Below, one piece after another: positions 1 to 64,000 of a stretch of DNA of 64,000 nucleotides. The DNA is taken from NCBI GenBank assembly GCA_045612805.1, contig JAZKZR010000010.1, positions 195,136 through 259,135 of the forward strand, given 5' to 3'. Every line of letters begins with the position of its first letter. Position 1 is the stretch's first letter. Under the pieces are notes generated by a model. That model saw only the letters and a list, made by a program, of their open reading frames with translations. It did no database searches and was not told where the DNA came from. The translations under genes and the position numbers were made by a program. Source of the stretch: Candidatus Enterousia sp. (GTDB lineage Bacteria > Pseudomonadota > Alphaproteobacteria > Rs-D84).

Positions 1-599
1 TCGCGCCGGTTGATATTATGGACGAAGAAGGTTCAATGACTTTGCCGGTCACGGACGGGAACAGATTGACCGAAAACTATGTCGGAACGCATTTTGCAAA
101 TTATCCGTCGTATATTGTCCTGTCGCATTTCAAGGGACATCAAATGGCGGGCTTTGGTGGCGCATTGAAAAACATTTCTATCGGTTTTGCATCATCCATG
201 GGCAAGGCATGGATTCACAGTGGTGGCACATCCAAAGATAATCCGTGGGGTGGCGAACAAGACGCGTTTTTGGAATCTATGGCGGATGCGGCGCGCGCGG
301 TGACGGACTATGTCGGGCGCGATAATATGGTTTATATCAATGTGCTGAACCGCATAAGTATCGATTGTGATTGCAATGCGAACCCCGCGGAACCGGATAT
401 TCACGATATCGGAATTTTGGTGTCGCGTGACCCGGTCGCCATTGACCAGGCCGGTATTGACATGGTGTCGGTTGCGGACGGCAATCAAAAACTGATGGAA
501 CGTATCGCCGACAGAAACGGATTGCACACATTGGAATCTGCGGAAAAAATCGGTGTTGGTTCCCGCAAATATAAACTGGTCGATTTGGACAACGAATAA
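1..599 (+). CDS. DUF362-family protein, C-terminal part; the 5' end lies outside the window (ORF open to position 1, first in-frame ATG at 18)
   Basis: The 193-aa translation has a CDCNANP motif and the general DUF362 pattern. The frame has no upstream stop before the window edge. Confidence 0.45.
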   Translation, partial: APVDIMDEEGSMTLPVTDGNRLTENYVGTHFANYPSYIVLSHFKGHQMAGFGGALKNISIGFASSMGKAWIHSGGTSKDNPWGGEQDAFLESMADAARAVTDYVGRDNMVYINVLNRISIDCDCNANPAEPDIHDIGILVSRDPVAIDQAGIDMVSVADGNQKLMERIADRNGLHTLESAEKIGVGSRKYKLVDLDNE

Positions 600-617
600 C
601 AAACAAAGGAGAAAAAA

Positions 618-1193
618 ATGAAAAAAGTATTATTTATTTTGGCAATAGTCATAGTGATTGTTGGAATCTTTTTGGTCTTGCGCCCGCGCGTTTCCGCATC
701 AAAAGGTGCAACGGACGGTGGCAAAATTTTGGTCGCATATTTTAGTGCCACCGGAAATACCAAGGCGGTGGCGGAAAAATTGGCCGATGCAACCGGTGCC
801 GATTTATTTGAAATACCCCCCGAACAATTGTATACAGATGAAGATTTGAATTGGCAAAATGACCAAAGCCGTTCTTCGATTGAAATGGCGAGCAGGTATT
901 CACGCCCGGCAATCGCATCAAAAATTGAAAATATCGCACAATATAATGTGGTGTTTGTTGGGTTCCCAATTTGGTGGGGACGCGAACCATCGATAATTGA
1001 TACTTTCATGGAAAGTTATGATTTTGCTGGAAAAATAATTGTTCCGTTTGCAACATCCGGCACCAGTGGTATCGGCGATTCGGGGGCAAACATGCAATCA
1101 CTTGCACCGAACGCGCATGTCCGCGGTGGCGAAAGATTCCCGGTCGATGTTTCCGTGTCGGAATTAAAAACCTGGGCCGACGAACAAATGTAA
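618..1193 (+). CDS. Flavodoxin-like protein with an N-terminal hydrophobic anchor or signal
   Basis: Hydrophobic N-terminus MKKVLFILAIVIVIVGIFLV. The flavodoxin FMN-binding start ILVAYFSATGNTKAVAEKLA is present. A ribosome-binding site AAGGAGA precedes the ATG. Confidence 0.6.
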   Translation: MKKVLFILAIVIVIVGIFLVLRPRVSASKGATDGGKILVAYFSATGNTKAVAEKLADATGADLFEIPPEQLYTDEDLNWQNDQSRSSIEMASRYSRPAIASKIENIAQYNVVFVGFPIWWGREPSIIDTFMESYDFAGKIIVPFATSGTSGIGDSGANMQSLAPNAHVRGGERFPVDVSVSELKTWADEQM

Positions 1194-1198
1194 AAAAC

Positions 1199-1228
1199 GG
1201 ACCGCCAAATCGGCGGTCTGATTTTTTT
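1199..1228 (+). terminator. Rho-independent terminator after the flavodoxin gene
   Basis: GC hairpin gaccgcc-aaatc-ggcggtc followed by a run of seven T. Confidence 0.5.
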
Positions 1229-1438
1229 ATGCGTCCGGCACACGAAAACCTGGTGAAATGTGATGACCGGATTGCTTCGCCAATGTTGAAACATCCACCT
1301 TTGCAAAACGCTACGGTGGACCGGCATACTCCGTCTGCCTTGTTTCAACATTTCGAACCGGCTAAACTCGCCGGTTCGAATCAAGATAACATACGGTGAA
1401 TTTAAAAAACATCCCAATCGGGATGTTTTTCAAATTCA

Positions 1439-1516
1439 TGGGGCGGATGACCGGATTCGAACCGGCGACATTCGGTACCACAAACCGACGCTCTAACCAG
1501 CTGAGCTACATCCGCC
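1439..1516 (-). tRNA. tRNA-His (anticodon GTG) with genomically encoded G-1 and C73
   Basis: Cloverleaf read on the minus strand. The anticodon loop is TTGTGGT, the extra 5' G pairs with discriminator C73, and the T-loop is TTCGAAT. Confidence 0.85.
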
Positions 1517-1623
1517 ATGTGCGAAACGCAGTTTAACATTAAAAAATCCGCTTTTCAAGATTTTTCTTTACATCCGCTAAAAACGATACATAATGTCAAT
1601 AAATCAAAGAAAAAGGATATATT

Positions 1624-2148
1624 ATGGAACAACTTATTAGCATGTATGCCGCGTTGCAAAAAAATCCCGTTACGGTGTCATATCCCGATGGACAAATATC
1701 ATCCAATGATTTCAATCATGCGCATGGATACGACAATGATTTTGTAACAATTTATACATTTGGCCCATACAAGCTTGAACATAATAATTTGGCGCGTAGT
1801 AAACATTATATCAAGGGTTATACCCAAGAATTAACATTTACCAAACCAGGAACAACACTTTATAGATTGGTGCTTGTCAGAAAGCATTTATTTAGACTTG
1901 ATAAAAATTATGTTGACCTATTCAGGGCTGTACAAGCCAAAGCAGATGGAAAAAATTTTGAAAACCCATTTGAAAAAACTATCAACGACAGCGTATGCAA
2001 CCTTCAATTTTATTTAACAGAGTTGGCACATACGCATGGTGCATTAATGAACGATGATGAAATCCAAGAAACAATTGCCCAATTGGATAATATCAAGAAT
2101 CGTTTATTACTAACCCAAAATATAAATTATTCGGAAAAATCGAAATAA
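1624..2148 (+). CDS. Hypothetical protein (AT-rich gene next to tRNA-His)
   Basis: 174-aa ORF with no recognisable motif. GAAAAAGGA lies upstream of the ATG. Confidence 0.45.
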   Translation: MEQLISMYAALQKNPVTVSYPDGQISSNDFNHAHGYDNDFVTIYTFGPYKLEHNNLARSKHYIKGYTQELTFTKPGTTLYRLVLVRKHLFRLDKNYVDLFRAVQAKADGKNFENPFEKTINDSVCNLQFYLTELAHTHGALMNDDEIQETIAQLDNIKNRLLLTQNINYSEKSK

Positions 2149-2180
2149 AAAACGCCCCGTTTGGGGCGATTTCTTATTTC
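2145..2180. terminator. Bidirectional hairpin terminator between convergent genes
   Basis: cgcccc-gttt-ggggcg hairpin flanked by A/T runs on both sides, between the 2148 (+) and 2174 (-) gene ends. Confidence 0.45.
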
Positions 2181-2695
2181 TTTAATCTTACAATTTTCTT
2201 TAATTTTTTTAATCCCTTGGCCATGTCGCTTTCTTCGGCGGGTTTTATTTCCCCAGGCGTCAATTCCGAACAGCAATGCGGGCATTTTGTTGCGGTAATA
2301 TCAACCGTTTGTTTGCAATATGGACACGTGCGCGTTGTGACGGCCTTTTTAGTTTTCATTTTATTGACGGTTCGCACAATAAGGAACGCCGCAAACATCG
2401 TGATAACGAAACTTACCAAAGTATTCAAAAACAACCCGATATTCATTGTCTTGGCACCGGCGGCCTGGGCTTCCGCCAAGGTATTAAAGTGTTGACCCGC
2501 GCCACCCGAAAGCACAATAAAGAACTGTGAAAAATCGATACCGCCAATCAAAAGCCCAATCGGTGGCATAATAACATCGGTGACAAGAGAGTTCACAACA
2601 CTGGTCAATACAGAACCAACGATGATACCGATGGCCATGTCGATTGCGTTACCGCGTTCCGCAAATTCCCGGAATTCTTTCAAAAATTTACTCAT
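2174..2695 (-). CDS. mscL: Large-conductance mechanosensitive channel MscL with a C-terminal CxxC...CxxCC zinc-ribbon-like extension
   Basis: N-terminus MSKFLKEFREFAERGNAIDMAIGIIVG matches the MscL signature. The start is placed at the internal Met because it matches the MscL N-terminus. The C-terminal extension reads TCPYCKQ...KCPHCC. Confidence 0.8.
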   Translation of the reverse strand: MSKFLKEFREFAERGNAIDMAIGIIVGSVLTSVVNSLVTDVIMPPIGLLIGGIDFSQFFIVLSGGAGQHFNTLAEAQAAGAKTMNIGLFLNTLVSFVITMFAAFLIVRTVNKMKTKKAVTTRTCPYCKQTVDITATKCPHCCSELTPGEIKPAEESDMAKGLKKLKKIVRLKK

Positions 2696-3257
2696 GTTTT
2701 TTTCCTTTTTGGTTGATATGTTCGTGCAAAGCATCAATCACCGTACCAAGCGTCTTGTGCAAATTTTCATCAAACGTTTCCACAGTTATATCCGCCATTG
2801 CATATGTGTTATACCGCTCTGCAATCAATTGAGCAAGGATTTTTTTACTATCAGTATGCAAAAGTTGCGGGCGCGTATTGCGAAACCGTGTCCGTTTGAC
2901 CAATAAATCCAGGTCGGCCTTTAACCAAATGCTTATTGCATCGCGTAAAACCTTGTCGCGAATTTCGGGCGTGATAAACGCGCCTTCGCCGGTGGACAAA
3001 ACCTTTACCCGCGGTTCGGAATCAAGCAACCGTCGCACCACGCGTTCTTCGACACGGCGAAATTCCTGTTCGCCATACATTGCGAATATATCAACGACAC
3101 TGCACCCGGCGGCGCGTTCAATTTCTTTGTCCGAATCGACAAATGGCACACCCAAATGATGCGCCAATGCGCGCCCCACACTTGTTTTGCCGGCCCCCAT
3201 CAGGCCGACCATTACTATCGGTTTATCAATTTTCAATTCGTTTTTCATAAAACTCAT
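2688..3257 (-). CDS. aroK: Shikimate kinase
   Basis: Walker A GLMGAGKTSVGRALA and the shikimate kinase core FVDSD. 189 aa. Confidence 0.8.
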   Translation of the reverse strand: MSFMKNELKIDKPIVMVGLMGAGKTSVGRALAHHLGVPFVDSDKEIERAAGCSVVDIFAMYGEQEFRRVEERVVRRLLDSEPRVKVLSTGEGAFITPEIRDKVLRDAISIWLKADLDLLVKRTRFRNTRPQLLHTDSKKILAQLIAERYNTYAMADITVETFDENLHKTLGTVIDALHEHINQKGKKHE

Positions 3258-3348
3258 GATAAATAATTTTTTTGCATGTCACAATAAAAACTTTTTTATG
3301 GCGATTTTTCGTGATATAATATAGGCAAGCAAAAACGGGAGACAAATT

Positions 3349-4395
3349 ATGAAAGCACAATATGCATTGATTGGAATTTTGATAACATCTGTGGCGCATT
3401 CGGCGGATTTTGGATTGTATGCGAATTCTGTGTCGGCGCACAATATCGCCACGGCCCAGCATGAAATTGCAAACCGTGTCTTTATGCCAATGGGTAAAAA
3501 ATTATTGCAACCGCGGGCGCGGGTCGTGCAAAAACCGATTACGGAAAATCAAGACCCCGATTCATACGGCGAAATGCTTTATTATGGTGAATTTGGTGAT
3601 GATACGGGCGTTTTACCACTTATCAAGGGTCGCAATGGCGGTGACGGGACGGATGAATATTTTCGCATTGGTTGGCAACATTTTTCCGATAATGTAAAAT
3701 TCAAATCAAATCCGCATTTGAAAAGCACATCTGATTTGGCGTTTGTCGCATATGGCAATGAATTTGATGCCACAAGAATAGAATTCTTTGGCGGATATTC
3801 CGGCGCGCACACGAAAAATGATGTGATGGACATTGATACCGACGGCGCATTTATTGGTGCATCATTTGGCAAAAAGTTCGGTGATTTGGAACTTTCGGCA
3901 ATGGCGGATTTGGGTTTGGCCGTAAATGATATGAATTTGATAATTTATGGTGATGACTTTAATAATTTCTATGCCGGCATTATGGCAAACGCCGCATATA
4001 CATACGGTTTTGAAGATGTAATATTCCTGCGACCGGCATTGCGCGCGGGTTACACATGGATAAATTCTGCAAATTATATTTCAAAAGATGGCAAAAACAT
4101 AAGCAACAAAGATTTCGGATTCTTTGAATTGACACCAATGCTTGATATTTATCATTATATTGGTGATGGACTTTCAATTGGTGGCCACGTCGGTTATGTT
4201 ATGAATTTTAGAACCGGCGGTGGCACACAGGTTAACTATGTCGGTGTTCCAAAATTAGATATAAACAATTACTTTGAATATGGCATAGTTTTATCACAAA
4301 ACTTCGACGGGTTTACTTTAAATATAAACCTTGGTCGTCATGATGGCGCACGAAACGGTTGGAACGGCGGCGCCGAATTCAAGTATGTGTTTTAA
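3349..4395 (+). CDS. Outer-membrane beta-barrel protein (predicted)
   Basis: Signal peptide MKAQYALIGILITSVAHSA, alternating Gly/aromatic-rich segments, and a C-terminal ...FKYVF terminal-Phe OMP signature. Confidence 0.55.
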   Translation: MKAQYALIGILITSVAHSADFGLYANSVSAHNIATAQHEIANRVFMPMGKKLLQPRARVVQKPITENQDPDSYGEMLYYGEFGDDTGVLPLIKGRNGGDGTDEYFRIGWQHFSDNVKFKSNPHLKSTSDLAFVAYGNEFDATRIEFFGGYSGAHTKNDVMDIDTDGAFIGASFGKKFGDLELSAMADLGLAVNDMNLIIYGDDFNNFYAGIMANAAYTYGFEDVIFLRPALRAGYTWINSANYISKDGKNISNKDFGFFELTPMLDIYHYIGDGLSIGGHVGYVMNFRTGGGTQVNYVGVPKLDINNYFEYGIVLSQNFDGFTLNINLGRHDGARNGWNGGAEFKYVF

Positions 4396-4560
4396 TAGTG
4401 TTAGCGACTAAGTGTAAGTGTTTAGCAGATTCTAGAATCTACTCGTGATTACGAAAGTGTTCCAGATACTACTAACTACTTACACCAAGCCAGGGCAAAG
4501 CCCTGGCGCAGTCTCGTCACCGCACCCAGCGGTGACGGATAATCACTTACACTATCCACT
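4396..4560. repeat. Dispersed structured intergenic repeat, copy A (two conserved hairpins)
   Basis: Shares agtgtaagtg...agattct.gaat...acaccaagccagggcaaagccctggcgcagtc plus a second GC hairpin and ggataa with the copy at 47001-47165. Confidence 0.6.
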
Positions 4561-5803
4561 ATTTATAAATACAATTTGCAAATTGTTGTGCGACCATTGA
4601 ACGTTCGGCACTGGTTGTGTCGGCAACCGGCACCATAAAGCAACGCGTGCTATCGCGCAGTATAAAAACCTTGGTTCCGTATTTATACGCGTTTTGCATA
4701 TTATCCATTTGCGCCGATGTTAAAAACGCATTTTGGGTAAGGGGCGAATTTGAAAGACCCGCCTGAATAACCTGATTTGCGGTCGCGTAATCATAAACTT
4801 CGGTATTAGATTTTACTTCGAAAAAAATTCCGTATTTGCCGGCGTTTTTATCTATTGCATTAGTTTTTTTTTGCGCATCGGGAAACGCAACGCCCGCCGC
4901 AACCGCCGCCACGGTTTGCAGTGCCACATTTGAATTTCCGGTTTCATGCGTCGCCAAATTCAGTTGCATATTTTCACCGCACGCCAAATTCATACGATTT
5001 GTATAGGACGCCAAAACTGCATCAACCGCGTTTTCCCAATCGGACGCCTTTTTATTCAAATCAAGCGTTACAATTTTTTCCGCCCATCCCCAAATGTTTG
5101 CACCGATATTTCCGGCGTTTGCGAATCGTGACACCATTTCGGCCGATCCACCCGGCACGCCCGCACCGCAAAAGTCACTAAGTTGCGACATAAGCATACT
5201 TGATGTTTCGTTTCCATACGCCAATGCGACCGCATGGCAAGACATTGCGGCCTCTAATTCCTGGCGCCGCTCTAAACACTGTGGTGAATGCGCCTTGGTC
5301 AATTCGTTTGCCATGTTGGACATGGCCAGCCACGCCATCAATTCTTGTTGCACATATGACGGGCAAAGGTGCGCCGCCGTATTCACGCCACCAACACCCA
5401 TTTTCGTATTTGTTGCATAATTCGGCAATAACACTGACACATCATTACGCAGGCAAAGCAAAACATAATTATATAACTCGCTTTCCGTTGCGTACGCACA
5501 GCGCCCCGATACCTGGCCCGGGACAACGGTAATATCGCCACAATAATCGGACAGGCATTTATCAATCTTTACACGACATGCACTGTCCACATCCGGCACA
5601 TTTACCATATAGTAAGTGTTGCGCTGATTGGTTTTATACGTATTTGCCAAACCCTGATTTCCGCGCAGGTTTGTGTTGCCAACCGTGCCCATATTCACGC
5701 CACGCGCCATATTTGTCGCGGTTGTTCCCGCCGACACACCATACGCGCCCGCACCAATCATGCATGCACACACAACGCCCGTCATACGAAAGAAATGTTT
5801 CAT
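4559..5803 (-). CDS. Secreted hypothetical protein
   Basis: Signal peptide MKHFFRMTGVVCACMIGAGAYGVSAG. 414 aa, with a Cys-containing N-terminal region. Confidence 0.5.
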   Translation of the reverse strand: MKHFFRMTGVVCACMIGAGAYGVSAGTTATNMARGVNMGTVGNTNLRGNQGLANTYKTNQRNTYYMVNVPDVDSACRVKIDKCLSDYCGDITVVPGQVSGRCAYATESELYNYVLLCLRNDVSVLLPNYATNTKMGVGGVNTAAHLCPSYVQQELMAWLAMSNMANELTKAHSPQCLERRQELEAAMSCHAVALAYGNETSSMLMSQLSDFCGAGVPGGSAEMVSRFANAGNIGANIWGWAEKIVTLDLNKKASDWENAVDAVLASYTNRMNLACGENMQLNLATHETGNSNVALQTVAAVAAGVAFPDAQKKTNAIDKNAGKYGIFFEVKSNTEVYDYATANQVIQAGLSNSPLTQNAFLTSAQMDNMQNAYKYGTKVFILRDSTRCFMVPVADTTSAERSMVAQQFANCIYK

Positions 5804-5900
5804 GAAACTCTCCCCCTATTTATCGTTCATTTTATCATAATTTTATGTCGCCCGCAAGATTTATTGTTGATTTTGGAATTTTTATTGCTATGATAACCCT

Positions 5901-6972
5901 ATGTTTTTGGCAAATGAAATCTTTAGTGAAATTTCCGATAACCTGAATAATATTCGGGGGTTTCTTTGACCCGGATAAACTCAGGACGCAAATCGACGAT
6001 TTAACCAAACAATCACTTTCGCCAGATTTATGGAACGACCCGGATGTGGCGCGCGCGATTATGCAGAAAAAGTCCGCGGCCGAACGCGACCTGCGAATGA
6101 TAGCGGATATGGATGCGGAATTTGAAAACCTGCGCGAATTGTACGCGATTGCGCCCGACGATGCGGATGTAATCGCGGCGATTGAAAAATTGGCGGATGA
6201 CGCCCGCCGCGCGGCATATGTGACACTGTTTAACGAACCGGCGGATGGCAACAACGCATTTTTATTTATTCAGGCCGGCGCCGGCGGAACCGAAGCCCAA
6301 GATTGGGCACAAATGTTGGCGCGTATGTATTCGCGTTGGGCCGAAAGACATGGATTTGCGGTGGAAATAATCGAAGAACACGAAGGCGACACCGCCGGAA
6401 TCAAAAGTATGACCATGCGAATTGTTGGCGAACGCGCGTATGGGTGGCTGCGTAATGAAATCGGCGTGCATCGGTTGGTGCGCATATCGCCGTTTAACGC
6501 AAACGGCAAACGCCAAACAAGTTTCGCATCCGTTGATGTGTGGCCGGATATCGACGACACAATCAATATCGAAATAAATGAAAAAGACCTGCGCATTGAC
6601 ACATATCGTTCTTCGGGCGCGGGCGGGCAACACGTGAACAAAACCGACAGTGCCGTCCGCATTACGCATATTCCAACCGGAATCGTTGTCACGTGTCAAA
6701 ATGAACGCAGTCAATTTCAGAATAAAGATATGGCAATGAAAATCTTGCGTTCGCGTTTGTATGAATTGGAAATGGAAAAACGTGCCGCCGAAGAAGACGC
6801 CGCCAAGGCCGCACAGAAAAAAATAGAGTGGGGCAGTCAGATTCGAAACTATGTCCTGTATCCATACCGTTTGGTCAAAGATGTCAGGACCGGTACAGAA
6901 AACACTGATTCCGACGCCGTGTTGGATGGTGATTTGGACGAATTTGTGTTGGCATTATTGCGCCGGGGGTAA
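5901..6972 (+). CDS. prfB: Peptide chain release factor 2, translated through a programmed +1 frameshift (frame 0 covers 5901-5966, frame +1 covers 5968-6972)
   Basis: Frame 0 encodes MFLANEIFSEISDNLNNIRGFL and then hits UGA. The +1 frame continues DPDKLRTQIDDL...LWNDPD... into the full RF2 body, which contains the SPF and GGQ motifs. Confidence 0.85.
5955..5970 (+). other. Programmed +1 ribosomal frameshift site of prfB
   Basis: An SD-like GGGGG lies 3 nt upstream of CTT TGA C. This is the canonical RF2 autoregulatory shift site. Confidence 0.8.
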
Positions 6973-7494
6973 GATCTGATATCTTTTATTCATCGTTTTT
7001 GCATATTGTAATACAAGCCGTTCATTACATAATTCATCAAGAATATACTTATTTGATTGTGCCGGATGTATTTTGGGTATATCATAACTTGTGTCTCCAA
7101 AATGTCCCAATATAATGAACGCGTCTTCGTATAAGTCCCCAATTGTTGAATGAAAACCAACTTTTTTAAAATCTTCTAATACTTTTGTAACAACCATATT
7201 TATGCTAAAAACTCTGCCACCCAAAAACGTAGCAGCCATTTGTGCGGGTGGATACGTACTTTGAATATGATGACAGTGAATTTTACAAAAGTACTCTATA
7301 TATGATGCTACAATAAAATCAGCAGTTTTTTTGTCTGTTCCCTGTGGTATTAGTTCGACATTGTATGTCAAATATTGTTTCAAGACATCGTAATCAGAAA
7401 TTTCATTCTGTGTATATGTAAGCACAGTTTGTTTGTGTTTTGTTGATAATACCCAAATAATTACTATAACTACTAGAACTATTATGACAATCAT
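6955..7494 (-). CDS. Hypothetical membrane-anchored protein (AT-rich cassette)
   Basis: N-terminal TM segment MIVIIVLVVIVIIWVL. 179 aa. Local GC is clearly lower than the flanking genes. Confidence 0.45.
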   Translation of the reverse strand: MIVIIVLVVIVIIWVLSTKHKQTVLTYTQNEISDYDVLKQYLTYNVELIPQGTDKKTADFIVASYIEYFCKIHCHHIQSTYPPAQMAATFLGGRVFSINMVVTKVLEDFKKVGFHSTIGDLYEDAFIILGHFGDTSYDIPKIHPAQSNKYILDELCNERLVLQYAKTMNKRYQILPPAQ

Positions 7495-7506
7495 TTTTAT
7501 TCTCCT

Positions 7507-7824
7507 TTACATGATGCAAATACCAAAAACTATCATAAACAACACCCAATATAGCAGCGGTATCTTGGTTAGAGATCCAAAACTTGATATTATGCTACCA
7601 CAAAAATATGTGATAATGGTTCCAATATAATCGGACAATTCTGCATTGCCGAACAAAATTTTTTTCATACTTAACGATTGTTGAAGTGGATTTTCCGGGA
7701 ACAATCGTAAACATACTACAATAATGCTACATAACATACTTGTTATGAATCCCGTTAATATGCCTATGATAGCGTAGCGTGTCAAACCACAAATTAATAG
7801 TATTAAAACAACGATCGATACCAT
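7507..7824 (-). CDS. Small integral membrane protein (AT-rich cassette)
   Basis: 105 aa with three predicted hydrophobic helices. Confidence 0.4.
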   Translation of the reverse strand: MVSIVVLILLICGLTRYAIIGILTGFITSMLCSIIVVCLRLFPENPLQQSLSMKKILFGNAELSDYIGTIITYFCGSIISSFGSLTKIPLLYWVLFMIVFGICIM

Positions 7825-7839
7825 TTTATCCTCCCTTTC

Positions 7840-8118
7840 TTATGATTTATATAATATATCTTCTAAAACACTCACTACAATTTTGCCTAAATATCGACCA
7901 TTAAAGGCAACTTTATCGCTTAACAAATTTGCTTGTATTTGGTGTTTTAGTGCACTAAGGTTATCTTTGCTAGGACGGCTATCAAGATAATAATCTAATA
8001 CCTTATCGACAAATTCTACGGTTTGCGCATGCGTGATTTGATTAGCAATGAATTTTACATTTTGTCTACCTAAAGTTGCAAAATATAAACCTTTTGCAAC
8101 ATCGTCTATAATGAACAT
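7840..8118 (-). CDS. Hypothetical protein (AT-rich cassette)
   Basis: 92-aa ORF, co-directional and tightly spaced with the two downstream ORFs. Confidence 0.4.
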   Translation of the reverse strand: MFIIDDVAKGLYFATLGRQNVKFIANQITHAQTVEFVDKVLDYYLDSRPSKDNLSALKHQIQANLLSDKVAFNGRYLGKIVVSVLEDILYKS

Positions 8119-8456
8119 GTTATTCTCCTTTGTATAAAAACTAAGACCGCCAAAGGAATAGCGGTCAGGGAGTTGATAAATCAGTATCTTAATGATTTCG
8201 TGGCTTTCGGGTTGCCCCTATTTTATAACCAACGGCTCCCCGACCATAAAGCCAGGGATGGTAACGGTGCAAAAGACACCGATAACACCAGATTACGGTG
8301 CTTTCGCACCGAAGATACTGGGCTTATCACAGCCCTGAACCCAATTCCCATTGGATTCATGGCATATTATACACGAAAGAGCGATGTTTTGCAAATATCT
8401 TTCAATTCATACTTGCTTTTCGGCGTAAAACCAATATAATTGCGCATGATGGTATA

Positions 8457-8533
8457 AGCACCCATAGCACAACTGGATAATGCGTCGGCCTCCGAAGCCG
8501 GAGATTGCGCGTTCGAATCGCGCTGGGTGCGCC
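8457..8533 (+). tRNA. tRNA-Arg (anticodon CCG)
   Basis: Acceptor GCACCCA/TGGGTGC, anticodon loop CTCCGAA, T-arm GCGCG-TTCGAAT-CGCGC, and a genomically encoded CCA. Confidence 0.85.
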
Positions 8534-8682
8534 ATAAATACAAAGTGACGCAGAATGCGACATTTTGTATTTATCATGGGCACTCCGCGATTTGGACGCG
8601 CAGCGTTCGACACGATAGTTGGCAAGAACAAGCGTGAAAACGCGCGGTTCGCGCCTTACGAGTGGTGAGCAAAGCGAACTAT

Positions 8683-8696
8683 CCGCTGGGTGCGCC
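8683..8696 (+). repeat. Direct repeat of the tRNA-Arg 3' end (att-like remnant)
   Basis: cgctgggtgcgcca repeats the last 14 nt of the tRNA (including CCA), 150 bp downstream and in the same orientation. Confidence 0.45.
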
Positions 8697-8716
8697 ACTT
8701 TAACTGGGTAATCATA

Positions 8717-9154
8717 ATGAAATTTTTATCTTTATTTTCCGTTTTGTTTCTTGCCGCCTGCAACAGTGTTTATCTTAAACCGAACACGATGGTGCCGGGG
8801 ACAACGGTTTATGCATCGCGTGGCGGAAACACCATGACCCGCGGGATAAAGGAAAAATTGGAAGAACATGGGTTTACCGTAAATGTGGGCAGTTTAAAGG
8901 ACGAATCTTCGATTGATGTTGATAAATTTAGTGTCCCCAAAAACACGCGCTATATTGTCCGCGTAAGCGAACAAGCGGAAACATTTATGCCATATTGGTG
9001 CATATTTAACGGATTTTGGTGGTGGCGATTTAATGTTTCAATTGCCGACCAGAAAACAGGCGAAGAAATTTTATCTTGGCGCGGACGCGGGTGCCAAAAC
9101 AGTTCCCTGCGCAAACTTGATAAATTCCTGGACGAATTGGAAATTAAAGAATAA
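8717..9154 (+). CDS. Lipoprotein (predicted)
   Basis: MKFLSLFSVLFLAAC lipobox. The start is placed at the second Met so that it does not overlap the att-like repeat. Confidence 0.5.
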   Translation: MKFLSLFSVLFLAACNSVYLKPNTMVPGTTVYASRGGNTMTRGIKEKLEEHGFTVNVGSLKDESSIDVDKFSVPKNTRYIVRVSEQAETFMPYWCIFNGFWWWRFNVSIADQKTGEEILSWRGRGCQNSSLRKLDKFLDELEIKE

Positions 9155-9209
9155 CTTGACAATTGCGTTTTTTTGAATAAAATGTCCGCGTAAAACAAAG
9201 GATATTTAC

Positions 9210-9719
9210 ATGGTTGAATCAATGGATAGGCATGCGCGCCAGGACGCACGCACCAAAGAGGTTATCGAACGCGAACGCGCCCGCCAAGAAGAACGTAAAA
9301 ATGGTTTGCCATCATTTTTGGTGGTGTCTGGTTGGTTGCTTAAAATATTATCAAAACCACAATATAACCGTTTTCAAAGCGATATCGATACAATTAAGGA
9401 CAGTTTTGCACTATATTGTGGCGAAAATAGTAATGCGCTAAATTTAACAAACATGATATATTCACATCGCGTTGCTAGAATAATGATAGGGCATATAGTA
9501 AAATATAATCCGGGTGTGTTTGATAAAATGATCAGAGATCCAGAAACGGTTACTGACCCGGAAACACAATCATATATTATCGCGGGTCATTTGAAAGAAC
9601 ACCCTGGTGATGCATACAAAGTCATCGAAAAATTTAAACGTGGCGATATTGATCCGAAGGTTTACAATAAGGCGCTAAGGTATGTCGCTCGATTGAACGT
9701 CGCGGAAAAATGCAGATAA
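9210..9719 (+). CDS. Hypothetical protein
   Basis: 169-aa ORF. Confidence 0.45.
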   Translation: MVESMDRHARQDARTKEVIERERARQEERKNGLPSFLVVSGWLLKILSKPQYNRFQSDIDTIKDSFALYCGENSNALNLTNMIYSHRVARIMIGHIVKYNPGVFDKMIRDPETVTDPETQSYIIAGHLKEHPGDAYKVIEKFKRGDIDPKVYNKALRYVARLNVAEKCR

Positions 9720-9750
9720 AAAACGGTGCGAATTTGCACCGTTTTCTTTT
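9720..9750. terminator. Hairpin terminator between convergent genes
   Basis: aaacggtgc-gaattt-gcaccgttt followed by a T-run. Confidence 0.45.
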
Positions 9751-9764
9751 ATGCTTTTCAATTC

Positions 9765-10391
9765 TCAATCATCAATTTTTGCGTATTCACAGAAACCTTC
9801 ACTGGTGTCGCAACGCGAAATTGTTCCTTCGCTAATGAAATATCCCTGGGGGTGCAGACACGCCGGGCAAACGGTTGGTGCCTCAAGTCCTATGTGCCAC
9901 ATACCACAATTCGTGCAACGCCACATAACGATTTTATCCTGTTTGAACAAGGTTCCATTCTCAATCGCATCAATCAGTGCGCGGAAACGCGATTCATGAT
10001 AACGTTCCGCAAGCCCGATGTTTCTTAGCACCGACGCGATGGAATCAAAACCTTCTTCGGCGGCGATTTGTGCAAAACGCGGATACATATCGGTGTTTTC
10101 TTCATGTTCGCCGTATGCCGCCGCCTGCAAATTTTCAAGTGTTGTGCCAATTTTCCCCGCCGGGAAAGATGCGGTTATTTCGATTGCACCGCCCTCTAAG
10201 AACTTGAACAAACGCGACGCATGTTCGCGTTCTTGTTCGGCCGTTTCGGTAAAGATTTTACCAATCGCCTGAAAACCTTCGTCCTTGGCGCGTGACGCAA
10301 AGAAAGAATAACGGTTGCGCGCCTGGGATTCGCCGGCGAATGCAATCAGCAAATTTTTTTCGGTTTGTGTGCCTTTTAATGATATAGACAT
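9765..10391 (-). CDS. rbr: Rubrerythrin (ferritin-like di-iron domain plus C-terminal rubredoxin-like CxxC...CxxC)
   Basis: EKNLLIAFAGESQARNRY...EQEREHASRLFKFL...YGEHEE di-iron ligand pattern, followed by CTNCGMW...CPAC. Confidence 0.85.
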   Translation of the reverse strand: MSISLKGTQTEKNLLIAFAGESQARNRYSFFASRAKDEGFQAIGKIFTETAEQEREHASRLFKFLEGGAIEITASFPAGKIGTTLENLQAAAYGEHEENTDMYPRFAQIAAEEGFDSIASVLRNIGLAERYHESRFRALIDAIENGTLFKQDKIVMWRCTNCGMWHIGLEAPTVCPACLHPQGYFISEGTISRCDTSEGFCEYAKIDD

Positions 10392-10454
10392 ATTTTTCTC
10401 CTTGGGTTAAATTTGCCACTATCATAACAGGCACCGCCACAAAAAGCAAAGCAA

Positions 10455-12525
<2,071 letters not shown>

Positions 12526-12546
12526 AACAAACAAAAAGGTGAAAAA

Positions 12547-12780
12547 ATGTTAGGAAAAATGAAAAAAATATTCTTTGGTGGTATATTCTGCGCATTGTAT
12601 ATTTCGTTTATTGCACAGTTTGTTTATGTGCTGGGTTGGATTTCCATGAACGATGGAAAGTTGGCGTTTTTGGCCGCACTGTCACTTGAATGGTTGTTCT
12701 TGATTGGTGCACGTTATTTATCACGCCGCAGTGGTGTTGCCCAACAAAAACCGGGCTTTAACGGTGGTCGCCGTCACTAA
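12547..12780 (+). CDS. Small hydrophobic protein (hypothetical)
   Basis: 77 aa with two hydrophobic helices. AAAAAGGTGAAAAA ribosome-binding site. Confidence 0.35.
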   Translation: MLGKMKKIFFGGIFCALYISFIAQFVYVLGWISMNDGKLAFLAALSLEWLFLIGARYLSRRSGVAQQKPGFNGGRRH

Positions 12781-12950
12781 ACATTGGCATTGTGTCAAAT
12801 AAAAAGTTCCCGAATTTTCGGGGATTTTTTTTTGTTACAGCGGGATAAGGACAAACAAAACGTGTCCACAGTAACCACCAACACTAACCACTAACACTTT
12901 GCATTATTGCTCTTGAAAAGTGTAAAAAATAATTCTATATTTATCTTGCT

Positions 12951-14708
12951 ATGAAAGAATATATTCTACCTTGTCGGGATTTAGTTGTGCATCCGGATAT
13001 GACGGTGCCACTTTACATTGATAATCCTGTTTCGATTTCTTGCATAAAGTCCGCCGCCGGCCTGACCCAGCGGGTCGTTATCGTTCCGCAACACGGGGGA
13101 TCATATCCGACCGCGCCGGGTGACCTGTATGAATACGGTACAATCGGCGACGTGGTTCAATTGTTGCATATGCCGGACGGTTCAATTCATTCCATTATCC
13201 GCACGACAAATGTTGTCCGGTTAAACAATATAACGGTTGTTGATGGCGTTTTCTGTGCGGACACGGAAACGATTCCAATGGCGGACGATATTGCGGACGA
13301 ACGCACGATCCTTATGCGGGACAAGGTTTTTGAAACAATTCAAAGTATATCGACTTTTCGTAAACTTAAAATCGATAAATTGCGCGGCGTGATTCAAAAT
13401 TATCCAATGCCGGCGTTTGTGGATTCGGTCTTGCAAACGATGGAGATTGATACCGACATGGCGGTTCGCGTTTTAACCACGCCGTCATGGTATGATAAAA
13501 TGGTCATGCTGTATGAAAAGATTAAGGTTATCCAAGAAACGTCCAAGGTTGAAGACAGTATAAATCGTCGCATCAGTATGCAAATGGAACAAGGCCGTCG
13601 CGAGGCGATTTTGCAAGAAAAAATGCGTGCGATTCAAAAAGAAATGGGCGAAGATGACGATATGGAAGATTCCACATCAATGCGTAAAAAAATTGAAAAA
13701 TCGTCTATGCCGGCGGATGTCAAAGAAAAGGCGATGACCGAATGGAAACGCATGCGCAATATGTCGCCAATGTCAAACGAAGGCGGCCTTATTAAAACAT
13801 ATTTGGAAGAATTACTTGCCATGCCGTGGGATAAATCCGATAAATCTGAAATTGATTTGAATGCGGCGCGTAAAACATTGGATGCGGAACATTCCGGCAT
13901 GCGGCCCGTCAAAGAAAGAATTTTGGAACATATCGCGGTTATGAAGAAAACCGGCTCTAATCGTGGCAGTATTCTATGCTTTGTCGGTGCGCCGGGTGTT
14001 GGAAAAACATCACTTTGCAAATCTATTGCGACCGCACTTGGGCGGAAATATGCACGAATTTCACTTGGTGGCGTTTCGGACGAGGCACATTTTAGGGGAC
14101 ACCGCAAAACCTATATCGGGGCGCAGACCGGGCGCATTATGGACGCATTGAAACGCGCAAAGTCTAATAATCCGGTTATTGTTTTGGATGAAATCGATAA
14201 AATGGGGCGCGATTGGCGCGGCGACCCGGAATCCGCACTTTTGGAAGTTTTGGACCCAGAGCAGAATAGGGCGTTCCGTGACCATTATTTAGAGGTGGAT
14301 TTTGACCTGTCGAACGTTCTGTTCATCGCAACGGCGAACAGTTTGAATATGTCAAGCGCATTGAAGGACCGTATGGAAATCATCGAAATTCCGGGTTATG
14401 GCGAAGATGAAAAGGTTCAAATCACCCGCGAACATTTAATTGCGCGCGCCGCGGCGGATACCGGTTGGGATGTGGATAAAATAACGATGACCGATGATGC
14501 AATTCGTCATATAATCCGCAAATATACGGCGGAACAGGGGGTGCGTGGGCTGCAACGTGAAATAACCGCGATTTTGCGCCGGTCGTTACTTGAAAACGAT
14601 GGCGAAGACGTACCAACGGAATTCAGCGTGGAAAAAATTGACGATTTATTGTCGCTGCATCAATCCGCCGGTTTTTCAAAGCGCATCGGTTTCGGGGTTG
14701 GTATATAG
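12951..14708 (+). CDS. lon: Lon-like ATPase with LON N-domain plus AAA+ module but no protease domain (truncated Lon)
   Basis: Walker A GAPGVGKTS and the alpha-helical subdomain are present. The ORF stops at ...NRIGFGVGI, the position where the Lon protease domain normally begins. tsaB starts 11 bp later. Confidence 0.75.
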   Translation: MKEYILPCRDLVVHPDMTVPLYIDNPVSISCIKSAAGLTQRVVIVPQHGGSYPTAPGDLYEYGTIGDVVQLLHMPDGSIHSIIRTTNVVRLNNITVVDGVFCADTETIPMADDIADERTILMRDKVFETIQSISTFRKLKIDKLRGVIQNYPMPAFVDSVLQTMEIDTDMAVRVLTTPSWYDKMVMLYEKIKVIQETSKVEDSINRRISMQMEQGRREAILQEKMRAIQKEMGEDDDMEDSTSMRKKIEKSSMPADVKEKAMTEWKRMRNMSPMSNEGGLIKTYLEELLAMPWDKSDKSEIDLNAARKTLDAEHSGMRPVKERILEHIAVMKKTGSNRGSILCFVGAPGVGKTSLCKSIATALGRKYARISLGGVSDEAHFRGHRKTYIGAQTGRIMDALKRAKSNNPVIVLDEIDKMGRDWRGDPESALLEVLDPEQNRAFRDHYLEVDFDLSNVLFIATANSLNMSSALKDRMEIIEIPGYGEDEKVQITREHLIARAAADTGWDVDKITMTDDAIRHIIRKYTAEQGVRGLQREITAILRRSLLENDGEDVPTEFSVEKIDDLLSLHQSAGFSKRIGFGVGI

Positions 14709-14718
14709 GGTATAAAAA

Positions 14719-15255
14719 ATGATTTTTGTTATAAACACATCTGGCACCGGTTTGGAATTTGTTTTGGATGACCATTACAAAGCGGTCGCGGTGGAAAAAC
14801 AATCATTGGCATTGACGACGGCGGCGGAATCTTTTTTGACCGAATGCGGCGCGAATTGGCGCGACATAACCGCGATTGGGGTTGTCACCGGCCCGGGCAG
14901 TTTCACCGGAATCCGCATGGGAATCGCCTATGCCAAGGGTATTGCGATGGGTTTGAATATCCCGGTTGTGGGGCTTAGTGCGTTTGACTTATATCATGCC
15001 GCCACGCCTGATGCATTTGTCGCGATTGATTCGGGACGTGGCGATTTTTTTGTGGCGTCGCCCCACCACGCGCCATGCACCATGACAATTGAACAAGTGG
15101 AAACGGAACAAATGAAATGTCCACGCACCGTTGGTCATCGGCCCTTTGATTTGAAACTTGCGCCGGCGATTGTGGCGGATAAAATCGCGCGCGGTGCGGT
15201 TGAACCGGTCGTGCCAATGTATCTGCGCCCAAGTTATGCCGAAGAAAAGAGGTAA
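14719..15255 (+). CDS. tsaB: tRNA threonylcarbamoyladenosine biosynthesis protein TsaB (YeaZ)
   Basis: GVVTGPGSFTGIRMGIAYAKG motif. Confidence 0.75.
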   Translation: MIFVINTSGTGLEFVLDDHYKAVAVEKQSLALTTAAESFLTECGANWRDITAIGVVTGPGSFTGIRMGIAYAKGIAMGLNIPVVGLSAFDLYHAATPDAFVAIDSGRGDFFVASPHHAPCTMTIEQVETEQMKCPRTVGHRPFDLKLAPAIVADKIARGAVEPVVPMYLRPSYAEEKR

Positions 15256-15260
15256 ATAAC

Positions 15261-15446
15261 ATGTTGAAAAAAGAAGAAATTGTTAAACGGATTAAATTGG
15301 AAAAATGCAAATCACCGGCAAAAGCCGAAAGGTATTTGCATGATATATATGATCATAAAATTCACAGTTACGTTGAAAGATGCATATTTGCTGGGTATGT
15401 TGCTGGCGTATGCGAATCAATACGGCGTAATCAAAAATCCAGGTAA
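15261..15446 (+). CDS. Small hypothetical ORF between tsaB and rimI
   Basis: 61-aa ORF, tightly packed in the operon and possibly spurious. Confidence 0.25.
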   Translation: MLKKEEIVKRIKLEKCKSPAKAERYLHDIYDHKIHSYVERCIFAGYVAGVCESIRRNQKSR

Positions 15447-15448
15447 AA

Positions 15449-15835
15449 ATGCTAAATAAACTTGCCGATTTACATAAACTTTGTTTCCCGCACAAACCGT
15501 GGACGGCGGACGATTTCAGTGACCTAAAAAAATCCGGTTGTGAAATTGTGGCGTCTGAAAACGGTTTTATCGTTTGGCGCACTGCTTGCGATGAATCGGA
15601 AATTATCACAATCGGTGTTCACCCCGCCGCGCGTGGCGATGGAATTGCGACCGCGATGCTGGGGCTAATGGAACACGAAATCAAAAAGGCCGGTGTTAAA
15701 AAGATATTTTTGGAGGTATCCGCCGAAAACGCGCCCGCAATCGCACTGTATAAAAAATGCGGATTTATCGAAAACGGCCGCCGCGCAAAATACTATGACG
15801 GTGTGGATGCAATTTTAATGGTAAAAAATATTTGA
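15449..15835 (+). CDS. rimI: GNAT acetyltransferase, RimI-like (ribosomal-protein-alanine acetyltransferase)
   Basis: Position directly after tsaB, plus GNAT motif IGVHPAARGDGIATAML...LYKKCGF. Confidence 0.7.
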   Translation: MLNKLADLHKLCFPHKPWTADDFSDLKKSGCEIVASENGFIVWRTACDESEIITIGVHPAARGDGIATAMLGLMEHEIKKAGVKKIFLEVSAENAPAIALYKKCGFIENGRRAKYYDGVDAILMVKNI

Positions 15836-15889
15836 CATCCTTGGCACTTTGTGTAAACTGACCCGCGACATATAACAAAAGGTGAAAAA

Positions 15890-16432
15890 ATGGAAGAAAA
15901 ACAAATAACAACAAAACAACAGGAAATTTTAAATAATATGGCCCCAACAATTACTGAAAAACTTGGCGTTGACCTGGCTGAGGTAACAATGGAAGCAAGT
16001 TTTACAAACGACCTTGGGGCGGATTCTCTTGATATGGTTGAATTAATGATGGATTTTGAAAAAGAATATCATCTAAGCATCCCGGACAATCAACAGGAAA
16101 ACATAGTGGCCGTTGGCGATGTGGTTAGGTTGATTGAAAAAATGCAGGCCGACCCTGATTGGCTTCCGCCCGTGAAACTTACTCAGCAACCAACTGCGTC
16201 CAAAGTTGCGAATCCGAAAACAACCGCTGGTGCAAAAACGCAAAAACAACCAAAGCCCGCCACCGTTGCTAAAAAGCCCGCCAGGACAAAAACATCCAAA
16301 AATGTGTCGGCAGATCCATTGCAAACTACGGTTGGTGAATTACTAGAAATGCCGGTCGAACAAGCATTAAATTTGTTTAATCAAATCCGGACACAAATGG
16401 CACTTCGGGCGCGGGCGGAAAAAAAGAAATAA
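15890..16432 (+). CDS. Acyl-carrier-protein domain protein with a long Lys/Ala/Thr/Pro-rich C-terminal extension
   Basis: GADSLDMVELMMDFEKEY phosphopantetheine attachment motif. The ORF is 180 aa, whereas a typical ACP is about 78 aa. Confidence 0.65.
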   Translation: MEEKQITTKQQEILNNMAPTITEKLGVDLAEVTMEASFTNDLGADSLDMVELMMDFEKEYHLSIPDNQQENIVAVGDVVRLIEKMQADPDWLPPVKLTQQPTASKVANPKTTAGAKTQKQPKPATVAKKPARTKTSKNVSADPLQTTVGELLEMPVEQALNLFNQIRTQMALRARAEKKK

Positions 16433-16435
16433 AAA

Positions 16436-16461
16436 ATAACGGCAATCGCCGTTATTTTTTA
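16436..16461. terminator. Bidirectional terminator between the ACP gene and the convergent helicase gene
   Basis: aacggc-aatc-gccgtt hairpin followed by a run of six T. Confidence 0.5.
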
Positions 16462-17730
16462 ATTCCCATTCACAAATTCCAACACACGCGGGTCAAATAT
16501 AACATCACGTGGCGCCAGCGGCCGTGCAATATGCATATCGCCGGCCGTCCGTGTGCGTGACAACGCGACATAGGTTTGGCCATGTTCAAACGCCCCGCGC
16601 GAAATATCAACAATCACGGTATCAAGGGTTTTGCCCTGGGCTTTGTGAATTGTCATTGCATAGCCAAGCATTAGCGGAAATTGCTTGTACGCGCCGGTTT
16701 CGTTTTCTTGCAAACGGTCATTTTCATCGCGCGTGTATTCAATCTTTTGCCACTTTTCGGGTTTTACCAAAACGACATCGCGCCCCGTATTCAACAGTTC
16801 CACCGTAATATCGCGCGCGCCCAGTGCCCGCACCACCCCCATCGACCCATTGTGCCATTTATCACCGTTTTTGACAAAGACGACCAACGCCCCGACTTTC
16901 AGTTCCAGATTCATCGGCGCCGGCACATCGCGTTCGGCAAAGTTCCCGGTAATTTGCCCGGTATATCGCACCAGTGGCGCACCAATCGCATTCAGCCGTT
17001 CGGCATTTATCCGTTCGGCAACCGCGCGAAAGGGTGTAATTATAACGGCATTTTCGCGCCGCGTCGCGTCATCAATTTGGCATGTATTAAAAAACGAAAG
17101 CGCACCCACATCACCGCTGCGTAACGCGTTCAGGTTCGTCAACAACCCCGTATCATTTTGCCGATACACTAAATCAAAGTTAAACCGTACGAAATCCGCC
17201 CGCCGGTAAACATTGCTGTCGAAAAAGTACGCGTGTTCATGTTCGTATGCCTGTTTGAAAAACGTGGTCGCGTCGCGCGTTATAACCGGTGGCAATTGAA
17301 ACAGGTCGCCAATCGCCACAACCTGAATCCCGCCAAAGGGTTCATTGTTACGCCGCGCCTGACGCGATAAAATATCCATCGCGTCCATCACATCGGGCGA
17401 AATCATCGACACTTCGTCAAGGACCAAAATATCGGTCGCGGTCAAAACATTTCGCACACGCGCCTTTAGTTTCAAAAATTCCGGGAATACAAAGTCACGC
17501 GGTTGAATCTGAAACAGCGAATGTATCGTTTGCCCACCAATGTTAAGGGCGGCAACAGCGGTCGGACATGCGCATATGATTCTTTTCTTAGATGCGGACT
17601 TTAAGTAATTAACAAAAGTGGATTTTCCTGTTCCGGCACTGCCCAAAATCAGCACGTTTTGATGGGTGTTTTCAATAGTATCGAACACGATTTTTTGTTC
17701 ATCACTTAAAATTTTAACGATTTCCGACAT
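16459..17730 (-). CDS. Pif1/RecD-family ATP-dependent DNA helicase
   Basis: Walker A GSAGTGKST. The N-terminal motif DEQKIVFD is typical of Pif1. Motif II LVLDEVSM. 423 aa. Confidence 0.75.
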   Translation of the reverse strand: MSEIVKILSDEQKIVFDTIENTHQNVLILGSAGTGKSTFVNYLKSASKKRIICACPTAVAALNIGGQTIHSLFQIQPRDFVFPEFLKLKARVRNVLTATDILVLDEVSMISPDVMDAMDILSRQARRNNEPFGGIQVVAIGDLFQLPPVITRDATTFFKQAYEHEHAYFFDSNVYRRADFVRFNFDLVYRQNDTGLLTNLNALRSGDVGALSFFNTCQIDDATRRENAVIITPFRAVAERINAERLNAIGAPLVRYTGQITGNFAERDVPAPMNLELKVGALVVFVKNGDKWHNGSMGVVRALGARDITVELLNTGRDVVLVKPEKWQKIEYTRDENDRLQENETGAYKQFPLMLGYAMTIHKAQGKTLDTVIVDISRGAFEHGQTYVALSRTRTAGDMHIARPLAPRDVIFDPRVLEFVNGN

Positions 17731-17804
17731 GCGCCCATTTTGGCATAACGAATATCAAAAATAAAGGGAAAAAGACGGATTTATATTGTCTTTTTGGCAC
17801 AGGT

Positions 17805-19091
17805 GTGATAAAATTCCCATACATGAGAGGGAATTTTTGCCACCGATTAACAAAGAAAGAATGGGTAATAACCGCTTTTGCGGTATTTCATACTGTTTCT
17901 AATCTGTTTCTTGGGACATTTGTTGTGTCTTTTTTAATGCATAACACAATCAATGAAATTGTGTCCATATCGACATATCGTTTTTTCGAAATCTTGGCGA
18001 TATGTCTAACATTTGTTATAACGGCAAATTGGTGCAAAAATGGTAACAGAACGGTACTTTTCGGAATGAACATTGTCACCCGGATTATTTTGATGGGTCT
18101 AATTGCCATACTTGGGTCGAATGCGGCGGGGTGGCTTGTTGTGTTGGGGATCCTTTACGGTATTTTCGAAGGTTTTTATAATTTGCCGATGCACACCATC
18201 ACAATTGAAAATGTTTGTGCCAAAAGAATGGTATTCTTTGTCGGCACCAAAGAAGCGATAGTACATACATTCAAAATCTTGGTGCCCGTCACATTGGGAA
18301 CAATGCTGACCACTACATCGTTGCAAGGTGTCGCATGGGCCATCATGGTTATGGCAATTATGGAATTTTTTATGTTGTTTTTATTGCCACCGTGCCGAAA
18401 TCCAAAACACCAACCAATAGATTTTATCGGTTTTTATAATCACCTAAAGGAAACGCCGGTGTTGCGTAAGATATTTCTTTCGGAATTGTTACGCGGTTTT
18501 GCATGGATTTTGGAAACGGTCGTGGTTATGTACATCGTCGATGCATTTCATACAGACATGAATCTTGGGATATGGTCAACGATTTTTGCAATCTGTACAA
18601 TTGCGGCATCATGGGCATTTGGGCGTTTTTGTTCCAATCGGGATTTCAGGTGGATTGTATTATCTTGCTCTGTATTATTGGCGTTTTCGGCGGCCGCGTT
18701 GATAATTGGTGTAAATAGGTTCAGCATATTGCTTTATTCTTTCGCCTATGCGGTCGGCATTGTCACCACAACTAAAATCTGTGGCACCAACATTTTAAAT
18801 GTCGGGCAATCACGGTTCGTCACAAAAAATATCCGCATAGAATACCTGGTTATGCGTGATGTTGTTCTGTTCTTTGGTCGTTGGGCGGGGTGCCTGTGTT
18901 TGATGTATATCGGTGCATTTAATTTACATGGCGCGTTGCAATATCTTATTGCGATATTATTTTTGTCGCATATCTTGGCGTGCGCGATATCCGCAAGACA
19001 AACGAAATGCCTTAGTGGAAAGTGCGGGCGCTTTCGCGCTCGTCACCCCGCAGTATCGGGCCCCGCGCAAAACAAAGTTTTGCGTGGGTGA
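17805..19091 (+). CDS. Polytopic membrane protein (MFS-like transporter). The 3' end probably lies earlier, because the ORF runs into an intergenic repeat
   Basis: About 12 hydrophobic segments. The last roughly 20 codons are encoded by repeat 19039-19105. Confidence 0.5.
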   Translation: MIKFPYMRGNFCHRLTKKEWVITAFAVFHTVSNLFLGTFVVSFLMHNTINEIVSISTYRFFEILAICLTFVITANWCKNGNRTVLFGMNIVTRIILMGLIAILGSNAAGWLVVLGILYGIFEGFYNLPMHTITIENVCAKRMVFFVGTKEAIVHTFKILVPVTLGTMLTTTSLQGVAWAIMVMAIMEFFMLFLLPPCRNPKHQPIDFIGFYNHLKETPVLRKIFLSELLRGFAWILETVVVMYIVDAFHTDMNLGIWSTIFAICTIAASWAFGRFCSNRDFRWIVLSCSVLLAFSAAALIIGVNRFSILLYSFAYAVGIVTTTKICGTNILNVGQSRFVTKNIRIEYLVMRDVVLFFGRWAGCLCLMYIGAFNLHGALQYLIAILFLSHILACAISARQTKCLSGKCGRFRARHPAVSGPAQNKVLRG

Positions 19092-19105
19092 TTTCACGCG
19101 GGGTC
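19039..19105 (+). repeat. 67-bp structured direct repeat, copy 1, upstream of tRNA-Met
   Basis: Identical to 19399-19465. It contains the palindrome cgcaaaac-aaa-gttttgcg nested inside ccccgcg/cgcgggg arms. Confidence 0.7.
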
Positions 19106-19209
19106 CGGTGGTTTCAACCGTGACGACGAGATCCCGCGTTTCCGCGGAATGACGTCACCACTAAAAAATCCTTGCATCGGCAAACAAACTGTGTAATAAT
19201 GCCCGCGTT

Positions 19210-19286
19210 GGGTTATTAGCTCAGTTGGTTAGAGCGGAGCGCTCATAACGCTTTGGTCGTGGGTTCGAGTCCTACATAACCCACCA
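19210..19286 (+). tRNA. tRNA-Met (CAT), elongator or Ile-lysidine type (G1-C72 pair is intact, so not an initiator)
   Basis: Cloverleaf with anticodon loop CTCATAA, T-loop TTCGAGT, and an encoded CCA. Confidence 0.85.
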
Positions 19287-19398
19287 TCCATCTTTGCCTT
19301 TGGGCGGGGATGTGATAGAGATTTCTCAATTATAATTGAAAAATCACCCACGCCGTCATCCGACGGCGTGTTTTATTCCCGTTACCCCGCTTTTTTTC

Positions 19399-19465
19399 CT
19401 CGTCACCCCGCAGTATCGGGCCCCGCGCAAAACAAAGTTTTGCGTGGGTGATTTCACGCGGGGTC
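19399..19465 (+). repeat. 67-bp structured direct repeat, copy 2, downstream of tRNA-Met
   Basis: 100% identical to copy 1. The 17-bp inverted repeats at 19120-19136 and 19529-19545 flank the same region. Confidence 0.7.
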
Positions 19466-19639
19466 TTGTCGTTCATGTCAAAGTTCAACAAGATACCGCG
19501 TTTCCGCGGTATGACGACAAGGGAAGGCCGGGATCTCGTCGTCACACTTGATACCACCAGATACCGGCCTGCGCCGGTATGACGAATCTGCATAACGATT
19601 CGCAAAAAAATGTCAAAAAAAAAAAATAAAAAAAAGCAA

Positions 19640-19702
19640 CTATTTTTTCTTGCCTTAGATTTTGTATTTTTCTAAGATGAAAGTAAATGAAAGGGAGAAA
19701 TT
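19640..19702 (+). promoter_or_regulatory. Putative promoter and ribosome-binding site of the giant gene
   Basis: cttgcc...N17...taagat (sigma70-like), then AGGGAGA 7 nt before the ATG. Weak, read by eye only. Confidence 0.3.
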
Positions 19703-22700
19703 ATGAAGAAATTCGCTAAAATCCTTGGTTTTCTGGGCTTTTTTGTGACGGTCGCGACGGTCCAAATCGGCACCGCCTGGGCCGATGGACAATACTGTGG
19801 CTACGGATATGATGGATATTATGGTTTAGGCAGGGAACAGAGTGATTGTTATAAATGCGCTGAGGATTTCAACAACTATCCCAATAGTACAGGGGGGTAC
19901 AATTTTAGCGGAAATTTGTGTTACAGTGCATGTTCCGGCACATGTATAGATGCAAATTCTAGTTTTCAAAATGGTGGCACATATGGGATACCTGCTACAT
20001 CCACATTCTTCGTTTCTCGACTTAATAACGGAACACAAAATTCATTATTAAACATCAGTGGTCTTACGTGTAATAATATTGGAAACTATTGTGCCGAAGT
20101 GTTTGATTGTGGCAAGAATGCATGTTCGGCAAATTGGAAAACCATCAATTTTGTAGATCATAATAATACCCCACTAGGCACACTTTACATTGTGTACGGC
20201 ATGATATGGAGCACACAGCAAACGACACAATGTGACGATTGTGCCGGAAATTCGCTGAATTATGCTGTATTTTACCCGGTGTTTCAAACGCCGACGGCAC
20301 CAACCCGGGAAGGGTACACGTTTCTTGGATATTCTGATAGCCAAACAGGCGGTATCATTCGCATAGGGCCCGACCATAGTAATATGTACGGTAAATTAAA
20401 TTATAACAATGCAACGAGTATTAGTGGAATTAGTGGTAATACCATTACCCTTTATGCACGTTATGAAAACGCCGGGTGTGCCCAGAATTATTGGTATAAT
20501 AGCCAAACAGATGAGTGTATACCTTGTGCCGAAGGTTTCACAAGCCCTGGTGGATATGGCAACCAACATACATGCACCAAGAGTTGCTCAGAAACGTGTA
20601 CGCAAAGACACAATAGTACAGACGAATGTGCCGAAGGTGTGACAGGGTTTTATTCACCAATCGTTCCTATCACTGGGAAAGAATACGAGGATGATCAGGG
20701 ACATTGTTACGACAACAATAACATAGAAATATTAGCCCCAGATAACGATCTTACAGAAGCACACTGGTGTCAATGGAATTGTGATGGTTGCAAGGATGAG
20801 CAATGTTATACTTTTGTTGAGGGCGCATGTGAACCGAAAATTTGGAACGCTATGTACGATTGCGATGATGGTACCAATGTAATCACAGACACGAATTATC
20901 CAGAATCTTACGGTAATTACATTATTGCCGATTTTAGTTGTCAGGGTCAGAATGGACAAACCTTTATTGGTTGGACACTCGGGTCTGGGGGAATTGTATA
21001 TAATCATGATGATCCCGAACATGATGAACTTACATGGGGATGTGGTCATCAAACATTCAAACCTGTTTTTGAGGATACCTGCTATGAAGTTAGTTTTAAT
21101 GACGAGACGAATGGTGGGCACCCAAACAACCAAAATGGTACGCACGGGCCTTTCTATAAAAAATATAATGACACACAGTACAATTGGTATACCAATAGCA
21201 AATGTACTGAAAAGGTTAATGGTGGCAACCCAAGTGTGGCAAATAACCTGCCTTGGAAAGAACATGCGACATTTACCGGGTATTATGATGAAACCCAAAA
21301 CCCTGATTTAAAGATTTTTGCCGGTGATAATGATACGCCCCAAGGTGGGTTGACAAACGATGGGACAAGCTGGACAATTGATGGTAACACAGTATTGTAT
21401 GCACAGTATACTTGTGTTGAAGGTTATACTCCAGATGCCAATGGTGATTGTGTTGGTGACAAAATCGATGTAAAATATACCTGTGTTTCACCTGTTGATG
21501 GTGATGAACCAGAACAGCATACATTCAATGATGACGCAACTTATGGCACCGCGTACCCTGTTAAATATGTTGGAACGGGTAGTAATCACAATGTGCAATG
21601 CGCATTTACTGGGTATGAGTTAGACACTGATTATGTGTGGAAATTACAAGATTATAGTGGCAATCCAGACAATCCGAACGGTGAATATGGCCCAGGCGCA
21701 GACGCAGGCAACACATTGCTTTCCACTGATTGGCAATATATCACGACCACACCATTGACGGAAATAGAATTTATTTTGGACAAGAGTTTGTGGCATTTAA
21801 AAACATACAATGTTGAATATCGTTGCGGCGAAATCAAACCGGATGCCGATGTTTATACGGATTCCAGTGCTACATACGGCCAAACATATAACGTTGCCGG
21901 TCAATTTGATCCGATTGGTGGCAATGCTGTTACAGTTCAAGATTTCTTGGACAACAATTGTAAACCAAATGGCGGGTTTGGTGCATGGACATTCCAAAAC
22001 TGGACATTCACATGTGATGGGGCTGATTCGGGACCCTACGACACAAATGATCCAACGTTCGGCCCCTGGACATACGACAGTAACAATTGCTACTTTACCG
22101 CAAACTGGGCCCAGACAGATTTTGTGATTATATTGGATCAAAATGGTGGAACTGATGGCAATCCTTCTGACTATCTTTATACCAGGAAAAACATTGGTGT
22201 ATATCTTGATTCTGCAAGAACATTAAAAATGTTGCCGGATCACGAATCCAACGCCAACCCCCTAACACCACCACAAAAGACTATCAATATAACCATTTAT
22301 CCCGATTCGACACATGATGGCACTGGTGCATCGTTTACTTACAATGGTACAATATATGGTTACAATGGAGCTAACAATTATGCAAACATTGATGAGAATC
22401 TTGACTTTATGGGGTATTATCAAAACATTTTATCAAACCCCGAAAAATATATAGACCCATATGAAGGCAAGGGATATATCACCGGTGAAGGTATAGCCGC
22501 TGGAAAAACGTATGATGAAAATTATACCGTACCGCAAAGAACCTGGGTCGCGCATTGGGGAACGTATGAACTAACATTACCGTCAACGGCAACATGGAAC
22601 GGTCATGATTTCGACGGATGGGAATGTGTTGATGATGAAGACACTGTAGTATATTCGTGCGGGACAAACCAATCTTGTCAGGTAACAGTATCCGAAAACA

Positions 22701-25700
22701 TCACCTGTACTGCGCAATGGTCTGTTGCGTGCCGCAACGTGCTGTTTGATGATACGACAAATGGCGAACCGAGTTCCCCAACGAACGGTGGAAATTCTGG
22801 TCGTTTTTCCAAGGTCGCCGGTCAAGCGGGCTGGTACCAGGGTACCGAATGCGCGGGCAATTCATACACCCCCAGTGTAGCAGATAGAATTCCGACGAAA
22901 ACAAATGGACATTTTATTGGGTATAACACCGCGGTCGATGGAACAGGAAACGAGATATTCGATGAATTTGGTGTCGTAACAACATATGGCAATCAAACAT
23001 GGGCGCCCGTTGACACCCCAACCCTCTATGCACAATATGAATGTGATGCCCCGTATCATCTTGATACCAATCCTAATTCTGAAACTGCTGGTCAATGTGT
23101 GGCGTGCGCCCCCGGGACTTTCTATGATCCTAACGAGGCCAACCCGGCAAAACAGTGTAAGAATTGTAATCAATATATCAGTGATAATGGTGTTGCTGGG
23201 GCAGGGGCTTATACCTGGACCAGTAGGCCACCATATAACTGGAGTATTAAGCAATGTTACCGTACCTGTGGCAGTGGTGTTGGTATACAAGAAACATGTG
23301 CAGAGGTCCCCACGGTATCCGGACACAACGAAATGGAACAGTTTTTGGGCGATTGCGAAGGTTGCACGCCAACCGGCAAACAAATTTCGTTCTATGGTAA
23401 CGAATTTGCCACCGATCCGAACAACAGGGTCAACACCTGTGACGCCAACGTCGGTGCCATTAATTGTCCCCAGGGATTTTTGGCGGGTGGTGCATCTGGT
23501 GCTAATAAACTTATGGCGGCTGCGGTTGATTTTTACGAAGATCGCGATTTGAACGGAACTTATGAACCGAACGGAAAACGGTATATAGTCGGTAGGCGTA
23601 TTGCTACAAATGACGTTTACAAACTAGATACCGGCTTTGTTTGGAGCCAGGTTGTCGGCGATGCGCAACTAGAAGGGAATACAGAAGGAAATCCCGGTAC
23701 CATAAGCATCATATATCCGGCCACTTTGGCACCGACGGTCGCAGACCCGGAACATCATACGTTTGCCGGTTACGGTTATCCGGAAGATGCCCCATCGTCG
23801 CAGGTGTTTGTTGATAACAATTATAGTTTGACATCTGGATCTAATGGTAACGCAAGTTCAATAATTTCTTTTGCAAATGATCATAGTTATACAAACATGA
23901 GCCCGATTATAGGCAACAGCAGTTATACCCGCAACCTGTATGCACAATATACGGCGGCCGATTCTTATACCCTTACGTACCTTTGTAATGGTGTGGAAAC
24001 CCCGTCGACGGACCATCAAGTAACGGGTTTATATGTGGGAACACAATTTAACTTGATCACCCCAGATTGGTGCACCGGTTGCTATGAATTTACGGGTTGG
24101 TGGGATGGATCGCAAACTATCACCCCAGACCAATTCACAAACTTTACGTGGATTTACAATAGCGATAAGACCTTTATCGCGCGGTGTGCTGAATCAAAAG
24201 ATAAGTTCATAATCTATAATAAAATTCCGGTTGACGATGTTAATGAAGATGGAACCACAAACAATGGCAACACTTATGTACCTGCTGAGGACGGCACGCC
24301 TACAACATTTACCTGTGGTAGTGAAATAACATCAATCACTGGCCACCCACAACTTAAAAATTCTGATAACGTCGTTATTGGTACGGTTATTGAATGGTGT
24401 ACAGATTCTGATTTAGAAGAATGCGATTCGCCGCTAGAATTACAAAACAGCAACTGCAACGATAAAAACGTCTATGCCAAATGGGAATGCACGGATCCGC
24501 GGTATCATTTGAACGAAAACAAGGATGATTGTGTGGCATGTAACGCCGGCGAATATTGGGATGCCACTACTCAGAAATGTGAATCGTGCAGTGAGGCAAC
24601 GGGTGGAAACTTCCCATACAGTACACCGGGATTCAACTGGAGTGTTGATCAGTGTTATAATTACTGTAACACGAATTTAACCTGTGACGATGCATCTTTG
24701 AATGGTATATATGATGGCGAATATGCTAATTGTCAGTTTACAAAAATTGATAATACTAATAAACAAATAGAATTCTACGGGAACCATAGAACAAGTGTAA
24801 CCGCATGCAACGGTACGGATACTGTTCGATATTGTGCATACGGTTTCGCCGGATGTGGCACCCCGAATGCGTTAATTAAACCGGTGACCGTACAGGTTGA
24901 TTTTAAGAAAACTACCAATGATACTGTTGGTCAACGTTACATCTTTGGTTCGCGTAGTGGCAATGGCAATAATATCGATGTTAATCCATCCACTGCCAAG
25001 ATATGGAGCCAGATTGTTGGTCAAGGTCAGCAAGAACAAGTGTCGGGTGGCAATTACAGTTACACGCACATAATTTACCCAACATACACGGCTCCGGCGG
25101 CGAACCAGATTGGACAAGATTTCACTGGATATTATTATCCAGAGAACGATGGTACCCGGTATGTAGAATACGATCTTGGCTTAGATGCCACCAATGCACA
25201 AAGTGTGTTGCAAGATCAGTCTGGTAGTATTAGTGCGCCCCGCAGTTTATTTGCAAAATATTGTTCAAACGGTCAAGAATGGAACGGTTCTGCATGCATC
25301 GGGACAGACTATACTGTTAAATATATTTGCGGTGCCCACGGAACGGCTCCTGGTGAAATGACGAACACGGCGACATCTGGTCAATCTTATATGGTGGCGG
25401 CTTTGGAAGGCGGGGCAACCGCAACGTGCACAGCAAATACTGATACTGGTTATGTCCTTAAGATGAATAATAATAAACCTGTATGGAAATTTAACGGTAA
25501 CGATAGAGAATATTTTACTGGCGAAGTAATTAACCAGTGGAACTTTACTATACAAAGTCCAACATTCACCGCACAATATGACTGCGCCGCGGGATATACT
25601 TGGAACACGGATGGTACCGCCTGTGTTTCCATATCCGATATAGCATGTCCGGCGGAATTATCAGAGAATTCACATGCAAGTTTGGTCGGTGAGCCAAGCA

Positions 25701-28700
25701 TCAATGGCGATGGAAAATGTGTTTATACAATCCAGTGTGATTTGTGTCAAACATCTGGGGTATACGGTTGTTATACCCATGATCCTATTTCCAACGGCCA
25801 GTTCACAATAACCGACGACCAATATGATGCTGATGCCCTTGAGGGTGTGTCCTGTACCCCGGCTGATTTCTGCGTCACATTAGATAGTAACGGCGGCAAT
25901 GGCGGTATTGGAACATTGTGTGAAACATATGGCGAAGGGTGGCATAAATCTGGTTCAGAAGGTTTTATTGATTCTTTGGAATCCAGTGACCTACCAACAT
26001 GGTTAAACAACAGCCAGGTGTTTGCTGGTTATTGGACTTTGCAAAACGGCGGCAATATGGAAATTGATCCAGAAGGGGCAATTGTGGCAAACAATACCAT
26101 ACTGGAAGATAATAACCAAACATGGTACGCGCATTGGGGCGATGGTACCGGATACACGGTTACATTCGAATGCGATGGTGATACTCAGTGGACCGAAACT
26201 CTACTGGTGTACCCAACACAAGACATAGAGGTTCCACAAACACAATGTTTGCGCACTGGTTATACATTTACCAATTGGGTGGATACGCCCCATAGTGTCA
26301 CAATTCCTGCAAACAACCAAACATTCAATTGGACCGGCGAATTTAATTCTGTCCTAACCCCAGATTGGACGGCGAACACTTATAGTGTGACCTATAAATG
26401 CGGTGAAGACGATACCGGTGTCACGGATCCGACAGCGGCGGAATTCGACCATGATTACTATGTGCAACCGCATAACGATAATATTGTTCGTTGTGCCGAA
26501 CCAGAAGGCAAGGTATTTGTAAAATGGTCATTAAATACGACACCAGACGCAACCTTGATTGCAGAGGATCAAAATACCACATGGACATATGATATATCCA
26601 ACCCAACCTTTACCGCCCAATGGACGGACGGGTGTTATGAGGTAACTTTCAATAATGATCGGCACGGTGGGCAACCTATTATCAGTACGTTAAAATTTTA
26701 CAAACAAGGCACGAGATGGTACGCCAATACCGAGGCAAAGTGTGATGGCGATTCTATAAGTCCAAGTGTGGCAGGTATGTTACCGACCAAGGAACATGCA
26801 AGCTTTATCGGATATGACGATGAGGATGGAACAGACCAACGTATTTTTGATGGCAATGGTTATCCTACGTATGCCGCATCCAGTTGGACAATTACGAGGG
26901 CTACAGTTCTGTATGCACAATACGATTGTGATGCTGGTTATACATTAAGTGGAACAACGTGCGTCTTGGATTCTTCGAATTTCCACACGATAACCCTTGA
27001 CAAAAATGCCGGAGAATTTTATGGCGTAGCCAGTAATCCGAATGTTTTGTACACCATAGAGGGTACAGCCCAAGCTTACACTGATGAGGGACATAATGAT
27101 CCATTCTATAGTTTGAACGAGAATGGTTTCCCCCGCAAATATGCCAAAGTGACATTCCATTATTGCGATGGCACAAACAATTCTTGCGGTAACCCATCCA
27201 CACCTGATGAAACCAAAGATGCAGATTTCACATTTAATGGATTTTATGCCACAACGTCGGCCACAGGGGATCTGTATATAGCTCAGAACGGCTATATCAC
27301 TGGGTATGGAAACATTGCGGCGGGCGCGGCCACAAGCAATGAAACATGGTATGCAGCTTGGAACGGATACGGCACGCTGGATACATCTCGTTGGCCGGTT
27401 CCTGCCCAGATCCCCAATGGTTACGCTTTTGGCGGTTGGTATACGGAACCTAAGTGCGAGGGTACACTAATGTCATCTAGCACCCAATTTACCACCCCTG
27501 ACACCGACCTTTATGCCTGTTGGTCACAGAATGTATTCACCGTCACATACAATTGCGGCATTGGTACCGGCAGCGCTCAACCAGATACACAAAATCATCC
27601 GACCACTGGCAGTAACTATACTGTTTTACCGAACGGAACTGCAAACGGTGGGGTTGTGGATTGTAACTATACTGGCCAGGGTTTCGCCGGGTGGAAATTT
27701 AGTGAAAACACCGGTGTAAACACGTATAATGCTGGGGATACAATAACATGGCAGGCCGGTTATGGCAATGAGACCTTGACCGCCCAATACAGACGCTGTG
27801 AAACAAACGAAGTCCTTGTGAACGGCGTATGTTATCCGACGTGCAGTGACACAACTTGTACGGAACCAACGTCACAGAATTCACAGAGCCATTGCCCAAC
27901 GGATCGTATCCCACCGTATCCGCATGATGAAGTGGAATGTTCATATTCATGGGACAATATTTCGGGGTATTTGGATGGTGGCGTGTGTAAATATGCAAAT
28001 GGTGACAACCAAGGGCAACCGATAAACACGGGTGTTTGCCAAGAGAGTGTTGCATGTAACGATTCTGCCTATATCTGGAATTCGGACCCGAATGTGTGGG
28101 ACTGTGTGCCGAATACGAGTATCACTTACAATGTTCAATTCAAATGCAATGAGACAGACATTGCACCTATATCTGACTATAGTTTTAGTGTAAGTTATGG
28201 CGAGAGTATAACAGTCCCGTCAGATTCAGCTTGTCAAAGAACCGGGCATTCGTATAGCCAGTGGAAAGCCACACAATACAATAATCCCGCTACACTTCCT
28301 GCGCAGGGTACTACATATCAATATCCGTGGGAACAGACCCATGGTGAAACATTCATCGCAGATTGGACAAACAACCAATATAGGATGACATTGAATGCAA
28401 ACGGTGGAACACATAATGGTTCCGATCCTGTTACTGAATTGCTAGAGGTATTTGGTCAATATTTCTATAAGAACTCTGATATGAGTTCACCGATTGAATA
28501 CTTTACCACCAATCAATTACCAACAAATGGTACCCAACATTTCGCTGGTTACATGACGGATGGCGAAGAATCTAGAACAATGTATAATCCGATTAGTGGT
28601 AACTGGAGACTAGTTCAGCCAAACATAGCAGCTAACGAAACATGGTATGCGAAATGGAGTGTTTGTAATCCAGGTCAGTATTATTCGGATGGTCAATGCA

Positions 28701-31700
28701 ATGATTGCCCAACATCACATCCAAACTCTGATCCAACAACTGCAACCTCAATGAACGATTGTTATTACAATTGCGTGACTTGTACACAGTATTGTCCGGA
28801 TGACGAAGAAGGTGTCAATGATTGTTATGACTATAGTTCCGCCGGTCTGCCACAAAATGGTCACGCTAATTATCCTGGAAATACTTGCGTCGCAAATCCA
28901 GGTCAGGAACAAAATTGTAACTATAAGGTTAGTTGTGAAAGTGGCTATCACCCAACTGAAGATCAAAAGCATTGTATCGGGGACACTTATACAATAACAT
29001 TGAACAGTCATCGTGAAACTTCTGGTTATGGCCAGTATTATGGAAACGATAGTAGCCCAGCAAACCTTTTGGCGCGTCATGGGGAAAATGGTGGCGTCTG
29101 GTATGATGCTAACAACCAAATGGTTGTCGGGGATGCTTTAACTAGCAATCCATCCAAGTATGCAAATGTGACATTAAACGGAAATGGAGGTGAAATTTAT
29201 TGGAATAACAGTTGGACCGAGCATAATGTATCAACAACCGCGGCGTTCGAATTCCAAGGATTTTTCCGGAACCAAACAGGGGCAGATAATCCATACATTA
29301 ATAATTATGGTAAACTTACCACAGACGGAGAAAGTGCGGCCCGGACATATATAGGAAATCAGACATGGCACGCACAATGGACACATGCGTGTATAACACT
29401 GCCGAATGCACAACGCACGGGATATAACTTTACGGGATGGGTATTTGGTTCTGCTATCGGTGGCACATTTGCTGGAAACGCTGGTAGCACTGTTTGCAGT
29501 AACAACGGCATGCCACAGATGGCGGATATAACGATTACTGCAACATGGGACAACGGGGCAAATTATTCTATTTTGTATGATGATAACACCAGACCATTGC
29601 ACCTTGGCCTAAATGCTAATACTATCTGTTCGCCGACTTCTTATCAGTACGGCCAAGGCGCATCTATCGGTTGTAACTTATCTAGTTATGCTAGCCTCGA
29701 CACCCACGTTGTGTTCAAGGGGTGGTGCCTTGATGCAACAACCAATAATTGTTACGACACCACTCCGACATACTACACAATACCAAACAATGCGACCGGG
29801 AATTATACATTCTATGCATGGTGGGAATGTGAGAGAGGGTATGACTTGTCAAATGGTGTTTGCGTGCCAAATGCATCTGAACTATGCCCGGCGCAATTGC
29901 CAAGCAATTCGCATGCAACCCTGGCAACGGACGTAACGCCTAATCCATCCATAAATCAAAATGGTGATTGCGTGTATACTGTTCAATGTAATTCATGTAT
30001 TAATGAAAATAGCGCGTATGATTGCTATGTCTATAGCAGTGGCAATATCAACAGTATCAACACCAATGGTCGGTTCACAATTACTGGGGCCCAAGGTACC
30101 GCCGGTCAGAATGTGTTGAATAACGTTCGTTGTGAACCGGCAACATATACCGCGGTCTATAGATGTGGCGACGGGACTCCCACCAGTCCTTACTATGATA
30201 CAGACCATATCATAACATACAATGGTTCTTATACTGTGTTACCAAACGGAAGCGATGGTGTTGTGACATGTTCAAAGGATGGCGAAATGTTCAATCATTG
30301 GACATTCAACCTTAACTCTGGGATCCAATATATTGGCGGTGAATCAATAAATCCTTGGCGGTATCACGGGTCAACCGTTCCGACATTTATGGCGCAATAT
30401 GGTCAATGCCCAGAAGACGAAGTGATTGTTGATGGTGAATGCAAGAAAGAATGTATCGTACCTTGTACATGGCAAAATTATCCGGCAAATCCGGCGCCAT
30501 GTCCAAATCCGCCGTATCCAGCAGGAACCACGTGTCATTATATCGCTGGTACTAACCCGGCCTATGGTTATCGCCCCAATCCATCTAGTCGTCTGTGTTT
30601 AGACATTGATACGGGTGAACAAGTAGAAGCACAAACATGTAATGTGGATCCGACACAAGACCCAACTTGTCCGCCACACTATCATTGGAATTCGGGTACA
30701 TTCAGTTGTGATCCGGACGTTTATACCGTTACATTAGATCCAAATAGAGAAAGTTATCAAAATAATACAATAGTCCCTGGTTCGAATAATGTTAACGAGT
30801 TGAAGGAAAAATGGGAATACGGTTGGAGCAAAGACGGGGGCTATCAATTTGCAACGGATAGTTTAATCTTGAACACAAACACCGAAGTTCCGTATTGGAC
30901 CGATGGTACGAAAGTATTTGATGGTTATTGGACCACGCCAAGTGGTGGGTATCGGATGGTTCAGGCAAATGGTTCAGTTAGTCAAAATGGTTACCAACTC
31001 TTGCCGGCCACCACTATCACAAGCGATACGACATGGTATGCACGATATGTCGACAATCCGGGGCCATTTACGGTTACGTTCAGATGTGATCAGGATGGTG
31101 CAATTCTAAATACTCAAAACCCATCTTTTGGTGATTATATTGATGTTCTGGCAGCACCGCAATCGGCGTGCACGAATCACCCTGGGGAAACGTTCAATCA
31201 GTGGAGAATTGTTGCAAATGGTATGCTTATTCCGGATTGGTATAATGGTACTTCTGGCATGTATCCGTGGCAACTTCACGAAGGTTCACAGATTGTCCCA
31301 GATTGGCGACCGGTTTACAAAGTGACATTGGATAAAGGTGCCACTGATGCGGTAAACGGGAACGTTACAAGTTTGTGGGATGCGGTTGGTATCGGTTGGT
31401 ACACAAATAGCGGTTTAACAAATGGAGTCGATTCTCTTAGCGACTCTGATTTGCCGACACGCAGTAATTACACTTTTGCTGGGTACGTTGATAGTGTATC
31501 TGGAAACCAAAGGGGTCAGTTCGGTAGTAATAATACATGGGTGTTGCCGGAAACCACCGATCTGACCAGCAATGAAACCTGGAGGGCTGAATGGAGCCGG
31601 TGCCCCGATTATAATTATTACGAAAACAATCAATGCAAAGAGTGTGATTCGAATTATCACCAAAATCCGCATCCGGTGACCCATGAGGATTGTTATACGA

Positions 31701-34700
31701 ATTGCCAGGGATATTGTCAGACATCTGGATGTACAACGGGGCAAAATCATGTTATAGGGTGTGATTATATATCAGAATCATATACTGGGTTTATACATTG
31801 GCCGAATCCCATTAATGGTCAGTGTCCAAATTCTAATGGTGTTGTTCCATCATGTGATTATTGTGTTCGTTGCGAGGATGGTTGGGTTCAGGATCCTAAT
31901 AATTGTAAGCAGTGTATAGAAGATGCTCATTTTATTGTTACGTTGAATCCGCATTTGGTAAATAATACCCAGGGAAGTTACAGTAGTCCAAGGGCACTAT
32001 ATACATGGCATGGCAAGGGTGTTTATTTGTATGAGGACTATAGCCAATATCTGATGAACGGAAACCAAAATCCGCTTGTCAGTAATCCACAGACCTACGC
32101 GACCGTAACTTTTAACTTGAATGGTGACGGGGCTTGGCTTGATTGGGAAAATCAGCGCTATACAGATCCCGTGGATATAGACGTTCCACTTACTTATCTT
32201 GGATTCTATAAATCAGAAACCGATTCAGATATGGTTATAAACACTAATCGGTATATAGAACCCGCGGGTACGCAGGCCGGTAAAACCGCCACAGCTAATT
32301 TGGAATGGCATGCGCATTGGCAACCACGGCAAATAGGAACGGTAACAGGTTCTCAGCTTCCGCAACCGTCGCGTCCAGGATTCAATTTTGTCGGATGGTT
32401 TAATACATCTGCGTCCAATGGTGGCACTCAAATATATGCGACGACGGCGGCCGCCCAGAATATGACCGTGTATGCACGTTGGGAAAAGGCAAAATATTTC
32501 GTGAATTTGGATAAAAATGGTGGTCAATGGGGTTCTGATCCTGTATATAAGTTATGGGAATTGTATGGTACCGGTTGGTCCACAGAAGAAACTGGCCCAT
32601 TTGAACGTGATTTGGTTTTGGGTGAAAGTGAGCGTCCATCATATGTGGACAACAGCAAGGTGTTCAATGGTTATTGGACCGCCAGGAACAACGGCACCCA
32701 ACAGATCCGTGCCGATGGTTCCGTTGTCGATACGACCGCAACCGTACTTACCGTGAATAATACTACATGGTATGCACAATACGTCGATAATACAAATAAA
32801 TATACTATCACATTCAGGTGCAGCGAGAATGCATCCCCGATTCGCACATATCGTGTAAGTGGTGGTGAAAGTATAACTGTTCCGGCCAAATCAGAATGTC
32901 CGAACCCAGGTTATTCATTCACGAAATGGATGGGAAATCAAGGCACAAATTTCAATGCACGAGATAGTGAATATACAGTAATATGGGAAAGTTTTTCTGA
33001 TGCAGATTTTGTTCCAAATTGGAATAATGGGGATGTGTATCATGTGACATTACTTCAAAATGATGCGGATGCACCTGGTGAAGTACAGAATTTGTATGAA
33101 AAATACGCCAGTTGGTGGGCATTGGATCAGAATAATCAGTACCCGATGACATCGTTAAGTGGCGATCAATTGCCGACCAAAACAGGTTACGATTTCGCTG
33201 GGTTTAAAACCAGAATTGGGGGATATACAAGGGGTGATTTTGACTCTGAAAGTAATGTATGGGTACCACAGTCAAATAGAGAAATAACCAATGACGAAGA
33301 ATGGGTTCCTAAGTGGACACAATGCAAACCGTATTGGTATTATGATAACGTTCAAAAGATATGCAAGGAATGTCCAGCCCCATACACCAATAACGAACAT
33401 CCAGAATCGTTGGCGGATTGCTATGATGGTCGGTGCGAGCTGCGCTGTATTGAAAGCGCGATCGAATGTCCGACCGATCCAAATGCGATTGAATTTGAAT
33501 ACAGCAATGACGTATATTCGGGAACAAATTATTATCAAAATCATTGTGTGTTGGATATATGGGTACAACAGGGCGCTCAACAAGAAGTGATACCAAGTTG
33601 TGAATGCACAATAAAAACCTGTAAACCTGGCTATCACCCTGTCAATGGTGACTGTGTTGAGTATGTCAAGACGGATATTGTGCTTAGTCCAAACGGGGGT
33701 GCGTGGGCTTCAAATGTCCCGTACGAATATAGGTACCTTTACACAATCGAAAGTACCGGTGTGTATCGTAATTCTGCAAGGACAGAAGAAATGACACCCG
33801 ACAATAACATGCCTTTACATGCAATTCCGTCGAATGGCGTGTCGATAACACTTGATGCCAATGATGGAAGCGTGACATGGGGTGGCGGAACAGGTGAGAT
33901 TCTAAATCGTAACGCTGCATTTGAATTCCTCGGGTTCTATAATTCTCAAGCCCCGGGTTTTGCGGCACCGTATATACTGCCACGGGAAATAAACGGTGAA
34001 ACATATGCCTTTATCACCACTGGTGGGCAATCAGCTGGTATGGGATACACGACAACACCACATACATGGTATGCACAATGGAATCGGTCGGTTACATTAC
34101 CCACGCCGGAACGCCAGAATTATACGTTCGTTGGGTGGACGTATAACGGGGAGTTGATATCTAATCCTTGGACGGTGCCTGGGAACACCACGAACGTAAC
34201 CTTGATTGCACGATGGACCAAGAATAATGGCACCATTGTGGCATACAAGTGTGACGATGGTGATGGTGGTATTGGTGGCACTGGTTATGATACGCTACAT
34301 CCGGCATATTTTGGTGAAAATTATAATGTTTTGCCAAACGGAATTGTAAACGGGGGTGTTGTGAATTGTTCAAAGCCGGCCAATATAACCCTGGGAAGAA
34401 GATATCATGAATTTGAAGATTGGGTATTCAGTGATGATTATGCGCATTATGATCCAGGTGAAATCAATTGGACTTTTAACGTGGATAACCCGACATTTAC
34501 TGCGAACTATGAAGAATGTCCAAATGGGTGGTATTTTGATGGTTCGTGCAAACAGTGCCCGACTGGTTATACCAGTTCTGATATAGATGCAGATAGTGCA
34601 ACCAAGTGTTATAAAACGTGCGATGTTCCATGTACACGACCGACGTCACAGTGTCCTATGAATGAAGAGGGGGTTCTTACATGCACTTATCCTAATAACA

Positions 34701-37700
34701 CATATCCGCTTGGTAAACAATATAGTGGCAGTGATGATTGCGTATATGATGGAACCGCGCCTGCTTGCGAACCGTTCACAATCATGTGCAAACCTGATTA
34801 TACGCCAGATTACTATCTTAGCACGGATACCGGAACACATTGTACAAAATTGGATCAATATGAAATTACATTGGATCAGAATGGTGGTACGGGTGGACAA
34901 GATAAAATCTATACGATTTATAATACCGGCGTATACCGTGACGCAGGACGGATTTATAGTATGACACAATACCCATTGTTAAATTTGCCATCAAAGTCCG
35001 TTAACGTAACATTTAATTCTTGTGATAATAATGATCCAAATTGTGAAGGTGCAACTGTTTGGGAAAGACCGGTTGATCTGGAGTTCAAAGGATATTATCA
35101 AACTGCATCGAACAATTCGCAATACATATATGCAACTGGATTAATCACATCAACAGGTCTGGCCGAAGGTAAGTCATATACGGACAATAATCAAACTTGG
35201 TACGCTCAATGGAATTCTGGTACAGTTGACTCCGATAAATGGCCTTTGCCGCCAACACGTCCGAGTGCGTGCGCAACATACAGTTTCCATGATTGGTATA
35301 CCGAAATAAATGGTGGGACACCGGTTTCGTATAACACACAGGTATCCGAAGATGTGACATGGTACGCCCATTGGTGCGAAAGTTGCCCGACCAGGGCAAT
35401 AGACCACGGTTCGTGCACTGCGCAAAATTGCAAGGCCGAATTTAAGTGTGACGACGGGTACGATTGGAATTCGGGTAGTTGCACTTGCACCCCAACAACC
35501 GGATTGACCCTAACATATCAACCAAATGGTGGCGTTGCGCGCAACGGTGTTGAACTTGTGCAACAAATGACATTTGAACAATCATTTACAACACTTGGCG
35601 GAAATGATATTACCATGGCGGGCAATATAAATTGTAAATGGGATACGGTATCTGGTGGTCAATTCCCATTATTAGATCACGAATATACCTATAATCAAAA
35701 TGGTAATACCGTGTTAAAAGCCCATTGGGCAGCATGCACGTGCGAGGCGGGCAATGGTGTTCAATCTTGTTCCACAAACGTTATAGATAATACCTGTGTT
35801 CCAACCGTTACGTGTCAGGGCGGATATATCCCCGTTACACCATACGGAATCAGTGAGGAATGTGGTAATAAGGTCACTGTTAGCTGCACTAAATGCCCGG
35901 CCGGAACATATCAAAATGGTAACCAATGTTCACCATGCGATGGAAACACTGTGTCCGCGGCGGGCGCAACCCAGTGCGAACCGTGTGACCCCGGTTATAC
36001 CGCCAATGCGGAACATACACAATGCGTGGGTAACCCGATCACAATCAATTGGGATGAAAACGGCGGAAATGCAATACCTGATGGTTCTTGTGTATATGGT
36101 CAAACGTTTACGTTGGCGAATGCACCGGAGCACAGCAACAGGGCTATGCAATTCCTTGGGTGGAAATTGTTTACGGGTGATAGTACTTATCCGGCCGGGA
36201 CAAACGTAATGTGTACATATGACAATGTCGGTGTTTACAGTGAAACAAGTACCAAAATCCAGGCACAATGGAACGAATGCCAGTGTTCGGATCAATTGAA
36301 TCCGCATGTGGCGTGGTGTCAGGCATGGTTTGCAGACGGCGAATGTAAGTATATGAATGGATGTGATGCCGGATACGAACCTGATCCGTTAACGGTGTAT
36401 ACCCCGGCTGCGGTATGTAAACCGAAAAATTACAATATAACATATAACTGTGGTGATGGAATTGGCATCCCAGAATATCTGACAGACAGTGCCACATTCA
36501 ATGAAAATTATACTGTAAAGGGACGTGGCACCTGTCAAATGACTGGGTTCAACTTTGCGGGTTGGAAACTCAGTGCTAACAGCCAAACTTATCAACCAGG
36601 ATATAGGTTTGAACCGTGGAATTTCACACAACAAAATCCAACCTTTACCGCACAATATAGTCAATGCGCGGCTGGCGAGGTATGGGTAGATGGCGCATGC
36701 GAACCATGTACTTGCTCACAGGATAATTGGAGTTCTGGTGTCGCATCATGTACGGCAAGTCCATCGTCGATTAGCACCTGTTCTGCGGTTGTCACATGTG
36801 AAACAGGTTATAATAATCCGCAAGGGAATTGCGATGGTGCGACATGTTCGGCCCAGTGTGACCAGATTCAATCCAATGCCATTTATGAATGTGGAATTGG
36901 TGCAACGGGAACACCGCCGGCCACGGAAACGATGAACTATGGTGCGACACACACGGTCAAAGGCCAGACAAGTTGTGCCAAATCGGGTTATACCTTTAAC
37001 GGTTGGAATTTTACTGGGACAAATAAAAATTATAACCCCGGCGCAACGGTCCAATGGAATTATGGAACGGATCAAACCTTTACGGGGAATTGGTGCGAAA
37101 ATTGCGGCAATGTTGCAAACGGAACTTGTTCACTGAATGCAACCTTCGCTGGTTCTTGTTCGTATGATTGTTCTTGTGAACCTGGATATAGACTGGTTGG
37201 TGGTGTATGTACCGCGCACCCGGTATGCGAACCTGATGATTCATTAACAATCACATATCAGCCAAATGGTGGTATGAATAATGGCGTCCTTGGGCAACCG
37301 GTGATACAAAATGTCACATATGGTGCCGGGTTTATAACCAAACCGGGAACCATATTTACCAAGGAAAACAGTATTATCACCGCATGGGATCATGTCGAAG
37401 GTGGCAATTATCCAGAATTGAATCGTTGGTATGTGTATGATACCGATATTGACACCATATTGAGTGCACATTGGGAACAGTGCACATGCACTGCGGGCAA
37501 CGGCGTGTCATCTTGTACAACAAGTTCTACAAGTGAAAATGCTTGCGCTTGTGCTGGTGAATGTGCTGCTCGTTACATAAACGGCGGTTGTAGTTGCAAC
37601 GGAACAAGTACCTGCACGCAAACTTGTACGGAATGTCCGGCCGGGTACATATCAAATGCAGATCAAACAGAATGTGTTATTTGTCCAGAAAACACGTATC

Positions 37701-40069
37701 AATCGGGCAATACTTGTGAACAGTGTCCAACTGGTTACACATCGCCGGCGGGTTCAACGTCGGTTGAAGATTGTTATAATAATCCGATATCATATACGGT
37801 GCATTATTCTTCAAACAATGGTTTGGATCAGACGGAAACTCAACCTGTTGTGTATGGGACAACGTTTACAACCCTTGGCGGAACGACATTCACGTATGAT
37901 AACCACATTATGACCCGTTGGAATAAAATAAGTGGTGGTGACTATACAGAATTGTCGCACCCATACGAATATGGTGTCCAAGAAGATACGTTCCTAAAGG
38001 CACAATGGGCAGAGTGTACATGTGCTACGGGCAATGGTGTGTCGTCTTGTACAACAAGTTCTACAAGTGAAAATGCTTGCGCTTGCACGGGCGAATGCGC
38101 CGCGGGTTATGTAAAGGGTGAGTGTTCTTGCTCTGGAAATACATGCACGCAATCTTGCACAAAGTGCGCGGATAATCAGGTTGAAATAAACGGTGTTTGT
38201 GTTGATTGCTCTTGTTCGGCCGATGGTGATGGGGTTGTTTCGGGATGCGGATTTGTATCAAACGAAAATAACGTTTGCCATTGGGGTCCAACAACTTGCG
38301 GTACAGGATACGGTAATCCTGGGGATCTTAGCTGCGATGATTCTGTACATAATAATAACTGTAGAGCAATATGCAGCCAGATTCAGTCCAATGCAATCTA
38401 TGAATGTGGGACTGGAATGGGTATTCCACCGGTTAGTGAACTTGTTGATTATGGCACACAGTATATCATCAAGGCCAATGCCGCGGTTTATGGGTGCCAT
38501 CGTGACAATTCCAGATTTGCGGGTTGGGAATTCGACGGAACCCAGAAACCATACTGGCCGGGCGATACGGTTACATGGAATTATACAGAAGATAGGCACT
38601 TCCGCGCGGTGTATTGCAATGAGTGCTTGACGGGCGATCATTGTACTTTGGACATACCTAATCCTGGTGAATGTGTGGTGACCTGTCATACAGGATATGA
38701 ATGGGATGCCAACCTGAAAAAGTGCGTGGCGAAAACATATGAAAACGGTATCACATACAAACCAAATGGTGGAACGCCAAATCAGAATTATACGCAATCT
38801 GTGATATATGATGCACCGTTCACAACGCTTGATTGGAACACGGAACATTATACCAAGGCGCACCATATCTTAAAACGTTGGGATGTTGAATCCGGTGGTG
38901 CGGGAACATTTAATGGTGGTTATGCCGCCCTTGGTACGGAATACACATATCATACGGACGGCGCAACATCGTTGTTGGCTGAATGGATAGAATGTGGTAT
39001 CAATGAAATATCATTGGATAATCAGTGTCAACAGTGCCGTTGTACCGATAATAACGCAGGTGTGACATCTTGTGAAACAAGTGCCACGAATAATGACACT
39101 TGCAGTTGTTCGGGCGAATGTGCCGCGGGGTACATAAACGCCGGTTGCAATTGCAACGGAACCAACTGCACACAATCTTGTACAAAGTGCGCAGATAACC
39201 AAGTTTCGGTAAACAATGCTTGTGAAAATTGCGTGTGCGAGAAAAACATTGATGGCATAGAGGGCATCATTTCAGGTTGCGGATTTGTGTCAAACAATGG
39301 CAATACATGTAACTGGGATCCGACAACTTGCAGATTGGGGTATGGTTATCCGGATTTGACCTGTACGGAAACCGAACATAACAATAATTGCACCGCATCG
39401 TGCACGATATGCCCGGCCGGCACATATGGCGATAATGGCATTGAATGCAAACTGTGTCCAGAAGGCAAAACATCTTTGGCCGGCGCAACATCAATAAGGG
39501 AATGCTTTATTGATCCAAACAGTTGCGCGCCGGATGAACACATCGAACACGGCGAATGTGTAAGCAATAAGCGTGCATGTTCTATACCAGATGCAACCAG
39601 TGCGGTTCGTATATGGAATCCGGCAATCGGAACATACGGCCCATGCACGGTTGAGGTTGATGGCTGTAATTCGGGTTATCATGTTTCCGGCAACGCGTGT
39701 GTCCGGGATACCTGCACCGTTGCACACGGCAGTGCCGAAAGCGAATATAGCGGTGGCCGATGGGAATGCTTTGTGACAAAGTGTGATCCGGGTTATGAAC
39801 CAAGTTCGGATTACAAGTCCTGTGTTGAATGTGCGAATCGTTATGTTGATGGCGATGTCGCGGTCAGCAGTTATGTATCCGAATGCGAAATCGCCGCATG
39901 TATGTACCAGGGTCAAAAGTATGCGTTGCAAAATGGCGAATGCGTCCCGATTTGTACCGCGGATAGGTTTACCCGTGAAGATCCGAGCAATCCAACTGGT
40001 ACAATACAATGGGATGAACGCACCAAGAAATGTATCCGAACCTGTAACCCGGGATACAAGATGTGGTAA
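19703..40069 (+). CDS. Giant (6788 aa) secreted Cys-rich mosaic protein: about 40 Listeria-Bacteroides (Flg_new/InlB B-repeat-like) units, ephrin-receptor-like (GCC2_GCC3-type) units and EGF-like Cys knots. Putative adhesin or surface fibril
   Basis: Single open frame of 20367 nt with the ribosome-binding site AGGGAGA. Signal peptide MKKFAKILGFLGFFVTVATVQIGTAWA. Recurring ...GYTFxGW...(T/L)(W/L/F)YAQ(W/Y) units. Motifs such as CPAGTYQNGNQCSPCDGNTVSAAGATQCEPC. Several hundred Cys. No LPXTG, RTX, autotransporter barrel or T9SS C-terminal domain is recognisable. Confidence 0.9.
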   Translation: MKKFAKILGFLGFFVTVATVQIGTAWADGQYCGYGYDGYYGLGREQSDCYKCAEDFNNYPNSTGGYNFSGNLCYSACSGTCIDANSSFQNGGTYGIPATSTFFVSRLNNGTQNSLLNISGLTCNNIGNYCAEVFDCGKNACSANWKTINFVDHNNTPLGTLYIVYGMIWSTQQTTQCDDCAGNSLNYAVFYPVFQTPTAPTREGYTFLGYSDSQTGGIIRIGPDHSNMYGKLNYNNATSISGISGNTITLYARYENAGCAQNYWYNSQTDECIPCAEGFTSPGGYGNQHTCTKSCSETCTQRHNSTDECAEGVTGFYSPIVPITGKEYEDDQGHCYDNNNIEILAPDNDLTEAHWCQWNCDGCKDEQCYTFVEGACEPKIWNAMYDCDDGTNVITDTNYPESYGNYIIADFSCQGQNGQTFIGWTLGSGGIVYNHDDPEHDELTWGCGHQTFKPVFEDTCYEVSFNDETNGGHPNNQNGTHGPFYKKYNDTQYNWYTNSKCTEKVNGGNPSVANNLPWKEHATFTGYYDETQNPDLKIFAGDNDTPQGGLTNDGTSWTIDGNTVLYAQYTCVEGYTPDANGDCVGDKIDVKYTCVSPVDGDEPEQHTFNDDATYGTAYPVKYVGTGSNHNVQCAFTGYELDTDYVWKLQDYSGNPDNPNGEYGPGADAGNTLLSTDWQYITTTPLTEIEFILDKSLWHLKTYNVEYRCGEIKPDADVYTDSSATYGQTYNVAGQFDPIGGNAVTVQDFLDNNCKPNGGFGAWTFQNWTFTCDGADSGPYDTNDPTFGPWTYDSNNCYFTANWAQTDFVIILDQNGGTDGNPSDYLYTRKNIGVYLDSARTLKMLPDHESNANPLTPPQKTINITIYPDSTHDGTGASFTYNGTIYGYNGANNYANIDENLDFMGYYQNILSNPEKYIDPYEGKGYITGEGIAAGKTYDENYTVPQRTWVAHWGTYELTLPSTATWNGHDFDGWECVDDEDTVVYSCGTNQSCQVTVSENITCTAQWSVACRNVLFDDTTNGEPSSPTNGGNSGRFSKVAGQAGWYQGTECAGNSYTPSVADRIPTKTNGHFIGYNTAVDGTGNEIFDEFGVVTTYGNQTWAPVDTPTLYAQYECDAPYHLDTNPNSETAGQCVACAPGTFYDPNEANPAKQCKNCNQYISDNGVAGAGAYTWTSRPPYNWSIKQCYRTCGSGVGIQETCAEVPTVSGHNEMEQFLGDCEGCTPTGKQISFYGNEFATDPNNRVNTCDANVGAINCPQGFLAGGASGANKLMAAAVDFYEDRDLNGTYEPNGKRYIVGRRIATNDVYKLDTGFVWSQVVGDAQLEGNTEGNPGTISIIYPATLAPTVADPEHHTFAGYGYPEDAPSSQVFVDNNYSLTSGSNGNASSIISFANDHSYTNMSPIIGNSSYTRNLYAQYTAADSYTLTYLCNGVETPSTDHQVTGLYVGTQFNLITPDWCTGCYEFTGWWDGSQTITPDQFTNFTWIYNSDKTFIARCAESKDKFIIYNKIPVDDVNEDGTTNNGNTYVPAEDGTPTTFTCGSEITSITGHPQLKNSDNVVIGTVIEWCTDSDLEECDSPLELQNSNCNDKNVYAKWECTDPRYHLNENKDDCVACNAGEYWDATTQKCESCSEATGGNFPYSTPGFNWSVDQCYNYCNTNLTCDDASLNGIYDGEYANCQFTKIDNTNKQIEFYGNHRTSVTACNGTDTVRYCAYGFAGCGTPNALIKPVTVQVDFKKTTNDTVGQRYIFGSRSGNGNNIDVNPSTAKIWSQIVGQGQQEQVSGGNYSYTHIIYPTYTAPAANQIGQDFTGYYYPENDGTRYVEYDLGLDATNAQSVLQDQSGSISAPRSLFAKYCSNGQEWNGSACIGTDYTVKYICGAHGTAPGEMTNTATSGQSYMVAALEGGATATCTANTDTGYVLKMNNNKPVWKFNGNDREYFTGEVINQWNFTIQSPTFTAQYDCAAGYTWNTDGTACVSISDIACPAELSENSHASLVGEPSINGDGKCVYTIQCDLCQTSGVYGCYTHDPISNGQFTITDDQYDADALEGVSCTPADFCVTLDSNGGNGGIGTLCETYGEGWHKSGSEGFIDSLESSDLPTWLNNSQVFAGYWTLQNGGNMEIDPEGAIVANNTILEDNNQTWYAHWGDGTGYTVTFECDGDTQWTETLLVYPTQDIEVPQTQCLRTGYTFTNWVDTPHSVTIPANNQTFNWTGEFNSVLTPDWTANTYSVTYKCGEDDTGVTDPTAAEFDHDYYVQPHNDNIVRCAEPEGKVFVKWSLNTTPDATLIAEDQNTTWTYDISNPTFTAQWTDGCYEVTFNNDRHGGQPIISTLKFYKQGTRWYANTEAKCDGDSISPSVAGMLPTKEHASFIGYDDEDGTDQRIFDGNGYPTYAASSWTITRATVLYAQYDCDAGYTLSGTTCVLDSSNFHTITLDKNAGEFYGVASNPNVLYTIEGTAQAYTDEGHNDPFYSLNENGFPRKYAKVTFHYCDGTNNSCGNPSTPDETKDADFTFNGFYATTSATGDLYIAQNGYITGYGNIAAGAATSNETWYAAWNGYGTLDTSRWPVPAQIPNGYAFGGWYTEPKCEGTLMSSSTQFTTPDTDLYACWSQNVFTVTYNCGIGTGSAQPDTQNHPTTGSNYTVLPNGTANGGVVDCNYTGQGFAGWKFSENTGVNTYNAGDTITWQAGYGNETLTAQYRRCETNEVLVNGVCYPTCSDTTCTEPTSQNSQSHCPTDRIPPYPHDEVECSYSWDNISGYLDGGVCKYANGDNQGQPINTGVCQESVACNDSAYIWNSDPNVWDCVPNTSITYNVQFKCNETDIAPISDYSFSVSYGESITVPSDSACQRTGHSYSQWKATQYNNPATLPAQGTTYQYPWEQTHGETFIADWTNNQYRMTLNANGGTHNGSDPVTELLEVFGQYFYKNSDMSSPIEYFTTNQLPTNGTQHFAGYMTDGEESRTMYNPISGNWRLVQPNIAANETWYAKWSVCNPGQYYSDGQCNDCPTSHPNSDPTTATSMNDCYYNCVTCTQYCPDDEEGVNDCYDYSSAGLPQNGHANYPGNTCVANPGQEQNCNYKVSCESGYHPTEDQKHCIGDTYTITLNSHRETSGYGQYYGNDSSPANLLARHGENGGVWYDANNQMVVGDALTSNPSKYANVTLNGNGGEIYWNNSWTEHNVSTTAAFEFQGFFRNQTGADNPYINNYGKLTTDGESAARTYIGNQTWHAQWTHACITLPNAQRTGYNFTGWVFGSAIGGTFAGNAGSTVCSNNGMPQMADITITATWDNGANYSILYDDNTRPLHLGLNANTICSPTSYQYGQGASIGCNLSSYASLDTHVVFKGWCLDATTNNCYDTTPTYYTIPNNATGNYTFYAWWECERGYDLSNGVCVPNASELCPAQLPSNSHATLATDVTPNPSINQNGDCVYTVQCNSCINENSAYDCYVYSSGNINSINTNGRFTITGAQGTAGQNVLNNVRCEPATYTAVYRCGDGTPTSPYYDTDHIITYNGSYTVLPNGSDGVVTCSKDGEMFNHWTFNLNSGIQYIGGESINPWRYHGSTVPTFMAQYGQCPEDEVIVDGECKKECIVPCTWQNYPANPAPCPNPPYPAGTTCHYIAGTNPAYGYRPNPSSRLCLDIDTGEQVEAQTCNVDPTQDPTCPPHYHWNSGTFSCDPDVYTVTLDPNRESYQNNTIVPGSNNVNELKEKWEYGWSKDGGYQFATDSLILNTNTEVPYWTDGTKVFDGYWTTPSGGYRMVQANGSVSQNGYQLLPATTITSDTTWYARYVDNPGPFTVTFRCDQDGAILNTQNPSFGDYIDVLAAPQSACTNHPGETFNQWRIVANGMLIPDWYNGTSGMYPWQLHEGSQIVPDWRPVYKVTLDKGATDAVNGNVTSLWDAVGIGWYTNSGLTNGVDSLSDSDLPTRSNYTFAGYVDSVSGNQRGQFGSNNTWVLPETTDLTSNETWRAEWSRCPDYNYYENNQCKECDSNYHQNPHPVTHEDCYTNCQGYCQTSGCTTGQNHVIGCDYISESYTGFIHWPNPINGQCPNSNGVVPSCDYCVRCEDGWVQDPNNCKQCIEDAHFIVTLNPHLVNNTQGSYSSPRALYTWHGKGVYLYEDYSQYLMNGNQNPLVSNPQTYATVTFNLNGDGAWLDWENQRYTDPVDIDVPLTYLGFYKSETDSDMVINTNRYIEPAGTQAGKTATANLEWHAHWQPRQIGTVTGSQLPQPSRPGFNFVGWFNTSASNGGTQIYATTAAAQNMTVYARWEKAKYFVNLDKNGGQWGSDPVYKLWELYGTGWSTEETGPFERDLVLGESERPSYVDNSKVFNGYWTARNNGTQQIRADGSVVDTTATVLTVNNTTWYAQYVDNTNKYTITFRCSENASPIRTYRVSGGESITVPAKSECPNPGYSFTKWMGNQGTNFNARDSEYTVIWESFSDADFVPNWNNGDVYHVTLLQNDADAPGEVQNLYEKYASWWALDQNNQYPMTSLSGDQLPTKTGYDFAGFKTRIGGYTRGDFDSESNVWVPQSNREITNDEEWVPKWTQCKPYWYYDNVQKICKECPAPYTNNEHPESLADCYDGRCELRCIESAIECPTDPNAIEFEYSNDVYSGTNYYQNHCVLDIWVQQGAQQEVIPSCECTIKTCKPGYHPVNGDCVEYVKTDIVLSPNGGAWASNVPYEYRYLYTIESTGVYRNSARTEEMTPDNNMPLHAIPSNGVSITLDANDGSVTWGGGTGEILNRNAAFEFLGFYNSQAPGFAAPYILPREINGETYAFITTGGQSAGMGYTTTPHTWYAQWNRSVTLPTPERQNYTFVGWTYNGELISNPWTVPGNTTNVTLIARWTKNNGTIVAYKCDDGDGGIGGTGYDTLHPAYFGENYNVLPNGIVNGGVVNCSKPANITLGRRYHEFEDWVFSDDYAHYDPGEINWTFNVDNPTFTANYEECPNGWYFDGSCKQCPTGYTSSDIDADSATKCYKTCDVPCTRPTSQCPMNEEGVLTCTYPNNTYPLGKQYSGSDDCVYDGTAPACEPFTIMCKPDYTPDYYLSTDTGTHCTKLDQYEITLDQNGGTGGQDKIYTIYNTGVYRDAGRIYSMTQYPLLNLPSKSVNVTFNSCDNNDPNCEGATVWERPVDLEFKGYYQTASNNSQYIYATGLITSTGLAEGKSYTDNNQTWYAQWNSGTVDSDKWPLPPTRPSACATYSFHDWYTEINGGTPVSYNTQVSEDVTWYAHWCESCPTRAIDHGSCTAQNCKAEFKCDDGYDWNSGSCTCTPTTGLTLTYQPNGGVARNGVELVQQMTFEQSFTTLGGNDITMAGNINCKWDTVSGGQFPLLDHEYTYNQNGNTVLKAHWAACTCEAGNGVQSCSTNVIDNTCVPTVTCQGGYIPVTPYGISEECGNKVTVSCTKCPAGTYQNGNQCSPCDGNTVSAAGATQCEPCDPGYTANAEHTQCVGNPITINWDENGGNAIPDGSCVYGQTFTLANAPEHSNRAMQFLGWKLFTGDSTYPAGTNVMCTYDNVGVYSETSTKIQAQWNECQCSDQLNPHVAWCQAWFADGECKYMNGCDAGYEPDPLTVYTPAAVCKPKNYNITYNCGDGIGIPEYLTDSATFNENYTVKGRGTCQMTGFNFAGWKLSANSQTYQPGYRFEPWNFTQQNPTFTAQYSQCAAGEVWVDGACEPCTCSQDNWSSGVASCTASPSSISTCSAVVTCETGYNNPQGNCDGATCSAQCDQIQSNAIYECGIGATGTPPATETMNYGATHTVKGQTSCAKSGYTFNGWNFTGTNKNYNPGATVQWNYGTDQTFTGNWCENCGNVANGTCSLNATFAGSCSYDCSCEPGYRLVGGVCTAHPVCEPDDSLTITYQPNGGMNNGVLGQPVIQNVTYGAGFITKPGTIFTKENSIITAWDHVEGGNYPELNRWYVYDTDIDTILSAHWEQCTCTAGNGVSSCTTSSTSENACACAGECAARYINGGCSCNGTSTCTQTCTECPAGYISNADQTECVICPENTYQSGNTCEQCPTGYTSPAGSTSVEDCYNNPISYTVHYSSNNGLDQTETQPVVYGTTFTTLGGTTFTYDNHIMTRWNKISGGDYTELSHPYEYGVQEDTFLKAQWAECTCATGNGVSSCTTSSTSENACACTGECAAGYVKGECSCSGNTCTQSCTKCADNQVEINGVCVDCSCSADGDGVVSGCGFVSNENNVCHWGPTTCGTGYGNPGDLSCDDSVHNNNCRAICSQIQSNAIYECGTGMGIPPVSELVDYGTQYIIKANAAVYGCHRDNSRFAGWEFDGTQKPYWPGDTVTWNYTEDRHFRAVYCNECLTGDHCTLDIPNPGECVVTCHTGYEWDANLKKCVAKTYENGITYKPNGGTPNQNYTQSVIYDAPFTTLDWNTEHYTKAHHILKRWDVESGGAGTFNGGYAALGTEYTYHTDGATSLLAEWIECGINEISLDNQCQQCRCTDNNAGVTSCETSATNNDTCSCSGECAAGYINAGCNCNGTNCTQSCTKCADNQVSVNNACENCVCEKNIDGIEGIISGCGFVSNNGNTCNWDPTTCRLGYGYPDLTCTETEHNNNCTASCTICPAGTYGDNGIECKLCPEGKTSLAGATSIRECFIDPNSCAPDEHIEHGECVSNKRACSIPDATSAVRIWNPAIGTYGPCTVEVDGCNSGYHVSGNACVRDTCTVAHGSAESEYSGGRWECFVTKCDPGYEPSSDYKSCVECANRYVDGDVAVSSYVSECEIAACMYQGQKYALQNGECVPICTADRFTREDPSNPTGTIQWDERTKKCIRTCNPGYKMW
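23030..25260 (+). repeat. Internal duplication of a roughly 260-300-aa super-module within the giant gene
   Basis: YECDAPYHLDTNPNSETAGQCVACAPGTFYDP...LYAQYT (about 23030-23940) parallels ECTDPRYHLNENKDDCVACNAGEYWD...LFAKYC (about 24480-25260), with the same domain order. Confidence 0.6.
35500..39520 (+). repeat. C-terminal tandem array of roughly 180-aa modules (B-repeat unit plus a CTCxxGNGVSSCTTSSTSENACAC...TQSCTxC Cys-rich unit), with a 41-nt identical DNA tract shared between copies
   Basis: At least five modules. The stretch tcttgtacaacaagttctacaagtgaaaatgcttgcgcttg at about 37510 is identical to the one at about 38047. The corresponding protein segments are near-identical. Confidence 0.65.
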
Positions 40070-40081
40070 GGATTATAACGC

Positions 40082-40924
40082 ATGAGTGGGGGGAGAATTC
40101 AGTTAAAAAAATCAAACCAAACGCCCAAGAATGATATTTTTGGGCGTCTTGGTGATTTTTCTGTTCGTATAATTCAATCCATTTATAACAATTGTAAATT
40201 TGTGTGTCGTGTCTTTCGCGCAATGTATTATGTATTGCGTGGGCGTGGTGACATGCGGCGTGTTGATTTATGGGTTGAAATTGATGCCGCGGGTCTGCGC
40301 GCGATTCCAATTGTATGTTTGATAAGTTTTATGATTGGTTTAATCATCGCGTTTGTTGGACATATGCAATTGGCAATGTTCGGTGCGGAAATTTATGTCG
40401 CGGCATTGGTTGCAATTTCCATGGTGCGTATTGTCGGCGCAATTATGACAGGAATAATTATGGCCGGCCGCACGGGTGCATCATATGCCGCGGAAATTGG
40501 TTCAATGCGCGCGAACGATGAAATCGATGCACTTAAAACCATGGGAATTTCGCCGATGGAATTTTTGGTTTTGCCACGTGTAATCGCATTAACCATAACT
40601 ATGCCATTACTAACCATAATCGCGGATGCGGTCGCCATATTGGGTGGCATGTGTGTTGCAATATCAATTATGAATGTTTCAATTGCGGAATATTGGCAAA
40701 CGACACTAAATTGGATAAGTTTCAAGAATTTTGCGGTAGGTGTTTTTCATGGATGGATTTTCGGTTGGGTAATCGCGATAACCGGATGTGCGTGTGGATT
40801 GCGTGCCGAAAAAAATGCGGCCGGAATAGGGCGGGCGACAACGCGCGCGGTGGTTATGGCGATTGTTGGGTGCGTTGTTGCGACGGCGATACTAACACTT
40901 GTTTTTAATTGGTTTGGAATATAA
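40082..40924 (+). CDS. mlaE: Mla/MCE ABC transporter permease
   Basis: Polytopic permease with the MlaE-type loop ...AAEIGSMRANDEIDALKTMGISP. It starts 12 bp after the giant gene's stop. Confidence 0.8.
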   Translation: MSGGRIQLKKSNQTPKNDIFGRLGDFSVRIIQSIYNNCKFVCRVFRAMYYVLRGRGDMRRVDLWVEIDAAGLRAIPIVCLISFMIGLIIAFVGHMQLAMFGAEIYVAALVAISMVRIVGAIMTGIIMAGRTGASYAAEIGSMRANDEIDALKTMGISPMEFLVLPRVIALTITMPLLTIIADAVAILGGMCVAISIMNVSIAEYWQTTLNWISFKNFAVGVFHGWIFGWVIAITGCACGLRAEKNAAGIGRATTRAVVMAIVGCVVATAILTLVFNWFGI

Positions 40925-41688
40925 TGCGAAAAAGTGAAAGAATTTTTATTAGTGTCGAAAATCTAACGCTGGGGTACGGCGGAAATGTCGTTGTGGAAAA
41001 ACTGAATTTTAATATAAACGCGGGCGACATTTTTGTAATTATGGGATTGTCGGGCTGTGGCAAAAGCACGATTATGCGTTCGATTGTTGGACTAAATAAA
41101 CCGATGTTGGGTCGTGTGATTGTGGGCGGCCAAGATTTATGGGCAATGTCGGAAAGTGCGCGCGAAAAAATAATTGAAACGTTTGGGGTGTCGTATCAAA
41201 GTGGCGCGTTGTTTTTATCAATGACCTTTGGTGAAAATGTTGCATTGCCAATGGAAATGAAAACAAATATGTCGCGTAAAGAGATAAATAAAGAAGTTCA
41301 CAAAAAACTTCAACTTGTTGGGCTTTCCGGATACGAAAATGTTTATCCCGCGGACGCAAGTGGCGGCATGATAAAACGTGCGGCACTTGCGCGGGCGCTT
41401 GCACTAAATCCGCGTGCACTCTTTTTCGATGAACCGTCGGCGGGACTTGACCCGGTGCGTTCGCGGCAATTGGATAATTTAATCGTGGAAATAAATAAAA
41501 AACTTGGCACGACGATTGTAATGGTGACACATGAATTGGCATCGATTCTGTCAATCGCAACAAATTCTGTTTATATTGGAAATAAAACTGTGCTTGCCAC
41601 CGGGGCACCGAAAAAGATTTTACAAACAACAAAAAACAAAGAGATTATCGAATTTCTAACACGTGAAACAAAGGGGGGCAAAAAATGA
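40924..41688 (+). CDS. mlaF: Mla/MCE ABC transporter ATP-binding protein
   Basis: Walker A GLSGCGKST, signature LSGGMIKRAALARALAL, Walker B LFFDEP. The ATG overlaps the mlaE stop (TAATG). Confidence 0.8.
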   Translation: MRKSERIFISVENLTLGYGGNVVVEKLNFNINAGDIFVIMGLSGCGKSTIMRSIVGLNKPMLGRVIVGGQDLWAMSESAREKIIETFGVSYQSGALFLSMTFGENVALPMEMKTNMSRKEINKEVHKKLQLVGLSGYENVYPADASGGMIKRAALARALALNPRALFFDEPSAGLDPVRSRQLDNLIVEINKKLGTTIVMVTHELASILSIATNSVYIGNKTVLATGAPKKILQTTKNKEIIEFLTRETKGGKK

Positions 41689-42461
41689 AACAACCATCGC
41701 GGCGCGCAATCGGCGGATTTATATTCTTGGTTATTTTAATTATTATCGGGACGGTTCTGTTCTTTTTCGGACGACGATTTGACCGTAATTATATAACGCC
41801 GGTTTTATTCTTTGAAGGTTCGGTCAAAGGCCTATCGGTTGGTTCAAATGTTTACTTTCGTGGCGTGCCGGTTGGACGTGTGGAAAAAATACAACTTATC
41901 CCGAATAACGAAGATAAAATTATTATCCCGGTTTATGTTCGCATCGATCCGCGTATGACGGCGCATGGCGAAATGTCGCGTTCGGAAATGGCGGGTTGGA
42001 TAAACGATTTGATACGGCACGGATTAAAGGGCAAATTGCAAACGCAAAATGTTTTAACCGGCCAAATGACAATCGAACTTGATTTTTATCCGAAATATCC
42101 ACCGCGTTTCCAGGCGGAAAAGTACGGAATCGAAGATATTGAAATCCCAACTGTGCCGTCGATGTTTGATGAAATTTCGCAAAACCTTGAAAAAATTCCG
42201 TTGTCAGATATATCAACAAACGTGAACGGCGTTTTGCAACAGTTGCACGACGATATGCCGGCACTGATGCGCCAATCGACCGAAGCGGTGGTTAGCATAA
42301 ATCGCCTTGCGGATTCGATTGCGGGGCCGGGCACGACAACGATGTCGGACTTTAACAAAATGATTCGCGACGTTAGCGAGGCCGCACGTGCGGTGTCGCG
42401 GCTTAGCGATTATTTGGAACGCCACCCAGAGGCATTATTAAAAGGAAAAGGAGGATATTAA
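41685..42461 (+). CDS. mlaD: MCE-domain periplasmic substrate-binding protein
   Basis: N-terminal TM helix followed by an MCE fold (…YFRGVPVGRVEKI…). It overlaps the mlaF stop. Confidence 0.75.
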   Translation: MKQPSRRAIGGFIFLVILIIIGTVLFFFGRRFDRNYITPVLFFEGSVKGLSVGSNVYFRGVPVGRVEKIQLIPNNEDKIIIPVYVRIDPRMTAHGEMSRSEMAGWINDLIRHGLKGKLQTQNVLTGQMTIELDFYPKYPPRFQAEKYGIEDIEIPTVPSMFDEISQNLEKIPLSDISTNVNGVLQQLHDDMPALMRQSTEAVVSINRLADSIAGPGTTTMSDFNKMIRDVSEAARAVSRLSDYLERHPEALLKGKGGY

Positions 42462-42462
42462 A

Positions 42463-43068
42463 ATGAAAAAATATATTTGTTTGATTGTTGCAACATTTGC
42501 GATTTCTGCCTGCACGCTTTGGCGGACCAGTGAACCCGCGCGGTTTTACACATTTACCGCGCCCGATGTGTCGCAAATTCGCGGGCCCGCACATGTGACA
42601 ACCGTTGCAATTGAAAATGTCACCGTGCCACAATCAATCAACCGTCCGCAAATTGTTATGAAATACAAAAATTCGAACATGATGATGGTGTCTGAATTTG
42701 ACCGTTGGATTGATGAACCCGCGAATTCGTTACCGGTTGTGATTTCTGAAAATATGAATATGTACGCAAAAAACATTAGCGCGCGACCAACAAAAAATTC
42801 AGTTGAGGCGCGTAACGCAAAATACATTTTGGCGGTGGACTTTGTCCGGTTTGAAACAGAAATCAATGGCAAAATCACAATATCGGCATGGTGGACACTA
42901 ACCAACAATCGTGGTGATATAGTCGCACAAAAGAAAATGACACAAACCGCGGACACACCGGAACTGGACGCAAGTTATCCAAACTATGACGCAATCGTCG
43001 CGGCGCAGAGTAAATTGCTTGCACGCCTGTCATATAAAATCGCCGACGTGATAAGTGAATTGAAATAA
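42463..43068 (+). CDS. PqiC/YmbA-like ABC-transport auxiliary lipoprotein
   Basis: Lipobox FAISAC. About 200 aa, directly after the MCE gene (1-bp spacing). Confidence 0.6.
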   Translation: MKKYICLIVATFAISACTLWRTSEPARFYTFTAPDVSQIRGPAHVTTVAIENVTVPQSINRPQIVMKYKNSNMMMVSEFDRWIDEPANSLPVVISENMNMYAKNISARPTKNSVEARNAKYILAVDFVRFETEINGKITISAWWTLTNNRGDIVAQKKMTQTADTPELDASYPNYDAIVAAQSKLLARLSYKIADVISELK

Positions 43069-43071
43069 AAA

Positions 43072-43097
43072 AAATTCCCCAAACGGGGAATTTTTTA
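43072..43097. terminator. Bidirectional rho-independent terminator (end of the mla operon, convergent with rne)
   Basis: ttcccc-aaac-ggggaa followed by tttttt, with an A-run on the other side. Confidence 0.6.
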
Positions 43098-44900
43098 TCC
43101 AACCAACTTTCGCCATAAACTCGGTTTCTTTTTACCTTTCTGGTTTTGGCGTTTGCGTGTGCGATGTGGCGCATTCATGGTTGTGCGTTTTGCCTCTACA
43201 TGTTGCGCATTTTTCTTTTTCGCATCCGTTGACGGCGCGTTCGCCATAAGGATTTCATCGGTTTTTACCTGTTCCGGGGCAACGCGTTGAATTGAATATT
43301 GGTCAATGTTCATCAAACTGTCATCGCCAACAACCACAATTTCCGTTCCAAATTCATTTTCCATTGCGTTCAATTCCGCGCGTTTGTGATTAAGGATATA
43401 AATCGCGACATCGGTCGGCACGGTCATGATGATTTTCTGCGCCGCCTTGGCCAACAATTTTTCTTGCAAATGGCGGAACAAAATAATCGACGCGGTTTGA
43501 ATACTTGGCACAACGCCAGCACCCATACAGTGCGGACACGCAACATACGAAGATTCGATAAAACTGCTGCGTAATCTTTGACGCGACAACATCAAAACCC
43601 CAAACGCGTTTATTTTTGCAACCTGGGTCCGGGCGCGGTCATGTTTCATCACTTCGCGCATTTTCATTTCCAATTTGCGATTGTTGCGTTCTTCTTCCAT
43701 ATCGATAAAGTCAATCGCGACAATCCCCGCCAAATCGCGCAGGCGCAATTGAAGGGCGATTTCCTCTGCCGCTTCTAAATTAGTATTCAGTGCGGTTTGT
43801 TCGATATCTTTTTCCTTTATCGCGCGCGAAGAATTGACGTCAATTGTCACCATCGCTTCGGTTTGATTTATAACAATCGAACCGCCGGACGGCAATTGCA
43901 CATACGGGCCATGCAATCCTTCCAATTGTTTTTCAACGCCTGCCTTGACCATGAGTGGCACCGCGTCATCCTTGTAAAGGACCAATTGTTTCCGTGGCGC
44001 GTGGCCGTACATTTGTTGGAAATAATTTTTCGCGGCTTCGAATGCCTCTTCGCCTTGGATGGTTAAAACATCATCTTTGTCCGAAAGAAAATCGCGAACA
44101 ACACGGCGCAAAAGTGAATCTTCGGTATGAATTATCACCGGCGCAACCGATTCCAATGTGGTCTTGCGAATTTCGTTCCAAAGGTTCACCAGGTAATCAT
44201 AGTCCGCCGAAATTTCCGCCGCCGTTGCACCCATCGCCGCCGTGCGCAAAACAACCGTCATGCCCTTTGGAATTTTAAGTGTGTGCAAAATTTCACGCAA
44301 ACGTGCGCGTTCCGGCCGGTCCGAAATCTTTTTTGAAATACCATAACTGTTGCGTTTACGCGAATTAGGCATCAAAACCGCAAAGCGGCCCGCCAACGAC
44401 AAATATGTCGTCATCGACGCGCCTTTTTGTCCGCGTTCTTCCTTGACCCCTTGGACCAGCAGGATTTGTTTCGGTTTAATCACATCTTGGATTTTGAATT
44501 CGCGTGCGCGTTTTTCAAATTCCTTGTTATCTTCGCCCGCACTGTGGTCGTCATAGTCGGCGACTTCGTCCCCTTCGTCATCGGGGTCTTCGTCATCATC
44601 AACGATGTTCGCATGCGCAAGTTCGATAAGTTTCTTTTTCTGTTCCGGCGTTATTTGGTAATAGTCCGGATGAATTTCCGAAAACGGCAAAAAACCATTT
44701 TTCCCCGTTCCGTAATCAACAAATGCGGCCTGAAGCGACGGTTCAACCCGAATAACCTTGGCCAGATAAATGTTCCCTTTTATCTGGGGCTTAGTCGTGG
44801 TTTCAACGTCAAAATCAGAAACGCGATTATTGGTGGAATCAACAACGACAACGCGTGTTTCCTCCGGGTGGACCGCGTCCACATATATCCTTTTTGACAT
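43095..44900 (-). CDS. rne: Ribonuclease E/G family endoribonuclease (short form with a basic C-terminal tail)
   Basis: S1 domain ...GNIYLAKVIRVEPSLQAAFVDYG, a catalytic core, and the Zn-link CPHCMGAG. 601 aa. Confidence 0.85.
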   Translation of the reverse strand: MSKRIYVDAVHPEETRVVVVDSTNNRVSDFDVETTTKPQIKGNIYLAKVIRVEPSLQAAFVDYGTGKNGFLPFSEIHPDYYQITPEQKKKLIELAHANIVDDDEDPDDEGDEVADYDDHSAGEDNKEFEKRAREFKIQDVIKPKQILLVQGVKEERGQKGASMTTYLSLAGRFAVLMPNSRKRNSYGISKKISDRPERARLREILHTLKIPKGMTVVLRTAAMGATAAEISADYDYLVNLWNEIRKTTLESVAPVIIHTEDSLLRRVVRDFLSDKDDVLTIQGEEAFEAAKNYFQQMYGHAPRKQLVLYKDDAVPLMVKAGVEKQLEGLHGPYVQLPSGGSIVINQTEAMVTIDVNSSRAIKEKDIEQTALNTNLEAAEEIALQLRLRDLAGIVAIDFIDMEEERNNRKLEMKMREVMKHDRARTQVAKINAFGVLMLSRQRLRSSFIESSYVACPHCMGAGVVPSIQTASIILFRHLQEKLLAKAAQKIIMTVPTDVAIYILNHKRAELNAMENEFGTEIVVVGDDSLMNIDQYSIQRVAPEQVKTDEILMANAPSTDAKKKNAQHVEAKRTTMNAPHRTRKRQNQKGKKKPSLWRKLVG

Positions 44901-45309
44901 TTGATAATCCTTTTATGTTTATTGCGTATAAATGGCCATTAATCCGTCCCCGTGGGGCGTCCAAGCCCATGCCAAGGGAATACGCCACGATAAGACACAG
45001 CGCCAATCGAATCAAAGGAAATAAAAACAACATGTTTTACAACCCCATATTATACGTTGGGTAAAAGTTTATCATGCCCCTAATCATTTGGCAAGGATAT
45101 TTTATTCGCCCCAGCATGAAATTATAAAATTTTCCAATGGCCGCCGGATTTCCCGCCAAAAAATCAAAATTTTCTGGGTAGTCTTCTAGGTAATTTTTGT
45201 GTCGGTCTTTCCTGTCCACATTTCGCAGGCAAATGTATGCGTTTTAAGTTTTTTCTTGACAAACGGAATAACGGTGGTACGGTTTTCGTGTTTAACAAAA
45301 GGATTTGAA

Positions 45310-45981
45310 ATGTGGCGTGGCATACCCGGAACGTGGGGTTTATGTGGTGTATATTGTAAGAATTTGGCAAATGTTGCCGCCATCGGAACATCAACATGGC
45401 AATATCACGGTGAATACCCAACGGATTTTGAATCTTTTTGGGGAAGTTTGGTAATACATAACGGTGTCGAAGGTAAATGTGAACGTATCTATACTATAAA
45501 ACTGTTCTGCGGTTACGTGATGAAGGAAATCATCAAATTTGGTGACCAATCAGACCCAGAAACAAACAGCTATGAATACGATGGGGGGCAACCAGAGGAC
45601 TTGTTAGAATGGTGCAAACAAATTTGGAAAACAGATAAGGCAAAAGGGATTACATTGTCGCCGCTGAGTGCGGGTATGCAATTAGATGCTGCCAAAGATT
45701 TACAAGTAGGCAAAATTGCTCAATTATGCCTGTTAACCAAAACACCTGTTGTATTCTCGGGTTCTTATTATCCCAATATAGATGTCATAACGGTGAACGG
45801 TCAGGAAATTCCGACAGATGGTAAAGGAAAGTTTTATACAGGGGTTTTGCAACACGAACAACAGAAACGGACAAAATCGCAACGCGACACAAAGGCACAA
45901 GAAAACGGTTTGTGGATGGCCACGACTAATGCATTAATACACCAGTTGAAAACGCAGGTTGCAGCCAATAGTAAGGCTTAG
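45310..45981 (+). CDS. Hypothetical protein
   Basis: ORF 45199-45981 trimmed to an internal Met (MWRGIPGTW...). No motif recognised. Confidence 0.4.
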   Translation: MWRGIPGTWGLCGVYCKNLANVAAIGTSTWQYHGEYPTDFESFWGSLVIHNGVEGKCERIYTIKLFCGYVMKEIIKFGDQSDPETNSYEYDGGQPEDLLEWCKQIWKTDKAKGITLSPLSAGMQLDAAKDLQVGKIAQLCLLTKTPVVFSGSYYPNIDVITVNGQEIPTDGKGKFYTGVLQHEQQKRTKSQRDTKAQENGLWMATTNALIHQLKTQVAANSKA

Positions 45982-45983
45982 TA

Positions 45984-47000
45984 TTATTTCCCCTTTGAAA
46001 ATCCCGGAAAATGGGGAATTCGCTGCTTTGCTTCGGCAAGCCACCGCTTCATACGCGCGCGCAACCAACGTTCATAAATAAAGAATAACCCACCAACGCC
46101 AATCAACGGCAAAACATAATAAATTATACGATAGGCCAGCAATGCACCAAAAATACTTGCCTTGTCAATATCGTCGGGCAGGGCGATCAAGAAAACACTT
46201 TCAAACACACCAATTCCGCCGGGAACCTGGCTAAAAACACCGGTCGTTTGTGCCACAACGAATAATCCGATAAATGTTCCAAACGGAATTTGCACAAACG
46301 GCGTCATACAAAAATAAAGGACCAGTCCCGCCAAAACACTGTCCGTCATACCAAGCAGTGTTTGTAAAAACGCCATTTTTGTTGACGGAACATCAAATTT
46401 AAGTTGCCCGATTTTAACGCTTTTGTTGCGGAAAAACACCGTAATCGCGAAATAGGCTAACAACGCCGCCAAACAGAATATAAATAGGGTATTAAGGCCC
46501 ACCGACGCACCGACCGATTCGGCAAAAATATCATGCGGTATAAGGAAATAACCAACAACCGCAATCGCCGTTGCACCCAAAAAATATGTGAACCCGTTGA
46601 TTGTTACGATTTTAACGATATCGCCACCACGAATGCGCCACCGCGTATAAAGCCGATAACGAATTGCGCCACCAGACACCACCGCGTGACCGGCATTATT
46701 GCTTATTGCGAACCCAAGCATCCCGGCCAACATCCATTTCCACCAAGAAACCTTGCCCCCCGCGCCAACATAATGCAGTGCCAAATAATCATACAATGCC
46801 AACGCGACATACCCCGCAAAGCACGCAACCGACGCCGCAACCAAATTCACAAATGGAATATCCAGTAGCGCCCGCGCAATATCGCCCAGTGAATAATTGC
46901 GCAATTGCCACCAAAGCATCCCGGCCGCAACACAGAAAAACACCAATCCCGAATATCCAATAAGTTTTTTGAATATCTTTTTTGCCTTTACTGACATCAT
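45984..47000 (-). CDS. Integral membrane protein, lysylphosphatidylglycerol-synthase-TM/flippase-like (UPF0104-type)
   Basis: 338 aa with about 8 TM helices and a pattern typical of the MprF-TM/AglD2-like family. This is inference. Confidence 0.5.
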   Translation of the reverse strand: MMSVKAKKIFKKLIGYSGLVFFCVAAGMLWWQLRNYSLGDIARALLDIPFVNLVAASVACFAGYVALALYDYLALHYVGAGGKVSWWKWMLAGMLGFAISNNAGHAVVSGGAIRYRLYTRWRIRGGDIVKIVTINGFTYFLGATAIAVVGYFLIPHDIFAESVGASVGLNTLFIFCLAALLAYFAITVFFRNKSVKIGQLKFDVPSTKMAFLQTLLGMTDSVLAGLVLYFCMTPFVQIPFGTFIGLFVVAQTTGVFSQVPGGIGVFESVFLIALPDDIDKASIFGALLAYRIIYYVLPLIGVGGLFFIYERWLRARMKRWLAEAKQRIPHFPGFSKGK

Positions 47001-47165
47001 AAACCTTCCACGAGTTCACAGAATAACACCCAAGGAAATAAAAAGCAAGTAGTCAGTGTAAGTGGGTAGTAGATTCTGGAATTCCCCACTAACACCAAGC
47101 CAGGGCAAAAGCCCTGGCGCAGTCGCGCCGTAGCCTCGGGCGAAGGCGGATAACACTAACCACCA
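47001..47165. repeat. Dispersed structured intergenic repeat, copy B
   Basis: Matches 4396-4560. Hairpin 1 (gccagggcaaaagccctggc) is conserved. Hairpin 2 is retained but with a different sequence (cgcc...ggcg here, gtcaccgc...gcggtgac in copy A). Confidence 0.6.
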
Positions 47166-47212
47166 TCCATCCCTTGCACCGCGGAATTTTTTTTGATATA
47201 ATACCCACCGAA

Positions 47213-48364
47213 ATGAAGGTATCCAGACGTCATATTTTACAAATTACCGGAATCGGTATAGTTATCGCGGGCGCGCTTCCGCGCATGGCTTTTGCGGCGC
47301 GTAATTCTATTAAATCTATGCGCACGGGGGTGCAACCGGGAAACAAGACGCGCTTTGTCGTTGAAACGGCAAACCGCCCATCATATACATTGGTCTATGG
47401 TGAAAACACATTGACGGTAAAGTTATCAAACACGCCGGCAAATGATTCCATTAGTCCAAAATTGGCATCGGGAACATTGGTGCGTAACGTGTCCCAGACC
47501 CAAATTGGCGATTCTGTAAACATTGTTCTGGATTTGAAAAAGCCAGTTGCCGAAATTCCAAAGAACCAGATTATGGTTTTGGAACCGAACGGCGACAACG
47601 ATTATCGACTTGTGCTGGACTTTGTTGCCGGCACGACCAAGGCAAATGCGGCGACGGCGACCACAGCAACCACGGCCCCGACCGAAAAAAAACACATAAT
47701 CGTCATTGATGCCGGCCACGGTGGCAAAGACCCGGGTTGCATCGGGCGTGGCGGAACCAAGGAAAAAACGGTTGTGCTATCGGTTGCACAAAAATTGCGC
47801 ACCGCACTTAAAAACGCCGGTTTCACGGTATATATGACGCGCAGTGATGATAATTATTTGAAATTGAACGAACGCGCAGAAATTGCGGAAAAACGCCACG
47901 CGGATTTGTTCCTTTCAATACACGCAAATGCGAACCCAAGTCGTTCTGTCAAGGGATTTTCAATCTATACCCTTTCTGAAAAGGCATCGGACGAAGAAGC
48001 ACAAAAACTTGCGGATGCCGAAAACGCGGCTGATAAAATCGATGTGACCGGGTTCGAAAGTTTTTCCAAGGATATTCGCATCGCGCTTTCGTCATTGCAA
48101 CAACACGCGGTTGCGGAAATGAGTGTGGAATACGCAAACGGTTGCGCGCGTGCGTTTAATCGCGCAGGAATTGAACAGCAAGCCGGTCCTGCCGTTCGCC
48201 ATGCGCCACTTGCGGTGTTGCGTTCAACCGTGCCGGGCGCACTGATTGAATGTGGGCATTTGTCGAACAAGGCCGAAGAAAAATTGTTAAAAAGTTCCGC
48301 GCACCAAGATAAACTTGTCACCGCAATCGTCAAATCTATCAAAAATTACGATTTTGAAGTGTAA
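47213..48364 (+). CDS. amiC: N-acetylmuramoyl-L-alanine amidase (AmiC-like) with a Tat signal and an AMIN domain
   Basis: Tat motif SRRHILQITGIGIVIAGALPRMAFA. The Amidase_3 core reads IIVIDAGHGGKDPG...LFLSIHANA. Confidence 0.8.
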   Translation: MKVSRRHILQITGIGIVIAGALPRMAFAARNSIKSMRTGVQPGNKTRFVVETANRPSYTLVYGENTLTVKLSNTPANDSISPKLASGTLVRNVSQTQIGDSVNIVLDLKKPVAEIPKNQIMVLEPNGDNDYRLVLDFVAGTTKANAATATTATTAPTEKKHIIVIDAGHGGKDPGCIGRGGTKEKTVVLSVAQKLRTALKNAGFTVYMTRSDDNYLKLNERAEIAEKRHADLFLSIHANANPSRSVKGFSIYTLSEKASDEEAQKLADAENAADKIDVTGFESFSKDIRIALSSLQQHAVAEMSVEYANGCARAFNRAGIEQQAGPAVRHAPLAVLRSTVPGALIECGHLSNKAEEKLLKSSAHQDKLVTAIVKSIKNYDFEV

Positions 48365-48439
48365 AAAAACACAAACGGGGCAAATTCCTAGCGGACTAGA
48401 ATTCTGTTGCTAACTTTCCCATACTTAAATATATTAACG

Positions 48440-49183
48440 CTAACGTGACCGATGACGCTGACCGTATGCGCGCCTTACAGGTTCAGTTTTATTGTTAAAC
48501 AATAACGACATATGTGCAGGTATATGTCCCGTCACCTGTGGGTGAATTTCGCACATTTTATCGTTAACAACAATTGTATTGGAAGGAATTTTCTTTACAT
48601 ATACCTCTCTATTATCATATTTGTATACATATAACGGGATGTGCGGGTTTATTTCTGATTCTTGATTATATCGTGTATAATCAAATTTTTCCGAATCAAA
48701 AACACCATCTATAAGATGGATGTACTTGAAATCATAGCCCAGAATTTTGCGGATATTTGTTGTGTATATCATTTTGTTTGCACGGTTATAAACAAAATGA
48801 AAAATACCGTTATTCACAGCCCGCAATTTCAAAGTATTAGAAATACTAACTCCACCCAAATCAGTATCAAAAATATGAACCATAGCATTTCTGCGCATTG
48901 TTATATTGTATGTTGGTCGTTCATAAAGAAGTGGGGTATAATCGTCAGAAATGTCGTGTAATCTGCTACAAAAATCTTGTGTCAGCGTAATTAATTCACG
49001 TGTTGTTTTCTGCCTCTCTTCTCTATGCATGATAAAATAGGGATCAAAAGGATTTCCGCGTGCATTCACAGCGGCCGGAATGTTTTTTAAAGCTAAACCA
49101 GATTCTTCTTTGTTTTTCATATCTGTTGGCAATATTAAATCAGTGGCTTCTAAACTGTAATAAACATGTGACATAACTTGCAT
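48440..49183 (-). CDS. Hypothetical protein (AT-rich, next to tRNA-Ser)
   Basis: 247-aa ORF with no motif. Confidence 0.45.
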   Translation of the reverse strand: MQVMSHVYYSLEATDLILPTDMKNKEESGLALKNIPAAVNARGNPFDPYFIMHREERQKTTRELITLTQDFCSRLHDISDDYTPLLYERPTYNITMRRNAMVHIFDTDLGGVSISNTLKLRAVNNGIFHFVYNRANKMIYTTNIRKILGYDFKYIHLIDGVFDSEKFDYTRYNQESEINPHIPLYVYKYDNREVYVKKIPSNTIVVNDKMCEIHPQVTGHIPAHMSLLFNNKTEPVRRAYGQRHRSR

Positions 49184-49347
49184 TTCGTACTCCTTATAAA
49201 AACATATCTTAGGGAAAAAGATACCTAAAACAAACGAATTGTCAAGTTTTTTTTAACTATCAAGAAAAAAGTATACCAGAGTGAATGTACGAAAAATCCC
49301 GCAGAACCGCGGACTTTTTATCGATGCTGGCATACCTGCCAGAATAC

Positions 49348-49438
49348 TGGCGGAGATAGGGGGATTCGAACCCTCGATACAGTTTCCTGTATACACGATT
49401 TCGAGTCGTGCGCATTCAACCAGCTCTGCCATATCTCC
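49348..49438 (-). tRNA. tRNA-Ser (anticodon CGA), class II with a long variable arm
   Basis: Acceptor GGAGATA/TATCTCC, anticodon loop CTCGAAA, variable stem-loop tatacag-gaaa-ctgtat, T-loop TTCGAAT, encoded CCA. The 3' half resembles E. coli serU. Confidence 0.8.
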
Positions 49439-49557
49439 GGTGCGGGTATTATACACATGCCTAAACATTTTGCAAGGTGATTTTTTTTACAATTTCCACA
49501 TTGAAAAACATGGTGAGTTTCCTATATAATGTAATGTCAGAGCCAAGAGGTGTCATC

Positions 49558-50283
49558 ATGATGAATCAAAATTCTAAACCACAAATCACTGAAATCATAA
49601 ACGCAATGCAATCGCCCACCAAATGGAATACATATAGGGTGACACAGGCCCGTAAAATCGTCGGCAAAATCGAAAAAACAAAATCCGAACAATTTGCGGA
49701 ATACGTTGATGGTGTTTTTATGTCGGTTTGTGAAGAGTTAAATGTTTTTGAAATGGCGCGCGATTGGGCGAAAAAAACGGCCCCCGAAAAATTGGCTGTG
49801 GCGGGCAACATTATCAAACGTTTTGTCGAACGCGTGCAATCGGACACACAAACAGGTCGTGCGAAAAAGTATAACGATAAAGTGGTGGAATCCGTTCCAA
49901 AAATTTCCGTGTCGCGCGCAACCGATGGCCAAATGTCGGTATCGCCGCGGGGCACGGTCAATGTAAACCCCAATTTTCAGTATTATGATAATTTGATAAA
50001 TTTCCTTATGGATCTGCGGCACGAAAGTACACATATTGTTGATATGTTTTTCCCGTCAATCAGTCCACTGGATACGGATATTCGTGATCTTTCGATGGCG
50101 TTTTATATAAAGCCCAATGAAGATATGGATTTATACAAGCAAAATCCATTGGAATTAAACGCGAATATGCGCCGTCGCGAATTTGGTAATAAATTACAGG
50201 AAAAAATCGCGCTGTGCGAATATGCGCGGGTGCAAAGGTTGGTTGGCAATGCAGTTGCACGCGGAATTTCACGGGGGCGCTAA
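49558..50283 (+). CDS. Hypothetical protein
   Basis: ORF 49477-50283. An internal Met was chosen to leave space after the tRNA, so the start is uncertain. Confidence 0.4.
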   Translation: MMNQNSKPQITEIINAMQSPTKWNTYRVTQARKIVGKIEKTKSEQFAEYVDGVFMSVCEELNVFEMARDWAKKTAPEKLAVAGNIIKRFVERVQSDTQTGRAKKYNDKVVESVPKISVSRATDGQMSVSPRGTVNVNPNFQYYDNLINFLMDLRHESTHIVDMFFPSISPLDTDIRDLSMAFYIKPNEDMDLYKQNPLELNANMRRREFGNKLQEKIALCEYARVQRLVGNAVARGISRGR

Positions 50284-50633
50284 TGTCGGAAAAAAGTTTC
50301 AATGAAAGTGTTTATGAAATTGTGGCGAAAATTCCCGCCGGTCGCGTGGCGACATTTGGTCAAATTGCGCGTATGATTGGCCGGCCGAAAATGGCGCGCT
50401 TTGTTGGTTATGCATCAAATAATAAAAAAAGTTGGCACTTGCCGTGGCACCGCGTTGTGTTCAAAGATGGCAGTATTTGTAGCCAACAATTTTTTGACCA
50501 ATCATACAAGGCATTAAAGGCCGAAGGTGTAAAATTTACCCTTGACAAACGCGTAAAAATGCCGGATTTTCAATGGCAGCCGGAATCTGAATCCATGCCT
50601 GCCGATATTCGCGATTGGCCATTAAAGTTTTAA
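50283..50633 (+). CDS. atl: Alkyltransferase-like protein (MGMT DNA-binding domain with Cys replaced by Trp: PWHRVV)
   Basis: MGMT C-terminal HTH domain ...GRVATFGQIARMIG...PWHRVV. The catalytic PCHRV carries W instead of C. Confidence 0.65.
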   Translation: MSEKSFNESVYEIVAKIPAGRVATFGQIARMIGRPKMARFVGYASNNKKSWHLPWHRVVFKDGSICSQQFFDQSYKALKAEGVKFTLDKRVKMPDFQWQPESESMPADIRDWPLKF

Positions 50634-50659
50634 AAAAGGGCGCAACCGCGCCCTGTTCT

Positions 50660-51634
50660 TTACCTGGATTTATTTTGCAACATTTGCTGTGCCTGATTCC
50701 ATGGCATTGTTGGTCGATTATCGCGTTTTTCAATCGTTTCTATGACACGAAAGCCCAATTGTTGGAAAATTGTTTTTGTTTCCGGACTCATTCGCCCTAT
50801 AAACGGATAAAGATTTCCTTCAAATGTTGCACCGTATTCATTTTGATACTTTGTAAATTGTGATGCAATATAATCCCAATCATTTTTACCAAATTGACCC
50901 TGTTGCACCTTGGACCAAAGCGTAGAATCCGGCACCAGGTGCGTCCCGCCGTATTGCGCCGTTCGCCTTGCAATGTGATCTTCGCTTGGGCCGGCAAAGT
51001 GATGATTAAAACCCCATCCAATTGTGTAACCTGTATTTTCGGATTGAAGCATATTTTGTGGCTTTGTTTTGTATGTCATCACTGTGTTTTGCGTCGATTT
51101 ACCAGGGGCATTTCTGACCTTGATCGTGATACCTAATGCTTCGAAAAGGTTTGCAACATTCCGATCCATTCCCATGACGTTCCCCGGGAGGTTATCATTA
51201 ATCTGTGAGACATAAATAACGCCGTCAAGTTTCACGCGCCCATACGGATCACCGGCAACAAAATTCATGAAACGATTATAAATACCTGGCCACTGGTTAT
51301 TTAGTATCCAGGTTGAACCTTTGATTGACTGTTCCGTTGTGTCCGGCATAATTACCACCCAATTGCCCACGTCGGTATAAGATTTTACATGATCGTTAAG
51401 TGGTCCGGTCCAATCATAAAACCACGAAAACCGAAGTGTGTCATTGAATTTTGAATTCAGATTCGGTTCGTTGGTGGGTGGCAAATCCGGCTGATTCGGT
51501 TGTATGTTTATCGTTGTATCGGGGGTATTGGTGTATTCATCATTTTCGGGTAATGGCACCTTTTTGCACCCATACGCCCCCATCGGTAACGCCGCTAGCG
51601 AAAGCCAATATATGACCTTTTGTCCAATCTTCAT
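50660..51634 (-). CDS. Secreted hypothetical protein
   Basis: Signal peptide MKIGQKVIYWLSLAALPMGAYGC. 324 aa. Confidence 0.45.
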   Translation of the reverse strand: MKIGQKVIYWLSLAALPMGAYGCKKVPLPENDEYTNTPDTTINIQPNQPDLPPTNEPNLNSKFNDTLRFSWFYDWTGPLNDHVKSYTDVGNWVVIMPDTTEQSIKGSTWILNNQWPGIYNRFMNFVAGDPYGRVKLDGVIYVSQINDNLPGNVMGMDRNVANLFEALGITIKVRNAPGKSTQNTVMTYKTKPQNMLQSENTGYTIGWGFNHHFAGPSEDHIARRTAQYGGTHLVPDSTLWSKVQQGQFGKNDWDYIASQFTKYQNEYGATFEGNLYPFIGRMSPETKTIFQQLGFRVIETIEKRDNRPTMPWNQAQQMLQNKSR

Positions 51635-51756
51635 TTATAACCTCCTACGTTTTCTTAGTGTTTGAATAACTAAATAACACTTATATTATATATTCAAAAG
51701 TGCGTATTGTCAAGTTGTTTGTTGGGCAAGAAAAACGGGCGCAACCGCGCCCAAAA

Positions 51757-52509
51757 TCATTTCTTTTTATGTTTGTTCGTTTTCTTTTCGGTATTGATAA
51801 GTTTCCTGTTTGTGATTTTATTTAGAATCATTTCCGGACTTATTGATTTAAATTTCAAAAACCAATCGCGTTCGCTGGCATGGCGAATATCAGAAATTTT
51901 GCCGGGGGCAGGCACAATAACATCTTCGCCGGGAATCCATTCTGCGGGCGTTGCGACATGAAACGCATCCGATGTTTGCAACGCGATAACAACGCGCTTT
52001 ATTTCCGTGATATTGCGCCCGACCGATTTCGGATAATAAAGAATAGTTCTAATAATCCCACGCGGATCAATTATAAAGACGGCACGCACGGTATCTGTAT
52101 TGCCAACGGCATCATGAATCATACCATATTTGCGCGCGACATCGCCGGACGCGTCCGCCACGACCGGAAAGGTTATTTCCATATTCTTCCAACCCTGATA
52201 GTTTATATCGTTGCGAATCGTTTGAATCCATGCCATATGCGATGCGTTTGAATCAACAGATAACCCAACCAGTTCCGTATTTAGTGCGTGAAATTCATCC
52301 GCCATCGATTGAAATGTCATAAATTCAGTCGTGCAAACCGGCGTAAAATCACCTGGGTGCGAAAAGAACACAACCCAATGTCCGCGATAATCATGTGGAA
52401 AGTGGATATAGCCGTTTGTCGTATTTGCACCAAATTCCGGCGCCGCATCCCCGATAAGTGGTATATTGCTTTCGTAATCACAGTTAAATTCGTTTAAAAA
52501 ATCTTTCAT
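51757..52509 (-). CDS. 1-Cys peroxiredoxin (Prx6-like)
   Basis: FTPVCTTEF peroxidatic Cys motif. The start is placed at MKDFLNEF, which has the ribosome-binding site AAGGGGGAAAA. The ORF track start at 52593 would add 28 aa. Confidence 0.8.
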   Translation of the reverse strand: MKDFLNEFNCDYESNIPLIGDAAPEFGANTTNGYIHFPHDYRGHWVVFFSHPGDFTPVCTTEFMTFQSMADEFHALNTELVGLSVDSNASHMAWIQTIRNDINYQGWKNMEITFPVVADASGDVARKYGMIHDAVGNTDTVRAVFIIDPRGIIRTILYYPKSVGRNITEIKRVVIALQTSDAFHVATPAEWIPGEDVIVPAPGKISDIRHASERDWFLKFKSISPEMILNKITNRKLINTEKKTNKHKKK

Positions 52510-52652
52510 ATTTTCCCCCTTTGGTTGATTGCATGGTATCAAATACGCGCGTCGTTTTCCCCAAGATAGAATTCTTATGCAATCTATACACATACTAACA
52601 CTTGAATTATTTTTTTGTTGGTGGTATCATGAAATTCCAAAAGGAAAAAGAA

Positions 52653-52931
52653 ATGAAAAGGTCTGATATTATACGCACTATTCGGGTTCAATTTAGGCGC
52701 ATGCGCACCGTTGATGCGGCGGCGGTGTTGGATACGGTGGTGGACACGATGATTGATGCGGTGGCACGTGGTGACCGTATTGAAATCCGTGGTTTTGGCA
52801 CGATTCGGCCGCGTCCGCGTGCCACAAAAATCGGATATAACCCCGTGACCGGGCAACCGATGCATTTGCCCGCAAATACGACAATTTTGTTTCGCCCAAG
52901 TCGCGAACTAACCAAAAAAATGAATGGATAA
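52653..52931 (+). CDS. Integration host factor / HU-family DNA-binding protein
   Basis: GDRIEIRGFGTI...P.TG arm motif. 92 aa from the Met that follows the ribosome-binding site AAGGAAAAAG. Confidence 0.75.
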   Translation: MKRSDIIRTIRVQFRRMRTVDAAAVLDTVVDTMIDAVARGDRIEIRGFGTIRPRPRATKIGYNPVTGQPMHLPANTTILFRPSRELTKKMNG

Positions 52932-52936
52932 TTATT

Positions 52937-54679
52937 ATGTTGTTCGGTAAAAGTTCCGGAATAAAAAATAAAAATCGTGAAAAATATGACCGCGTTCGCA
53001 AACTTATGTGGATAAAATGCGAATCCTGCGGGAAATTGGTTTATTACAAGGATTACAAAAACAATCATTATATTTGCCCGCGTTGCGGCCGCGCATTTAT
53101 TATGAACCCGAAACAGCGGTTTGATTTACTGTTTGATGACCGCACGTGGGAAAAAATCCCATTGCCAACCATGCCGGATGACCCATTGGGCTTTGTGGAC
53201 CGTATGCCATATTCCGAACGCTTGGCCGAGGCACGAAATGACACCGGTTATAACGATGCGGTCACAACGGCGGACGGAAAAATTGGCGGAATTCCAACAA
53301 CAATTTGTATCCTTAACGGCGAATTTATGATGGGTTCAATGGGGCGCGTTGCGGGCGAATGCATTGTCGCATCGGCCCAGCATGCAATTGATACACACCA
53401 ACCTTTTATTATGGTCGCGTGCAGTGGTGGCGCCCGGATGCAGGAAAACATACTTTCATTGATGCAAATGGCGCGCACGACCGTTGCGGTGAACAAATTG
53501 CACGCCGCACGGATTCCATACATTGTGCTGTTGACCGACCCAACATATGGCGGTGTGACGGCGTCCTTTGCAATGCTGGGCGATATCAATATCGCGGAAT
53601 CCGGCGCGCGAATCGGCTTTGCCGGACGGCGCGTGATTGAGCAAAATATTCGTGAAAAATTGCCGGCCAATTTCCAAACGGCGGATTACCTTTATGAACA
53701 CGGTATGGTTGATATGGTTGTCCCGCGTGCGGAATTAAAGGCGCGGCTTGAAAAAATCTTGCGTGTGTTGATGAATGTGCCGGGCGTGCCGCATGAAATT
53801 TCGGTGCAAACCCCGCCCGCCACAAACGAAACATCGAAAAAGGCACGCGGCATGGGTGAAACACCCGCCTATGACAAGGTTTTACTTGCGCGGAACGAAA
53901 ATCGCCCACATTTCTTGGACTATATAAACGGAATTGTTGACGATTGGACATACCTTGCGGGTGATAGATTGTTTGGTGAAGATGCGGCAATGTGTGGCGG
54001 GATTGGTCTGTGGAACGGCACGCCCGCGGTAATTTTAGGTCAGGAAAAAGGTCGCACCATTGAAACGCGTCAATTGCATCGTTTTGGCATGCCAAATCCA
54101 GAGGGTTATCGCAAGGCGCAAAGATTGATGCGACTTGCCGAACGATTTAATTTACCGGTAATATCGCTTTTTGATACGGCGGGTGCTTTTGCGGGATCGG
54201 CCGCCGAAGAACGTGGCCAGTCCGAGGCCGTCGCCACATCAATCCAAACGGGGCTTTCAATAAAGACACCATACATCGCCGTGAACGTGGGCGAAGGTGG
54301 TTCCGGTGGCGCAATTGCAATCGGTACCGGCGACCGTGTTTTAATGCTTGAAAACGCGATTTATTCGGTGATTGCGCCGGAATCTTGTGCAAGTATTTTG
54401 TGGAAGGATAATAAGTTCAAAGCAACGGCGGCGGAGGCAATGAAACTGACCGCGGCGGACATGATGGAAATGCGCGTGATTGATAAAATTATTCCCGAAC
54501 CCGCGGGCGGGGCGCATACCGATTGGAAGACGACGATGCAGAATTTGTCCGATATGGTTAGCGAGCAGATAAAACTGTTGCAAAAGACCGCACCGGAAAA
54601 ATTGCCGGAATTGCGTGCTGAAAAATTCCTTAAGATGACGCGCAAAATCGACGGCGAAAGCGCAAAACGGGGAAAGTAA
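52937..54679 (+). CDS. accDA: Acetyl-CoA carboxylase carboxyltransferase, fused beta-alpha (AccD-AccA) polypeptide
   Basis: AccD zinc ribbon CESCGKLVYYKDYKNNHYICPRCG is followed by the carboxyltransferase beta and alpha halves in one 580-aa frame. Confidence 0.85.
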   Translation: MLFGKSSGIKNKNREKYDRVRKLMWIKCESCGKLVYYKDYKNNHYICPRCGRAFIMNPKQRFDLLFDDRTWEKIPLPTMPDDPLGFVDRMPYSERLAEARNDTGYNDAVTTADGKIGGIPTTICILNGEFMMGSMGRVAGECIVASAQHAIDTHQPFIMVACSGGARMQENILSLMQMARTTVAVNKLHAARIPYIVLLTDPTYGGVTASFAMLGDINIAESGARIGFAGRRVIEQNIREKLPANFQTADYLYEHGMVDMVVPRAELKARLEKILRVLMNVPGVPHEISVQTPPATNETSKKARGMGETPAYDKVLLARNENRPHFLDYINGIVDDWTYLAGDRLFGEDAAMCGGIGLWNGTPAVILGQEKGRTIETRQLHRFGMPNPEGYRKAQRLMRLAERFNLPVISLFDTAGAFAGSAAEERGQSEAVATSIQTGLSIKTPYIAVNVGEGGSGGAIAIGTGDRVLMLENAIYSVIAPESCASILWKDNKFKATAAEAMKLTAADMMEMRVIDKIIPEPAGGAHTDWKTTMQNLSDMVSEQIKLLQKTAPEKLPELRAEKFLKMTRKIDGESAKRGK

Positions 54680-54714
54680 TCATTGGCATTTGGTCTGGTA
54701 CTGAAATTTTTTAA

Positions 54715-54736
54715 GCCCGCACTTTTTTGTGCGGGC
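54715..54736 (+). terminator. Hairpin after accDA
   Basis: gcccgcac-tttttt-gtgcgggc. No strong T-run follows. Confidence 0.4.
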
Positions 54737-54748
54737 TAACAAAATTTC

Positions 54749-54765
54749 GTGGCGGAGCGTATAGG
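54749..54765 (+). repeat. Direct repeat of the tRNA-Ser(GCT) 3' end (att-like remnant)
   Basis: tggcggagcgTatagga matches tggcggagcgGatagga at the tRNA 3' end, 173 bp away in the same orientation. Confidence 0.45.
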
Positions 54766-54921
54766 ATTGGACTCCCCTTCCGCTATCGCGGCGGGGATCC
54801 CCCTCTCCACTCGCAACGATTTGATTACGCTATGCTTATCAAATCTGCTCCGTGTCGAACCTATACGGTTCTCGTGACCATCTTTTCGCCATTTTTAATA
54901 CCCCTTGCGGGGCATAAAAAA

Positions 54922-55012
54922 TGGCGGAGCGGATAGGACTCGAACCTATGGACCGCTATAACACGGTCACGGATTAGCAATCCGCTGCATTACCACTCTG
55001 CCAACGCTCCGC
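54922..55012 (-). tRNA. tRNA-Ser (anticodon GCT), class II
   Basis: Acceptor GCGGAGC, anticodon loop TTGCTAA, long variable arm, T-loop TTCGAGT, encoded CCA. Confidence 0.85.
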
Positions 55013-55069
55013 AGTGTGCGGATGTGATTATATCAGACCAAAAACAAAAAAATCAAGGTAAATTTGCCG

Positions 55070-55330
55070 TCAAAGAAAATATTTTTCCTGTACGCTTTCC
55101 GGTACGTGCCGCAGGGCGATTTCAACCTTGTGCCAAATATGTTTGATATAATCTAACGCCTCGTCCAGGTTTGTAATCGCCAATTTCACATTGCCTTTTG
55201 GTGCCTCTATCTTGGCAATCGTGACAACATCTTCGATTTCTTGCAGTGTTTCAAGTATGCTCATTTGTTCGGTGGTAAAAGTGCCAAATCCTTTTGTGTA
55301 TTTCATCTGTGCCCCCTTTGCTATCAACAT
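55070..55330 (-). CDS. Small hypothetical protein (island cargo)
   Basis: 86-aa ORF directly downstream of the lysozyme gene. Confidence 0.4.
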   Translation of the reverse strand: MLIAKGAQMKYTKGFGTFTTEQMSILETLQEIEDVVTIAKIEAPKGNVKLAITNLDEALDYIKHIWHKVEIALRHVPESVQEKYFL

Positions 55331-55345
55331 TTTATCCGTTCGTGT

Positions 55346-55861
55346 TCACAAATTCAATGCGTAAATTCCGTTTTCATATATGTTTAGTTCAACTTCGCGT
55401 CGGCGAATAAGGCCTGCGCTCACATGGCCGCCAGTTTTGTTCCATGCCCGCCACGCCGCGCCCAGATTAAAGTATCGCGCGCTTTTGAAATTCGGATTGT
55501 TTATATATTTTACAACCGTCGAATTTGCAAAATTCCGCGCGCCAATGTTAAAGCACAGCATTACCAACGCATCAAATTGATTTTGCCGCAGGTTAGTCGT
55601 TATTGCGTTGCATACCGCGTGTTCTGCCACCGACAAATCACCACGCAAAATTTTCGTTGCCGCATCTTCATCGATTCCGTCACGAAAATCTTCGCCTGGT
55701 TTAATCAAATGCCCATATCCAATCGTTGCGCCGGCTGGCAGTGGCGCGCCCGCCGCAATCGGTTGCCCGTTTTTATCGTCGTATATAACATGCCGGCCAT
55801 TACGCATGACGCGGCCTTCGCACTGTTTCAATGTGCGAATGCCATTATCACTTAGTTTCAT
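55346..55861 (-). CDS. Phage-type lysozyme (GH24, P22 gp19 / T4 lysozyme-like)
   Basis: MKLSDNGIRTLKQCEGRV...TIGYGH...NQFDALVMLCFNIG pattern, with the catalytic Glu in the CEGR context. Confidence 0.8.
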   Translation of the reverse strand: MKLSDNGIRTLKQCEGRVMRNGRHVIYDDKNGQPIAAGAPLPAGATIGYGHLIKPGEDFRDGIDEDAATKILRGDLSVAEHAVCNAITTNLRQNQFDALVMLCFNIGARNFANSTVVKYINNPNFKSARYFNLGAAWRAWNKTGGHVSAGLIRRREVELNIYENGIYALNL

Positions 55862-56091
55862 ATAAAATCCTTTGGATGAAATTTATTAAAAAAGTTCCGC
55901 GCAAAAACGCGGAACAAAGGAGTCAGTAATAATTACATTACGCATATATTATAACACAAAATAAAACAAAAATCAAATTATAAATAAACACCAATAACAA
56001 AAGATACAGTTCTATTAAAAATAGAACATATTGAATAAAATCTTATTCGTGTTAGAATCCGATTCGTAACAAAAATAATAGGGAGAAAAAA

Positions 56092-56331
56092 ATGACGAAC
56101 GATCAATTATGGGACGCAATCATAAACCTTGCAAAATGGCTGCATTTATCGTGTTCGGGGTTGGCAAAACTTGCGGGATTGGATGCAACAACATTTAACA
56201 AAAGTAAACGCATCAACCGTTTTGGCGAAAAACGTTGGCCAACAACATGCAGTTTGGCCAAGGTCCTGAACGCCACCGGATTCACCCTTGCGGAATTTGC
56301 CAAAAAATTCATGCCAAAGGATAATCGATAA
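56092..56331 (+). CDS. Small HTH DNA-binding protein (phage CI/Cro-like)
   Basis: 79 aa. The HTH-like segment is LSCSGLAKLAGLDATTFNKSKR. Confidence 0.5.
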   Translation: MTNDQLWDAIINLAKWLHLSCSGLAKLAGLDATTFNKSKRINRFGEKRWPTTCSLAKVLNATGFTLAEFAKKFMPKDNR

Positions 56332-56435
56332 TTTTTTTATTAAACAAAAAGCCCTTGTATTAATTTTTGTTATTTAGTATATTGCCATCACAATAGGGGA
56401 AAGGGGTTAATTTACTGTATTTGCGGGTATCAGAT

Positions 56436-59400
56436 ATGAAAAAATTGTGTGCAACAATTGCTTTTACGGTTTATACATTGGCCGTGGCGTTTGCGGGCAC
56501 GGCATTTGCAGAAACAAATTGCACTGGTTGGTCATACTATGATTCCGTGTCGGAAACCTGTGTCACATGTGAAAATTCTGGTTTTACAATTACCACGTCC
56601 AGTTTGGCGGCAAATACGAACTTTTGGTTCACCATGTCCCCAAAGGGCAGTTTTGCGGTTGATTGGGGCGATGGCACCATAGATAACATTGATCGTGATA
56701 ATACAACCGTAACGGATTATTCGCATACATATACAAACGGTGGGGTGAAAACAATTAAGTTTTGTGGTCGGGCAACAGAATATAATTCCGCCGGTGGTGA
56801 CAGTGTTGTTGCGGCAATATCGTTTTATAAAAACGATTCAACTAATACATCTAAATGGATTACGTCCGTATCCGGATCAATGGGTTCAATGTTCCCAACC
56901 ATATCTGATACCCCTGCGGGCCAGCCACGTTTCCGCAGTACATTCCAAGGTGCCAGCAGCTTAACAACGATATCGGCAAACTTGTTCAGTGGTGTGTCGG
57001 GTTCGGCGGAAGGTATGTTCCGTTCAACATTTGATAAAAGCGGGTTAAAGGCGATACCATACGGATTGTTTGCCGGTATAACGGGTGGTGCCTCAAATAT
57101 GTTTCGTTCAACATTTTACCAGTGCCGGGGGTTAACATCACTGCCGGATGATTTATTCGCCGGAATTACGGTCGCCGCCCAGGATGAATTTAGGTTCACT
57201 TTTTACCAGGCAAGTAGTTTATCGGGCGAATATATCCCGGCAAGTGCGTTTATTGGGTTGGTAAATGCGGGTTCCCCACAACCGGAAACTGGCAGCATGT
57301 GGTATCAAACATTTGATGGAACCGGTTTATTAAAAGCATGTCCGTCGCGGACACACCCGTTCATTACTGGCTACGAAGGGGAAACCGCAAGTGTCACATG
57401 GAACGGGTATGTGGCTTGTCAACCAGATAATCCGTGTAAGGGGGCGGAATATTGGGATTCAACGAACGAGGTTTGCGTTCCATGTCCCGGCGACTATGTT
57501 TATGATATGAAAAATACCAAGATATCGATTAACGAATGTAAAATTCAGTGTTCTGCCGGAACATATTTGGCGAATGCGGGTGATTTGACTTGTACCAATG
57601 CGGGGGTTGGTTATTACGCGATGGGCGGTGTGTTCAGTTATGGTCAATCCAGTACACGTACCCAATGTCCGGATAATATGCCGACAATAAATAATACCAC
57701 CACCGCATCCGATGTTGAACAATGTGTTGTGCGTTGTCGTGGCATACAATATCGCAATCCAAATAATTTATGTGTTGATTGTCCACCGGGATACGATGAC
57801 GATGATACGGACGGCAAAAATGCAATTACCGACTGTAAAATTCTTTGTGATGGCGGAACATATTTGCCAACGGCGAATGCGTCATCGTGTGAAGATGTTG
57901 GTGACGGTTATTGGTCGGTGGCAACAACGGTCGCATATGGTTCAACCGTATCGCGCAACAAATGTCCAATTGGTCAAACGACTGGTATGACCAATGCATC
58001 CAGTGCATCACAGTGTAGGGAAGCATTATGTACCGGTGCAACATATCGTGATTCTGTGACGGGGGAATGTATATCGTGCCCAATTGGATACGATGCGCAT
58101 ACGGTATCCGGTAAAACATCAATAAGTGAATGCCAGATTCATTGTTATGCCGGGACATATATTGCAAATGCGAATGATACAGTATGCACCAATGTTGGTG
58201 ATGGATACTATGCGGCGGCATCCGATGTAAATTACGGTTCAACTGGTTCGCGTGGTCAATGTCCATCCGGTCAATTAACGGGAACACAAACCGCGGCCAG
58301 TTCTTCACAGTGTAAAACATCATGCCTGGGTGTGCAATATTACGATTCTGCAACGGGGGCTTGTAAAAATTGCCCAACTGGATATACTGATAACCCCGCA
58401 GACGGCAAGAATAACATTAACCAGTGCCAGGCCTATTGTGCGGGGGGGACAGTTTTTGCGACATACACGCCACTTGAATATTTACAGAGCAGAAACGGAA
58501 ACCAATTTATTGATACTGGATATGGGGTCACAAGTGACCACGTAAATGGAACCGTGGTGATAGAAAATCTTGAAGTAATAACTAATCCTTCGCAATATGA
58601 TTCGGGTAATTTCTTTGGGAATTTATATGGACAAGGTGGATTTAGTTCTGGGTGGAAAAAGAATGTTTTTGGTGTATGGCTGCAGAAAACAAATGGTGGT
58701 GGTGCAAAGGCGCAGTATTCTGCCCCATTGAATCAGAATCAAGTATATACGATAAAATATGATATTACTTTGACGCTTGGAAATAATGGTAAGAAGAGTG
58801 GTGTTCCAAAGATTACTGTTGATAATAATAGTCCAAAAACGGCGAATGTACCAGATGTGTCGATTAATTATGAAGGAAATACGATAAAATTATTTACGAA
58901 CGGCAGTGCGTTTAAAAACGGCAATTCAATTGAACTTCCAAATGGTGATAAAATATTTGGTGGACGCATGTATTCAATGCAATTGTATGACAACGGTGTG
59001 TTGAAATTAGACCTGATTCCTGCACGACGCGAATCAGACGGTGAATTGGGTATGTATAATCGTGTTGACGGTGATTTTTATGTGAATGCTGGGTTTGATA
59101 CCTTTATTGCCGGTGCTGATAGCGGCGATCCATTTGGTTCGTGTGGTCCTGTGGGTAATGGATACTATATTGGCGCAACTTATACGAATTATGGAACGGT
59201 TGGAACACGTAGTAAATGTCCAAATGGTGCGCCAACTATGGAAAATAATAAAATTATAAATAATGCCAGCAGTATTTACCAGTGTGGTGGTGTTGAACCA
59301 TGCGAAGGTGCGATGTACCCGGATCCGGGTACCGGTATATGTACACTGTGTCCAACGAATTATATTTCTAATACACAAAATGGGAAAGAATCTATCTATG

Positions 59401-60125
59401 AATGTCAAATACATTGTGAACCAGGAACATATTTGGCAAATGCCAACGATGCGTCGTGCATAAATGTTGGTAATGGCTATTATACAGACGACAGTTTGAT
59501 AAATTGGGGCGATGTTGGAACGCGTACGCGTTGTCCAAATGGTGGTGTCACGAACATGACAAATGCCGCCACCGCTGATGCATGTGTGCCCATTGGCACG
59601 TGCAGTGGCGCAACATATATGAATTCTGGCACATGTGAACCATGTCCAACCGGATACACCGCCAATACGATAAATGGTAAAACGGCGGCAACCGATTGCC
59701 AAATGGTCTGTCCGGTGGGTTCGTATTTAGCAATGGCAAACGCAACAACATGTACCGATGCGGGTGCGGGTTATTGGGCAACGGGTGGCGTGGTAAATTA
59801 TGGTTCAACCAGTATAAAGAACGCCTGTGCAACGGGACTTACCACCGTTGGATATGGACACGGTGCGGATGAAGCGTCGGATTGTGGGCGTAAATTACAC
59901 CTTGGGGACTTTATATTATACACCAAAACAACAAAACCGACATTGCCCGCAATAAATGTTCGGGTTGAAAACGATAGCACAACACATTATATCGGGGTCA
60001 GTGATACGGACCAAACATTAACCCCAATTCATGTGACCCAGGGTGAAACACAATATACCGCCTTTGACGACAGTATTTTATACAGCGAACGTGATTTGGA
60101 AACCAACACGCGTATTACACAATAA
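56436..60125 (+). CDS. Large secreted Cys-rich repeat protein: N-terminal surface-protein short repeats (DUF285-like), seven roughly 100-aa CxxCPxGY modules, and a central predicted jelly-roll module
   Basis: Signal peptide MKKLCATIAFTVYTLAVAFAGTAFA. Repeats MFRSTF...GL..IP.GLFAGIT. The module C.G..Y.D...G.C..CP.GY.....GK..I..CQI.C..GTY.ANAND..C.NVG.GYY...NYGS...R..CP.G occurs seven times. The frame is open from 56421. Confidence 0.85.
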   Translation: MKKLCATIAFTVYTLAVAFAGTAFAETNCTGWSYYDSVSETCVTCENSGFTITTSSLAANTNFWFTMSPKGSFAVDWGDGTIDNIDRDNTTVTDYSHTYTNGGVKTIKFCGRATEYNSAGGDSVVAAISFYKNDSTNTSKWITSVSGSMGSMFPTISDTPAGQPRFRSTFQGASSLTTISANLFSGVSGSAEGMFRSTFDKSGLKAIPYGLFAGITGGASNMFRSTFYQCRGLTSLPDDLFAGITVAAQDEFRFTFYQASSLSGEYIPASAFIGLVNAGSPQPETGSMWYQTFDGTGLLKACPSRTHPFITGYEGETASVTWNGYVACQPDNPCKGAEYWDSTNEVCVPCPGDYVYDMKNTKISINECKIQCSAGTYLANAGDLTCTNAGVGYYAMGGVFSYGQSSTRTQCPDNMPTINNTTTASDVEQCVVRCRGIQYRNPNNLCVDCPPGYDDDDTDGKNAITDCKILCDGGTYLPTANASSCEDVGDGYWSVATTVAYGSTVSRNKCPIGQTTGMTNASSASQCREALCTGATYRDSVTGECISCPIGYDAHTVSGKTSISECQIHCYAGTYIANANDTVCTNVGDGYYAAASDVNYGSTGSRGQCPSGQLTGTQTAASSSQCKTSCLGVQYYDSATGACKNCPTGYTDNPADGKNNINQCQAYCAGGTVFATYTPLEYLQSRNGNQFIDTGYGVTSDHVNGTVVIENLEVITNPSQYDSGNFFGNLYGQGGFSSGWKKNVFGVWLQKTNGGGAKAQYSAPLNQNQVYTIKYDITLTLGNNGKKSGVPKITVDNNSPKTANVPDVSINYEGNTIKLFTNGSAFKNGNSIELPNGDKIFGGRMYSMQLYDNGVLKLDLIPARRESDGELGMYNRVDGDFYVNAGFDTFIAGADSGDPFGSCGPVGNGYYIGATYTNYGTVGTRSKCPNGAPTMENNKIINNASSIYQCGGVEPCEGAMYPDPGTGICTLCPTNYISNTQNGKESIYECQIHCEPGTYLANANDASCINVGNGYYTDDSLINWGDVGTRTRCPNGGVTNMTNAATADACVPIGTCSGATYMNSGTCEPCPTGYTANTINGKTAATDCQMVCPVGSYLAMANATTCTDAGAGYWATGGVVNYGSTSIKNACATGLTTVGYGHGADEASDCGRKLHLGDFILYTKTTKPTLPAINVRVENDSTTHYIGVSDTDQTLTPIHVTQGETQYTAFDDSILYSERDLETNTRITQ

Positions 60126-60227
60126 ATAATAAAAGGAATCATTGCGCTGGTATCGCAATAAGCAAAATTATACTAAAATGTGCAGAAATAGTATTTGAAA
60201 ATACTAAGAACATTGAAAAATCATTTA

Positions 60228-61166
60228 TTAATCAACCCCGTATCCCATTTGACCGGTCCCAGCGGGATAATACAGTTTTTTGTCAACGGTATCCCACATA
60301 CAATTTGTTTGTGCCATGTGTCCGCAAACATTTGTGCCAGCGGGAACGGGTTCAAAATCGTGTACCAACGTCCCTGATGTATCATATAATTTAATATAAT
60401 ACAATTTCATACCACCACTGTCTGTTTGGTCAAGCGAACTATTACTAATCAAATTATTTTTAAATATTTTTATCGTATCTGATGTTGAACATGAACCAAA
60501 CGTACGTGTTATTGTGCTTTTGTATACTCCATCGATATAATATTTAATACCCTTTTTTGTGGAATTTTGGTTTTCTGTTACAAATCTTAATAATTTTTTA
60601 CTGTTTGCTTCATTAAAATTTGTGGCTGAAGCCGAATTGGTAGATCCAAATCTAAACTGGGCACGACGTTTATGATCCAATGTCAGATCAAACCAACACG
60701 ATGAACTGTTTGTACCAAATATACGCGCACTTTTACCGTTTACAATTTTCACCTGAACATCAAGATTATATGAAGGGTTTACCGCAACACCCGTATCAAA
60801 CCACTGGTTCCCATCGGACAATAAATATGCATTTGGGGTCAGTGTTGGACCGGTGCATTCCGGGTCGGTTATAACAATCGGGTCACCCGGTTCTTCGGGC
60901 ATAACCCATGTGCCGCCACCACATTCACCATCACATATTGTATAAACGGTGCCATTTGCATTAACATGTAACGAATCCGCCGCCCACGTAGTGGTTGCAG
61001 GGGCGCAATACGTATTATTGCCAACCATAACTTTTAATTTGTGATCCGTGCTACACGAATTTTGTAAAGTGATAGAATGGTTTCCAATGCGCAAAACCTG
61101 TCCCATCGCCATACATGCGTATGTCGATATACCCAGTAATAAAAATACTCTCCCGTATCGCATCAC
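60228..61166 (-). CDS. Secreted protein that shares the jelly-roll-like module with the convergent 56436-60125 gene
   Basis: Signal peptide. YLLSDGNQWFDTGV...LYDTSGTLVHDFEPV...YYPAGTG aligns with EYLQSRNGNQFIDTGYGV...LYDNGVLKLDLIP...FYVNAGFD in the neighbouring gene. Confidence 0.7.
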   Translation of the reverse strand: MMRYGRVFLLLGISTYACMAMGQVLRIGNHSITLQNSCSTDHKLKVMVGNNTYCAPATTTWAADSLHVNANGTVYTICDGECGGGTWVMPEEPGDPIVITDPECTGPTLTPNAYLLSDGNQWFDTGVAVNPSYNLDVQVKIVNGKSARIFGTNSSSCWFDLTLDHKRRAQFRFGSTNSASATNFNEANSKKLLRFVTENQNSTKKGIKYYIDGVYKSTITRTFGSCSTSDTIKIFKNNLISNSSLDQTDSGGMKLYYIKLYDTSGTLVHDFEPVPAGTNVCGHMAQTNCMWDTVDKKLYYPAGTGQMGYGVD

Positions 61167-61282
61167 GCTTAGGGTCCATTCTTATGGTATCAAAACAATT
61201 ATGATGTGACACCAACCATACTAAGTGTAAAAAAAAACTTGTCACCAAGACAAGCGTTTTATGTGAAAAACGGAAAAATAAT

Positions 61283-61576
61283 TTATTCAAACCAAATTAC
61301 CGCACGGGTATTGCTTGACGTGCTGCCCACGGGAATTGTCACTTCACTTTTGGTAACGGTCACGGTTCCATTGCTTGCGGTAACACTGCTCACTATGGGA
61401 CCCGTCCCCGATTCAACAACATTTGTTGATGTTAATTTATCTTGTTTTACCGCATCCATTGTGTTATATGCTCCTTCGACATACGACCTTGTTACCACTT
61501 TTGTATTGGGTGTAACCTCGGCAAAAACCGGTGCAGTCAAGAAAATTCCGATAAAGATGCATAAAACCTTCTTCAT
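61283..61576 (-). CDS. Small secreted Thr/Ser/Val-rich protein (first of four tandem genes)
   Basis: Signal peptide MKKVLCIFIGIFLTAPVFA. Mature N-terminus PNTKVVTRSYVEGAYN. Confidence 0.55.
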   Translation of the reverse strand: MKKVLCIFIGIFLTAPVFAEVTPNTKVVTRSYVEGAYNTMDAVKQDKLTSTNVVESGTGPIVSSVTASNGTVTVTKSEVTIPVGSTSSNTRAVIWFE

Positions 61577-61653
61577 TTCGTAAATCTACCTGAACAATTA
61601 TGTTGTATAAAAATACAATCATAATTGCCCAGATATAAATTTATTTGTTTTTA

Positions 61654-62520
61654 TTACGGTTGTGTTGGGGCTGTTAATGTCACTTCTTGGTTTGTATCCG
61701 TATTCCAAGTTGTGTACACTTTCAACACTTTCGCACTTTGGGTATCAGCAGCAGTTTTTAATTCATTGATAGCAGCTGTTACCGTTTGTGCTGTCGTTTG
61801 CAAACCAGTATTACCAACTATTCCTTCCAAAGCATCTGCGTCTGCTTGTGCAGCATTTGCAGCAGATTGTGCAGTAGCGGCATTGGTTATACCTGTTTGT
61901 GCAGCGGTCATCGCAGCATTGGCAGCGGCCGCAGCGGATGCTTTTTGTGCTTCAGTAAAATGCGTATCTGTTAACGCTGCCGCAGTACCAGCAAAACCCG
62001 CTGCAGTATTAACTTCATTGATAGCACCAACTAAAGAATTTTTTTCTGTTGTTGTTAAATTATTTAAAACACCAACGCTTGTTTCCAACGCATCAACTTC
62101 GGATTGTGCAGTGGCGGCATTGGTTATACCTGTTTGTGCAGCGGTCATCGCAGCATTGGCAGCGGCCGCAGCGGATGCTTTTTGTGCTTCAGTAAAATGC
62201 GTATCTGTTAACGCTGCCGCAGTACCAGCAAAACCCGCTGCGGTATTAACTTCATTGATAGCACCAACTAAAGAATTTTTTTCTGTAGTTGTCAATGTTG
62301 TTAAATCACCTTCGGCTGCTTTTGCACGGGCATTTTCTGCGTTTGCAACTGCAACTGCGGCATTATATGCACCACGAACAAATGATGTTGATGCAACATT
62401 AGTGTTTGGGGTTGCATCCACTGGTTCCGCCGGAACTGTACCGATTGTCGGTGTTGCGTTCGCCGCCATTGGTAAAATCGCCAAAGCCGCGATTACCGAT
62501 ATGTTTAAGATTTTTTTCAT
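61654..62520 (-). CDS. Secreted Ala/Thr-rich fibrous protein with an internal 79-aa tandem duplication
   Basis: Signal peptide MKKILNISVIAALAILPMAANA. PNTNVASTSFVRGAYN. The 63-aa block TTEKNSLVGAINEVN...ITNAATAQS occurs twice within a 79-aa unit. The antisense ORF at 61625-62719 is rejected. Confidence 0.7.
   Translation of the reverse strand: MKKILNISVIAALAILPMAANATPTIGTVPAEPVDATPNTNVASTSFVRGAYNAAVAVANAENARAKAAEGDLTTLTTTEKNSLVGAINEVNTAAGFAGTAAALTDTHFTEAQKASAAAAANAAMTAAQTGITNAATAQSEVDALETSVGVLNNLTTTEKNSLVGAINEVNTAAGFAGTAAALTDTHFTEAQKASAAAAANAAMTAAQTGITNAATAQSAANAAQADADALEGIVGNTGLQTTAQTVTAAINELKTAADTQSAKVLKVYTTWNTDTNQEVTLTAPTQP
61865..62307. repeat. Near-perfect tandem duplication (237-bp period, about 200 bp per copy, 2 mismatches) inside gene 61654-62520
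   Basis: gattgtgcagt(a/g)gcggcattggttatacctgtttgtgcagcggtcatcgcagcattggcagcggccgcagcggatgc... occurs at 61865 and at 62102. Confidence 0.8.
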
Positions 62521-62618
62521 TCTCTTTCTCCTTGTTTGTTTTTGGTTTACCTGTGCGCATTATATCATAATAAAAAATTTTTTTGAACAATATAATGCAC
62601 TGTTTTTAATTTTTTTTT

Positions 62619-63194
62619 TTAGTTACCACTCAACACGTTATTTTCAAATGCTTCTGCACTCCATGTGGATTCTACCTCCATCGCCTGCCATGTTCCAGCA
62701 CCGTAGGCATCGGTTTTGAAAACATATGTTGTGTTCGCAGATGTGGTCACATCCAACCCGATTGTCGATGGGTTATCGCCGGTTCCTGGTGTGACCTTGA
62801 CACCGGTTCCCGCGGTGTAACCATTGGAATTTTCCAAATCGGTCACCCGTTTTACCAAACCACTGGTTGAATCACCGACTGTCGATTGCAAACTTTGAAC
62901 GGCACCCTTCAAACCGGTCCCCGGCGTGTTGCCTTCACCCACGGTTCCAATATCACCGACCAATCCGGTCGCCGGATCGTTACCACTTGCGGGTGCACCA
63001 ACAATGTTTTGCAAACTTTTTACCGCACCATCCGATATTCCACTTGCAACCTTGTACACGTATTTCAACCCGTCATCCACGTATCCCTTGGTTGTTAATG
63101 CCGCAGAACTGGCATCCGGAACCGGGTCCGCGTATGCGCCGATTGAAATCATCGATACTGATGCAATCAAACCATACAAAAAGTTTCTTTTCAT
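62619..63194 (-). CDS. Secreted Gly/Thr-rich protein in the same four-gene cluster
   Basis: Signal peptide MKRNFLYGLIASVSMISIGAYA. Mature N-terminus contains ALTTKGYVDDGLKYVYK. Confidence 0.6.
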   Translation of the reverse strand: MKRNFLYGLIASVSMISIGAYADPVPDASSAALTTKGYVDDGLKYVYKVASGISDGAVKSLQNIVGAPASGNDPATGLVGDIGTVGEGNTPGTGLKGAVQSLQSTVGDSTSGLVKRVTDLENSNGYTAGTGVKVTPGTGDNPSTIGLDVTTSANTTYVFKTDAYGAGTWQAMEVESTWSAEAFENNVLSGN

Positions 63195-63245
63195 TTCTAT
63201 CGTTCCTCCTTTTTTTTGTTAGTTTTTTTGTTTGTCTCTCTCGCC

Positions 63246-63980
63246 CTATGGTTGACCTTGGGTGCCACCGGTTTGACCATCATGCAAAAAACTGGGGTCA
63301 AATACCTTTACAACCTTTGCATTGGCCAAGTCGCCTACAATCTGGTCAACGTATTGTTTGGTATAATAATTATTTTGCAGATATGTTTTTGTTTGGTCAA
63401 TCGTATAATACTTTGTGACATCAACAAAGTCGGTTAAGTTGCCTATTTGTTGTTCCATTTCGGCAACCTTGTCCGGCAAAATCGCGATTTCTTCGGTCAC
63501 GCCGATTATGTTGCCGGTAATATCAATCCCATCGCCCGGTTCCAATGTTTCCTGTTTTGTTGTCATTTGGTCTTCCAACGCTGCAACCCGATTCGTTAAA
63601 TCGGACACATCTGTATTCGCACCACCGGACGGTGTTGTGTTATTTGACGGAATTTTTGAACTTATGCTTTTTACAATATTGCCATGAAGCCCCGACAACC
63701 GCATAGAATTCGCAGAACCCAATGTTGTTGACGTGGTAGTGCCCGAAACATTTGCACCACTGGTCGCCACGTTCTTCGGGCTAAGGTATGACCCCGATGT
63801 CCGTATGGATGATGCCCGCGTCGTGGTTGTTTTCGGGGGAACAACATTGTTGATTTGTGTGCCACCTGTATTTGTTGCGCCCAACCTTTTTACCGTCGGC
63901 GCCCCCACCGCCGGATACGTCAAAACACCCGTCGATACCAACGAAAACGCCAAAAACAATACGTTTCGATATAACATCAT
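63246..63980 (-). CDS. Secreted coiled-coil protein in the same four-gene cluster
   Basis: Signal peptide MMLYRNVLFLAFSLVSTGVLTYPAVGA. Ser/Thr-rich linker, predicted coiled coil ...RVAALEDQMTTKQETLE..., C-terminal TKQYVDQIVGDL. Confidence 0.6.
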   Translation of the reverse strand: MMLYRNVLFLAFSLVSTGVLTYPAVGAPTVKRLGATNTGGTQINNVVPPKTTTTRASSIRTSGSYLSPKNVATSGANVSGTTTSTTLGSANSMRLSGLHGNIVKSISSKIPSNNTTPSGGANTDVSDLTNRVAALEDQMTTKQETLEPGDGIDITGNIIGVTEEIAILPDKVAEMEQQIGNLTDFVDVTKYYTIDQTKTYLQNNYYTKQYVDQIVGDLANAKVVKVFDPSFLHDGQTGGTQGQP

Positions 63981-64000
63981 AGATTCCTATCAACACACAT

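Follow-up and report, generated by a model that had tools for sequence, protein, structure and literature searches.

A 6788-residue repeat protein of an Rs-D84 alphaproteobacterium, a candidate cell-surface fibre, and the protein family defined by its C-terminal domain

Proteins that carry Flg_new (PF09479) units, such as those with the InlB B-repeat and the adhesin-like proteins of gut methanogens and gut Firmicutes, are the Flg_new-stalk fibrillar adhesins with which the giant gene reported here is best compared. In a figure legend of one study Flg_new is labelled a stalk domain (10.1101/2021.12.07.471604). Giant surface proteins also occur in bacteria with small genomes or cells that live on partners or as predators: those of gut Clostridia carry Listeria-Bacteroides repeats, and those of the Omnitrophota measure 30-85 kaa (10.1101/2023.11.21.568195). 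The host lineage of our gene, Rs-D84/Enterousia, is widespread in the guts of ruminants, birds, termites and humans. Its genomes are mostly smaller than 1 Mb and devoid of most biosynthetic pathways, and it is believed to rely on partner cells (PMC12306168). Flg_new units link the giant protein to the first of these groups. Unlike the members of that group, it is encoded by a diderm alphaproteobacterium, its units are interleaved with Cys-rich modules, and it is far larger than most of them. Neither a known adhesive domain that could serve as a head (Pfam and NCBIfam scans of the whole protein, the tip and the linkers) nor a known surface anchor (Pfam and NCBIfam), be it of the LPXTG, GW or PGF-CTERM type, was found. 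With the giants of Omnitrophota and gut Clostridia it shares the character of a very long secreted repeat protein in a host thought to depend on other cells. It differs from these giants in phylum, in its Cys-rich domain mix and in its conserved terminus, and its 6.8 kaa are modest beside the Omnitrophota proteins.

The gene occupies positions 19703-40069 on the forward strand of the window, by which we mean the whole stretch of 64,000 nucleotides that was analysed. It starts with ATG and comprises 6788 codons plus a stop codon without a single internal stop, so that the uninterrupted frame of 20.4 kb that the first-pass annotation had seen in a third of the window (31.8%) is confirmed. An identical protein is already listed at NCBI, encoded on a contig of 329,866 bp. 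The 20.4-kb gene is genuine. Its source is presumably a metagenome-assembled genome, it is repetitive at the protein level, and a related contig (L001) is broken inside the gene by a scaffold gap, a run of Ns for which a split of the gene was rejected. These points would fit an assembly artefact in which collapsed repeats formed a chimera or sequences were wrongly joined into a false long ORF, but we regard this explanation as highly improbable. A frame of 20 kb would practically never stay free of stops by chance. Two collinear orthologs (5970 and 6302 aa) are known, and the shorter one (P0016, 39-62% identity to the giant protein) was recovered in identical form from at least three independent metagenomes. 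In 5 related genomes the frame is open through all 10.5 kb that could be read ahead of the C-terminal domain. A scan of the gene for DNA repeats revealed no tandem repeats and no near-identical repeats or cassettes, the best repeat being 139 nt at 79% identity. Since the internal repeats share 25-60% identity as protein (self-alignment) and at most 79% as DNA, they are too diverged to collapse. With near-identical DNA repeats absent and a collinear ortholog assembled independently, computation, within its limits, excludes a chimera.

That the host is an alphaproteobacterium with a small genome had been proposed from the letters alone. Both parts hold, as the window contains a two-piece alpha tmRNA (12163-12519) and the genomes of relatives are mostly smaller than 1 Mb. 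Related genomes with the C-terminal domain measure about 0.7-1.6 Mb, and the share of the giant gene in its genome, estimated from the genome sizes of relatives, is about 1.3-3%.

Upstream of the gene, a putative promoter (TTGCCT - 17 nt - TAAGAT; 19650-19678, forward strand) was read from the sequence, an assignment kept tentative because a consensus promoter scan yielded nothing at its own threshold in this region. The Shine-Dalgarno sequence AAAGGGAGAA (19690-19699, forward strand) ends 3 nt ahead of the ATG. A terminator-like hairpin is located at 19349-19370, 3' of a tRNA-Met. The first 27 residues (19703-19783, forward strand) form a Sec signal peptide, recognised by hydrophobicity and cleaved, as judged by eye, after AWA. 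The N-terminus reads MKKFAKILGFLGFFVTVATVQIGTAWA up to this site and DG behind it, and shows by eye the n-h-c layout and AxA site of the Sec/SPase I type. It is also the sole hydrophobic 19-mer of the protein (mean KD 1.81). The canonical signal peptide noted earlier is borne out. Judged from this peptide and the lack of a second hydrophobic segment, the giant protein is exported and not a membrane protein. The mature form has a mass of about 741 kDa and a pI of 4.3. It begins with a Cys-rich tip (aa 28-143; 19784-20131, forward strand), which is the most divergent region of the protein and matches no Pfam or NCBIfam family.

The body (20132-38995, forward strand), delimited by internal HMMs and Pfam, is made up of Flg_new-like beta-grasp units and Cys-rich linkers. 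HMMs built iteratively out of the giant protein itself delivered 44 non-overlapping units, 21 of type A and 23 of type B; 21 units measure about 80 aa and 23 units 50-150 aa. The earlier estimate of about 40 Listeria-Bacteroides units was right in substance, the strict motif GY.F.GW occurring only three times. The suggested search with PF09479 resulted in 64.2 bits for the C-terminal half and 28.6 bits for the N-terminal half, both above the cut-off of 27. The best single Flg_new stretch of the Pfam scan (aa 4217-4258; 32351-32476, forward strand) also reached 36 bits with TIGR02543 (List_Bact_rpt; cut-off 20.95). When the units were scanned singly, Flg_new was found at E<=0.01 in 12 of the 44, and Flg_new_2 in two. 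Among PDB sequences the InlB B-repeat was the top match of the unit profiles (E 0.0022 for type B, 0.051 for type A), and the units share its beta-grasp fold. As the profile-profile comparison between the two types is weak (E 0.007, probability 5.5%), their common origin rests on the separate matches of each to Flg_new or the InlB B-repeat. Size (6788 aa) and number of units correspond to the stalk of a fibrillar adhesin as described by Monzon et al.

Self-alignment further uncovered a composite module of about 300 aa in two copies (aa 1116-1419, 23048-23959; aa 1590-1856, 24470-25270; both forward strand) with 29-34% identity to each other. A Cys-rich segment is followed by ...ISFYGNE..., ...WSQVVG... 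and a long Flg_new-like end. The module belongs to no Pfam or NCBIfam family, and its motifs are also present in the family members P0015, P0016, P0021, P0028 and P0036.

Several hundred Cys had been anticipated, and 339 were counted (5.0% of the residues), 256 of them within the 2647 aa of linker sequence, which is about 10% Cys. Modules of the ephrin-receptor and EGF type had been expected between the repeats. The ephrin-receptor-like signature applies to one of the 22 linkers, which exceeds the cut-off of 23.1 for Ephrin_rec_like (PF07699) with 33.1 bits (E 4.7e-8; aa 5981-6024, 37643-37774, forward strand); most linkers match no family. A second linker remained below the cut-off with 20 bits, and the PF07699 match appears only when linkers are scanned alone, not in a scan of the whole protein. 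TNFR_ELAPOR1_6th overlaps this match (24.7 bits at aa 5981-6024), and ELAPOR1 was also hit by the linker profile among PDB sequences (E 2e-4). A block of one type A unit and one Cys-rich linker (aa 5847-6029; 37241-37789, forward strand) was modelled. Fold hits were to the EphA2 CRD and the Cys-rich domains of CD40, 4-1BB and CaSR, and a fold of the EphA2 or TNFR-CRD type is a candidate for the linkers. The best eukaryotic protein match to a 989-aa C-terminal piece was a ctenophore PCSK5-like protein (41% over about 60 aa, E 1.8e-7). In Cys spacing, the linkers resemble the eukaryotic ephrin-receptor CRD/GCC2_GCC3 modules, the TNFR-like repeats of ELAPOR1, TNFR CRDs and the EGF arrays of Pfs25/Pvs25. 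In contrast to these modules, they have no signalling context, and the identity of the giant protein to eukaryotic proteins is low. The literature found on PF07699 deals with eukaryotes only. Conditions in the rumen are strongly reducing, so that exposed disulfides need not be stable there.

The giant protein ends in a conserved domain of 195 aa (aa 6594-6788; 39482-40066, forward strand) with 20 Cys and the terminal sequence ...CIRTCNPGYKMW. The alignment of this domain (A3), in which the window protein is the first sequence, contains 51 invariant columns. The profile derived from it (194 positions) matched 773 protein clusters at E<=1e-3 and 271 at E<=1e-30, nearly all at the extreme C-terminus of proteins of up to 6302 aa. 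The ending is almost always ...C-x-R-x-C-x-x-G-Y/F-x-x-W, and complete members carry N-terminal signal peptides. The 99 genomic matches derive nearly all from uncultured Alphaproteobacteria of gut or rumen (Candidatus Enterousia, order Rs-D84). By its sequence, the giant protein is thus a member of a large, so far undescribed family defined by this domain. As its last 195 aa define a family of 773 clusters, it is the longest listed member and not a one-off. The domain is absent from Pfam and NCBIfam and for this reason deserves a family model of its own. Pull-downs, antibodies and phylogenetic profiling could all make direct use of it.

The protein does end in CNPGYKMW without a known sorting-signal family, as had been noted, but this end is not featureless, the last 195 aa being the best conserved part. 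A remote search of it matched no known secretion or anchoring domain in Pfam and NCBIfam: there was no Pfam match above cut-off and no NCBIfam match, nor was a sequence relative found in the PDB. An AF2 model (pLDDT 67, below 50 at residues 122-167) predicts EGF-like hairpins. Pvs25/Pfs25 EGF arrays were retrieved in a fold search (E 1.5e-4) at a TM of only about 0.2, and in view of this value and the pLDDT the assignment was rejected and EGF-like hairpins only were kept. Given its moderate confidence, the model is silent on anchoring.

Conservation is distributed unevenly along the protein. In comparison with the orthologs P0016, P0028 and P0017 the signal peptide is 63-89% identical, while identity to orthologs amounts to 22-27% for aa 28-300 and to 72-85% for the C-terminal domain. 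Paralogs, of which many genomes have 2-3, some in tandem, share 46-78% within one genome in this domain and 32-58% in the adjacent body. This gradient suggests a polarity of the molecule. In the MAG L007 the flanking DNA shares 94-95% identity with the window, whereas the gene body is a mosaic with mostly 29-54% protein identity and the C-terminal domain is 89% identical. Diversifying selection or recombination acting on an exposed protein would be expected to leave such a pattern. The mosaic divergence between near-identical genomes, the paralogs, the eukaryote-like Cys modules and the Cys content would also suit a protective or antigenically variable coat in place of an adhesin, shielding the cell from host IgA, proteases, phages and grazers as do the Giardia VSPs and ciliate surface antigens. 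With these the giant protein shares, as a functional analogy only, a Cys-rich, CxxC-bearing and rapidly diversifying sequence in anaerobic gut-lumen organisms. Giardia VSPs end in a transmembrane helix and a CRGKA tail, whereas the giant protein has no C-terminal hydrophobic segment. Moreover, building a coat out of one fibre with some 6800 aa would be odd, no switching machinery was found, near-identical cassettes or repeats are missing from the gene, and Flg_new arrays are usually taken as stalk or adhesin modules. We thus consider a coat unlikely, though such a function is compatible with adhesion.

In agreement with the first-pass annotation, Pfam, NCBIfam and hydrophobicity scans disclosed no known T1SS, T5SS, T9SS or sortase-type signal in the giant protein. 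T1SS adhesins of the RTX type (LapA/SiiE) are not matched, as a Sec signal is present, RTX or haemolysin-type repeats are absent, and the neighbours are Mla/MCE and housekeeping genes. A high Cys content is also atypical of such adhesins. For T5SS or two-partner secretion, neither a Pfam match in the protein nor a TpsB-like neighbour was detected, and the 195 C-terminal residues with their 20 Cys are predicted to form short hairpins and no barrel. T9SS is a Bacteroidota-type system, and no domain of the Por_Secre_tail type was matched by Pfam or NCBIfam in the C-terminal domain. Sortase, exosortase or rhombosortase substrates are not resembled either, the C-terminus (...TKKCIRTCNPGYKMW) being polar. 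Solely by position and conservation, the C-terminal domain is a candidate anchor.

Taken together, we assign a probability of roughly 55% to the giant protein being a fast-evolving cell-surface fibre or adhesin of a genome-reduced anaerobic gut or rumen Rs-D84 alphaproteobacterium related to Candidatus Enterousia; its surface location, its polarity, its role as an adhesin and the function of the C-terminal domain in anchoring are what we infer, whereas the reality of the gene, its domain composition, family membership, conservation gradient and hypervariability are shown. The precursor would be exported by the Sec system, and its 27-aa signal peptide removed. About 44 Flg_new beta-grasp units alternating with disulfide- or metal-stabilised Cys-rich rods of the EGF, TNFR and ephrin-receptor-CRD type could then build a protease-resistant stalk. 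The 195-aa C-terminal domain might act as the cell-proximal module for anchoring or export, through an envelope component common to all paralogs and orthologs that recognises or binds it. The hypervariable N-terminal tip and the body would project outwards and may bind partner or host surfaces, mucus or plant glycans. More speculatively, and with rather low probability, the C-terminal domain may serve for recognition and anchoring in an undescribed pathway by which giant Sec-exported Cys-rich proteins reach the outer surface of diderm Rs-D84 cells, the fibre tethering an obligate epibiont or parasite to gut protists or bacteria, and the eukaryote-like Cys modules perhaps having been acquired from or mimicking hosts. 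As it takes up about 2% of the genome, resides in a locus conserved across the lineage and diversifies far faster than its neighbours, the giant gene is the most obvious candidate for a molecule mediating the dependence of Rs-D84 on other cells. The family also poses the question of how a Cys-rich, Sec-dependent protein of this size (741 kDa), with no known outer-membrane export signal, comes to be displayed by a diderm.

An Mla/MCE-type operon (MlaE, ABC ATPase, MCE/PqiB-like protein and PqiC-like lipoprotein; 40082-43068, forward strand) starts 12 nt past the stop codon of the giant gene, and no terminator hairpin is evident by eye in this gap. The arrangement recurs in 19 related loci. Such tight spacing, together with a Sec signal and no recognisable outer-membrane translocation signal, could point to a disulfide-cross-linked periplasmic or envelope scaffold inside the outer membrane, analogous to the chlamydial Cys-rich outer membrane complex proteins and perhaps tied to this operon. 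We judge such a scaffold improbable: hypervariability among close relatives is unexpected for an internal structure, Flg_new units and EGF/TNFR-like modules are typically extracellular, and about half of the family loci lack the operon on their downstream side. For the latter reason, a functional link to the Mla/MCE genes was set aside.

Over the 79 related loci used for neighbourhood statistics, no conserved secretion or anchoring partner was found next to the family gene. The recurring neighbours are housekeeping genes only: PIF1 helicase, TsaB, RimI-like, Mla/MCE, HI0933-like flavoprotein, hydrolase, SecA and DnaK. The PIF1-like helicase (16459-17730, reverse strand) is conserved as the upstream neighbour at the main locus of the family. 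Its cluster is found in 24 loci, 17 of which have it on the opposite strand no more than 1 kb upstream. We considered a split Lon pseudogene and rejected it in favour of a conserved protease-less Lon of 585 aa, followed by TsaB.

The giant gene at 19703..40069 (+) starts with ATG and encodes 6788 aa. A separate translation passed through it without an internal stop and closed with ...TCNPGYKMW, which reproduces both the uninterrupted frame and the C-terminal end described in the first-pass annotation. A strong Shine-Dalgarno sequence (AAAGGGAGAA) is separated from the ATG by 3 nt, and a -35/-10 pair is plausible at 19650-19678, 3' of tRNA-Met and a terminator-like hairpin. With 0.41-0.47, the GC content of the gene is similar to that of its flanks. 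By eye, the N-terminus (MKKFAKILGFLGFFVTVATVQIGTAWA, followed by DG) has the classical layout of a Sec signal, as had been proposed, and it contains the sole hydrophobic 19-mer of the protein. The mature product has a computed mass of ~741 kDa and a pI of 4.3; T, G, N and Y are abundant, and the several hundred Cys claimed earlier amount to 339 (5.0%). On the basis of relatives' genome sizes, this single gene would occupy ~1.3-3% of the genome (2.3% if the genome comprises 0.9 Mb).

The first-pass annotation had considered a chimera of collapsed repeats as a possible source of this frame. Within the gene, the best direct DNA repeat spans 139 nt with 79% identity, and no repeat was reported by Tandem Repeats Finder, which makes repeat collapse or mis-joining unlikely. 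Furthermore, an identical 6788-aa protein is recorded for an NCBI contig of 329,866 bp, and its signal peptide recurs in the orthologs P0016 (5970 aa), P0028 (6302 aa), and P0017 (4198 aa). Of these, P0016 aligns collinearly with the window protein nearly end to end at 39-62% identity and occurs with identical sequence in at least three independent assemblies, each with the same Mla operon downstream. In five related genomes the whole available 10.5 kb upstream of the C-terminal domain is open. An apparent split of the gene in one related locus (L001) was ruled out, as it coincided with a run of Ns. Lacking near-identical repeats and matched by this collinear ortholog, the giant frame is very improbable as an assembly artefact.

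In self-comparison the protein is modular throughout, with modules sharing only 25-60% identity. Two HMMs grown from it gave 25 matches of type A and 23 of type B, from which 44 non-overlapping units remained after overlap resolution (21 type A of ~80 aa and 23 type B of 50-150 aa). The 22 linkers of at least 35 aa between these units contain 256 of the 339 Cys. Pfam Flg_new (PF09479), whose presence had been predicted, exceeded its cut-off of 27 in both protein halves (28.6 and 64.2 bits), and TIGR02543 was matched in NCBIfam. Scanned singly, 12 of the 44 units reached E<=0.01 for Flg_new and 2 for Flg_new_2. The best PDB sequence match of the type B profile was the InlB B-repeat (E 0.0022), and the type A profile matched the same entry (E 0.051). 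By both sequence and fold, the giant protein genuinely belongs to the Flg_new repeat superfamily. Hence, the postulated mosaic of Listeria-Bacteroides/Flg_new units and Cys knots stands in substance, although the strict motif GY.F.GW occurs just three times and the ephrin-receptor label applies to a single module.

This module is the linker at aa 5981-6024, the only one in which Ephrin_rec_like (PF07699) passed its cut-off (33.1 versus 23.1 bits). A second linker scored 20 bits, and most linkers scanned alone matched no family, so that the expected PF07699 content was recovered in part; judged from sequence, the label is secure for this one module only. The Cys-rich part appears to resemble the EphA2 Cys-rich domain, TNFR-type CRDs, and the CaSR Cys-rich domain, and the Cys modules are related to eukaryotic Cys-rich modules of extracellular type. 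The PF07699 literature retrieved deals with eukaryotes throughout. Self-comparison also revealed a composite module of ~300 aa (...ISFYGNE...WSQVVG...) in two copies (aa 1116-1419 and aa 1590-1856), whose two motifs are also present in several family members.

A search with the C-terminal 989 aa gave homologs that without exception share the same end sequence. When ten proteins are aligned over their last 195-200 aa, 51 columns are invariant, including 16 of the 20 Cys of the window protein, with the motifs CEIAxCMYQGxKYxL and, at the end, C-x-R-T-C-x-P-G-Y-x-x-W/Y. Searched against 1.84 billion cluster representatives, the profile of this C-terminal domain (aa 6594-6788) matched 773 proteins at E<=1e-3, of which 271 reached E<=1e-30. 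Among the 150 matches listed, nearly all end at the protein's last residue, and every one, with lengths up to 6302 aa, is exceeded by the window protein (6788 aa). A few unrelated large proteins (P0012 and P0013), one with RCC1 repeats and the other with an M64-peptidase-like region, contain 8-15 copies in tandem of a ~45-aa Cys sub-repeat (C..NG.G.Q.....Y..C....C..GY....G.C) for which Pfam has no model. Since this sub-repeat corresponds to the first half of the domain only, the last ~80 residues are family-specific. The domain reached no Pfam cut-off (cEGF, 21.6 bits), matched nothing in NCBIfam, and has no relative among PDB sequences. Its moderately confident AF2 model (pLDDT 67) resembles strings of EGF-like hairpins; Pvs25 matched with E 1.5e-4 but a TM of ~0.2 at this pLDDT, and no function was read from the fold.

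The closest match is locus L007 of the goat omasum MAG RGIG2769, with flanking DNA 94-95% identical to the window. While its neighboring genes share ~94.5% DNA identity, the identity of the giant proteins is mosaic: aa 3261-5400 reach 29-54%, aa 5401-6200 70-93%, and aa 6201-6600 61%, compared with 89% for the C-terminal domain. Compared with P0016, P0028, and P0017, the signal peptide is 63-89%, the region aa 28-300 22-27%, and the C-terminal domain 72-85% identical. Same-genome paralogs share 46-78% in this domain versus 32-58% in the adjoining body. At the syntenic locus, marked by an upstream PIF1-like helicase gene, protein length ranges from 1429 aa (L004) to 6788 aa (window).

The product is a Sec-targeted, non-membrane and very long protein that combines stalk-type beta-grasp units with Cys-rich rods and has a strongly conserved C-terminal domain common to all orthologs and paralogs and a hypervariable N-terminal tip and body. 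The conserved end presumably contacts an invariant cell component for anchoring or export, and the variable end may face outward and meet variable ligands or selective agents. From this pattern we favor, with a probability of about 0.55, the logic of a fibrillar adhesin. This reading fits reports that interpret Flg_new proteins as gut-specific adhesin-like proteins (PMC9723798), assign Flg_new to the stalk domains (10.1101/2021.12.07.471604), and describe Listeria-Bacteroides repeats in giant gut-derived proteins (10.1101/2023.11.21.568195). A coat like that of VSPs, protective or antigenically variable, would be compatible with adhesion but seems doubtful, and a disulfide-linked scaffold in the periplasm, disfavored by the hypervariability, is improbable. 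The remaining probability falls to other functions.

By analogy, the giant protein would work like a fibrillar adhesin. Signals of T1SS, T5SS, T9SS, and sortase-like type were each tested and none was found, in agreement with the first-pass annotation; lacking these defining signals, it falls outside every known class of anchored or secreted adhesins. Giant repeat adhesin-like proteins are a familiar theme. New are the family-defining C-terminal domain, the mosaic of Flg_new and Cys modules in a diderm whose genome is smaller than 1 Mb, and the extreme degree to which the protein diverges between genomes that are otherwise near-identical. In the literature searched no paper describing the domain family was found, and the Enterousia/Rs-D84 passages retrieved do not mention it. 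The protein is a concrete candidate for partner contact by an enigmatic, widespread, genome-reduced gut lineage and raises a sharp problem of export across the outer membrane.

An Mla/MCE-type operon (MlaE, ABC ATPase, MCE/PqiB-like, PqiC-like) follows 12 nt 3' of the stop codon. Since no terminator hairpin was seen by eye in this gap (40067-40084), co-transcription with the lipid transporter appears likely in this clade. The arrangement was found in 19 related loci and is absent in about half, where an HI0933-like flavoprotein, a hydrolase, SecA or other housekeeping genes lie 3' of the family gene. No secretion or anchoring partner recurred among the neighbors in related loci, and the adjacency thus probably results from compaction of the genome and not from a functional tie.

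A two-piece (permuted) alphaproteobacterial tmRNA at 12163-12519 (+, 149 bits) confirmed the presumed origin. When one genome of each species was scanned for the C-terminal domain, 99 matches were confirmed, nearly all in uncultured gut or rumen Alphaproteobacteria, many named Candidatus Enterousia, from goat, cattle, buffalo, yak, deer, sheep, chicken, and termite. Several genomes hold 2-3 copies, some in tandem. According to one study, Enterousia belongs to GTDB order Rs-D84, whose members have genomes of 0.67-1.6 Mb (mostly <1 Mb), no respiration and little biosynthesis and are regarded as obligately symbiotic or parasitic on other cells (PMC12306168). Judging by these relatives, the window probably derives from the same order. 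The flavodoxin (618-1193), rubrerythrin (9765-10391, -), and 1-Cys peroxiredoxin-like protein (51757-52593, -) form an oxidative-stress set typical of anaerobes, as would suit a bacterium from the rumen or gut. In a more distant relative, a >2614-aa protein encoded 3' of the Mla operon (L002 18286-24545, L003 17301-23560) contains an OspF/SpvC phosphothreonine-lyase domain. This domain is known from effectors acting on eukaryotic MAP kinases, which hints at contact of some lineage members with eukaryotic cells.

The window encodes a second secreted Cys-rich protein at 56436-60125 (+; 1229 aa, 56 Cys, signal peptide MKKLCATIAFTVYTLAVAFAGTAFA), with N-terminal 'FRSTF'-type repeats, repeated C..C..GY / GTY modules and a Cys-free center of ~200 aa; the C-terminal domain of the giant protein is absent from it, and neither Pfam nor NCBIfam gave a match. 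Six further ORFs of 244-414 aa with signal-peptide-like N-termini (3349-4395, +; 4559-5803, -; 50660-51634, -; 60228-61166, -; 61654-62520, -; 63246-63980, -) gave no significant family match; the fifth matched aRib weakly, and one has a lipobox-like GAYGC. As judged from such N-termini, the window is rich in putative exported proteins of unknown type. The Lon-like protein at 12951-14708 (+, 585 aa), followed by a TsaB-like ORF (14719-15255), has substrate-binding, AAA+, and lid domains without the S16 protease domain. Its counterparts in three distant relatives (L002, L003, L004) are equally long, which rules out a broken gene and indicates a conserved protease-less Lon. A phage-type lysozyme (PF00959, 171 aa) is encoded at 55346-55861 (-), alone amid housekeeping genes.

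Follow-up and report, generated by a model that had tools for sequence, protein, structure and literature searches.

The locus raises the question of whether three cysteine-rich segments of a giant bacterial protein are genuine ephrin-receptor-like modules, what they would do there, and whether they say anything about a eukaryotic origin or a host-associated life. The sequence-only reading had quoted three peptides with the spacing of the ephrin-receptor-like (GCC2_GCC3) repeat; all three occur exactly in the translation of a single open reading frame (ORF, 19703-40069) of the window (the whole 64,000-nucleotide stretch that was analysed), within 1-6 nt of where they had been placed. We consider it likely that the segments are genuine ephrin-receptor-like modules in a Sec-exported, multi-domain surface or extracellular protein, working as disulfide-braced rods that belong to a bacterial module repertoire.

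19703..40069, + strand: giant ORF (6788 aa, 339 Cys) with the modules, >26 domains resembling the InlB B-repeat (Flg_new), stalks rich in cysteine and, at the C-terminus, a conserved domain
19703..19783, + strand: Sec-type signal-peptide-like N-terminus MKKFAKILGFLGFFVTVATVQIGTAWA, then DGQ, read straight off the translation
35894..36025, + strand: module 1 (aa 5398-5441), made up of a complete unit CPAGTYQNGNQCSPCDGNTVSAAGATQC and, after it, half a unit EPCDPGYTANAEHTQC
37634..37774, + strand: module 2 (aa 5978-6024), half a unit followed by a complete one
39410..39505, + strand: module 3 (aa 6570-6601), a single complete unit CPAGTYGDNGIECKLCPEGKTSLAGATSIREC
39524..40066, + strand: cysteine-rich C-terminal domain (aa 6608-6788), ending in ...CIRTCNPGYKMW, common to P0002, P0048, P0049, P0050 and P0051

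The modules were scanned against Pfam as isolated pieces of 58-68 aa and also in contexts of 260, 1207 and 2188 aa, and matches to PF07699 (Ephrin_rec_like, formerly GCC2_GCC3; SMART SM01411) were read against its gathering score of 23.1 bits. Module 2 gave the best PF07699 match of the three, with 37.2 bits (E 2.6e-9) over profile positions 1-48 of 48 as an isolated piece and 28.4 bits, still above the gathering score, in the 260-aa context. Module 3 reached 25.3 bits (E 1.3e-5) as a 58-aa piece and went unreported in the 260-aa context, where TNFR_ELAPOR1_6th scored 18.4 bits. Module 1, at 21.2 bits (E 2.5e-4) in isolation, lay just under 23.1 and was lost in the 260-aa context; on the isolated piece, TNFR_ELAPOR1_6th and NCD3G scored 22.4 bits each. 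Despite this sub-threshold score, module 1 is, by sequence, a copy, though divergent, of the module seen in 2 and 3; its unit is 41-49% identical to theirs. PF07699 was not reported in scans of the whole protein (in pieces), of the 1207-aa interval or of the 2188-aa piece; of families of this kind, these long-context scans gave TNFR_ELAPOR1_6th (PF23091) only, at 19-20 bits and under its cut-off, in three stretches that are the three modules (all PF23091 scores were 17-27 bits vs a cut-off of 33.2). The assignment to PF07699 stood for module 2, depended on the context scanned for module 3, and fell short for module 1 and in long contexts. None of the three modules matched TNFR_c6 (PF00020), with matches accepted up to E 10.

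The framework C-x2-G-x-[YF]-x(3-6)-C-x2-C-P-x-G-...-C is present in 3/3 modules. A strict form of the motif occurs three times in the giant protein vs 0 in 1000 residue shuffles, and a loose form nine times vs a shuffle mean of 0.24 (maximum 3). The modules account for about 370 of the 3621 nt that the earlier reading had flagged; the remainder codes for InlB B-repeat (Flg_new) domains and for further stretches of stalk rich in cysteine. Each canonical module caps a repeated super-unit that runs from an InlB B-repeat (Flg_new) beta domain through a cysteine-rich beta-hairpin stalk to the module. At the DNA level the stalk (CTC..GNGV.SC...C.C.GECA.GY..G.C.C) is coded by an internal repeat, and six or seven divergent copies of the module (type B), each of which opens a cysteine-rich linker, lie upstream of the canonical ones.

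37466..37604, + strand: DNA-level internal repeat coding the cysteine stalk, reference copy
38000-38138: stalk repeat copy, 79% identical to the reference copy
39023-39161: stalk repeat copy, 60% identical to the reference copy
20477..20575, + strand: divergent type B module (aa 259-291)
24539..24655, + strand: divergent type B module (aa 1613-1651), TNFR_ELAPOR1_6th E 0.0054
28664..28762, + strand: divergent type B module (aa 2988-3020), which alone has no Pfam match
31601..31693, + strand: divergent type B module (aa 3967-3997)
33323..33421, + strand: divergent type B module (aa 4541-4573)
34517..34609, + strand: divergent type B module CPNGWYFDGSCKQCPTGYTSSDIDADSATKC (aa 4939-4969), which alone has no Pfam match

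By hhalign the type B and canonical modules are related (97.7%, E 1.9e-12), and the type B profile alone found nothing significant in the PDB.

A sequence profile of 11 modules was searched against PDB sequences and matched the Chlamydomonas mastigoneme protein Mst1, which is labelled an "ephrin type A/B receptor-like domain-containing protein" (E 1.2e-23), ELAPOR1 (E 4.5e-9), thyroglobulin (E 0.0046) and the cysteine-rich domain (CRD) of EphA2 (E 0.0067). In the alignments with Mst1 and ELAPOR1, agreement extends to signature residues other than cysteine (P-x-G-T-Y, C-P-x-G, S-x-x-G-A-T-S). We then computed an AlphaFold2 model of one stalk together with its module:

37472..37792, + strand: segment used for the model (aa 5924-6030), made of a cysteine-rich beta-hairpin stalk and, after it, module 2

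The model consists entirely of beta-hairpins (mean pLDDT 84.2, pTM 0.64; module 2 part pLDDT 78-94). The best 20 Foldseek matches in the PDB comprised thyroglobulin, OX40, the CRDs of EphA2 and EphA4, mastigoneme and the cysteine-rich domain of the sweet receptor (class-C GPCR), and ELAPOR1 with further TNFR-superfamily members followed at ranks 27-36. The statistics were weak (probability up to 1.00, but E 0.012-0.4, none <= 0.001), a consequence of the small size and elongated shape of the domain. The top viral fold match was a giant-virus protein annotated as ephrin-receptor-like (TM 0.52, rmsd 3.7 A). With these weak statistics, the modules are predicted to have a TNFR-like fold of stacked, disulfide-braced beta-hairpins. 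The GCC2_GCC3 spacing read from the letters was accordingly borne out by the isolated Pfam matches, the profile search and the fold matches, and the expectation that a modelled module would find TNFR/Eph-type cysteine-rich folds came true for module 2.

Along the whole protein, Pfam scans in three pieces found only Flg_new, Flg_new_2 and TNFR_ELAPOR1_6th, together with two chance-level sub-threshold matches (DUF4892, Znf_XAF1_N; E 0.08-0.9). PF09479 (Flg_new) scored 60.7 and 34.1 bits in 2/3 pieces (cut-off 27), and TIGR02543 scored 30.7 and 22.9 bits (cut-off 20.95). The List_Bact_rpt repeat was the sole match of the NCBIfam scan; neither the modules nor the C-terminal domain gave any. With a self-built HMM, about 26-30 Flg_new copies were counted along the entire protein; on the top 150 matches from the protein search the same HMM found only 3 and missed the Flg_new of P0062, and it is therefore unusable as a bacterial/eukaryotic classifier. 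The C-terminal domain (aa 6608-6788) had no Pfam, NCBIfam or PDB sequence match, and its model, of low to medium confidence, gave a weak fold match to an EGF string (Pfs25-like).

By eye, the N-terminus has a basic N-region, a hydrophobic core and an AWA motif, from which we infer export, including passage across the outer membrane. Within the 64-kb window we found no gene for a secretion system, an anchor or a Dsb protein, so the cellular location is read from the N-terminus alone. The giant gene adjoins mlaE, a position kept in a relative. Eukaryotic contamination of the contig was considered and rejected, since the neighbouring genes encode Obg, a Lon-like protein, TsaB, MlaEFD, RNase E/G and AmiC. 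A protein identical to the ORF product is present in an NCBI-derived collection (329,866-bp contig), and the plasmid collection held no match.

Orthologues at 75-86% identity were found in P0002, P0048, P0049 and L007. Across five orthologues (69-86% identity), 90 of 95 cysteine columns (95%) are invariant vs 477 of 902 columns of other residues (53%), and module 3 is kept in four orthologues. Two relatives (P0050 and P0051) have more modules and the same C-terminal domain. The precomputed Pfam annotation of the homologues lists PF09479 only, because the modules are few and divergent. Whole-protein Pfam annotation thus overlooks such modules in long cysteine-rich proteins, and counts of the domain in bacteria are probably too low.

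The modules were compared with known systems that use the same building block. The Eph receptor CRD (EphA2, PDB 8trs/3mbw) has the same cysteine spacing and signature residues. The ephrin ligand-binding domain, fibronectin-III, transmembrane helix, tyrosine kinase and SAM of Eph receptors were all unfound by Pfam in the giant protein, whose modules, unlike those of Eph receptors, are single or 1.5 units set between bacterial B-repeat domains. We therefore rejected an Eph-receptor homologue; what the two share is a building block. ELAPOR1 (KIAA1324/EIG121, PDB 9vqm; PF23091), the second-best solved match, is a eukaryotic endosomal membrane protein and differs in having a mannose-6-phosphate-receptor-like domain. 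Mst1 (PDB 8tx1, 8wa2) is both the best solved-sequence match, with several modules, and a fold match. In its extracellular filament, Ig-like beta domains are followed by cysteine modules in tandem, whose disulfide ladder gives robustness (PMC10602792). By analogy, the Mst1 shaft is the closest guide to how the modules of the giant protein probably work. Mst1 differs in that it comes from a eukaryote, is glycosylated and polymerises as the subunit of a filament, and has its modules in a tandem array and a polyproline tail, whereas the giant protein sets single modules among >26 InlB B-repeats and has no sign of polymerisation. In architecture it is the same as the bacterial giant Flg_new (PF09479/TIGR02543) surface proteins that also contain PF07699 (L016, P0062), and it is among the largest of them.

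Most likely, the modules serve a giant adhesin as rigid spacers braced by disulfides or as surfaces for binding. After export, the cysteines would be oxidised into a ladder of disulfides, and each module would become a short, stiff, protease-resistant rod. Such rods would keep the B-repeat domains apart and make their chain stiffer, in what would be a long fibrillar adhesin or a protein of the surface coat. The modules might themselves serve as binding surfaces. As a counterpoint to the disulfide model, some 170 disulfides (~170) would be needed, which would be awkward in a reducing habitat. The rumen is strongly reducing.

Two other explanations of the cysteine pattern were weighed against disulfide-braced modules. 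One is convergence or composition: linkers rich in Cys, Gly, Thr and Pro, with CxxC spacing, would score on cysteine-rich profiles with no homology to PF07699. The absence of PF07699 from whole-protein scans would fit this, as would the scores of NCD3G, EGF_laminin, VSP and DUF7630 on isolated module pieces, the match of the module profile to the zinc-ribbon ribosomal protein eL37 (E about 0.02) and the weak Foldseek E-values. Mere composition, however, does not account for a match of module 2 that spans the full profile and stays above the cut-off in the 260-aa context, for signature residues other than cysteine shared with Mst1 and ELAPOR1, for a strict motif absent from all 1000 shuffles, or for the fact that NCD3G and TNFR_ELAPOR1_6th, families related to PF07699, match alongside it on every strong bacterial array scanned. 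We regard convergence as largely refuted and very improbable. The eL37 match also bears on the second explanation, in which the CxxC...CxxC pairs bind zinc or another metal as zinc-ribbon-like knuckles in place of disulfides. This would fit a reducing anaerobic habitat such as the rumen, and a MopE-type metal-binding cysteine repeat stands beside PF07699 in a Deltaproteobacteria MAG protein. The matches to disulfide-bonded extracellular modules (Mst1, ELAPOR1, EphA2 CRD) are far stronger, though, the predicted fold resembles those modules and not zinc ribbons, and the protein has a signal-peptide-like export signal; metal binding is accordingly a very doubtful substitute for disulfide-braced modules.

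To assess the spread of the modules, we searched with one narrow peptide pattern and found PF07699-type modules in at least 16 bacterial species genomes, a count that is a lower bound biased to gut Alphaproteobacteria, as the pattern was drawn from the Candidatus Enterousia lineage. Strong PF07699 arrays were present in Chitinophagaceae (268 bits) and in the Deltaproteobacteria MAG (214 bits, with CARDB and MopE domains), and in distant bacteria PF07699 is accompanied by the typically bacterial domains CARDB, MopE and Gly_rich_2. The pair of Flg_new and PF07699 recurs in a rabbit-gut Bacilli MAG (L016; 93.7 and 38.4 bits) and in the metagenomic protein P0062 (66 and 292 bits), the best match in an exhaustive search of 1.84 billion proteins. 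In the Candidatus Enterousia locus L008 both were sub-threshold (Flg_new 26.5 bits, cut-off 27; PF07699 17.9, cut-off 23.1). TNFR_c6 matches some other bacterial proteins (L019, L021, L016). The exhaustive search is of representatives and carries no taxonomy, and a word-indexed search with the module alignment gave 8 short fragments.

Lateral acquisition of the modules, or of the whole cysteine-rich C-terminal part, from a eukaryote (rumen ciliates, host) as mimics of receptor modules was weighed against this distribution. All named proteins among 20 sampled top matches are eukaryotic, with Cyanophora, Corallochytrium, bivalves and a dinoflagellate among the named high scorers, and the lineage shares animal guts with protists. 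The published view likewise has the domain arising in ancient eukaryotes and treats the bacterial case as horizontal gene transfer (PMC6993872), and the remark that it is mostly reported from eukaryotes agrees with both. That case, Ilumatobacter coccineum YM304_37510, is likened to ours by description: PF07699 stands beside an Ig/fn3-clan domain and the same question of origin arises. It was read as a transfer from Metazoa, with 53 prokaryotic proteomes as the data (PMC6993872), and the bacterial distribution found here is much broader; our literature search found no other paper on bacterial GCC2_GCC3 modules. Against such a transfer, the module region has the same GC (0.44-0.47) as the remainder of the window, module identity is 35-59% to bacterial and equally to eukaryotic modules and singles out no donor among eukaryotes, the modules are fused into a bacterial-type Flg_new architecture and duplicated internally, and the strong arrays of distant bacteria sit beside CARDB, MopE and Gly_rich_2. 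We hold acquisition from a eukaryote to be unlikely; an ancient transfer of modules 30-50 residues long may have occurred in either direction.

As judged from sequence comparison, the modules are part of a PF07699 repertoire found in bacteria, and nothing marks a recent acquisition from a eukaryote. Since the same modules are widespread in other bacteria, they are an ordinary building block of giant surface proteins and not evidence of host-derived genes. The step from modules to host association or lateral acquisition in the sequence-only reading is not supported, given the 16 bacterial genomes, the ordinary GC and the equal similarity to both sides. The lineage is associated with animal guts according to record titles (goat omasum, rumen, deer gut), which is knowledge from sample metadata and not from the modules, and no evidence pointing to an intracellular symbiont was found. 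The ephrin-receptor-like module recurs in large surface proteins of bacteria from several phyla, and its presence should not be taken as a sign that a protein is of eukaryotic origin or its bearer host-associated; knowledge of the domain family itself is unchanged by these results.

We see the giant protein as a candidate for an adhesin or a fibre of the surface, and as a possible handle on what this uncultured rumen alphaproteobacterium attaches to. A further reading, which we think improbable, is that Enterousia-like gut Alphaproteobacteria expanded giant, disulfide-rich, "eukaryote-like" surface proteins and attach with them to eukaryotic cells (rumen ciliates, fungi, host epithelium). If true, this would mean that a group known only from metagenomes lives as epibionts or in some other association with cells, and would demand an oxidative folding route functional in a reducing habitat. 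The parts of such an expanded family would be InlB B-repeats, ephrin-receptor-like and EGF-like modules, and a private C-terminal domain.

The window holds a single very long ORF (19703-40069, + strand, 6788 codons). All three peptides that the sequence-only reading had described in its product, hereafter the giant protein, as following the cysteine spacing of ephrin-receptor-like repeats were recovered exactly in the ORF translation:

35894-36025, + strand: module 1 (aa 5398-5441)
37634-37774, + strand: module 2 (aa 5978-6024)
39410-39505, + strand: module 3 (aa 6570-6601)

From a small HMM of modules 1-3 emerged a common 31-residue unit, C-P-x-G-T-Y-x(4-5)-C-x2-C-P-x-G-x-T-S-x2-G-[AS]-T-S-x3-C, with an extra half unit preceding module 2 and trailing module 1. 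The strict motif occurs 3 times in the giant protein versus 0 in 1000 shuffles, and a loose motif 9 times versus a shuffle mean of 0.24. Modules 1-3 cover only ~370 of the 3621 bases flagged in that reading.

Modules were scanned against Pfam as isolated 58-68-residue pieces, with the gathering score of PF07699 (Ephrin_rec_like, formerly GCC2_GCC3) at 23.1 bits. Module 2 scored 37.2 bits and aligned over the complete profile (E 2.6e-9; positions 1-48 of 48), module 3 scored 25.3 bits (E 1.3e-5), and module 1, at 21.2 bits (E 2.5e-4), stayed under that threshold; two related families, TNFR_ELAPOR1_6th and NCD3G, scored slightly behind. Within 260-residue pieces, module 2 remained above the gathering score (28.4 bits) and PF07699 was not reported for modules 1 and 3; scans of the 1207-residue interval and of a 2188-residue piece returned no PF07699, and TNFR_ELAPOR1_6th alone in three stretches (19-20 bits, under its cut-off). 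By the threshold set for the family, module 2 counts as a PF07699 member, and module 3 does so only when scanned in isolation; module 1 falls slightly short, yet is clearly paralogous to modules 2 and 3. The proposed profile match stands for isolated modules 2 and 3 and fails for module 1. Because the PF07699 result depends on context, the same check would be negative if the whole protein were simply submitted to it. This blind spot, in which PF07699 is seen in isolated modules and lost in 260-2188-residue cysteine-rich contexts, spans 35891-39511 and the homologues P0002 and P0048-P0053, whose precomputed Pfam annotation shows PF09479 only (one also PF07963). Bacterial occurrences of PF07699 are therefore likely under-counted in databases, and the demonstration that whole-protein Pfam scans miss ephrin-receptor-like modules is a useful by-product.

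A profile (A1) built from 11 modules of the giant protein and its relatives was run against the full set of PDB sequences. The best match was the Chlamydomonas mastigoneme protein Mst1 (E 1.2e-23), deposited as "ephrin type A/B receptor-like domain-containing protein"; ELAPOR1 (E 4.5e-9), thyroglobulin (E 0.0046) and the EphA2 cysteine-rich domain (CRD; E 0.0067) were also matched, and the non-cysteine signature residues agree in these alignments as well. An AlphaFold2 model of aa 5924-6030 (18-row alignment; mean pLDDT 84.2, module 2 at 78-94) consists of beta-hairpins. In the fold search, a check proposed by the sequence-only reading, Foldseek ranked TNFR/Eph-type CRDs from the PDB highest: thyroglobulin, OX40, the EphA2 and EphA4 CRDs, the mastigoneme, class-C GPCR CRDs and ELAPOR1. 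None of these matches reached E ≤ 0.001 (range 0.012 to about 1), weak statistics that the small size and elongated shape of the domain would lead one to expect. A viral structure library gave as its top match a Pyramimonas orientalis virus protein annotated as ephrin-receptor-like (TM 0.52, rmsd 3.7 Å). Together with the isolated PF07699 matches, the profile-PDB matches, the model and the fold matches settle the ephrin-receptor-like identity of the modules, that is, PF07699-type homology and a TNFR-like fold class.

The giant protein itself belongs to the InlB B-repeat class of bacterial surface proteins. Its N-terminus, MKKFAKILGFLGFFVTVATVQIGTAWA, resembles a Sec signal peptide by inspection of the translation. 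Flg_new/InlB B-repeat domains (PF09479) were detected by Pfam and NCBIfam, and a self-built HMM placed ~26-30 of them along the full length. The 339 cysteines are concentrated in the linkers between B-repeats and reach 10-12% over the last 1000 residues. In the flagged region a super-unit is repeated in which a B-repeat is followed by a cysteine-rich stalk (CTC..GNGV.SC...C.C.GECA.GY..G.C.C...C) and capped by an ephrin-receptor-like module. Further features are as follows:

37466-37604, 38000-38138 and 39023-39161: DNA-level direct repeat, three stalk copies (60-79% identity)
35706-35777, 37452-37523 and 37986-38057: further copies of DNA-level direct repeats
20477-20575, 24539-24655, 28664-28762, 31601-31693, 33323-33421 and 34517-34609, also about aa 1150: divergent (type B) modules upstream of the flagged interval
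39524-40066: conserved cysteine-rich C-terminal domain (aa 6608-6788, last 181 residues), ending GYKMW, ...CIRTCNPGYKMW

The direct repeats encode a B-repeat end and the stalk after it, from which we conclude that the C-terminal part of the protein grew by internal duplication. The six or seven type B units (C-x2-G-x-Y-[YW]-x(3-5)-C-x2-C-x(12-25)-C-Y-x2-C) open cysteine-rich linkers at residues 259, about 1150, 1613, 2988, 3967, 4541 and 4939, each copy running through C-Y-x2-C into further cysteines. They have no Pfam match alone; profile-profile alignment with the canonical units by hhalign gave 97.7% and E 1.9e-12, so the module family spans the whole giant protein, not just its C-terminal part. 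The C-terminal domain is common to P0050 (1635 aa) and P0051 (1882 aa), more distant relatives that are otherwise very different. Sequence searches of Pfam, NCBIfam and the PDB gave no match to it. Its AlphaFold model (pLDDT 69, low to medium confidence) bears a weak likeness to the four-EGF string of Plasmodium Pfs25/Pvs25, and the domain might be a lineage-specific sorting or anchoring domain. An Eph receptor identity of the giant protein was ruled out, Pfam finding no ligand-binding, fibronectin-III, transmembrane, kinase or SAM domain in it.

Orthologues at 69-86% identity are present in other assemblies (P0002, P0048, P0049, and L007 from a goat-omasum MAG). Cysteine is invariant in 90 of 95 columns of their alignment versus 477 of 902 for other residues, the pattern expected for structural disulfides. 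Metal binding in place of disulfides is a poorly supported possibility, hinted at only by eL37 zinc-ribbon matches of profile A1 in the PDB (E 0.02). Rumen and gut habitats are strongly reducing, and about 170 disulfides would have to be kept there; no Dsb gene was seen in the 64-kb window. On the disulfide reading, the most likely one, the giant protein would be exported and its cysteines oxidised in the periplasm, each module becoming a rigid, disulfide-laddered rod; such rods would space and stiffen the long beta-domain chain of a fibrillar adhesin or surface coat, and the modules may themselves add binding surfaces. By analogy, they may work like the cysteine modules of Eph CRDs, Mst1 or ELAPOR1. 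Mst1, the best structural analogy, carries tandem ephrin-receptor-like modules after Ig-like domains, and its regular disulfide ladder is credited with filament robustness (PMC10602792).

PF07699 is treated as a domain of early-eukaryote origin and a bacterial example as horizontal transfer (PMC6993872). An exhaustive profile search of 1.84 billion representatives (8460 matches at E ≤ 1e-3) agrees that the domain is mostly reported from eukaryotes: all named proteins among 20 sampled top matches were eukaryotic (Cyanophora, Corallochytrium, bivalves). With one narrow peptide pattern (C[TVD][IK]C[PE][AE][GN][TY]Y), we nonetheless confirmed module relatives at 16 loci in 14 bacterial species-representative genomes. 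Pfam scans covered ten ORFs from these loci, and PF07699 scored as follows:

Chitinophagaceae MAG (L020): 268 bits, 13 stretches, with Laminin_G_3
Deltaproteobacteria MAG (L022): 214 bits, 11 stretches, with CARDB and MopE copper-binding repeats
Gut Alphaproteobacteria L021 (roe deer rumen; 7 stretches), L015 and L018: 117, 57 and 39 bits
MAG labelled 'bacterium' (L019): 80 bits
Gastranaerophilales: 60 bits
Bacilli MAG: 38 bits, with Flg_new and Gly_rich_2

The long tandem arrays of L020, L021 and L022 are far stronger bacterial examples than the giant protein. In P0062, the top match of the exhaustive search, PF07699 (292 bits) occurs together with Flg_new (66 bits), the same architecture as in the giant protein, and the combination is a recurrent bacterial one. 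The GC of the flagged region (0.44-0.47) equals that of the window, and a plasmid collection gave no match to the region. By alignment, modules 1-3 resemble eukaryotic modules (35-54 bits, 37-50% identity) no more closely than they do bacterial modules of other phyla (35-54 bits, 35-59% identity). Taken together, these observations give no sign of a recent acquisition; units of 30-50 residues are too short to resolve an ancient transfer, whichever its direction. The earlier suggestion that the modules indicate host association or lateral acquisition is therefore not upheld: the module alone says nothing about lifestyle, and the domain type, already known, occurs here in a bacterial giant protein that is new and uncharacterised.

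Gut association is known otherwise. The titles of related species genomes name goat omasum, rumen, roe deer rumen and colon, and water deer rectum as sources, and Candidatus Enterousia as an organism; Enterousia is classed among gut Alphaproteobacteria incertae sedis. Assemblies with names suggestive of rumen studies contain an identical RNase E/G. From these names the lineage is taken to be gut-lumen associated, and there was no sign of an intracellular symbiont. Bacterial genes of ordinary kinds flank the giant ORF: upstream lie obg, a Lon-like ATPase, tsaB, a PIF1-like helicase and an MFS transporter, and downstream mlaE, mlaF, mlaD, a lipoprotein, RNase E/G, an LPG-synthase-like membrane protein and amiC. 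In a relative, a gene of >4158 codons adjoins mlaE, so the position of the giant gene is conserved. Side observations on genes of the window:

16459-17730, - strand: PIF1-like/RecD-family helicase (PF05970, 95 bits), two genes upstream of the giant ORF, of a type less common in bacteria
51757-52593, - strand: 2-Cys/1-Cys peroxiredoxin (AhpC/TSA), near the giant ORF
56421-60125, + strand: second secreted-looking cysteine-rich protein (1234 aa, 56 Cys)
5900-6972, + strand: prfB (release factor 2), PCRF and RF-1 domains in ORF 6046-6972

The second cysteine-rich protein has FRSTF-type repeats in its N-terminal third, a ~230-aa cysteine-free middle region and a repeated ~95-aa unit (about eight copies by eye), C.GA.Y....C..CP.GY...C...C..GTY.A.A...C...G.GYY...YGS...R..CP.G..T...AS..C. 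Scanned whole it has no Pfam match, and the four units examined gave sub-threshold PF07699 scores singly (15.9-21 bits, E 3e-4 to 1e-2); modules of the same family, in a more divergent set, are probably present in this protein. prfB contains the classical programmed +1 frameshift site, CTT TGA C at 5964, where the upstream frame ends ...NLNNIRGFL-stop and the next frame goes on as DPDKLRTQIDDL...

Follow-up and report, generated by a model that had tools for sequence, protein, structure and literature searches.

The open reading frame at positions 56436 to 60125 of the forward strand, within the 64,000-nucleotide stretch of DNA from the uncultured gut or rumen bacterium Candidatus Enterousia analyzed here (the window), encodes a 1,229-residue protein that we lean toward reading as a rod-shaped adhesin, located on or retained at the cell surface and carrying two animal-like binding parts, an LRR domain and a laminin-G-like (LamG) domain, on a disulfide-laddered stalk. 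Such an adhesin would most likely mediate sticking to a partner cell. The type of protein that had originally been predicted, a disulfide-type, cysteine-rich repeat protein secreted through the Sec pathway, is supported by its 56 cysteines, its signal peptide and the invariance of the cysteines in its modules.

The reading frame itself is genuine, as had been proposed: its ATG at 56436 agrees with the MKK... start found in all orthologues of the alignment. Approximately 30 full-length orthologues, with 59 to 95% identity, were found, and dN/dS was about 0.2, both overall and in each domain, such that selection on the gene is purifying, though relaxed. When the gene was compared with its counterpart in one related genome (L003), nucleotide identity was 72 to 77% in the part encoding residues 121 to 240 and 98 to 99% in that encoding residues 661 to 780; these mosaic alleles point to recombination between alleles. 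Mosaicism of this kind is typical of exposed surface proteins. The C-terminal domain is among the best-conserved parts of the protein and the LamG domain is the least conserved. Whole-protein scans of the 1,229-residue sequence against Pfam, NCBIfam and PHROGs gave no match, nor did a sequence-profile search of the PDB with the full-length alignment (E ≤ 1), and all matches of the protein itself to named families stayed below the curated thresholds. A scan for promoters and terminators yielded no signal above shuffled expectation. The features distinguished along the protein are listed in Table 1.

Table 1. Features of the 1,229-residue protein and their positions in the window
Feature	Residues	Coordinates	Strand	Basis or remark
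Sec (SPase I-type) signal peptide	1-25	56436..56510	+	Read from sequence
N-terminal Cys hairpin, C..Y......C..C	29-45	56520..56570	+	Like the first hairpin of the module
PKD-like beta-sandwich	~50-148	56583..56879	+	AlphaFold2 all-beta; F.VDWGDG....HTY motif
Predicted LRR solenoid with Cys-containing C-terminal cap	~149-300 (cap, 301-333)	56880..57434	+	
Cys modules M1-M3	334-433, 434-531, 532-629	57435..58322	+	Module profile
M4, N-terminal half (Cys 1-5)	630-671	58323..58448	+	Profile iE 1.6e-14
Predicted laminin-G/LNS/pentraxin-fold beta-sandwich	672-902	58449..59141	+	Nested inside M4
M4, C-terminal half (Cys 6-8)	903-955	59142..59300	+	Profile iE 6.8e-12
Cys modules M5 and M6	956-1055, 1056-1150	59301..59885	+	Module profile
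Conserved C-terminal domain	~1131-1229	59826..60122	+	Domain profile; overlaps the end of M6

The bulk of the protein downstream of its N-terminal region is built from Cys modules of about 98 residues with eight cysteines each, the regularity of which was borne out by a profile constructed from 126 orthologous modules (iE of 2e-36, 5e-35, 2e-39, 1.4e-37 and 6.9e-32 for M1, M2, M3, M5 and M6, respectively) and by the finding that all eight cysteines are invariant across 21 orthologues; because of this invariance, we infer that they form disulfides. Six modules are present, five intact and one split, rather than the seven originally counted: the short hairpin near the N terminus reached an iE of only 0.13 with the module profile, although its cysteines are near-invariant in orthologues. 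Each module consists of four predicted G.Y beta-hairpins, modeled by AlphaFold2 as short paired strands with pLDDT values of about 84 to 95 (M1 to M3) and 83 to 96 (M5 and M6). The modules are thus confidently predicted to be ordered. According to the original prediction, a lack of repeat-family matches combined with predicted disorder would speak against its reading; the former half of this was observed for the DUF285 family discussed below, and the combination does not apply to the Cys modules.

As to the relationship of these modules to ephrin-like units (PF07699), which had been suggested, the family as a whole supported it and the protein taken by itself stayed below the cutoff. No match to PF07699 was obtained with the whole protein at E ≤ 0.1, and its single modules scored 15.3 to 20.9 bits (16.6 to 20.9 bits for M1 to M3) against a gathering cutoff of 23.1; at the same E value limit, however, 31 of 35 modules from the family matched (best E, 4.2e-7), and one relative (P0113) passed the cutoff with 26.3 bits. 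Structure and profile comparisons with the PDB gave a nonsignificant best Foldseek match for the modules, the Cys-rich ectodomain of ELAPOR1 (E = 0.048), and, with the module alignment, osteoprotegerin as the sole sequence-profile match (E = 0.36). Judging from these sequence similarities, the modules appear to be kin to the ephrin-receptor-like/TNFR-like kind at the superfamily level. The 8-Cys module family comprises 612 cluster representatives among 1.84 billion, with up to 35 modules per protein in relatives, and documents a compact 8-Cys super-module of seemingly ephrin-receptor-like kind in bacteria.

A nonrepetitive region of roughly 210 residues had been thought to split the row of modules. 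A distinct region is indeed there, of about 234 residues (669 to 902), but it lies inside M4, between the fifth and sixth cysteines, and not between modules: positions 1 to 49 of the module profile align with residues 630 to 678, and the profile resumes with positions 52 to 96 at residues 902 to 951. The predicted structure of this insert is a jelly-roll beta-sandwich that can be superposed on LG/LNS domains, with a sequence identity to laminin-G/LNS/pentraxin domains of 7 to 15%. No match to Pfam Laminin_G_1/2/3 was found in the protein, and a relative (P0050) scored 23.3 bits with the Pfam LamG profile, under the cutoff of 27.6. The composite of M4 and its nested domain recurs in 13 other proteins and provides a clean case of a predicted LamG domain nested within an ephrin-receptor-like Cys module.

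Upstream of the modules, the protein starts with a Sec-type signal peptide, in line with the original prediction, consisting of MKK, a hydrophobic core and a probable cleavage site between AFA and E; the AFA-E/D junction is kept in the orthologue alignment, and no lipobox was seen on reading the signal peptide. The PKD-like region that follows is all-beta in the AlphaFold2 model (pLDDT, 92 to 97) and contains a VDWGDG motif. While neither PF00801 nor PF18911 matched the protein itself, homologous segments of two relatives (P0032 and P0038) passed the Pfam PKD profile PF00801 with 28 to 32 bits, the cutoff being 23.5.

The next stretch holds, at residues 165 to 300, four to five repeats of 28 to 30 residues each (MFRSTF..(C)..L..IP..LFAGI), which had been described as DUF285-like short repeats of a surface-protein type. 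The surface-protein type is upheld, as the repeats are, by their predicted fold, of the LRR kind: the modeled curved solenoid is structurally similar to solved LRR domains. Membership in DUF285 (PF03382) or TIGR02167 is not, since searches of Pfam and NCBIfam returned no match to either with the whole protein or its N-terminal 310 residues (E ≤ 10) or with 36 relatives (E ≤ 0.1). Likewise, LRR_5 (PF13306; cutoff, 27.7 bits) did not match the protein and was found at E ≤ 0.1 in one of the 36 relatives; on the equivalent stretch, P0042 passed with 37.2 bits and P0088 remained just under the cutoff with 27.4 bits. The nearest sequence family of the repeats is the BspA-type LRR_5, seen in few relatives only.

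At the opposite end, the C-terminal domain has a core of six predicted beta-strands (CGRKLH.G..LY.K..KPT.PAINI..YY.GVS...L.P.HV...QYTAFDDS; pLDDT, 68 to 81). Its profile was found in 43 of 120 homologues, including some of other architectures, and in all 43 clear cases the domain ran up to the C terminus or stopped no more than about 20 residues short of it. It is also present in secreted proteins of about 190 residues. A profile search of a 5.8-billion-protein index returned short proteins only, probably an effect of candidate selection by which long carriers are underreported. When 23 diverse copies were compared with Pfam and NCBIfam, no family emerged consistently, known sorting and anchor families (T9SS CTD, autotransporter barrel, LPXTG, PEP-CTERM and the like) included, and DUF7063 was rejected as its identity (1 of 23 members, E = 0.04). 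No secretion or assembly genes were found near the gene for a small protein with this domain (L008), and no secretion-system genes near the gene studied here. What we document is an unclassified C-terminal domain common to a set of secreted proteins.

The window also encodes a second, giant Cys-containing secreted protein, to whose units the modules had been called paralogous. This could not be sustained: the module profile did not match the giant protein at E ≤ 10, and with filters off, only CxxCP hairpins of about 30 residues were matched and the whole-sequence score was negative. We therefore ruled out paralogy, generic CxxCP hairpins being all that the two have in common. Nor does the gene lie in an accessory region, as had been proposed. 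Its synteny is conserved across the genus, in each of the seven related genomes (L001 to L007), which argues against its being on an island, and the GC content at the locus is unremarkable; together, these findings led us to reject a genomic island. There is one syntenic copy per genome, to which only L004 adds a second, truncated one, and the variable elements near the gene are limited to a lysozyme/HTH pair and a neighboring 312-residue reading frame. The tRNA and the lysozyme that were said to bound the region are both on the same (upstream) side of the gene.

Genes in the window for an AMIN-domain amidase and the Mla system show that the cell has two membranes. Its nearest genomic relatives are rumen MAGs and Candidatus Enterousia. 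Members of this genus (order Rs-D84) have genomes of 0.75 to 1.0 Mb, lack the tricarboxylic acid cycle, respiration and standard transporters and have been proposed to be obligate symbionts or parasites depending on a partner not named to date; together with other Rs-D84 bacteria, whose genomes of below 1 Mb likewise encode neither central metabolism nor standard transporters, they are common in livestock guts (PMC12306168).

Taken as an adhesin, the protein would cross the inner membrane via the Sec pathway, as its signal peptide suggests, and its six 8-Cys modules would fold in the periplasm into a stiff, protease-resistant stalk with a predicted hairpin fold and a ladder of putative disulfides. 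This stalk would carry two binding devices: the N-terminal head, made up of the PKD-like and LRR domains, and a lectin-like domain of the laminin-G/pentraxin type that buds sideways from M4, its ends probably pinned by the Cys5-Cys6 pair of that module. Given the roles of these folds elsewhere, both devices, the LRR head as well as the LamG domain, may recognize proteins or glycans displayed by the partner cell or present on host material, and recombination between alleles would shuffle the binding segments. The C-terminal beta-domain may hold the protein on the envelope of the bacterium itself or be recognized by an export or assembly machine, as suggested by the strict confinement of this domain to the C terminus and its recurrence among other secreted proteins. 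The strongly reducing conditions of the rumen count against the stability of the 28 putative extracellular disulfides in the adhesin reading.

Part of the evidence would also suit a soluble, secreted binding factor that acts at a distance, by capturing nutrients, glycans or host molecules or by bridging cells, with the C-terminal domain as a binding or oligomerization module; we regard this as possible, if rather unlikely. The Sec signal peptide is accompanied by no recognizable anchor, lipobox, beta-barrel or transmembrane segment, and many LamG/pentraxin proteins are soluble. Additionally, the 312-residue neighbor may carry a copy of the C-terminal domain at its N terminus, which would argue against a purely positional sorting signal, but that match is statistically weak (HMM iE = 0.03) and is opposed by the terminal position of the domain in every one of the 43 clear cases. 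The overall architecture, in which a distal head, a long rigid stalk and a conserved terminal domain follow one another, is that of a displayed adhesin.

We give somewhat less credence still to a variable protective coat, comparable to the CxxC-rich ones of gut protists such as Giardia (VSP/HCMP) and ciliates (surface antigens). The Cys modules would then serve mainly to build a tightly packed shell resistant to proteases, and the role of mosaic recombination would be antigenic or phage-receptor variation instead of the binding of ligands. The Cys-rich, CxxC-bearing character of the family in an anaerobic gut or rumen bacterium, the relatives with up to 35 modules, the mosaic alleles under relaxed but purifying selection, the giant protein in the same window and a weak VSP match in the C-terminal region of one relative (E = 0.025) are all in keeping with such a coat. 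Nevertheless, a single syntenic copy per genome (the truncated one in L004 aside) is not the large family that switching would call for, dedicated LRR and LamG folds point to specific ligands, and the VSP match was not significant. The lysozyme nearby, which is of phage type, raised the question of whether the gene had been carried along with it as a tail-fiber-like, receptor-binding protein of phage or prophage origin. This we consider very improbable and largely refuted: the protein has no PHROG match, a tblastn search of 50,697 phage records with its LamG domain gave no hit, no phage structural genes lie nearby, virion proteins do not usually carry a Sec signal peptide, and the gene keeps its chromosomal place in L004 and L007, both of which lack the lysozyme and the HTH gene.

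Returning to the surface adhesin, the 3.7-kb gene and the nearby 20-kb giant gene amount to about 2.7% of a 0.9-Mb genome. Because the gene is conserved, under selection, accounts for part of this sizeable genome share and encodes two predicted binding folds on a rigid stalk, it is among the best candidates for contact with the partner, and its LRR and LamG domains, produced in recombinant form, could serve as baits for the partner cell. More tentatively, we speculate that the protein and its relatives might define a hitherto undescribed surface-display system of reduced-genome Alphaproteobacteria of the Rs-D84 type, in which the C-terminal beta-domain, itself new, would serve as a sorting or anchoring tag for eukaryote-like, disulfide-laddered adhesins ranging from 190 residues to 35 modules and recombining LRR and LamG tips would set which partner cell is parasitized.

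Among known systems, LRR adhesins of the internalin and BspA types (Listeria InlA/InlB; Bacteroides/Tannerella LRR_5, PDB 4fs7) come close. The Enterousia repeat differs from theirs in its length of 28 to 30 residues, its MF..TF signature and its score under the LRR_5 threshold, and the stalk consists of ephrin-receptor-like Cys modules instead of Ig-like or B repeats; the protein has no LPXTG, GW or other known anchor, and its host is a diderm alphaproteobacterium. DUF285/TIGR02167 proteins of Mollicutes and Listeria likewise have repeats of about 26 to 30 residues with a periodic MF/F signature and are secreted by host-associated bacteria, yet their profiles do not match the Enterousia repeats. 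DUF285 belongs to the LRR clan of Pfam. With the eukaryotic PF07699 repeats, ELAPOR1 and TNFR (osteoprotegerin), the Cys modules share C..CP.G.Y motifs with regular Cys spacing and, by prediction, ladders of beta-hairpins; unlike those repeats, they fuse four predicted hairpins into a fixed super-module of 98 residues and eight cysteines that forms a restricted family of its own in a bacterial host, with all matches of the protein itself below threshold. The LamG/LNS/pentraxin domains of extracellular proteins rich in EGF modules (neurexins, laminin alpha, agrin and PTX3) are another close parallel, except that the Enterousia domain interrupts a Cys module and is not flanked by modules. Finally, the VSP/HCMP proteins of Giardia and the surface antigens of ciliates resemble the Enterousia protein in being Cys-rich, periodic and extracellular in anaerobic gut organisms; the latter has neither a transmembrane anchor nor a CRGKA tail and, in contrast to them, is encoded by a single-copy, syntenic gene whose product carries predicted LRR and LamG domains.

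The open reading frame of the target, a Cys-rich secreted protein, runs on the + strand from an ATG at 56436 to a stop codon at 60123-60125 and encodes 1229 aa, as the original prediction had it (56436-60125); 56 residues (4.6%) are cysteines. A TTG five codons 5' of this ATG is a possible alternative, but since all orthologues begin with MKK.., 56436 was retained as the start. As read from the sequence, aa 1 to 25 resemble a Sec signal peptide (MKK, hydrophobic core, AFA↓E), and the N-terminal region contains no lipobox. The full-length protein found no sequence match in Pfam, NCBIfam, PHROGs, or PDB, and its scores stay below the curated sequence cut-offs of all named families. Two AlphaFold2 models, computed from alignments of orthologues plus relatives, reached pLDDT values of 91.2 (aa 26-630) and 88.0 (aa 620-1229), and the predicted disorder that would have spoken against the original prediction was therefore not found. 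Features of the locus and the protein are listed below.

Features in the window and parts of the target protein
Feature	Position	Strand	Remarks
Giant secreted ORF, 6788 aa, 339 Cys	19703..40069	+	Flg_new repeats, scattered CxxCP hairpins
AccD-AccA fusion, 580 aa	52937..54679	+	acetyl-CoA carboxylase carboxyltransferase beta and alpha subunits fused
Phage-type lysozyme	55346..55861	-	PF00959, endolysin PHROGs; just upstream of target
Xre-like HTH gene, 79 aa	56092..56331	+	just upstream of target
312-aa secreted ORF	60228..61166	-	adjoins target, downstream
Four small signal-peptide proteins (97, 288, 191, 244 aa)	61283..63980	-	downstream of target
N-terminal cassette	aa about 45-333 of target		most widespread part of protein
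C-terminal domain	aa about 1131-1229 of target		profile and AlphaFold2

Many other proteins carry the N-terminal cassette in two to five tandem copies. An all-beta structure is predicted for the first about 100 aa of the cassette (F.VDWGDG...HTY), and the corresponding stretch of relatives scores above the Pfam PKD threshold. Four to five 28- to 30-aa repeats, with the signature (M)F(R)(S)TF..(C)..L..IP..LF.G(I), occupy aa 165 to 300. The DUF285/TIGR02167 short repeats expected here were absent from the target at E<=10 and from 36 relatives at E<=0.1. Equivalent cassette stretches of three relatives match BspA-type LRR_5, and for the target repeats themselves an LRR fold is predicted with good confidence from the model, below the curated sequence threshold.

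A profile built from the Cys modules of 21 orthologues and run against the window matched exclusively within the target ORF. It recovered five intact modules (iE 7e-32 to 2e-39), a sixth, divided copy (profile positions 1-49 at aa 630-678 and 52-96 at aa 902-951), and a weak N-terminal half-hairpin (iE 0.13); the modules are thus as regular as had been claimed but number six, not seven. Each spans about 98 aa, with eight Cys invariant in 21/21 aligned orthologues. Their proposed ephrin-like character held at superfamily level: every target module scores 15 to 21 bits against PF07699 (Ephrin_rec_like), below the cut-off of 23.1, whereas 31 of 35 modules from diverse orthologues match at E<=0.1 (best, 4.2e-7); 18 of the 35 match NCD3G. 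The best Foldseek match in the PDB, the ELAPOR1 ectodomain, was not significant (E 0.048), and a PDB sequence search returned osteoprotegerin as sole match (E 0.36). Within the ephrin-receptor/TNFR-like hairpin-ladder superfamily, these modules form a probable bacterial offshoot in which four G.Y hairpins are fixed into a 98-aa unit; modeling predicts with good confidence that they are ordered. Among 1.84 billion cluster representatives searched exhaustively, 612 proteins matched the profile at E<=1e-3 and 324 at <=1e-10, some over up to 35 stretches per protein; the sole named member comes from an Alphaproteobacteria MAG.

Paralogy with units of the giant protein, also part of the original prediction, was ruled out: the module profile gave no match in the giant at E<=10, filter-off alignment was confined to 20- to 60-aa C..Y...C..CP.GY hairpins with a negative whole-sequence score, and tblastn gave E 0.66. 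Judged by sequence, the two have no paralogous modules in common, only a generic motif of the hairpin kind. Pfam finds Flg_new (Listeria-Bacteroides) repeats and one weak TNFR_ELAPOR1 match in the giant, which is directly followed by an Mla operon (40082..43068). Giant and target together take up about 24 kb of an about 0.9-Mb genome.

The central module, thought to split the Cys modules from each other, is an insertion of roughly 234 aa (aa 669-902) inside module 4, between its fifth and sixth Cys, as the profile positions on either side demonstrate. A LamG fold is predicted for it with good confidence from the model, again below the curated sequence threshold; one relative's copy matches Laminin_G_3 just below threshold. 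The composite of split module plus LamG recurs in at least 13 other proteins. In the adjoining 312-aa ORF, the C-terminal two-thirds show homology to this domain (blastp 3e-5), which is the least conserved among orthologues (mean pairwise identity 0.53 versus 0.63 to 0.73 elsewhere, excluding signal peptide and short N-terminal hairpin).

The C-terminal domain was found by profile in 43 of the 120 homologues listed and in all 43 it reaches the C terminus or stops no more than about 20 residues short of it. Its carriers include proteins lacking the Cys-module/LamG part and a family of secreted proteins of about 190 aa whose only other parts are a signal peptide and a short Cys hairpin (P0148, P0153, P0167, P0172, and P0135 among the relatives). 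No Pfam family matches it consistently, and AlphaFold2 gives six short strands (pLDDT 68-81). The N terminus of the 312-aa ORF weakly resembles it (HMM iE 0.03). On the contig of a more distant relative, a ~190-aa carrier ends a same-strand run of hypothetical genes (L008:8001-8609), and an AccD-AccA fusion is also present (L008:10347-12083).

Metagenome assemblies contain about 30 full-length homologues (59-95% identity), and the seven genome loci with the gene (L001 to L007) all belong to rumen "RUG" MAGs or Candidatus Enterousia; relative to these, dN/dS is about 0.2 in each domain. Within single genome pairs, synonymous divergence and nucleotide identity change sharply along the gene. Compared with L003, identity is 72-77% at aa 121-240 and 98-99% at aa 661-780 and 1021-1140, 60-residue blocks of the two kinds adjoining in this one pair; compared with L001, it is 96-100%, save two 60-residue windows at 84-85%. 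Such unevenness indicates that the alleles are mosaics from intragenic recombination. Divergence is also decoupled from that of the flanking AccDA (target 92% versus AccDA 88% in L007; 88% versus 95% in L003), which, with the mosaic identity, suggests that members of the genus exchange alleles.

The gene had been assigned to an accessory region bounded by a tRNA and a phage lysozyme. The locus reads AccD-AccA fusion, tRNA-Ser, 86-aa ORF, target, and four small secreted proteins on the opposite strand, and this order is maintained in L001 to L007. Lysozyme and Xre-like HTH form a variable pair (in L001 and L003, missing from L004 and L007) with no further phage genes nearby, and GC content is unremarkable. 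Variable slots thus flank the target, which is itself a core gene in syntenic position, and we ruled out genomic-island cargo on the basis of gene order and GC. The 312-aa ORF, found in the window and L005 only, is such a slot; in L004, it holds a truncated target paralogue (L004:14628-16520). The four small proteins, kept in 7/7 related loci, may be surface fibrils; in the 288-aa one, which matches a tail-fibre PHROG (E 6.8e-9), a stretch of about 66 aa is perfectly duplicated in tandem (..TTEKNSLVGAINEV..).

Candidatus Enterousia is placed in the uncultured order Rs-D84 (NCBI: Alphaproteobacteria incertae sedis). Its MAGs measure 0.75 to 1.0 Mb and lack a TCA cycle, a respiratory chain, and standard sugar, amino-acid, or peptide transporters; glycolysis is incomplete, and an obligate symbiont or parasite lifestyle has been proposed (PMC12306168). 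Since genes for an Mla system and for an AMIN-domain amidase lie in the window, the cell is diderm.

While the gene, its conservation, its domain order, and the nesting are demonstrated here, the mechanism is proposed. Although the habitat is highly reducing, the invariant Cys would form disulfides and yield a stiff stalk, and the Cys5-Cys6 pair of module 4 would pin the base of the LamG insert. To judge by what such folds do in Slit, internalins, BspA, neurexins, laminins, and pentraxins, LRR head and LamG domain would be the parts that bind ligands. The C-domain, conserved and without exception terminal, would serve envelope retention or act as an address to an export or assembly machine. 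Because of the proposed partner-dependent lifestyle, we favor the reading that the protein is a surface adhesin by which the cell contacts a partner or host, with a slightly better than even chance of being right. That the protein is instead released as a soluble binding factor seems unlikely, and a protective or variable coat in the style of protists somewhat more so. A receptor-binding protein of phage origin is highly improbable: the target has no PHROG or phage-database match, and synteny persists without the lysozyme.

As a candidate surface adhesin, the protein offers a concrete, testable handle on the attachment partner of Enterousia. Its single folds are familiar; what is new is the 98-aa, 8-Cys super-module as a restricted family, the reusable unit with LamG nested in a module, a C-terminal domain outside existing classification, and the occurrence of such a toolkit in a gut alphaproteobacterium with a sub-1-Mb genome. 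In function, this bacterial multidomain protein would resemble internalin/BspA-type LRR adhesins, and its composition is like that of animal extracellular proteins in which Cys-rich modules and LamG domains occur together.

What the first reader, a model, noticed from the sequence alone, without database searches (positions are those of the whole stretch)
58474..60860. Roughly 210-aa module shared between two convergent genes (58474-59112 in the + gene, 60231-60860 in the - gene)
EYLQSRNGNQFIDTGYGV ... RMYSMQLYDNGVLKLDLIP ... DFYVNAGFDTFIAG in the large protein aligns with YLLSDGNQWFDTGVAV ... KLYYIKLYDTSGTLVHDFEPV ... LYYPAGTGQMGYG in the 312-aa protein encoded tail-to-tail 100 bp away. Divergent paralogous jelly-roll/lectin-like domains in adjacent secreted proteins suggest a binding module that is being shuffled between carriers. 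One speculative reading is that the small protein is a decoy, partner or alternative C-terminus.
Basis: seen in the sequence. Interest (0 to 1): 0.55.

Follow-up and report, generated by a model that had tools for sequence, protein, structure and literature searches.

The report
Shared lectin-like module in surface proteins
Two neighbouring secreted proteins of an uncultured gut/rumen alphaproteobacterium really do share a roughly 200-residue lectin-like domain, which belongs to a very large uncatalogued family also common in gut phage tail genes. The two proteins are distant relatives built from a common domain toolkit, not a recently duplicated pair.

Summary
Big protein aa 679-905 and small protein aa 107-312 align at 26% identity (BLASTP E 3e-5; Smith-Waterman z about 10, 0 of 4000 shuffles).

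- **Fold:** both AlphaFold models hit the same LamG/ConA-like jelly rolls (agrin LG3, PTX3 pentraxin).
- **Family:** an exhaustive profile search finds 28,407 cluster representatives, usually as 3-12 tandem copies. No Pfam, NCBIfam or PHROGs model matches. The module is frequent in tail-gene clusters of uncultivated phages.
- **Not sister copies:** about 570 copies from unrelated proteins score better against the big module than the neighbour does.
- **Nested insertion:** in the big protein the module sits inside the fourth of six 98-aa, 8-cysteine repeats.
- **Second shared domain (new):** the big protein's C-terminal domain (about 64 aa aligned) is homologous to the small protein's N-terminal domain (hhalign 95.6%, E 1e-8).
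- **Strain variability:** two contigs whose big-gene region is 95-96.5% identical to the window lack the small gene at this site, and one relative is a recombinant mosaic.

Best reading: a clade-specific modular set of surface proteins, probably adhesins, in genome-reduced Rs-D84/Enterousia-like bacteria. Binding is inferred, not shown. The "alternative C-terminus" idea is rejected, and the "partner/decoy" idea is weakened. Moderately interesting.

The parts
56421..60125 (+). Big gene, 1234 aa from the TTG start. The real start is probably the ATG at 56436 (M6), where the orthologue begins. Order of parts: Sec signal peptide (MKKLCATIAFTVYTLAVAFAGTAFA|E), N-terminal region, six Cys-rich repeats, C-terminal domain.
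   Evidence: ORF list. 64% identical 1223-aa orthologue in L002, aligned from M6. No Pfam, PHROGs, NCBIfam or PDB sequence match.
57432..59888 (+). Six repeats of about 98 aa with 8 cysteines each (C.G..Y.....C..CP.GY......GK..I..C...C..G.Y......C...G.GY.....V.YG......CP...........C), aa 338-1156. Repeat 4 (aa 634-959) is interrupted by the module.
   Evidence: Repeat alignment. The module replaces the loop 'YLANANDxx' between 'CAGGT' and 'SCGPVGNGYY'.
58455..59135 (+). LamG/ConA-like module, copy 1 (big aa 679-905). It has no cysteine and is nested in Cys-rich repeat 4.
   Evidence: HMM E 2e-62. AlphaFold pLDDT 72, pTM 0.76. Foldseek top hits are agrin LG3 1pz7_A, PTX3 and laminin LG4-5.
59886..60077 (+). 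C-terminal 'LHxG' beta domain of the big protein (aa about 1156-1219), preceded by the conserved GYGHGADE.SDCG motif. Homologous to the N-terminal domain of the small protein.
   Evidence: hhalign of a 36-sequence profile against the small N-terminal profile: probability 95.6%, E 1.2e-8, 61 columns. Thirty column-shuffled controls scored at most 18, against 46.7 observed. The domain ends 42 related proteins.
60127..61266 (.). Strain-variable segment: the small gene plus its two spacers. In L099, L101 and L113 it is replaced by short unrelated non-coding DNA (about 270, 190 and under 40 nt).
   Evidence: blastn of window 54-64 kb against the loci. Junction alignment. No flanking repeats.
60139..60161 (-). 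Hairpin followed by a T-rich tail in the convergent spacer. Possible terminator of the small gene.
   Evidence: Consensus scan only. The number of such sites in the region is no higher than in shuffles, so this is weak.
60228..61166 (-). Small gene, 312 aa: signal peptide, LHxG domain, Pro-rich linker, module.
   Evidence: ORF list. 77 orthologues of about 300 aa at 41-99% identity. 15 species-level MAGs of gut/rumen Alphaproteobacteria, including Candidatus Enterousia. AlphaFold pLDDT 85.
60231..60848 (-). LamG/ConA-like module, copy 2 (small aa 107-312). It has family-specific conserved cysteines and an extra loop (GTNVCGHMAQTNCMWD).
   Evidence: HMM E 3e-53. pLDDT above 90 over most of the domain. 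Foldseek hits: neurexin LNS2 E 9e-5, agrin LG3, PTX3, V. cholerae sialidase lectin wing. Invariant columns.
60921..61103 (-). N-terminal 'LHxG' beta domain of the small protein (aa about 22-82). It is predicted as six short strands directly after the signal peptide.
   Evidence: AlphaFold strands E23-77, pLDDT 72-83. Profile-profile match to the big C-terminal domain.

Best explanation
The two genes are separate members of a clade-specific, modular family of secreted cell-surface proteins. The host is a genome-reduced gut/rumen alphaproteobacterium resembling Rs-D84 / Candidatus Enterousia.

**Building blocks**
1. A roughly 200-aa beta-jelly-roll module of the ConA/LamG type. It belongs to a very large sequence family with no curated model, and the same family is widespread in tail-gene clusters of uncultivated phages.
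2. 98-aa, 8-cysteine repeats that form a stalk.
3. A roughly 65-aa 'LHxG' beta domain (about 61-64 residues aligned between the two proteins).

**How the two proteins use them**
- The big protein displays one module on a loop of its fourth stalk repeat and ends with the LHxG domain.
- The small protein is the minimal version: signal peptide, LHxG domain, linker, module.

**Proposed mechanism (inferred).** The jelly-roll module binds a ligand, most likely a glycan on a partner cell, host surface or the cell's own envelope. The LHxG domain is a common attachment or assembly domain that works at either end of a protein.

**Why they are neighbours.** The adjacency comes from a flexible surface-protein island in which genes and gene segments are gained, lost and exchanged by recombination. 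It is not the result of a recent duplication.

**Shown versus inferred.** Shown: homology of both domains, fold class, nesting, distribution, strain variability. Inferred: surface location, binding function, anchoring role.
For: **Homology of the module:**

**Fold.** The two independent AlphaFold models share LamG/pentraxin-type top hits in PDB: agrin LG3 1pz7_A and PTX3 9k6n_A. The best BFVD hits are uncharacterized gut-phage proteins, followed by ConA-like/LamG-annotated phage proteins.

**Size of the family.** 28,407 representatives at E<=1e-3 and 19,638 at E<=1e-10. The 150 best carry a median of 5 copies at a 200-aa period.

**No curated model:**

**Phage context.** 88 module-bearing ORFs lie in 76 of 77 IMG/VR loci. 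They sit downstream of tape-measure, tail, fibre or spike genes.

**Copies are not sisters.** The small module ranks 571 of 753 against the big module. The nearest non-family relative of the small module is 30% identical.

**Nesting.** Shown by the repeat alignment. P0143 has four Cys-rich repeats, each with a module nested at the same point, 33-34% identical to the big protein.

**Second shared domain:**

**Combinatorial architectures.** 42 metagenome loci encode proteins ending in the same C-terminal domain. Those read in full are about 400-1350 aa, and they carry 0, 1 or 2 modules and 0-6 CxxCP motifs.

**Flexible locus.**
- The small gene is present at this site in L100, L104 and L002.
- It is absent in L099 and L101 (95-96.5% nt identity over the big gene) and in L113.
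- L100 is a mosaic: 93% nt identity over window 59595-61486, but only 45-60% aa identity over most of the remaining big protein.

**Host lifestyle.** Rs-D84/Enterousia genomes are under 1 Mb and are proposed to depend on partner cells (PMC12306168).
Against: - No binding, localisation or expression data exist.
- Signal peptides were judged by eye.
- The big-module model is only moderate (pLDDT 72, with four loops below 50), and its Foldseek E-values are weak (1e-2).
- The fold class also contains enzymes (GH16, alginate and ulvan lyases appear).
- The role of the LHxG domain is a guess. No fold search was run on it alone.
- The window's taxon is inferred from orthologues of the small protein, not from marker genes.
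- The small gene does sit beside a big-family gene in the window, L002, L100, L104 and (divergently) L001, so some functional link cannot be excluded.
Confidence: 0.6

Rival explanations
1. The pair is a functional unit. The small protein is a partner, competitor or decoy of the big protein. For example, it could co-assemble through the shared LHxG domain, or bind the same ligand in soluble form.
For: - The tail-to-tail arrangement is kept in L002 at about 64% aa identity for both proteins, and in L100 and L104.
- In L001 the small gene lies next to a 515-aa big-family member.
- Two domains are shared, not one.
- In L100 the small gene appears to have been exchanged together with the 3' end of the big gene.
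Against: - Near-identical strains L099 and L101 keep the big gene with no small gene at the site.
- 12 of 15 GTDB species loci, and L003, have the small gene with no big-family gene within 8 kb.
- The modules are only 26% identical, with different conserved cysteines and loops, so a shared ligand is not expected.
- The genes are convergent, so they are not co-transcribed.
Confidence: 0.15
2. The module is a catalytic jelly roll, a glycoside hydrolase or polysaccharide lyase, rather than a binding domain. The proteins would then degrade surface glycans.
For: Foldseek lists GH16 beta-glucanases (1cpm, 1mac, 3axd) and alginate/ulvan lyases among the matches. Phage tail proteins often carry depolymerases.
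Against: - Neither copy has the GH16 E-x-D-x(x)-E motif, and only 8 of 863 family copies do.
- The columns conserved across the family are structural: Y, DTG, G, YD, P.
- The best structural matches are non-catalytic LG, LNS, pentraxin and CBM40 domains.
- Tandem arrays of 5-12 copies are typical of binding repeats, not of enzymes.
Confidence: 0.1
3. The region is a prophage or phage-tail-derived remnant, and the two genes are tail-fibre genes rather than cellular surface proteins.
For: - The module family is common in phage tail clusters.
- A phage-type lysozyme lies just upstream at 55346-55861.
- The 288-aa neighbour weakly matches a tail-fibre PHROG (E 6e-9).
- L001 has an integrase 2.3 kb from the small gene.
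Against: - Both proteins and their neighbours carry N-terminal signal peptides, which virion proteins normally lack.
- No capsid, portal, terminase, tape-measure or baseplate match was found in the neighbours tested.
- Housekeeping genes flank the island (a fused 580-aa acetyl-CoA carboxylase carboxyltransferase-type ORF at 52937-54679 and, in L002, PBP, MraY and FtsW).
- The small protein, P0235 and P0124 find nothing in 50,697 phage genomes, and the small family finds nothing in IMG/VR.
Confidence: 0.07
4. The similarity is chance or compositional.
For: Identity is low (26%), with 19% gaps.
Against: z about 10 against shuffles. Both copies match an independent family profile at E 1e-53 or better. 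Both models share the same fold hits.
Confidence: 0.01

Closest known systems
Laminin-G / LNS / pentraxin domains (ConA-like lectin/glucanase superfamily), e.g. agrin LG3 (1pz7), neurexin-1alpha LNS2 (2h0b), PTX3 pentraxin domain (9k6n)
   Same: Same fold class by Foldseek for both models: probability 1.00 for the top hit of each model, target-normalised TM-score about 0.5-0.59. About 200 residues. The N- and C-terminal strands lie next to each other, which allows nested insertion. Used as an extracellular binding module.
   Different: No sequence-level relationship: no Pfam Laminin_G or pentraxin hit and no PDB sequence hit. The Ca2+ and ligand site was not assessed. Tandem arrays of up to 12 copies and nesting inside Cys-rich repeats are not features of LG domains.
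Lectin or carbohydrate-binding wings of bacterial sialidases (V. cholerae 1kit; S. pneumoniae NanA CBM40, 4c1w)
   Same: Bacterial extracellular jelly-roll modules that bind glycans. They appear in both hit lists.
   Different: Here the module is not attached to any recognisable catalytic domain. Identity is only 11-13%.
ConA-like/LamG domains of phage tail fibres and receptor-binding proteins (BFVD entries annotated 'Concanavalin A-like lectin/glucanases superfamily' or 'LamG domain containing protein')
   Same: Same fold. True sequence relatives of the window's module sit in phage tail-tip gene clusters.
   Different: The window's proteins have signal peptides and lie in a bacterial chromosome with no virion genes. 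The sequence family has no PHROGs model and was not found in cultured-phage genomes.
Cysteine-rich repeat stalks of the ephrin-receptor-like / TNFR / GCC2_GCC3 kind (lead only, from the BFVD annotation 'receptor protein-tyrosine kinase' and from memory)
   Same: Regular CxxC-containing repeats with 8 cysteines in secreted proteins. One BFVD structural neighbour carries this automatic name.
   Different: No Pfam match at all to the big protein, even at E<=1. Membership was not established.

Membership tests
ConA-like / LamG jelly-roll superfamily (fold level) | Two-sheet antiparallel beta-sandwich of about 180-220 residues that matches solved LG, LNS, pentraxin or legume-lectin structures | tested here: met
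   Small model (pLDDT above 90 over most of the domain): 2h0b E 9e-5, 1pz7, 9k6n, 1kit, probability 1.00. Big module model (pLDDT 72): 1pz7_A E 1.3e-2 with probability 1.00, 9k6n_A, 2jd4.
Pfam Laminin_G_1/2/3, Pentaxin and other ConA-clan sequence families | Score above the gathering threshold of a curated HMM | tested here: not met
   Zero Pfam hits at E<=1 for both window proteins. None at E<=0.01 for typical multi-copy members. NCBIfam gave none.
LamG/LNS domains | Ca2+ or ligand site at the rim of the sandwich | not testable with these tools
   Model coordinates could not be inspected. Three well-conserved Asp positions (IDTG; L..D..P; YD.V, the last nearly invariant) are candidates only.
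Uncatalogued 'YLxSxGxQ(Y/F)IDTG ... KIYDxGxLVRDxxP ... GxYDxVxxxFYxNxGxGxF' module family (defined here) | Full-length match to the family profile | tested here: met
   Big E 2e-62 and small E 3e-53, HMM positions about 1-201 of 201. The profile recovers 28,407 representatives. Caveat: both window copies were among the sequences used to build the HMM. Independent support comes from P0078-P0081 at E about 1e-9 and the 824 copies.
GH16 glycoside hydrolases | Catalytic E-[ILV]-D-[IVAF]-[VILMF]?-E motif | tested here: not met
   Absent from both copies. Present in 8 of 863 family copies.
Phage tail fibre / receptor-binding proteins | Encoded in a virion structural module, with no signal peptide | tested here: not met
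   The neighbours tested have no capsid, tape-measure or baseplate matches. Both proteins start with signal-peptide-like sequences. No tblastn hit in cultured phages.
Clade-specific C-terminal 'GYGHGADE..CGR.LH.GD' surface-protein family (defined here) | Conserved domain of about 95 aa at the extreme C-terminus | tested here: met
   The big protein plus 42 metagenome loci. The small protein carries the core of this domain at its N-terminus instead.

The most novel reading that the evidence does not exclude
The roughly 200-aa module defines one of the larger protein-domain families still lacking a curated model. It would be a general host- or partner-recognition module of uncultivated gut and rumen phages. 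Genome-reduced, partner-dependent Rs-D84/Enterousia alphaproteobacteria would have adopted it, together with a previously undescribed LHxG anchoring domain and a Cys-rich stalk, as an exchangeable attachment toolkit. Strain-level gain, loss and mosaic recombination of these genes (as at window 59595-61486) would then tune which partner cell or host surface each strain attaches to.
Probability: 0.3. Interest if true: 0.6.

Novelty: new variant of a known kind. Interest (0 to 1): 0.4.

Why it matters
- Jelly-roll binding modules on bacterial surface proteins and phage fibres are well known, so the principle is not new.
- What is new is the scale. This sequence family has at least 28,000 clusters at 50% identity, often as long tandem arrays, and Pfam, NCBIfam and PHROGs do not detect it. 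A curated model would annotate thousands of "hypothetical" phage tail and bacterial surface proteins in gut and rumen metagenomes.
- For Rs-D84/Enterousia, a lineage with genomes under 1 Mb and a proposed symbiotic or parasitic lifestyle, these genes are concrete candidates for the attachment machinery.
- The strain-level cassette behaviour gives a handle for studying how that machinery diversifies.

Tried and rejected
**Searches that found nothing**
- Pfam, PHROGs and NCBIfam on both window proteins and on typical family members.
- PDB sequence searches with the module profile, the big protein and the small-family profile. The only result was a spurious Cas9 match at E 0.13.
- tblastn of the small protein, P0235 and P0124 against cultured phages, and of P0124 against plasmids.
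- IMG/VR scans with P0235 alone and with the small family. A motif-centred alignment (A5) then found 77 loci.
- Literature search for the motif 'QYIDTG' found nothing, and a LamG / tail-fibre search found nothing specific.
- Names for ten family members through cluster look-up.

**Ideas tested and rejected**
- Flanking direct or inverted repeats, or target-site duplications, around the variable small-gene segment: only short chance-level repeats were found.
- A relationship between the big protein and the 6788-aa giant ORF: a single weak hit.
- The GH16 catalytic motif is absent.
- An early single-HMM test of the second shared domain was inconclusive (i-E 0.65). It became significant only after 42 relatives were collected.

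Full report
**1. The observation**

The window encodes a 1234-aa protein at 56421..60125 (+) and a 312-aa protein at 60228..61166 (-). They lie tail to tail with 102 nt between the stop codons.

BLASTP of the two proteins gives a single significant alignment: big aa 681-891 against small aa 108-303, 26% identity over 225 columns, E 3e-5. The Smith-Waterman score of the two segments is 98. Shuffling either partner 2000 times gives 36 +/- 6 with a maximum of 73, so z is about 10.

An HMM built from the two segments and seven relatives finds these two copies and nothing else in the six-frame translation of the 64-kb window.

The only correction concerns the + strand coordinates, which are 2 nt out of frame. 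The quoted strings span nt 58476-59114 and 60827-60237.

**2. What the module is**

*Curated libraries do not recognise it.* Pfam, PHROGs and NCBIfam match neither protein. The PDB holds no sequence relative.

*The fold is LamG/ConA-like.*
- The AlphaFold model of the small protein, from a 61-sequence alignment, is good: mean pLDDT 85, and above 90 over most of the module. Its Foldseek matches in the PDB are neurexin LNS2 (E 9e-5), agrin LG3, the PTX3 pentraxin domain, the lectin wing of V. cholerae sialidase and GH16 glucanases.
- The independent model of the big module is weaker (pLDDT 72, pTM 0.76). Its two best matches, agrin LG3 (1pz7_A) and PTX3 (9k6n_A), are also among the small model's top five, followed by laminin LG4-5 and the NanA CBM40.
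Sequence membership of the curated LamG families was tested and not met.

*The family is very large.* An exhaustive profile search of 1.84 billion cluster representatives returns 28,407 proteins at E<=1e-3, 19,638 at E<=1e-10 and 3,253 at E<=1e-30. The 150 best are made almost entirely of the module: 3-11 copies, median 5, period 200 aa, median coverage 91%. Typical members also lack any Pfam, NCBIfam or PHROGs match. The family is uncatalogued in those libraries.

*The family is common in uncultivated phages.*
- No relative was found in cultured phage genomes (small protein, P0235, P0124) or in plasmids (P0124).
- A motif-centred scan of IMG/VR found 77 viral contigs carrying 88 module-bearing ORFs. 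These have 1-6 copies per ORF at any position, and several contigs have two or three such genes side by side.
- In the 12 loci examined, the nearest large upstream genes include tape-measure proteins (L035, L029, L045), tail, fibre or spike proteins (L050, L052, L059) and a recurrent tail-associated PHROG. In phages the module therefore sits in the tail-tip or receptor-binding cluster.
- The best structural neighbours in BFVD are uncharacterized proteins of uncultured gut phages (E 2e-9 to 5e-8), followed by proteins annotated ConA-like or LamG.

**3. Anatomy of the two window proteins**

*The big protein.* It starts with a Sec-type signal peptide (MKKLCATIAFTVYTLAVAFAGTAFA|E). The orthologue alignment starts at M6, so the ATG at 56436 is the likelier start. 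An N-terminal region of about 300 aa follows, containing repeated FRSTF...L..IP..LF.G motifs.

Next come six repeats of about 98 aa with eight cysteines each (aa 338-1156). The module contains no cysteine and is nested inside repeat 4. It replaces the loop 'YLANANDxx' between 'CAGGT' and 'SCGPVGNGYY'.

This composite unit is not unique. P0143 (1278 aa) consists of four Cys-rich repeats, each with a module nested at the same point, and is 33-34% identical to the big protein across both parts.

*The small protein.* It has a signal peptide, a beta domain of about 60 aa with conserved cysteines, a Pro-rich linker and then the module. The module carries family-specific conserved cysteines and an extra loop.

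**4. A second shared domain**

BLASTP hinted at a weak match between the big protein's C-terminus and the small protein's N-terminus (E 3.0). A single HMM was inconclusive (i-E 0.65).

I then collected 42 relatives of the C-terminal domain from metagenomes. Profile-profile comparison now gives probability 95.6%, E 1.2e-8 and score 46.7 over 61 columns. Thirty column-shuffled controls scored at most 18.

The aligned segments are big aa about 1156-1219 (GRKLHLGD...YTAFDDSI) and small aa about 22-82 (GQVLRIGN...YTICDGEC). The two neighbours thus share two domains, in opposite order.

**5. Are the two copies a local pair?**

*Not sister copies.* Ranked by BLASTP against 824 module copies, the big module is closest to its own orthologues. 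After these come about 570 copies from unrelated multi-copy proteins at 28-32% identity. The neighbour's module ranks 571 of 753. Apart from its own orthologues, the small module's best relatives are also unrelated proteins, at 30% identity.

*Adjacency across species.*
- In L002 (= L007) both genes have orthologues at about 64% identity in the same convergent arrangement, with the module at the same place.
- In L001 (small protein 87% identical) the neighbour is a divergently oriented 515-aa big-family member with no module.
- In L003 and in 12 of the 15 GTDB species loci, no big-family gene lies within 8 kb.

*Adjacency across strains.* This is the more telling comparison.
- L099 and L101 match the window at 95-96.5% nt identity across the big gene, and the match resumes in the 97-aa gene. 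Window 60127-61266, which holds the small gene and its spacers, is replaced by unrelated non-coding DNA of about 270 nt (L099) and 190 nt (L101).
- The more distant L113 has under 40 nt there.
- L100 and L104 have the small gene in place.
- L100 is a mosaic. It is 93% nt identical to the window over 59595-61486, which covers the 3' end of the big gene, the small gene and the start of the 97-aa gene. Most of the rest of its big protein is only 45-60% identical, including 45% for the module.
- No flanking repeats mark the variable segment.

This pattern fits gain and loss by homologous recombination, using the conserved C-terminal-domain coding sequence and the 97-aa gene as arms.

*Clade-wide shuffling.* The 42 loci with the C-terminal domain encode proteins with 0, 1 or 2 modules and 0-6 CxxCP motifs; those read in full are about 400-1350 aa. 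At clade level, the idea of a module shuffled between carriers is well supported.

**6. Host**

Orthologues of the small protein occur only in uncultured gut and rumen Alphaproteobacteria MAGs, one of them named Candidatus Enterousia sp..

Published analysis describes Enterousia and the order Rs-D84 as bacteria with genomes under 1 Mb that lack most biosynthetic pathways. They are proposed to live as obligate symbionts or parasites, with many hypothetical membrane proteins possibly involved in cell-cell interaction (PMC12306168).

The window's own assignment to this group is inferred from these orthologues.

**7. Most likely mechanism**

*Shown:* two homologous domains, the fold class, the nested architecture, the distribution and the strain variability.

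*Inferred:*
- Both proteins are exported.
- The Cys-rich repeats form a disulfide-stabilised stalk that presents the jelly-roll module.
- The module binds a ligand, most probably a glycan. This rests on analogy with LG, LNS, pentraxin and CBM40 domains and on the phage receptor-binding context.
- The LHxG domain is a common attachment or assembly domain that works at either terminus.

The small protein's module is the best-conserved part of that protein (71.5% between the window and L002). The big protein's module is its least conserved part (55%). This suggests a conserved ligand for the small protein and a more variable one for the big protein.

**8. Rivals**

- *Functional partnership.* This remains possible because of the recurrent adjacency, the two shared domains and the joint exchange seen in L100. 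It is weakened by the strains and species where the genes are uncoupled.
- *Catalytic role.* This is unlikely. The GH16 motif is absent, and the columns conserved across the family are structural.
- *Prophage origin of the island.* This is suggested by a phage-type lysozyme at 55346-55861 and a weak tail-fibre match of the 288-aa neighbour. Against it, there are no virion genes and all these proteins have signal peptides.
- *Chance.* Excluded.

**9. Verdict**

The kind of system is known: modular surface and phage proteins with jelly-roll binding modules. What is new is the size of this uncatalogued family, its nesting in Cys-rich repeats, the additional LHxG domain and the cassette-like strain variability. 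I rate it a new variant of a known kind, with interest 0.4.

Noticed in passing
window 19703-40069 (+): A single 6788-aa ORF with an N-terminal signal peptide, 339 cysteines and two Flg_new (Listeria-Bacteroides repeat) matches. That is about 20 kb of coding sequence in a lineage whose genomes are reported to be under 1 Mb. It shares only one weak segment with the 1234-aa protein.
   Followed up: partly
window 61283-63980 (-): Four co-directional small genes (244, 191, 288 and 97 aa) lie upstream of the small gene. All begin with signal peptides and most carry a '(T/S)xx(Y/F)V(D/E/R)' motif soon after the signal peptide. P0081 and P0239 join the same kind of N-terminus to the LamG-like module. 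The 288-aa protein contains an exact internal duplication of about 64 aa (TTTEKNSLVGAINEVNTAAG...TAQS) and weakly matches a tail-fibre PHROG (E 6e-9).
   Followed up: partly
L099 3652-3924 and L101 4144-4332: In strains that lack the small gene, its place is taken by a conserved non-coding element of 190-270 nt with G+C-rich hairpins (e.g. GGGCCCCGGCCTTCGCCGGGG). Its nature is unknown; it could be a terminator, a small RNA or a repeat element.
   Followed up: no
L100 1-3961 compared with window 57.6-61.5 kb: Mosaic big gene. The 3' end and the adjacent small gene are 93% nt identical to the window, while the upstream repeats and the module are only 45-60% aa identical. This indicates recombination inside the gene between diverged lineages.
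   Followed up: partly
L015 6984-8945: Two tandem paralogues of the small gene (316 and 334 codons between stops) lie head to tail in one MAG.
   Followed up: no
window 55346-55861 (-): A phage-type lysozyme (PF00959, E 3e-27; endolysin PHROGs) lies between housekeeping genes and the big gene, with no other phage genes nearby.
   Followed up: partly
window 52937-54679 (+): A 580-aa ORF that looks like a fusion of the beta and alpha carboxyltransferase subunits of acetyl-CoA carboxylase (AccD-AccA). This was judged from the translation only and not tested.
   Followed up: no
L001 12939-14472: In the closest relative that has a different gene context (small protein 87% identical), an HTH_17 gene and a phage-type integrase lie 2-3 kb downstream of the small gene. 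This hints that the gene can sit in a mobile island.
   Followed up: no
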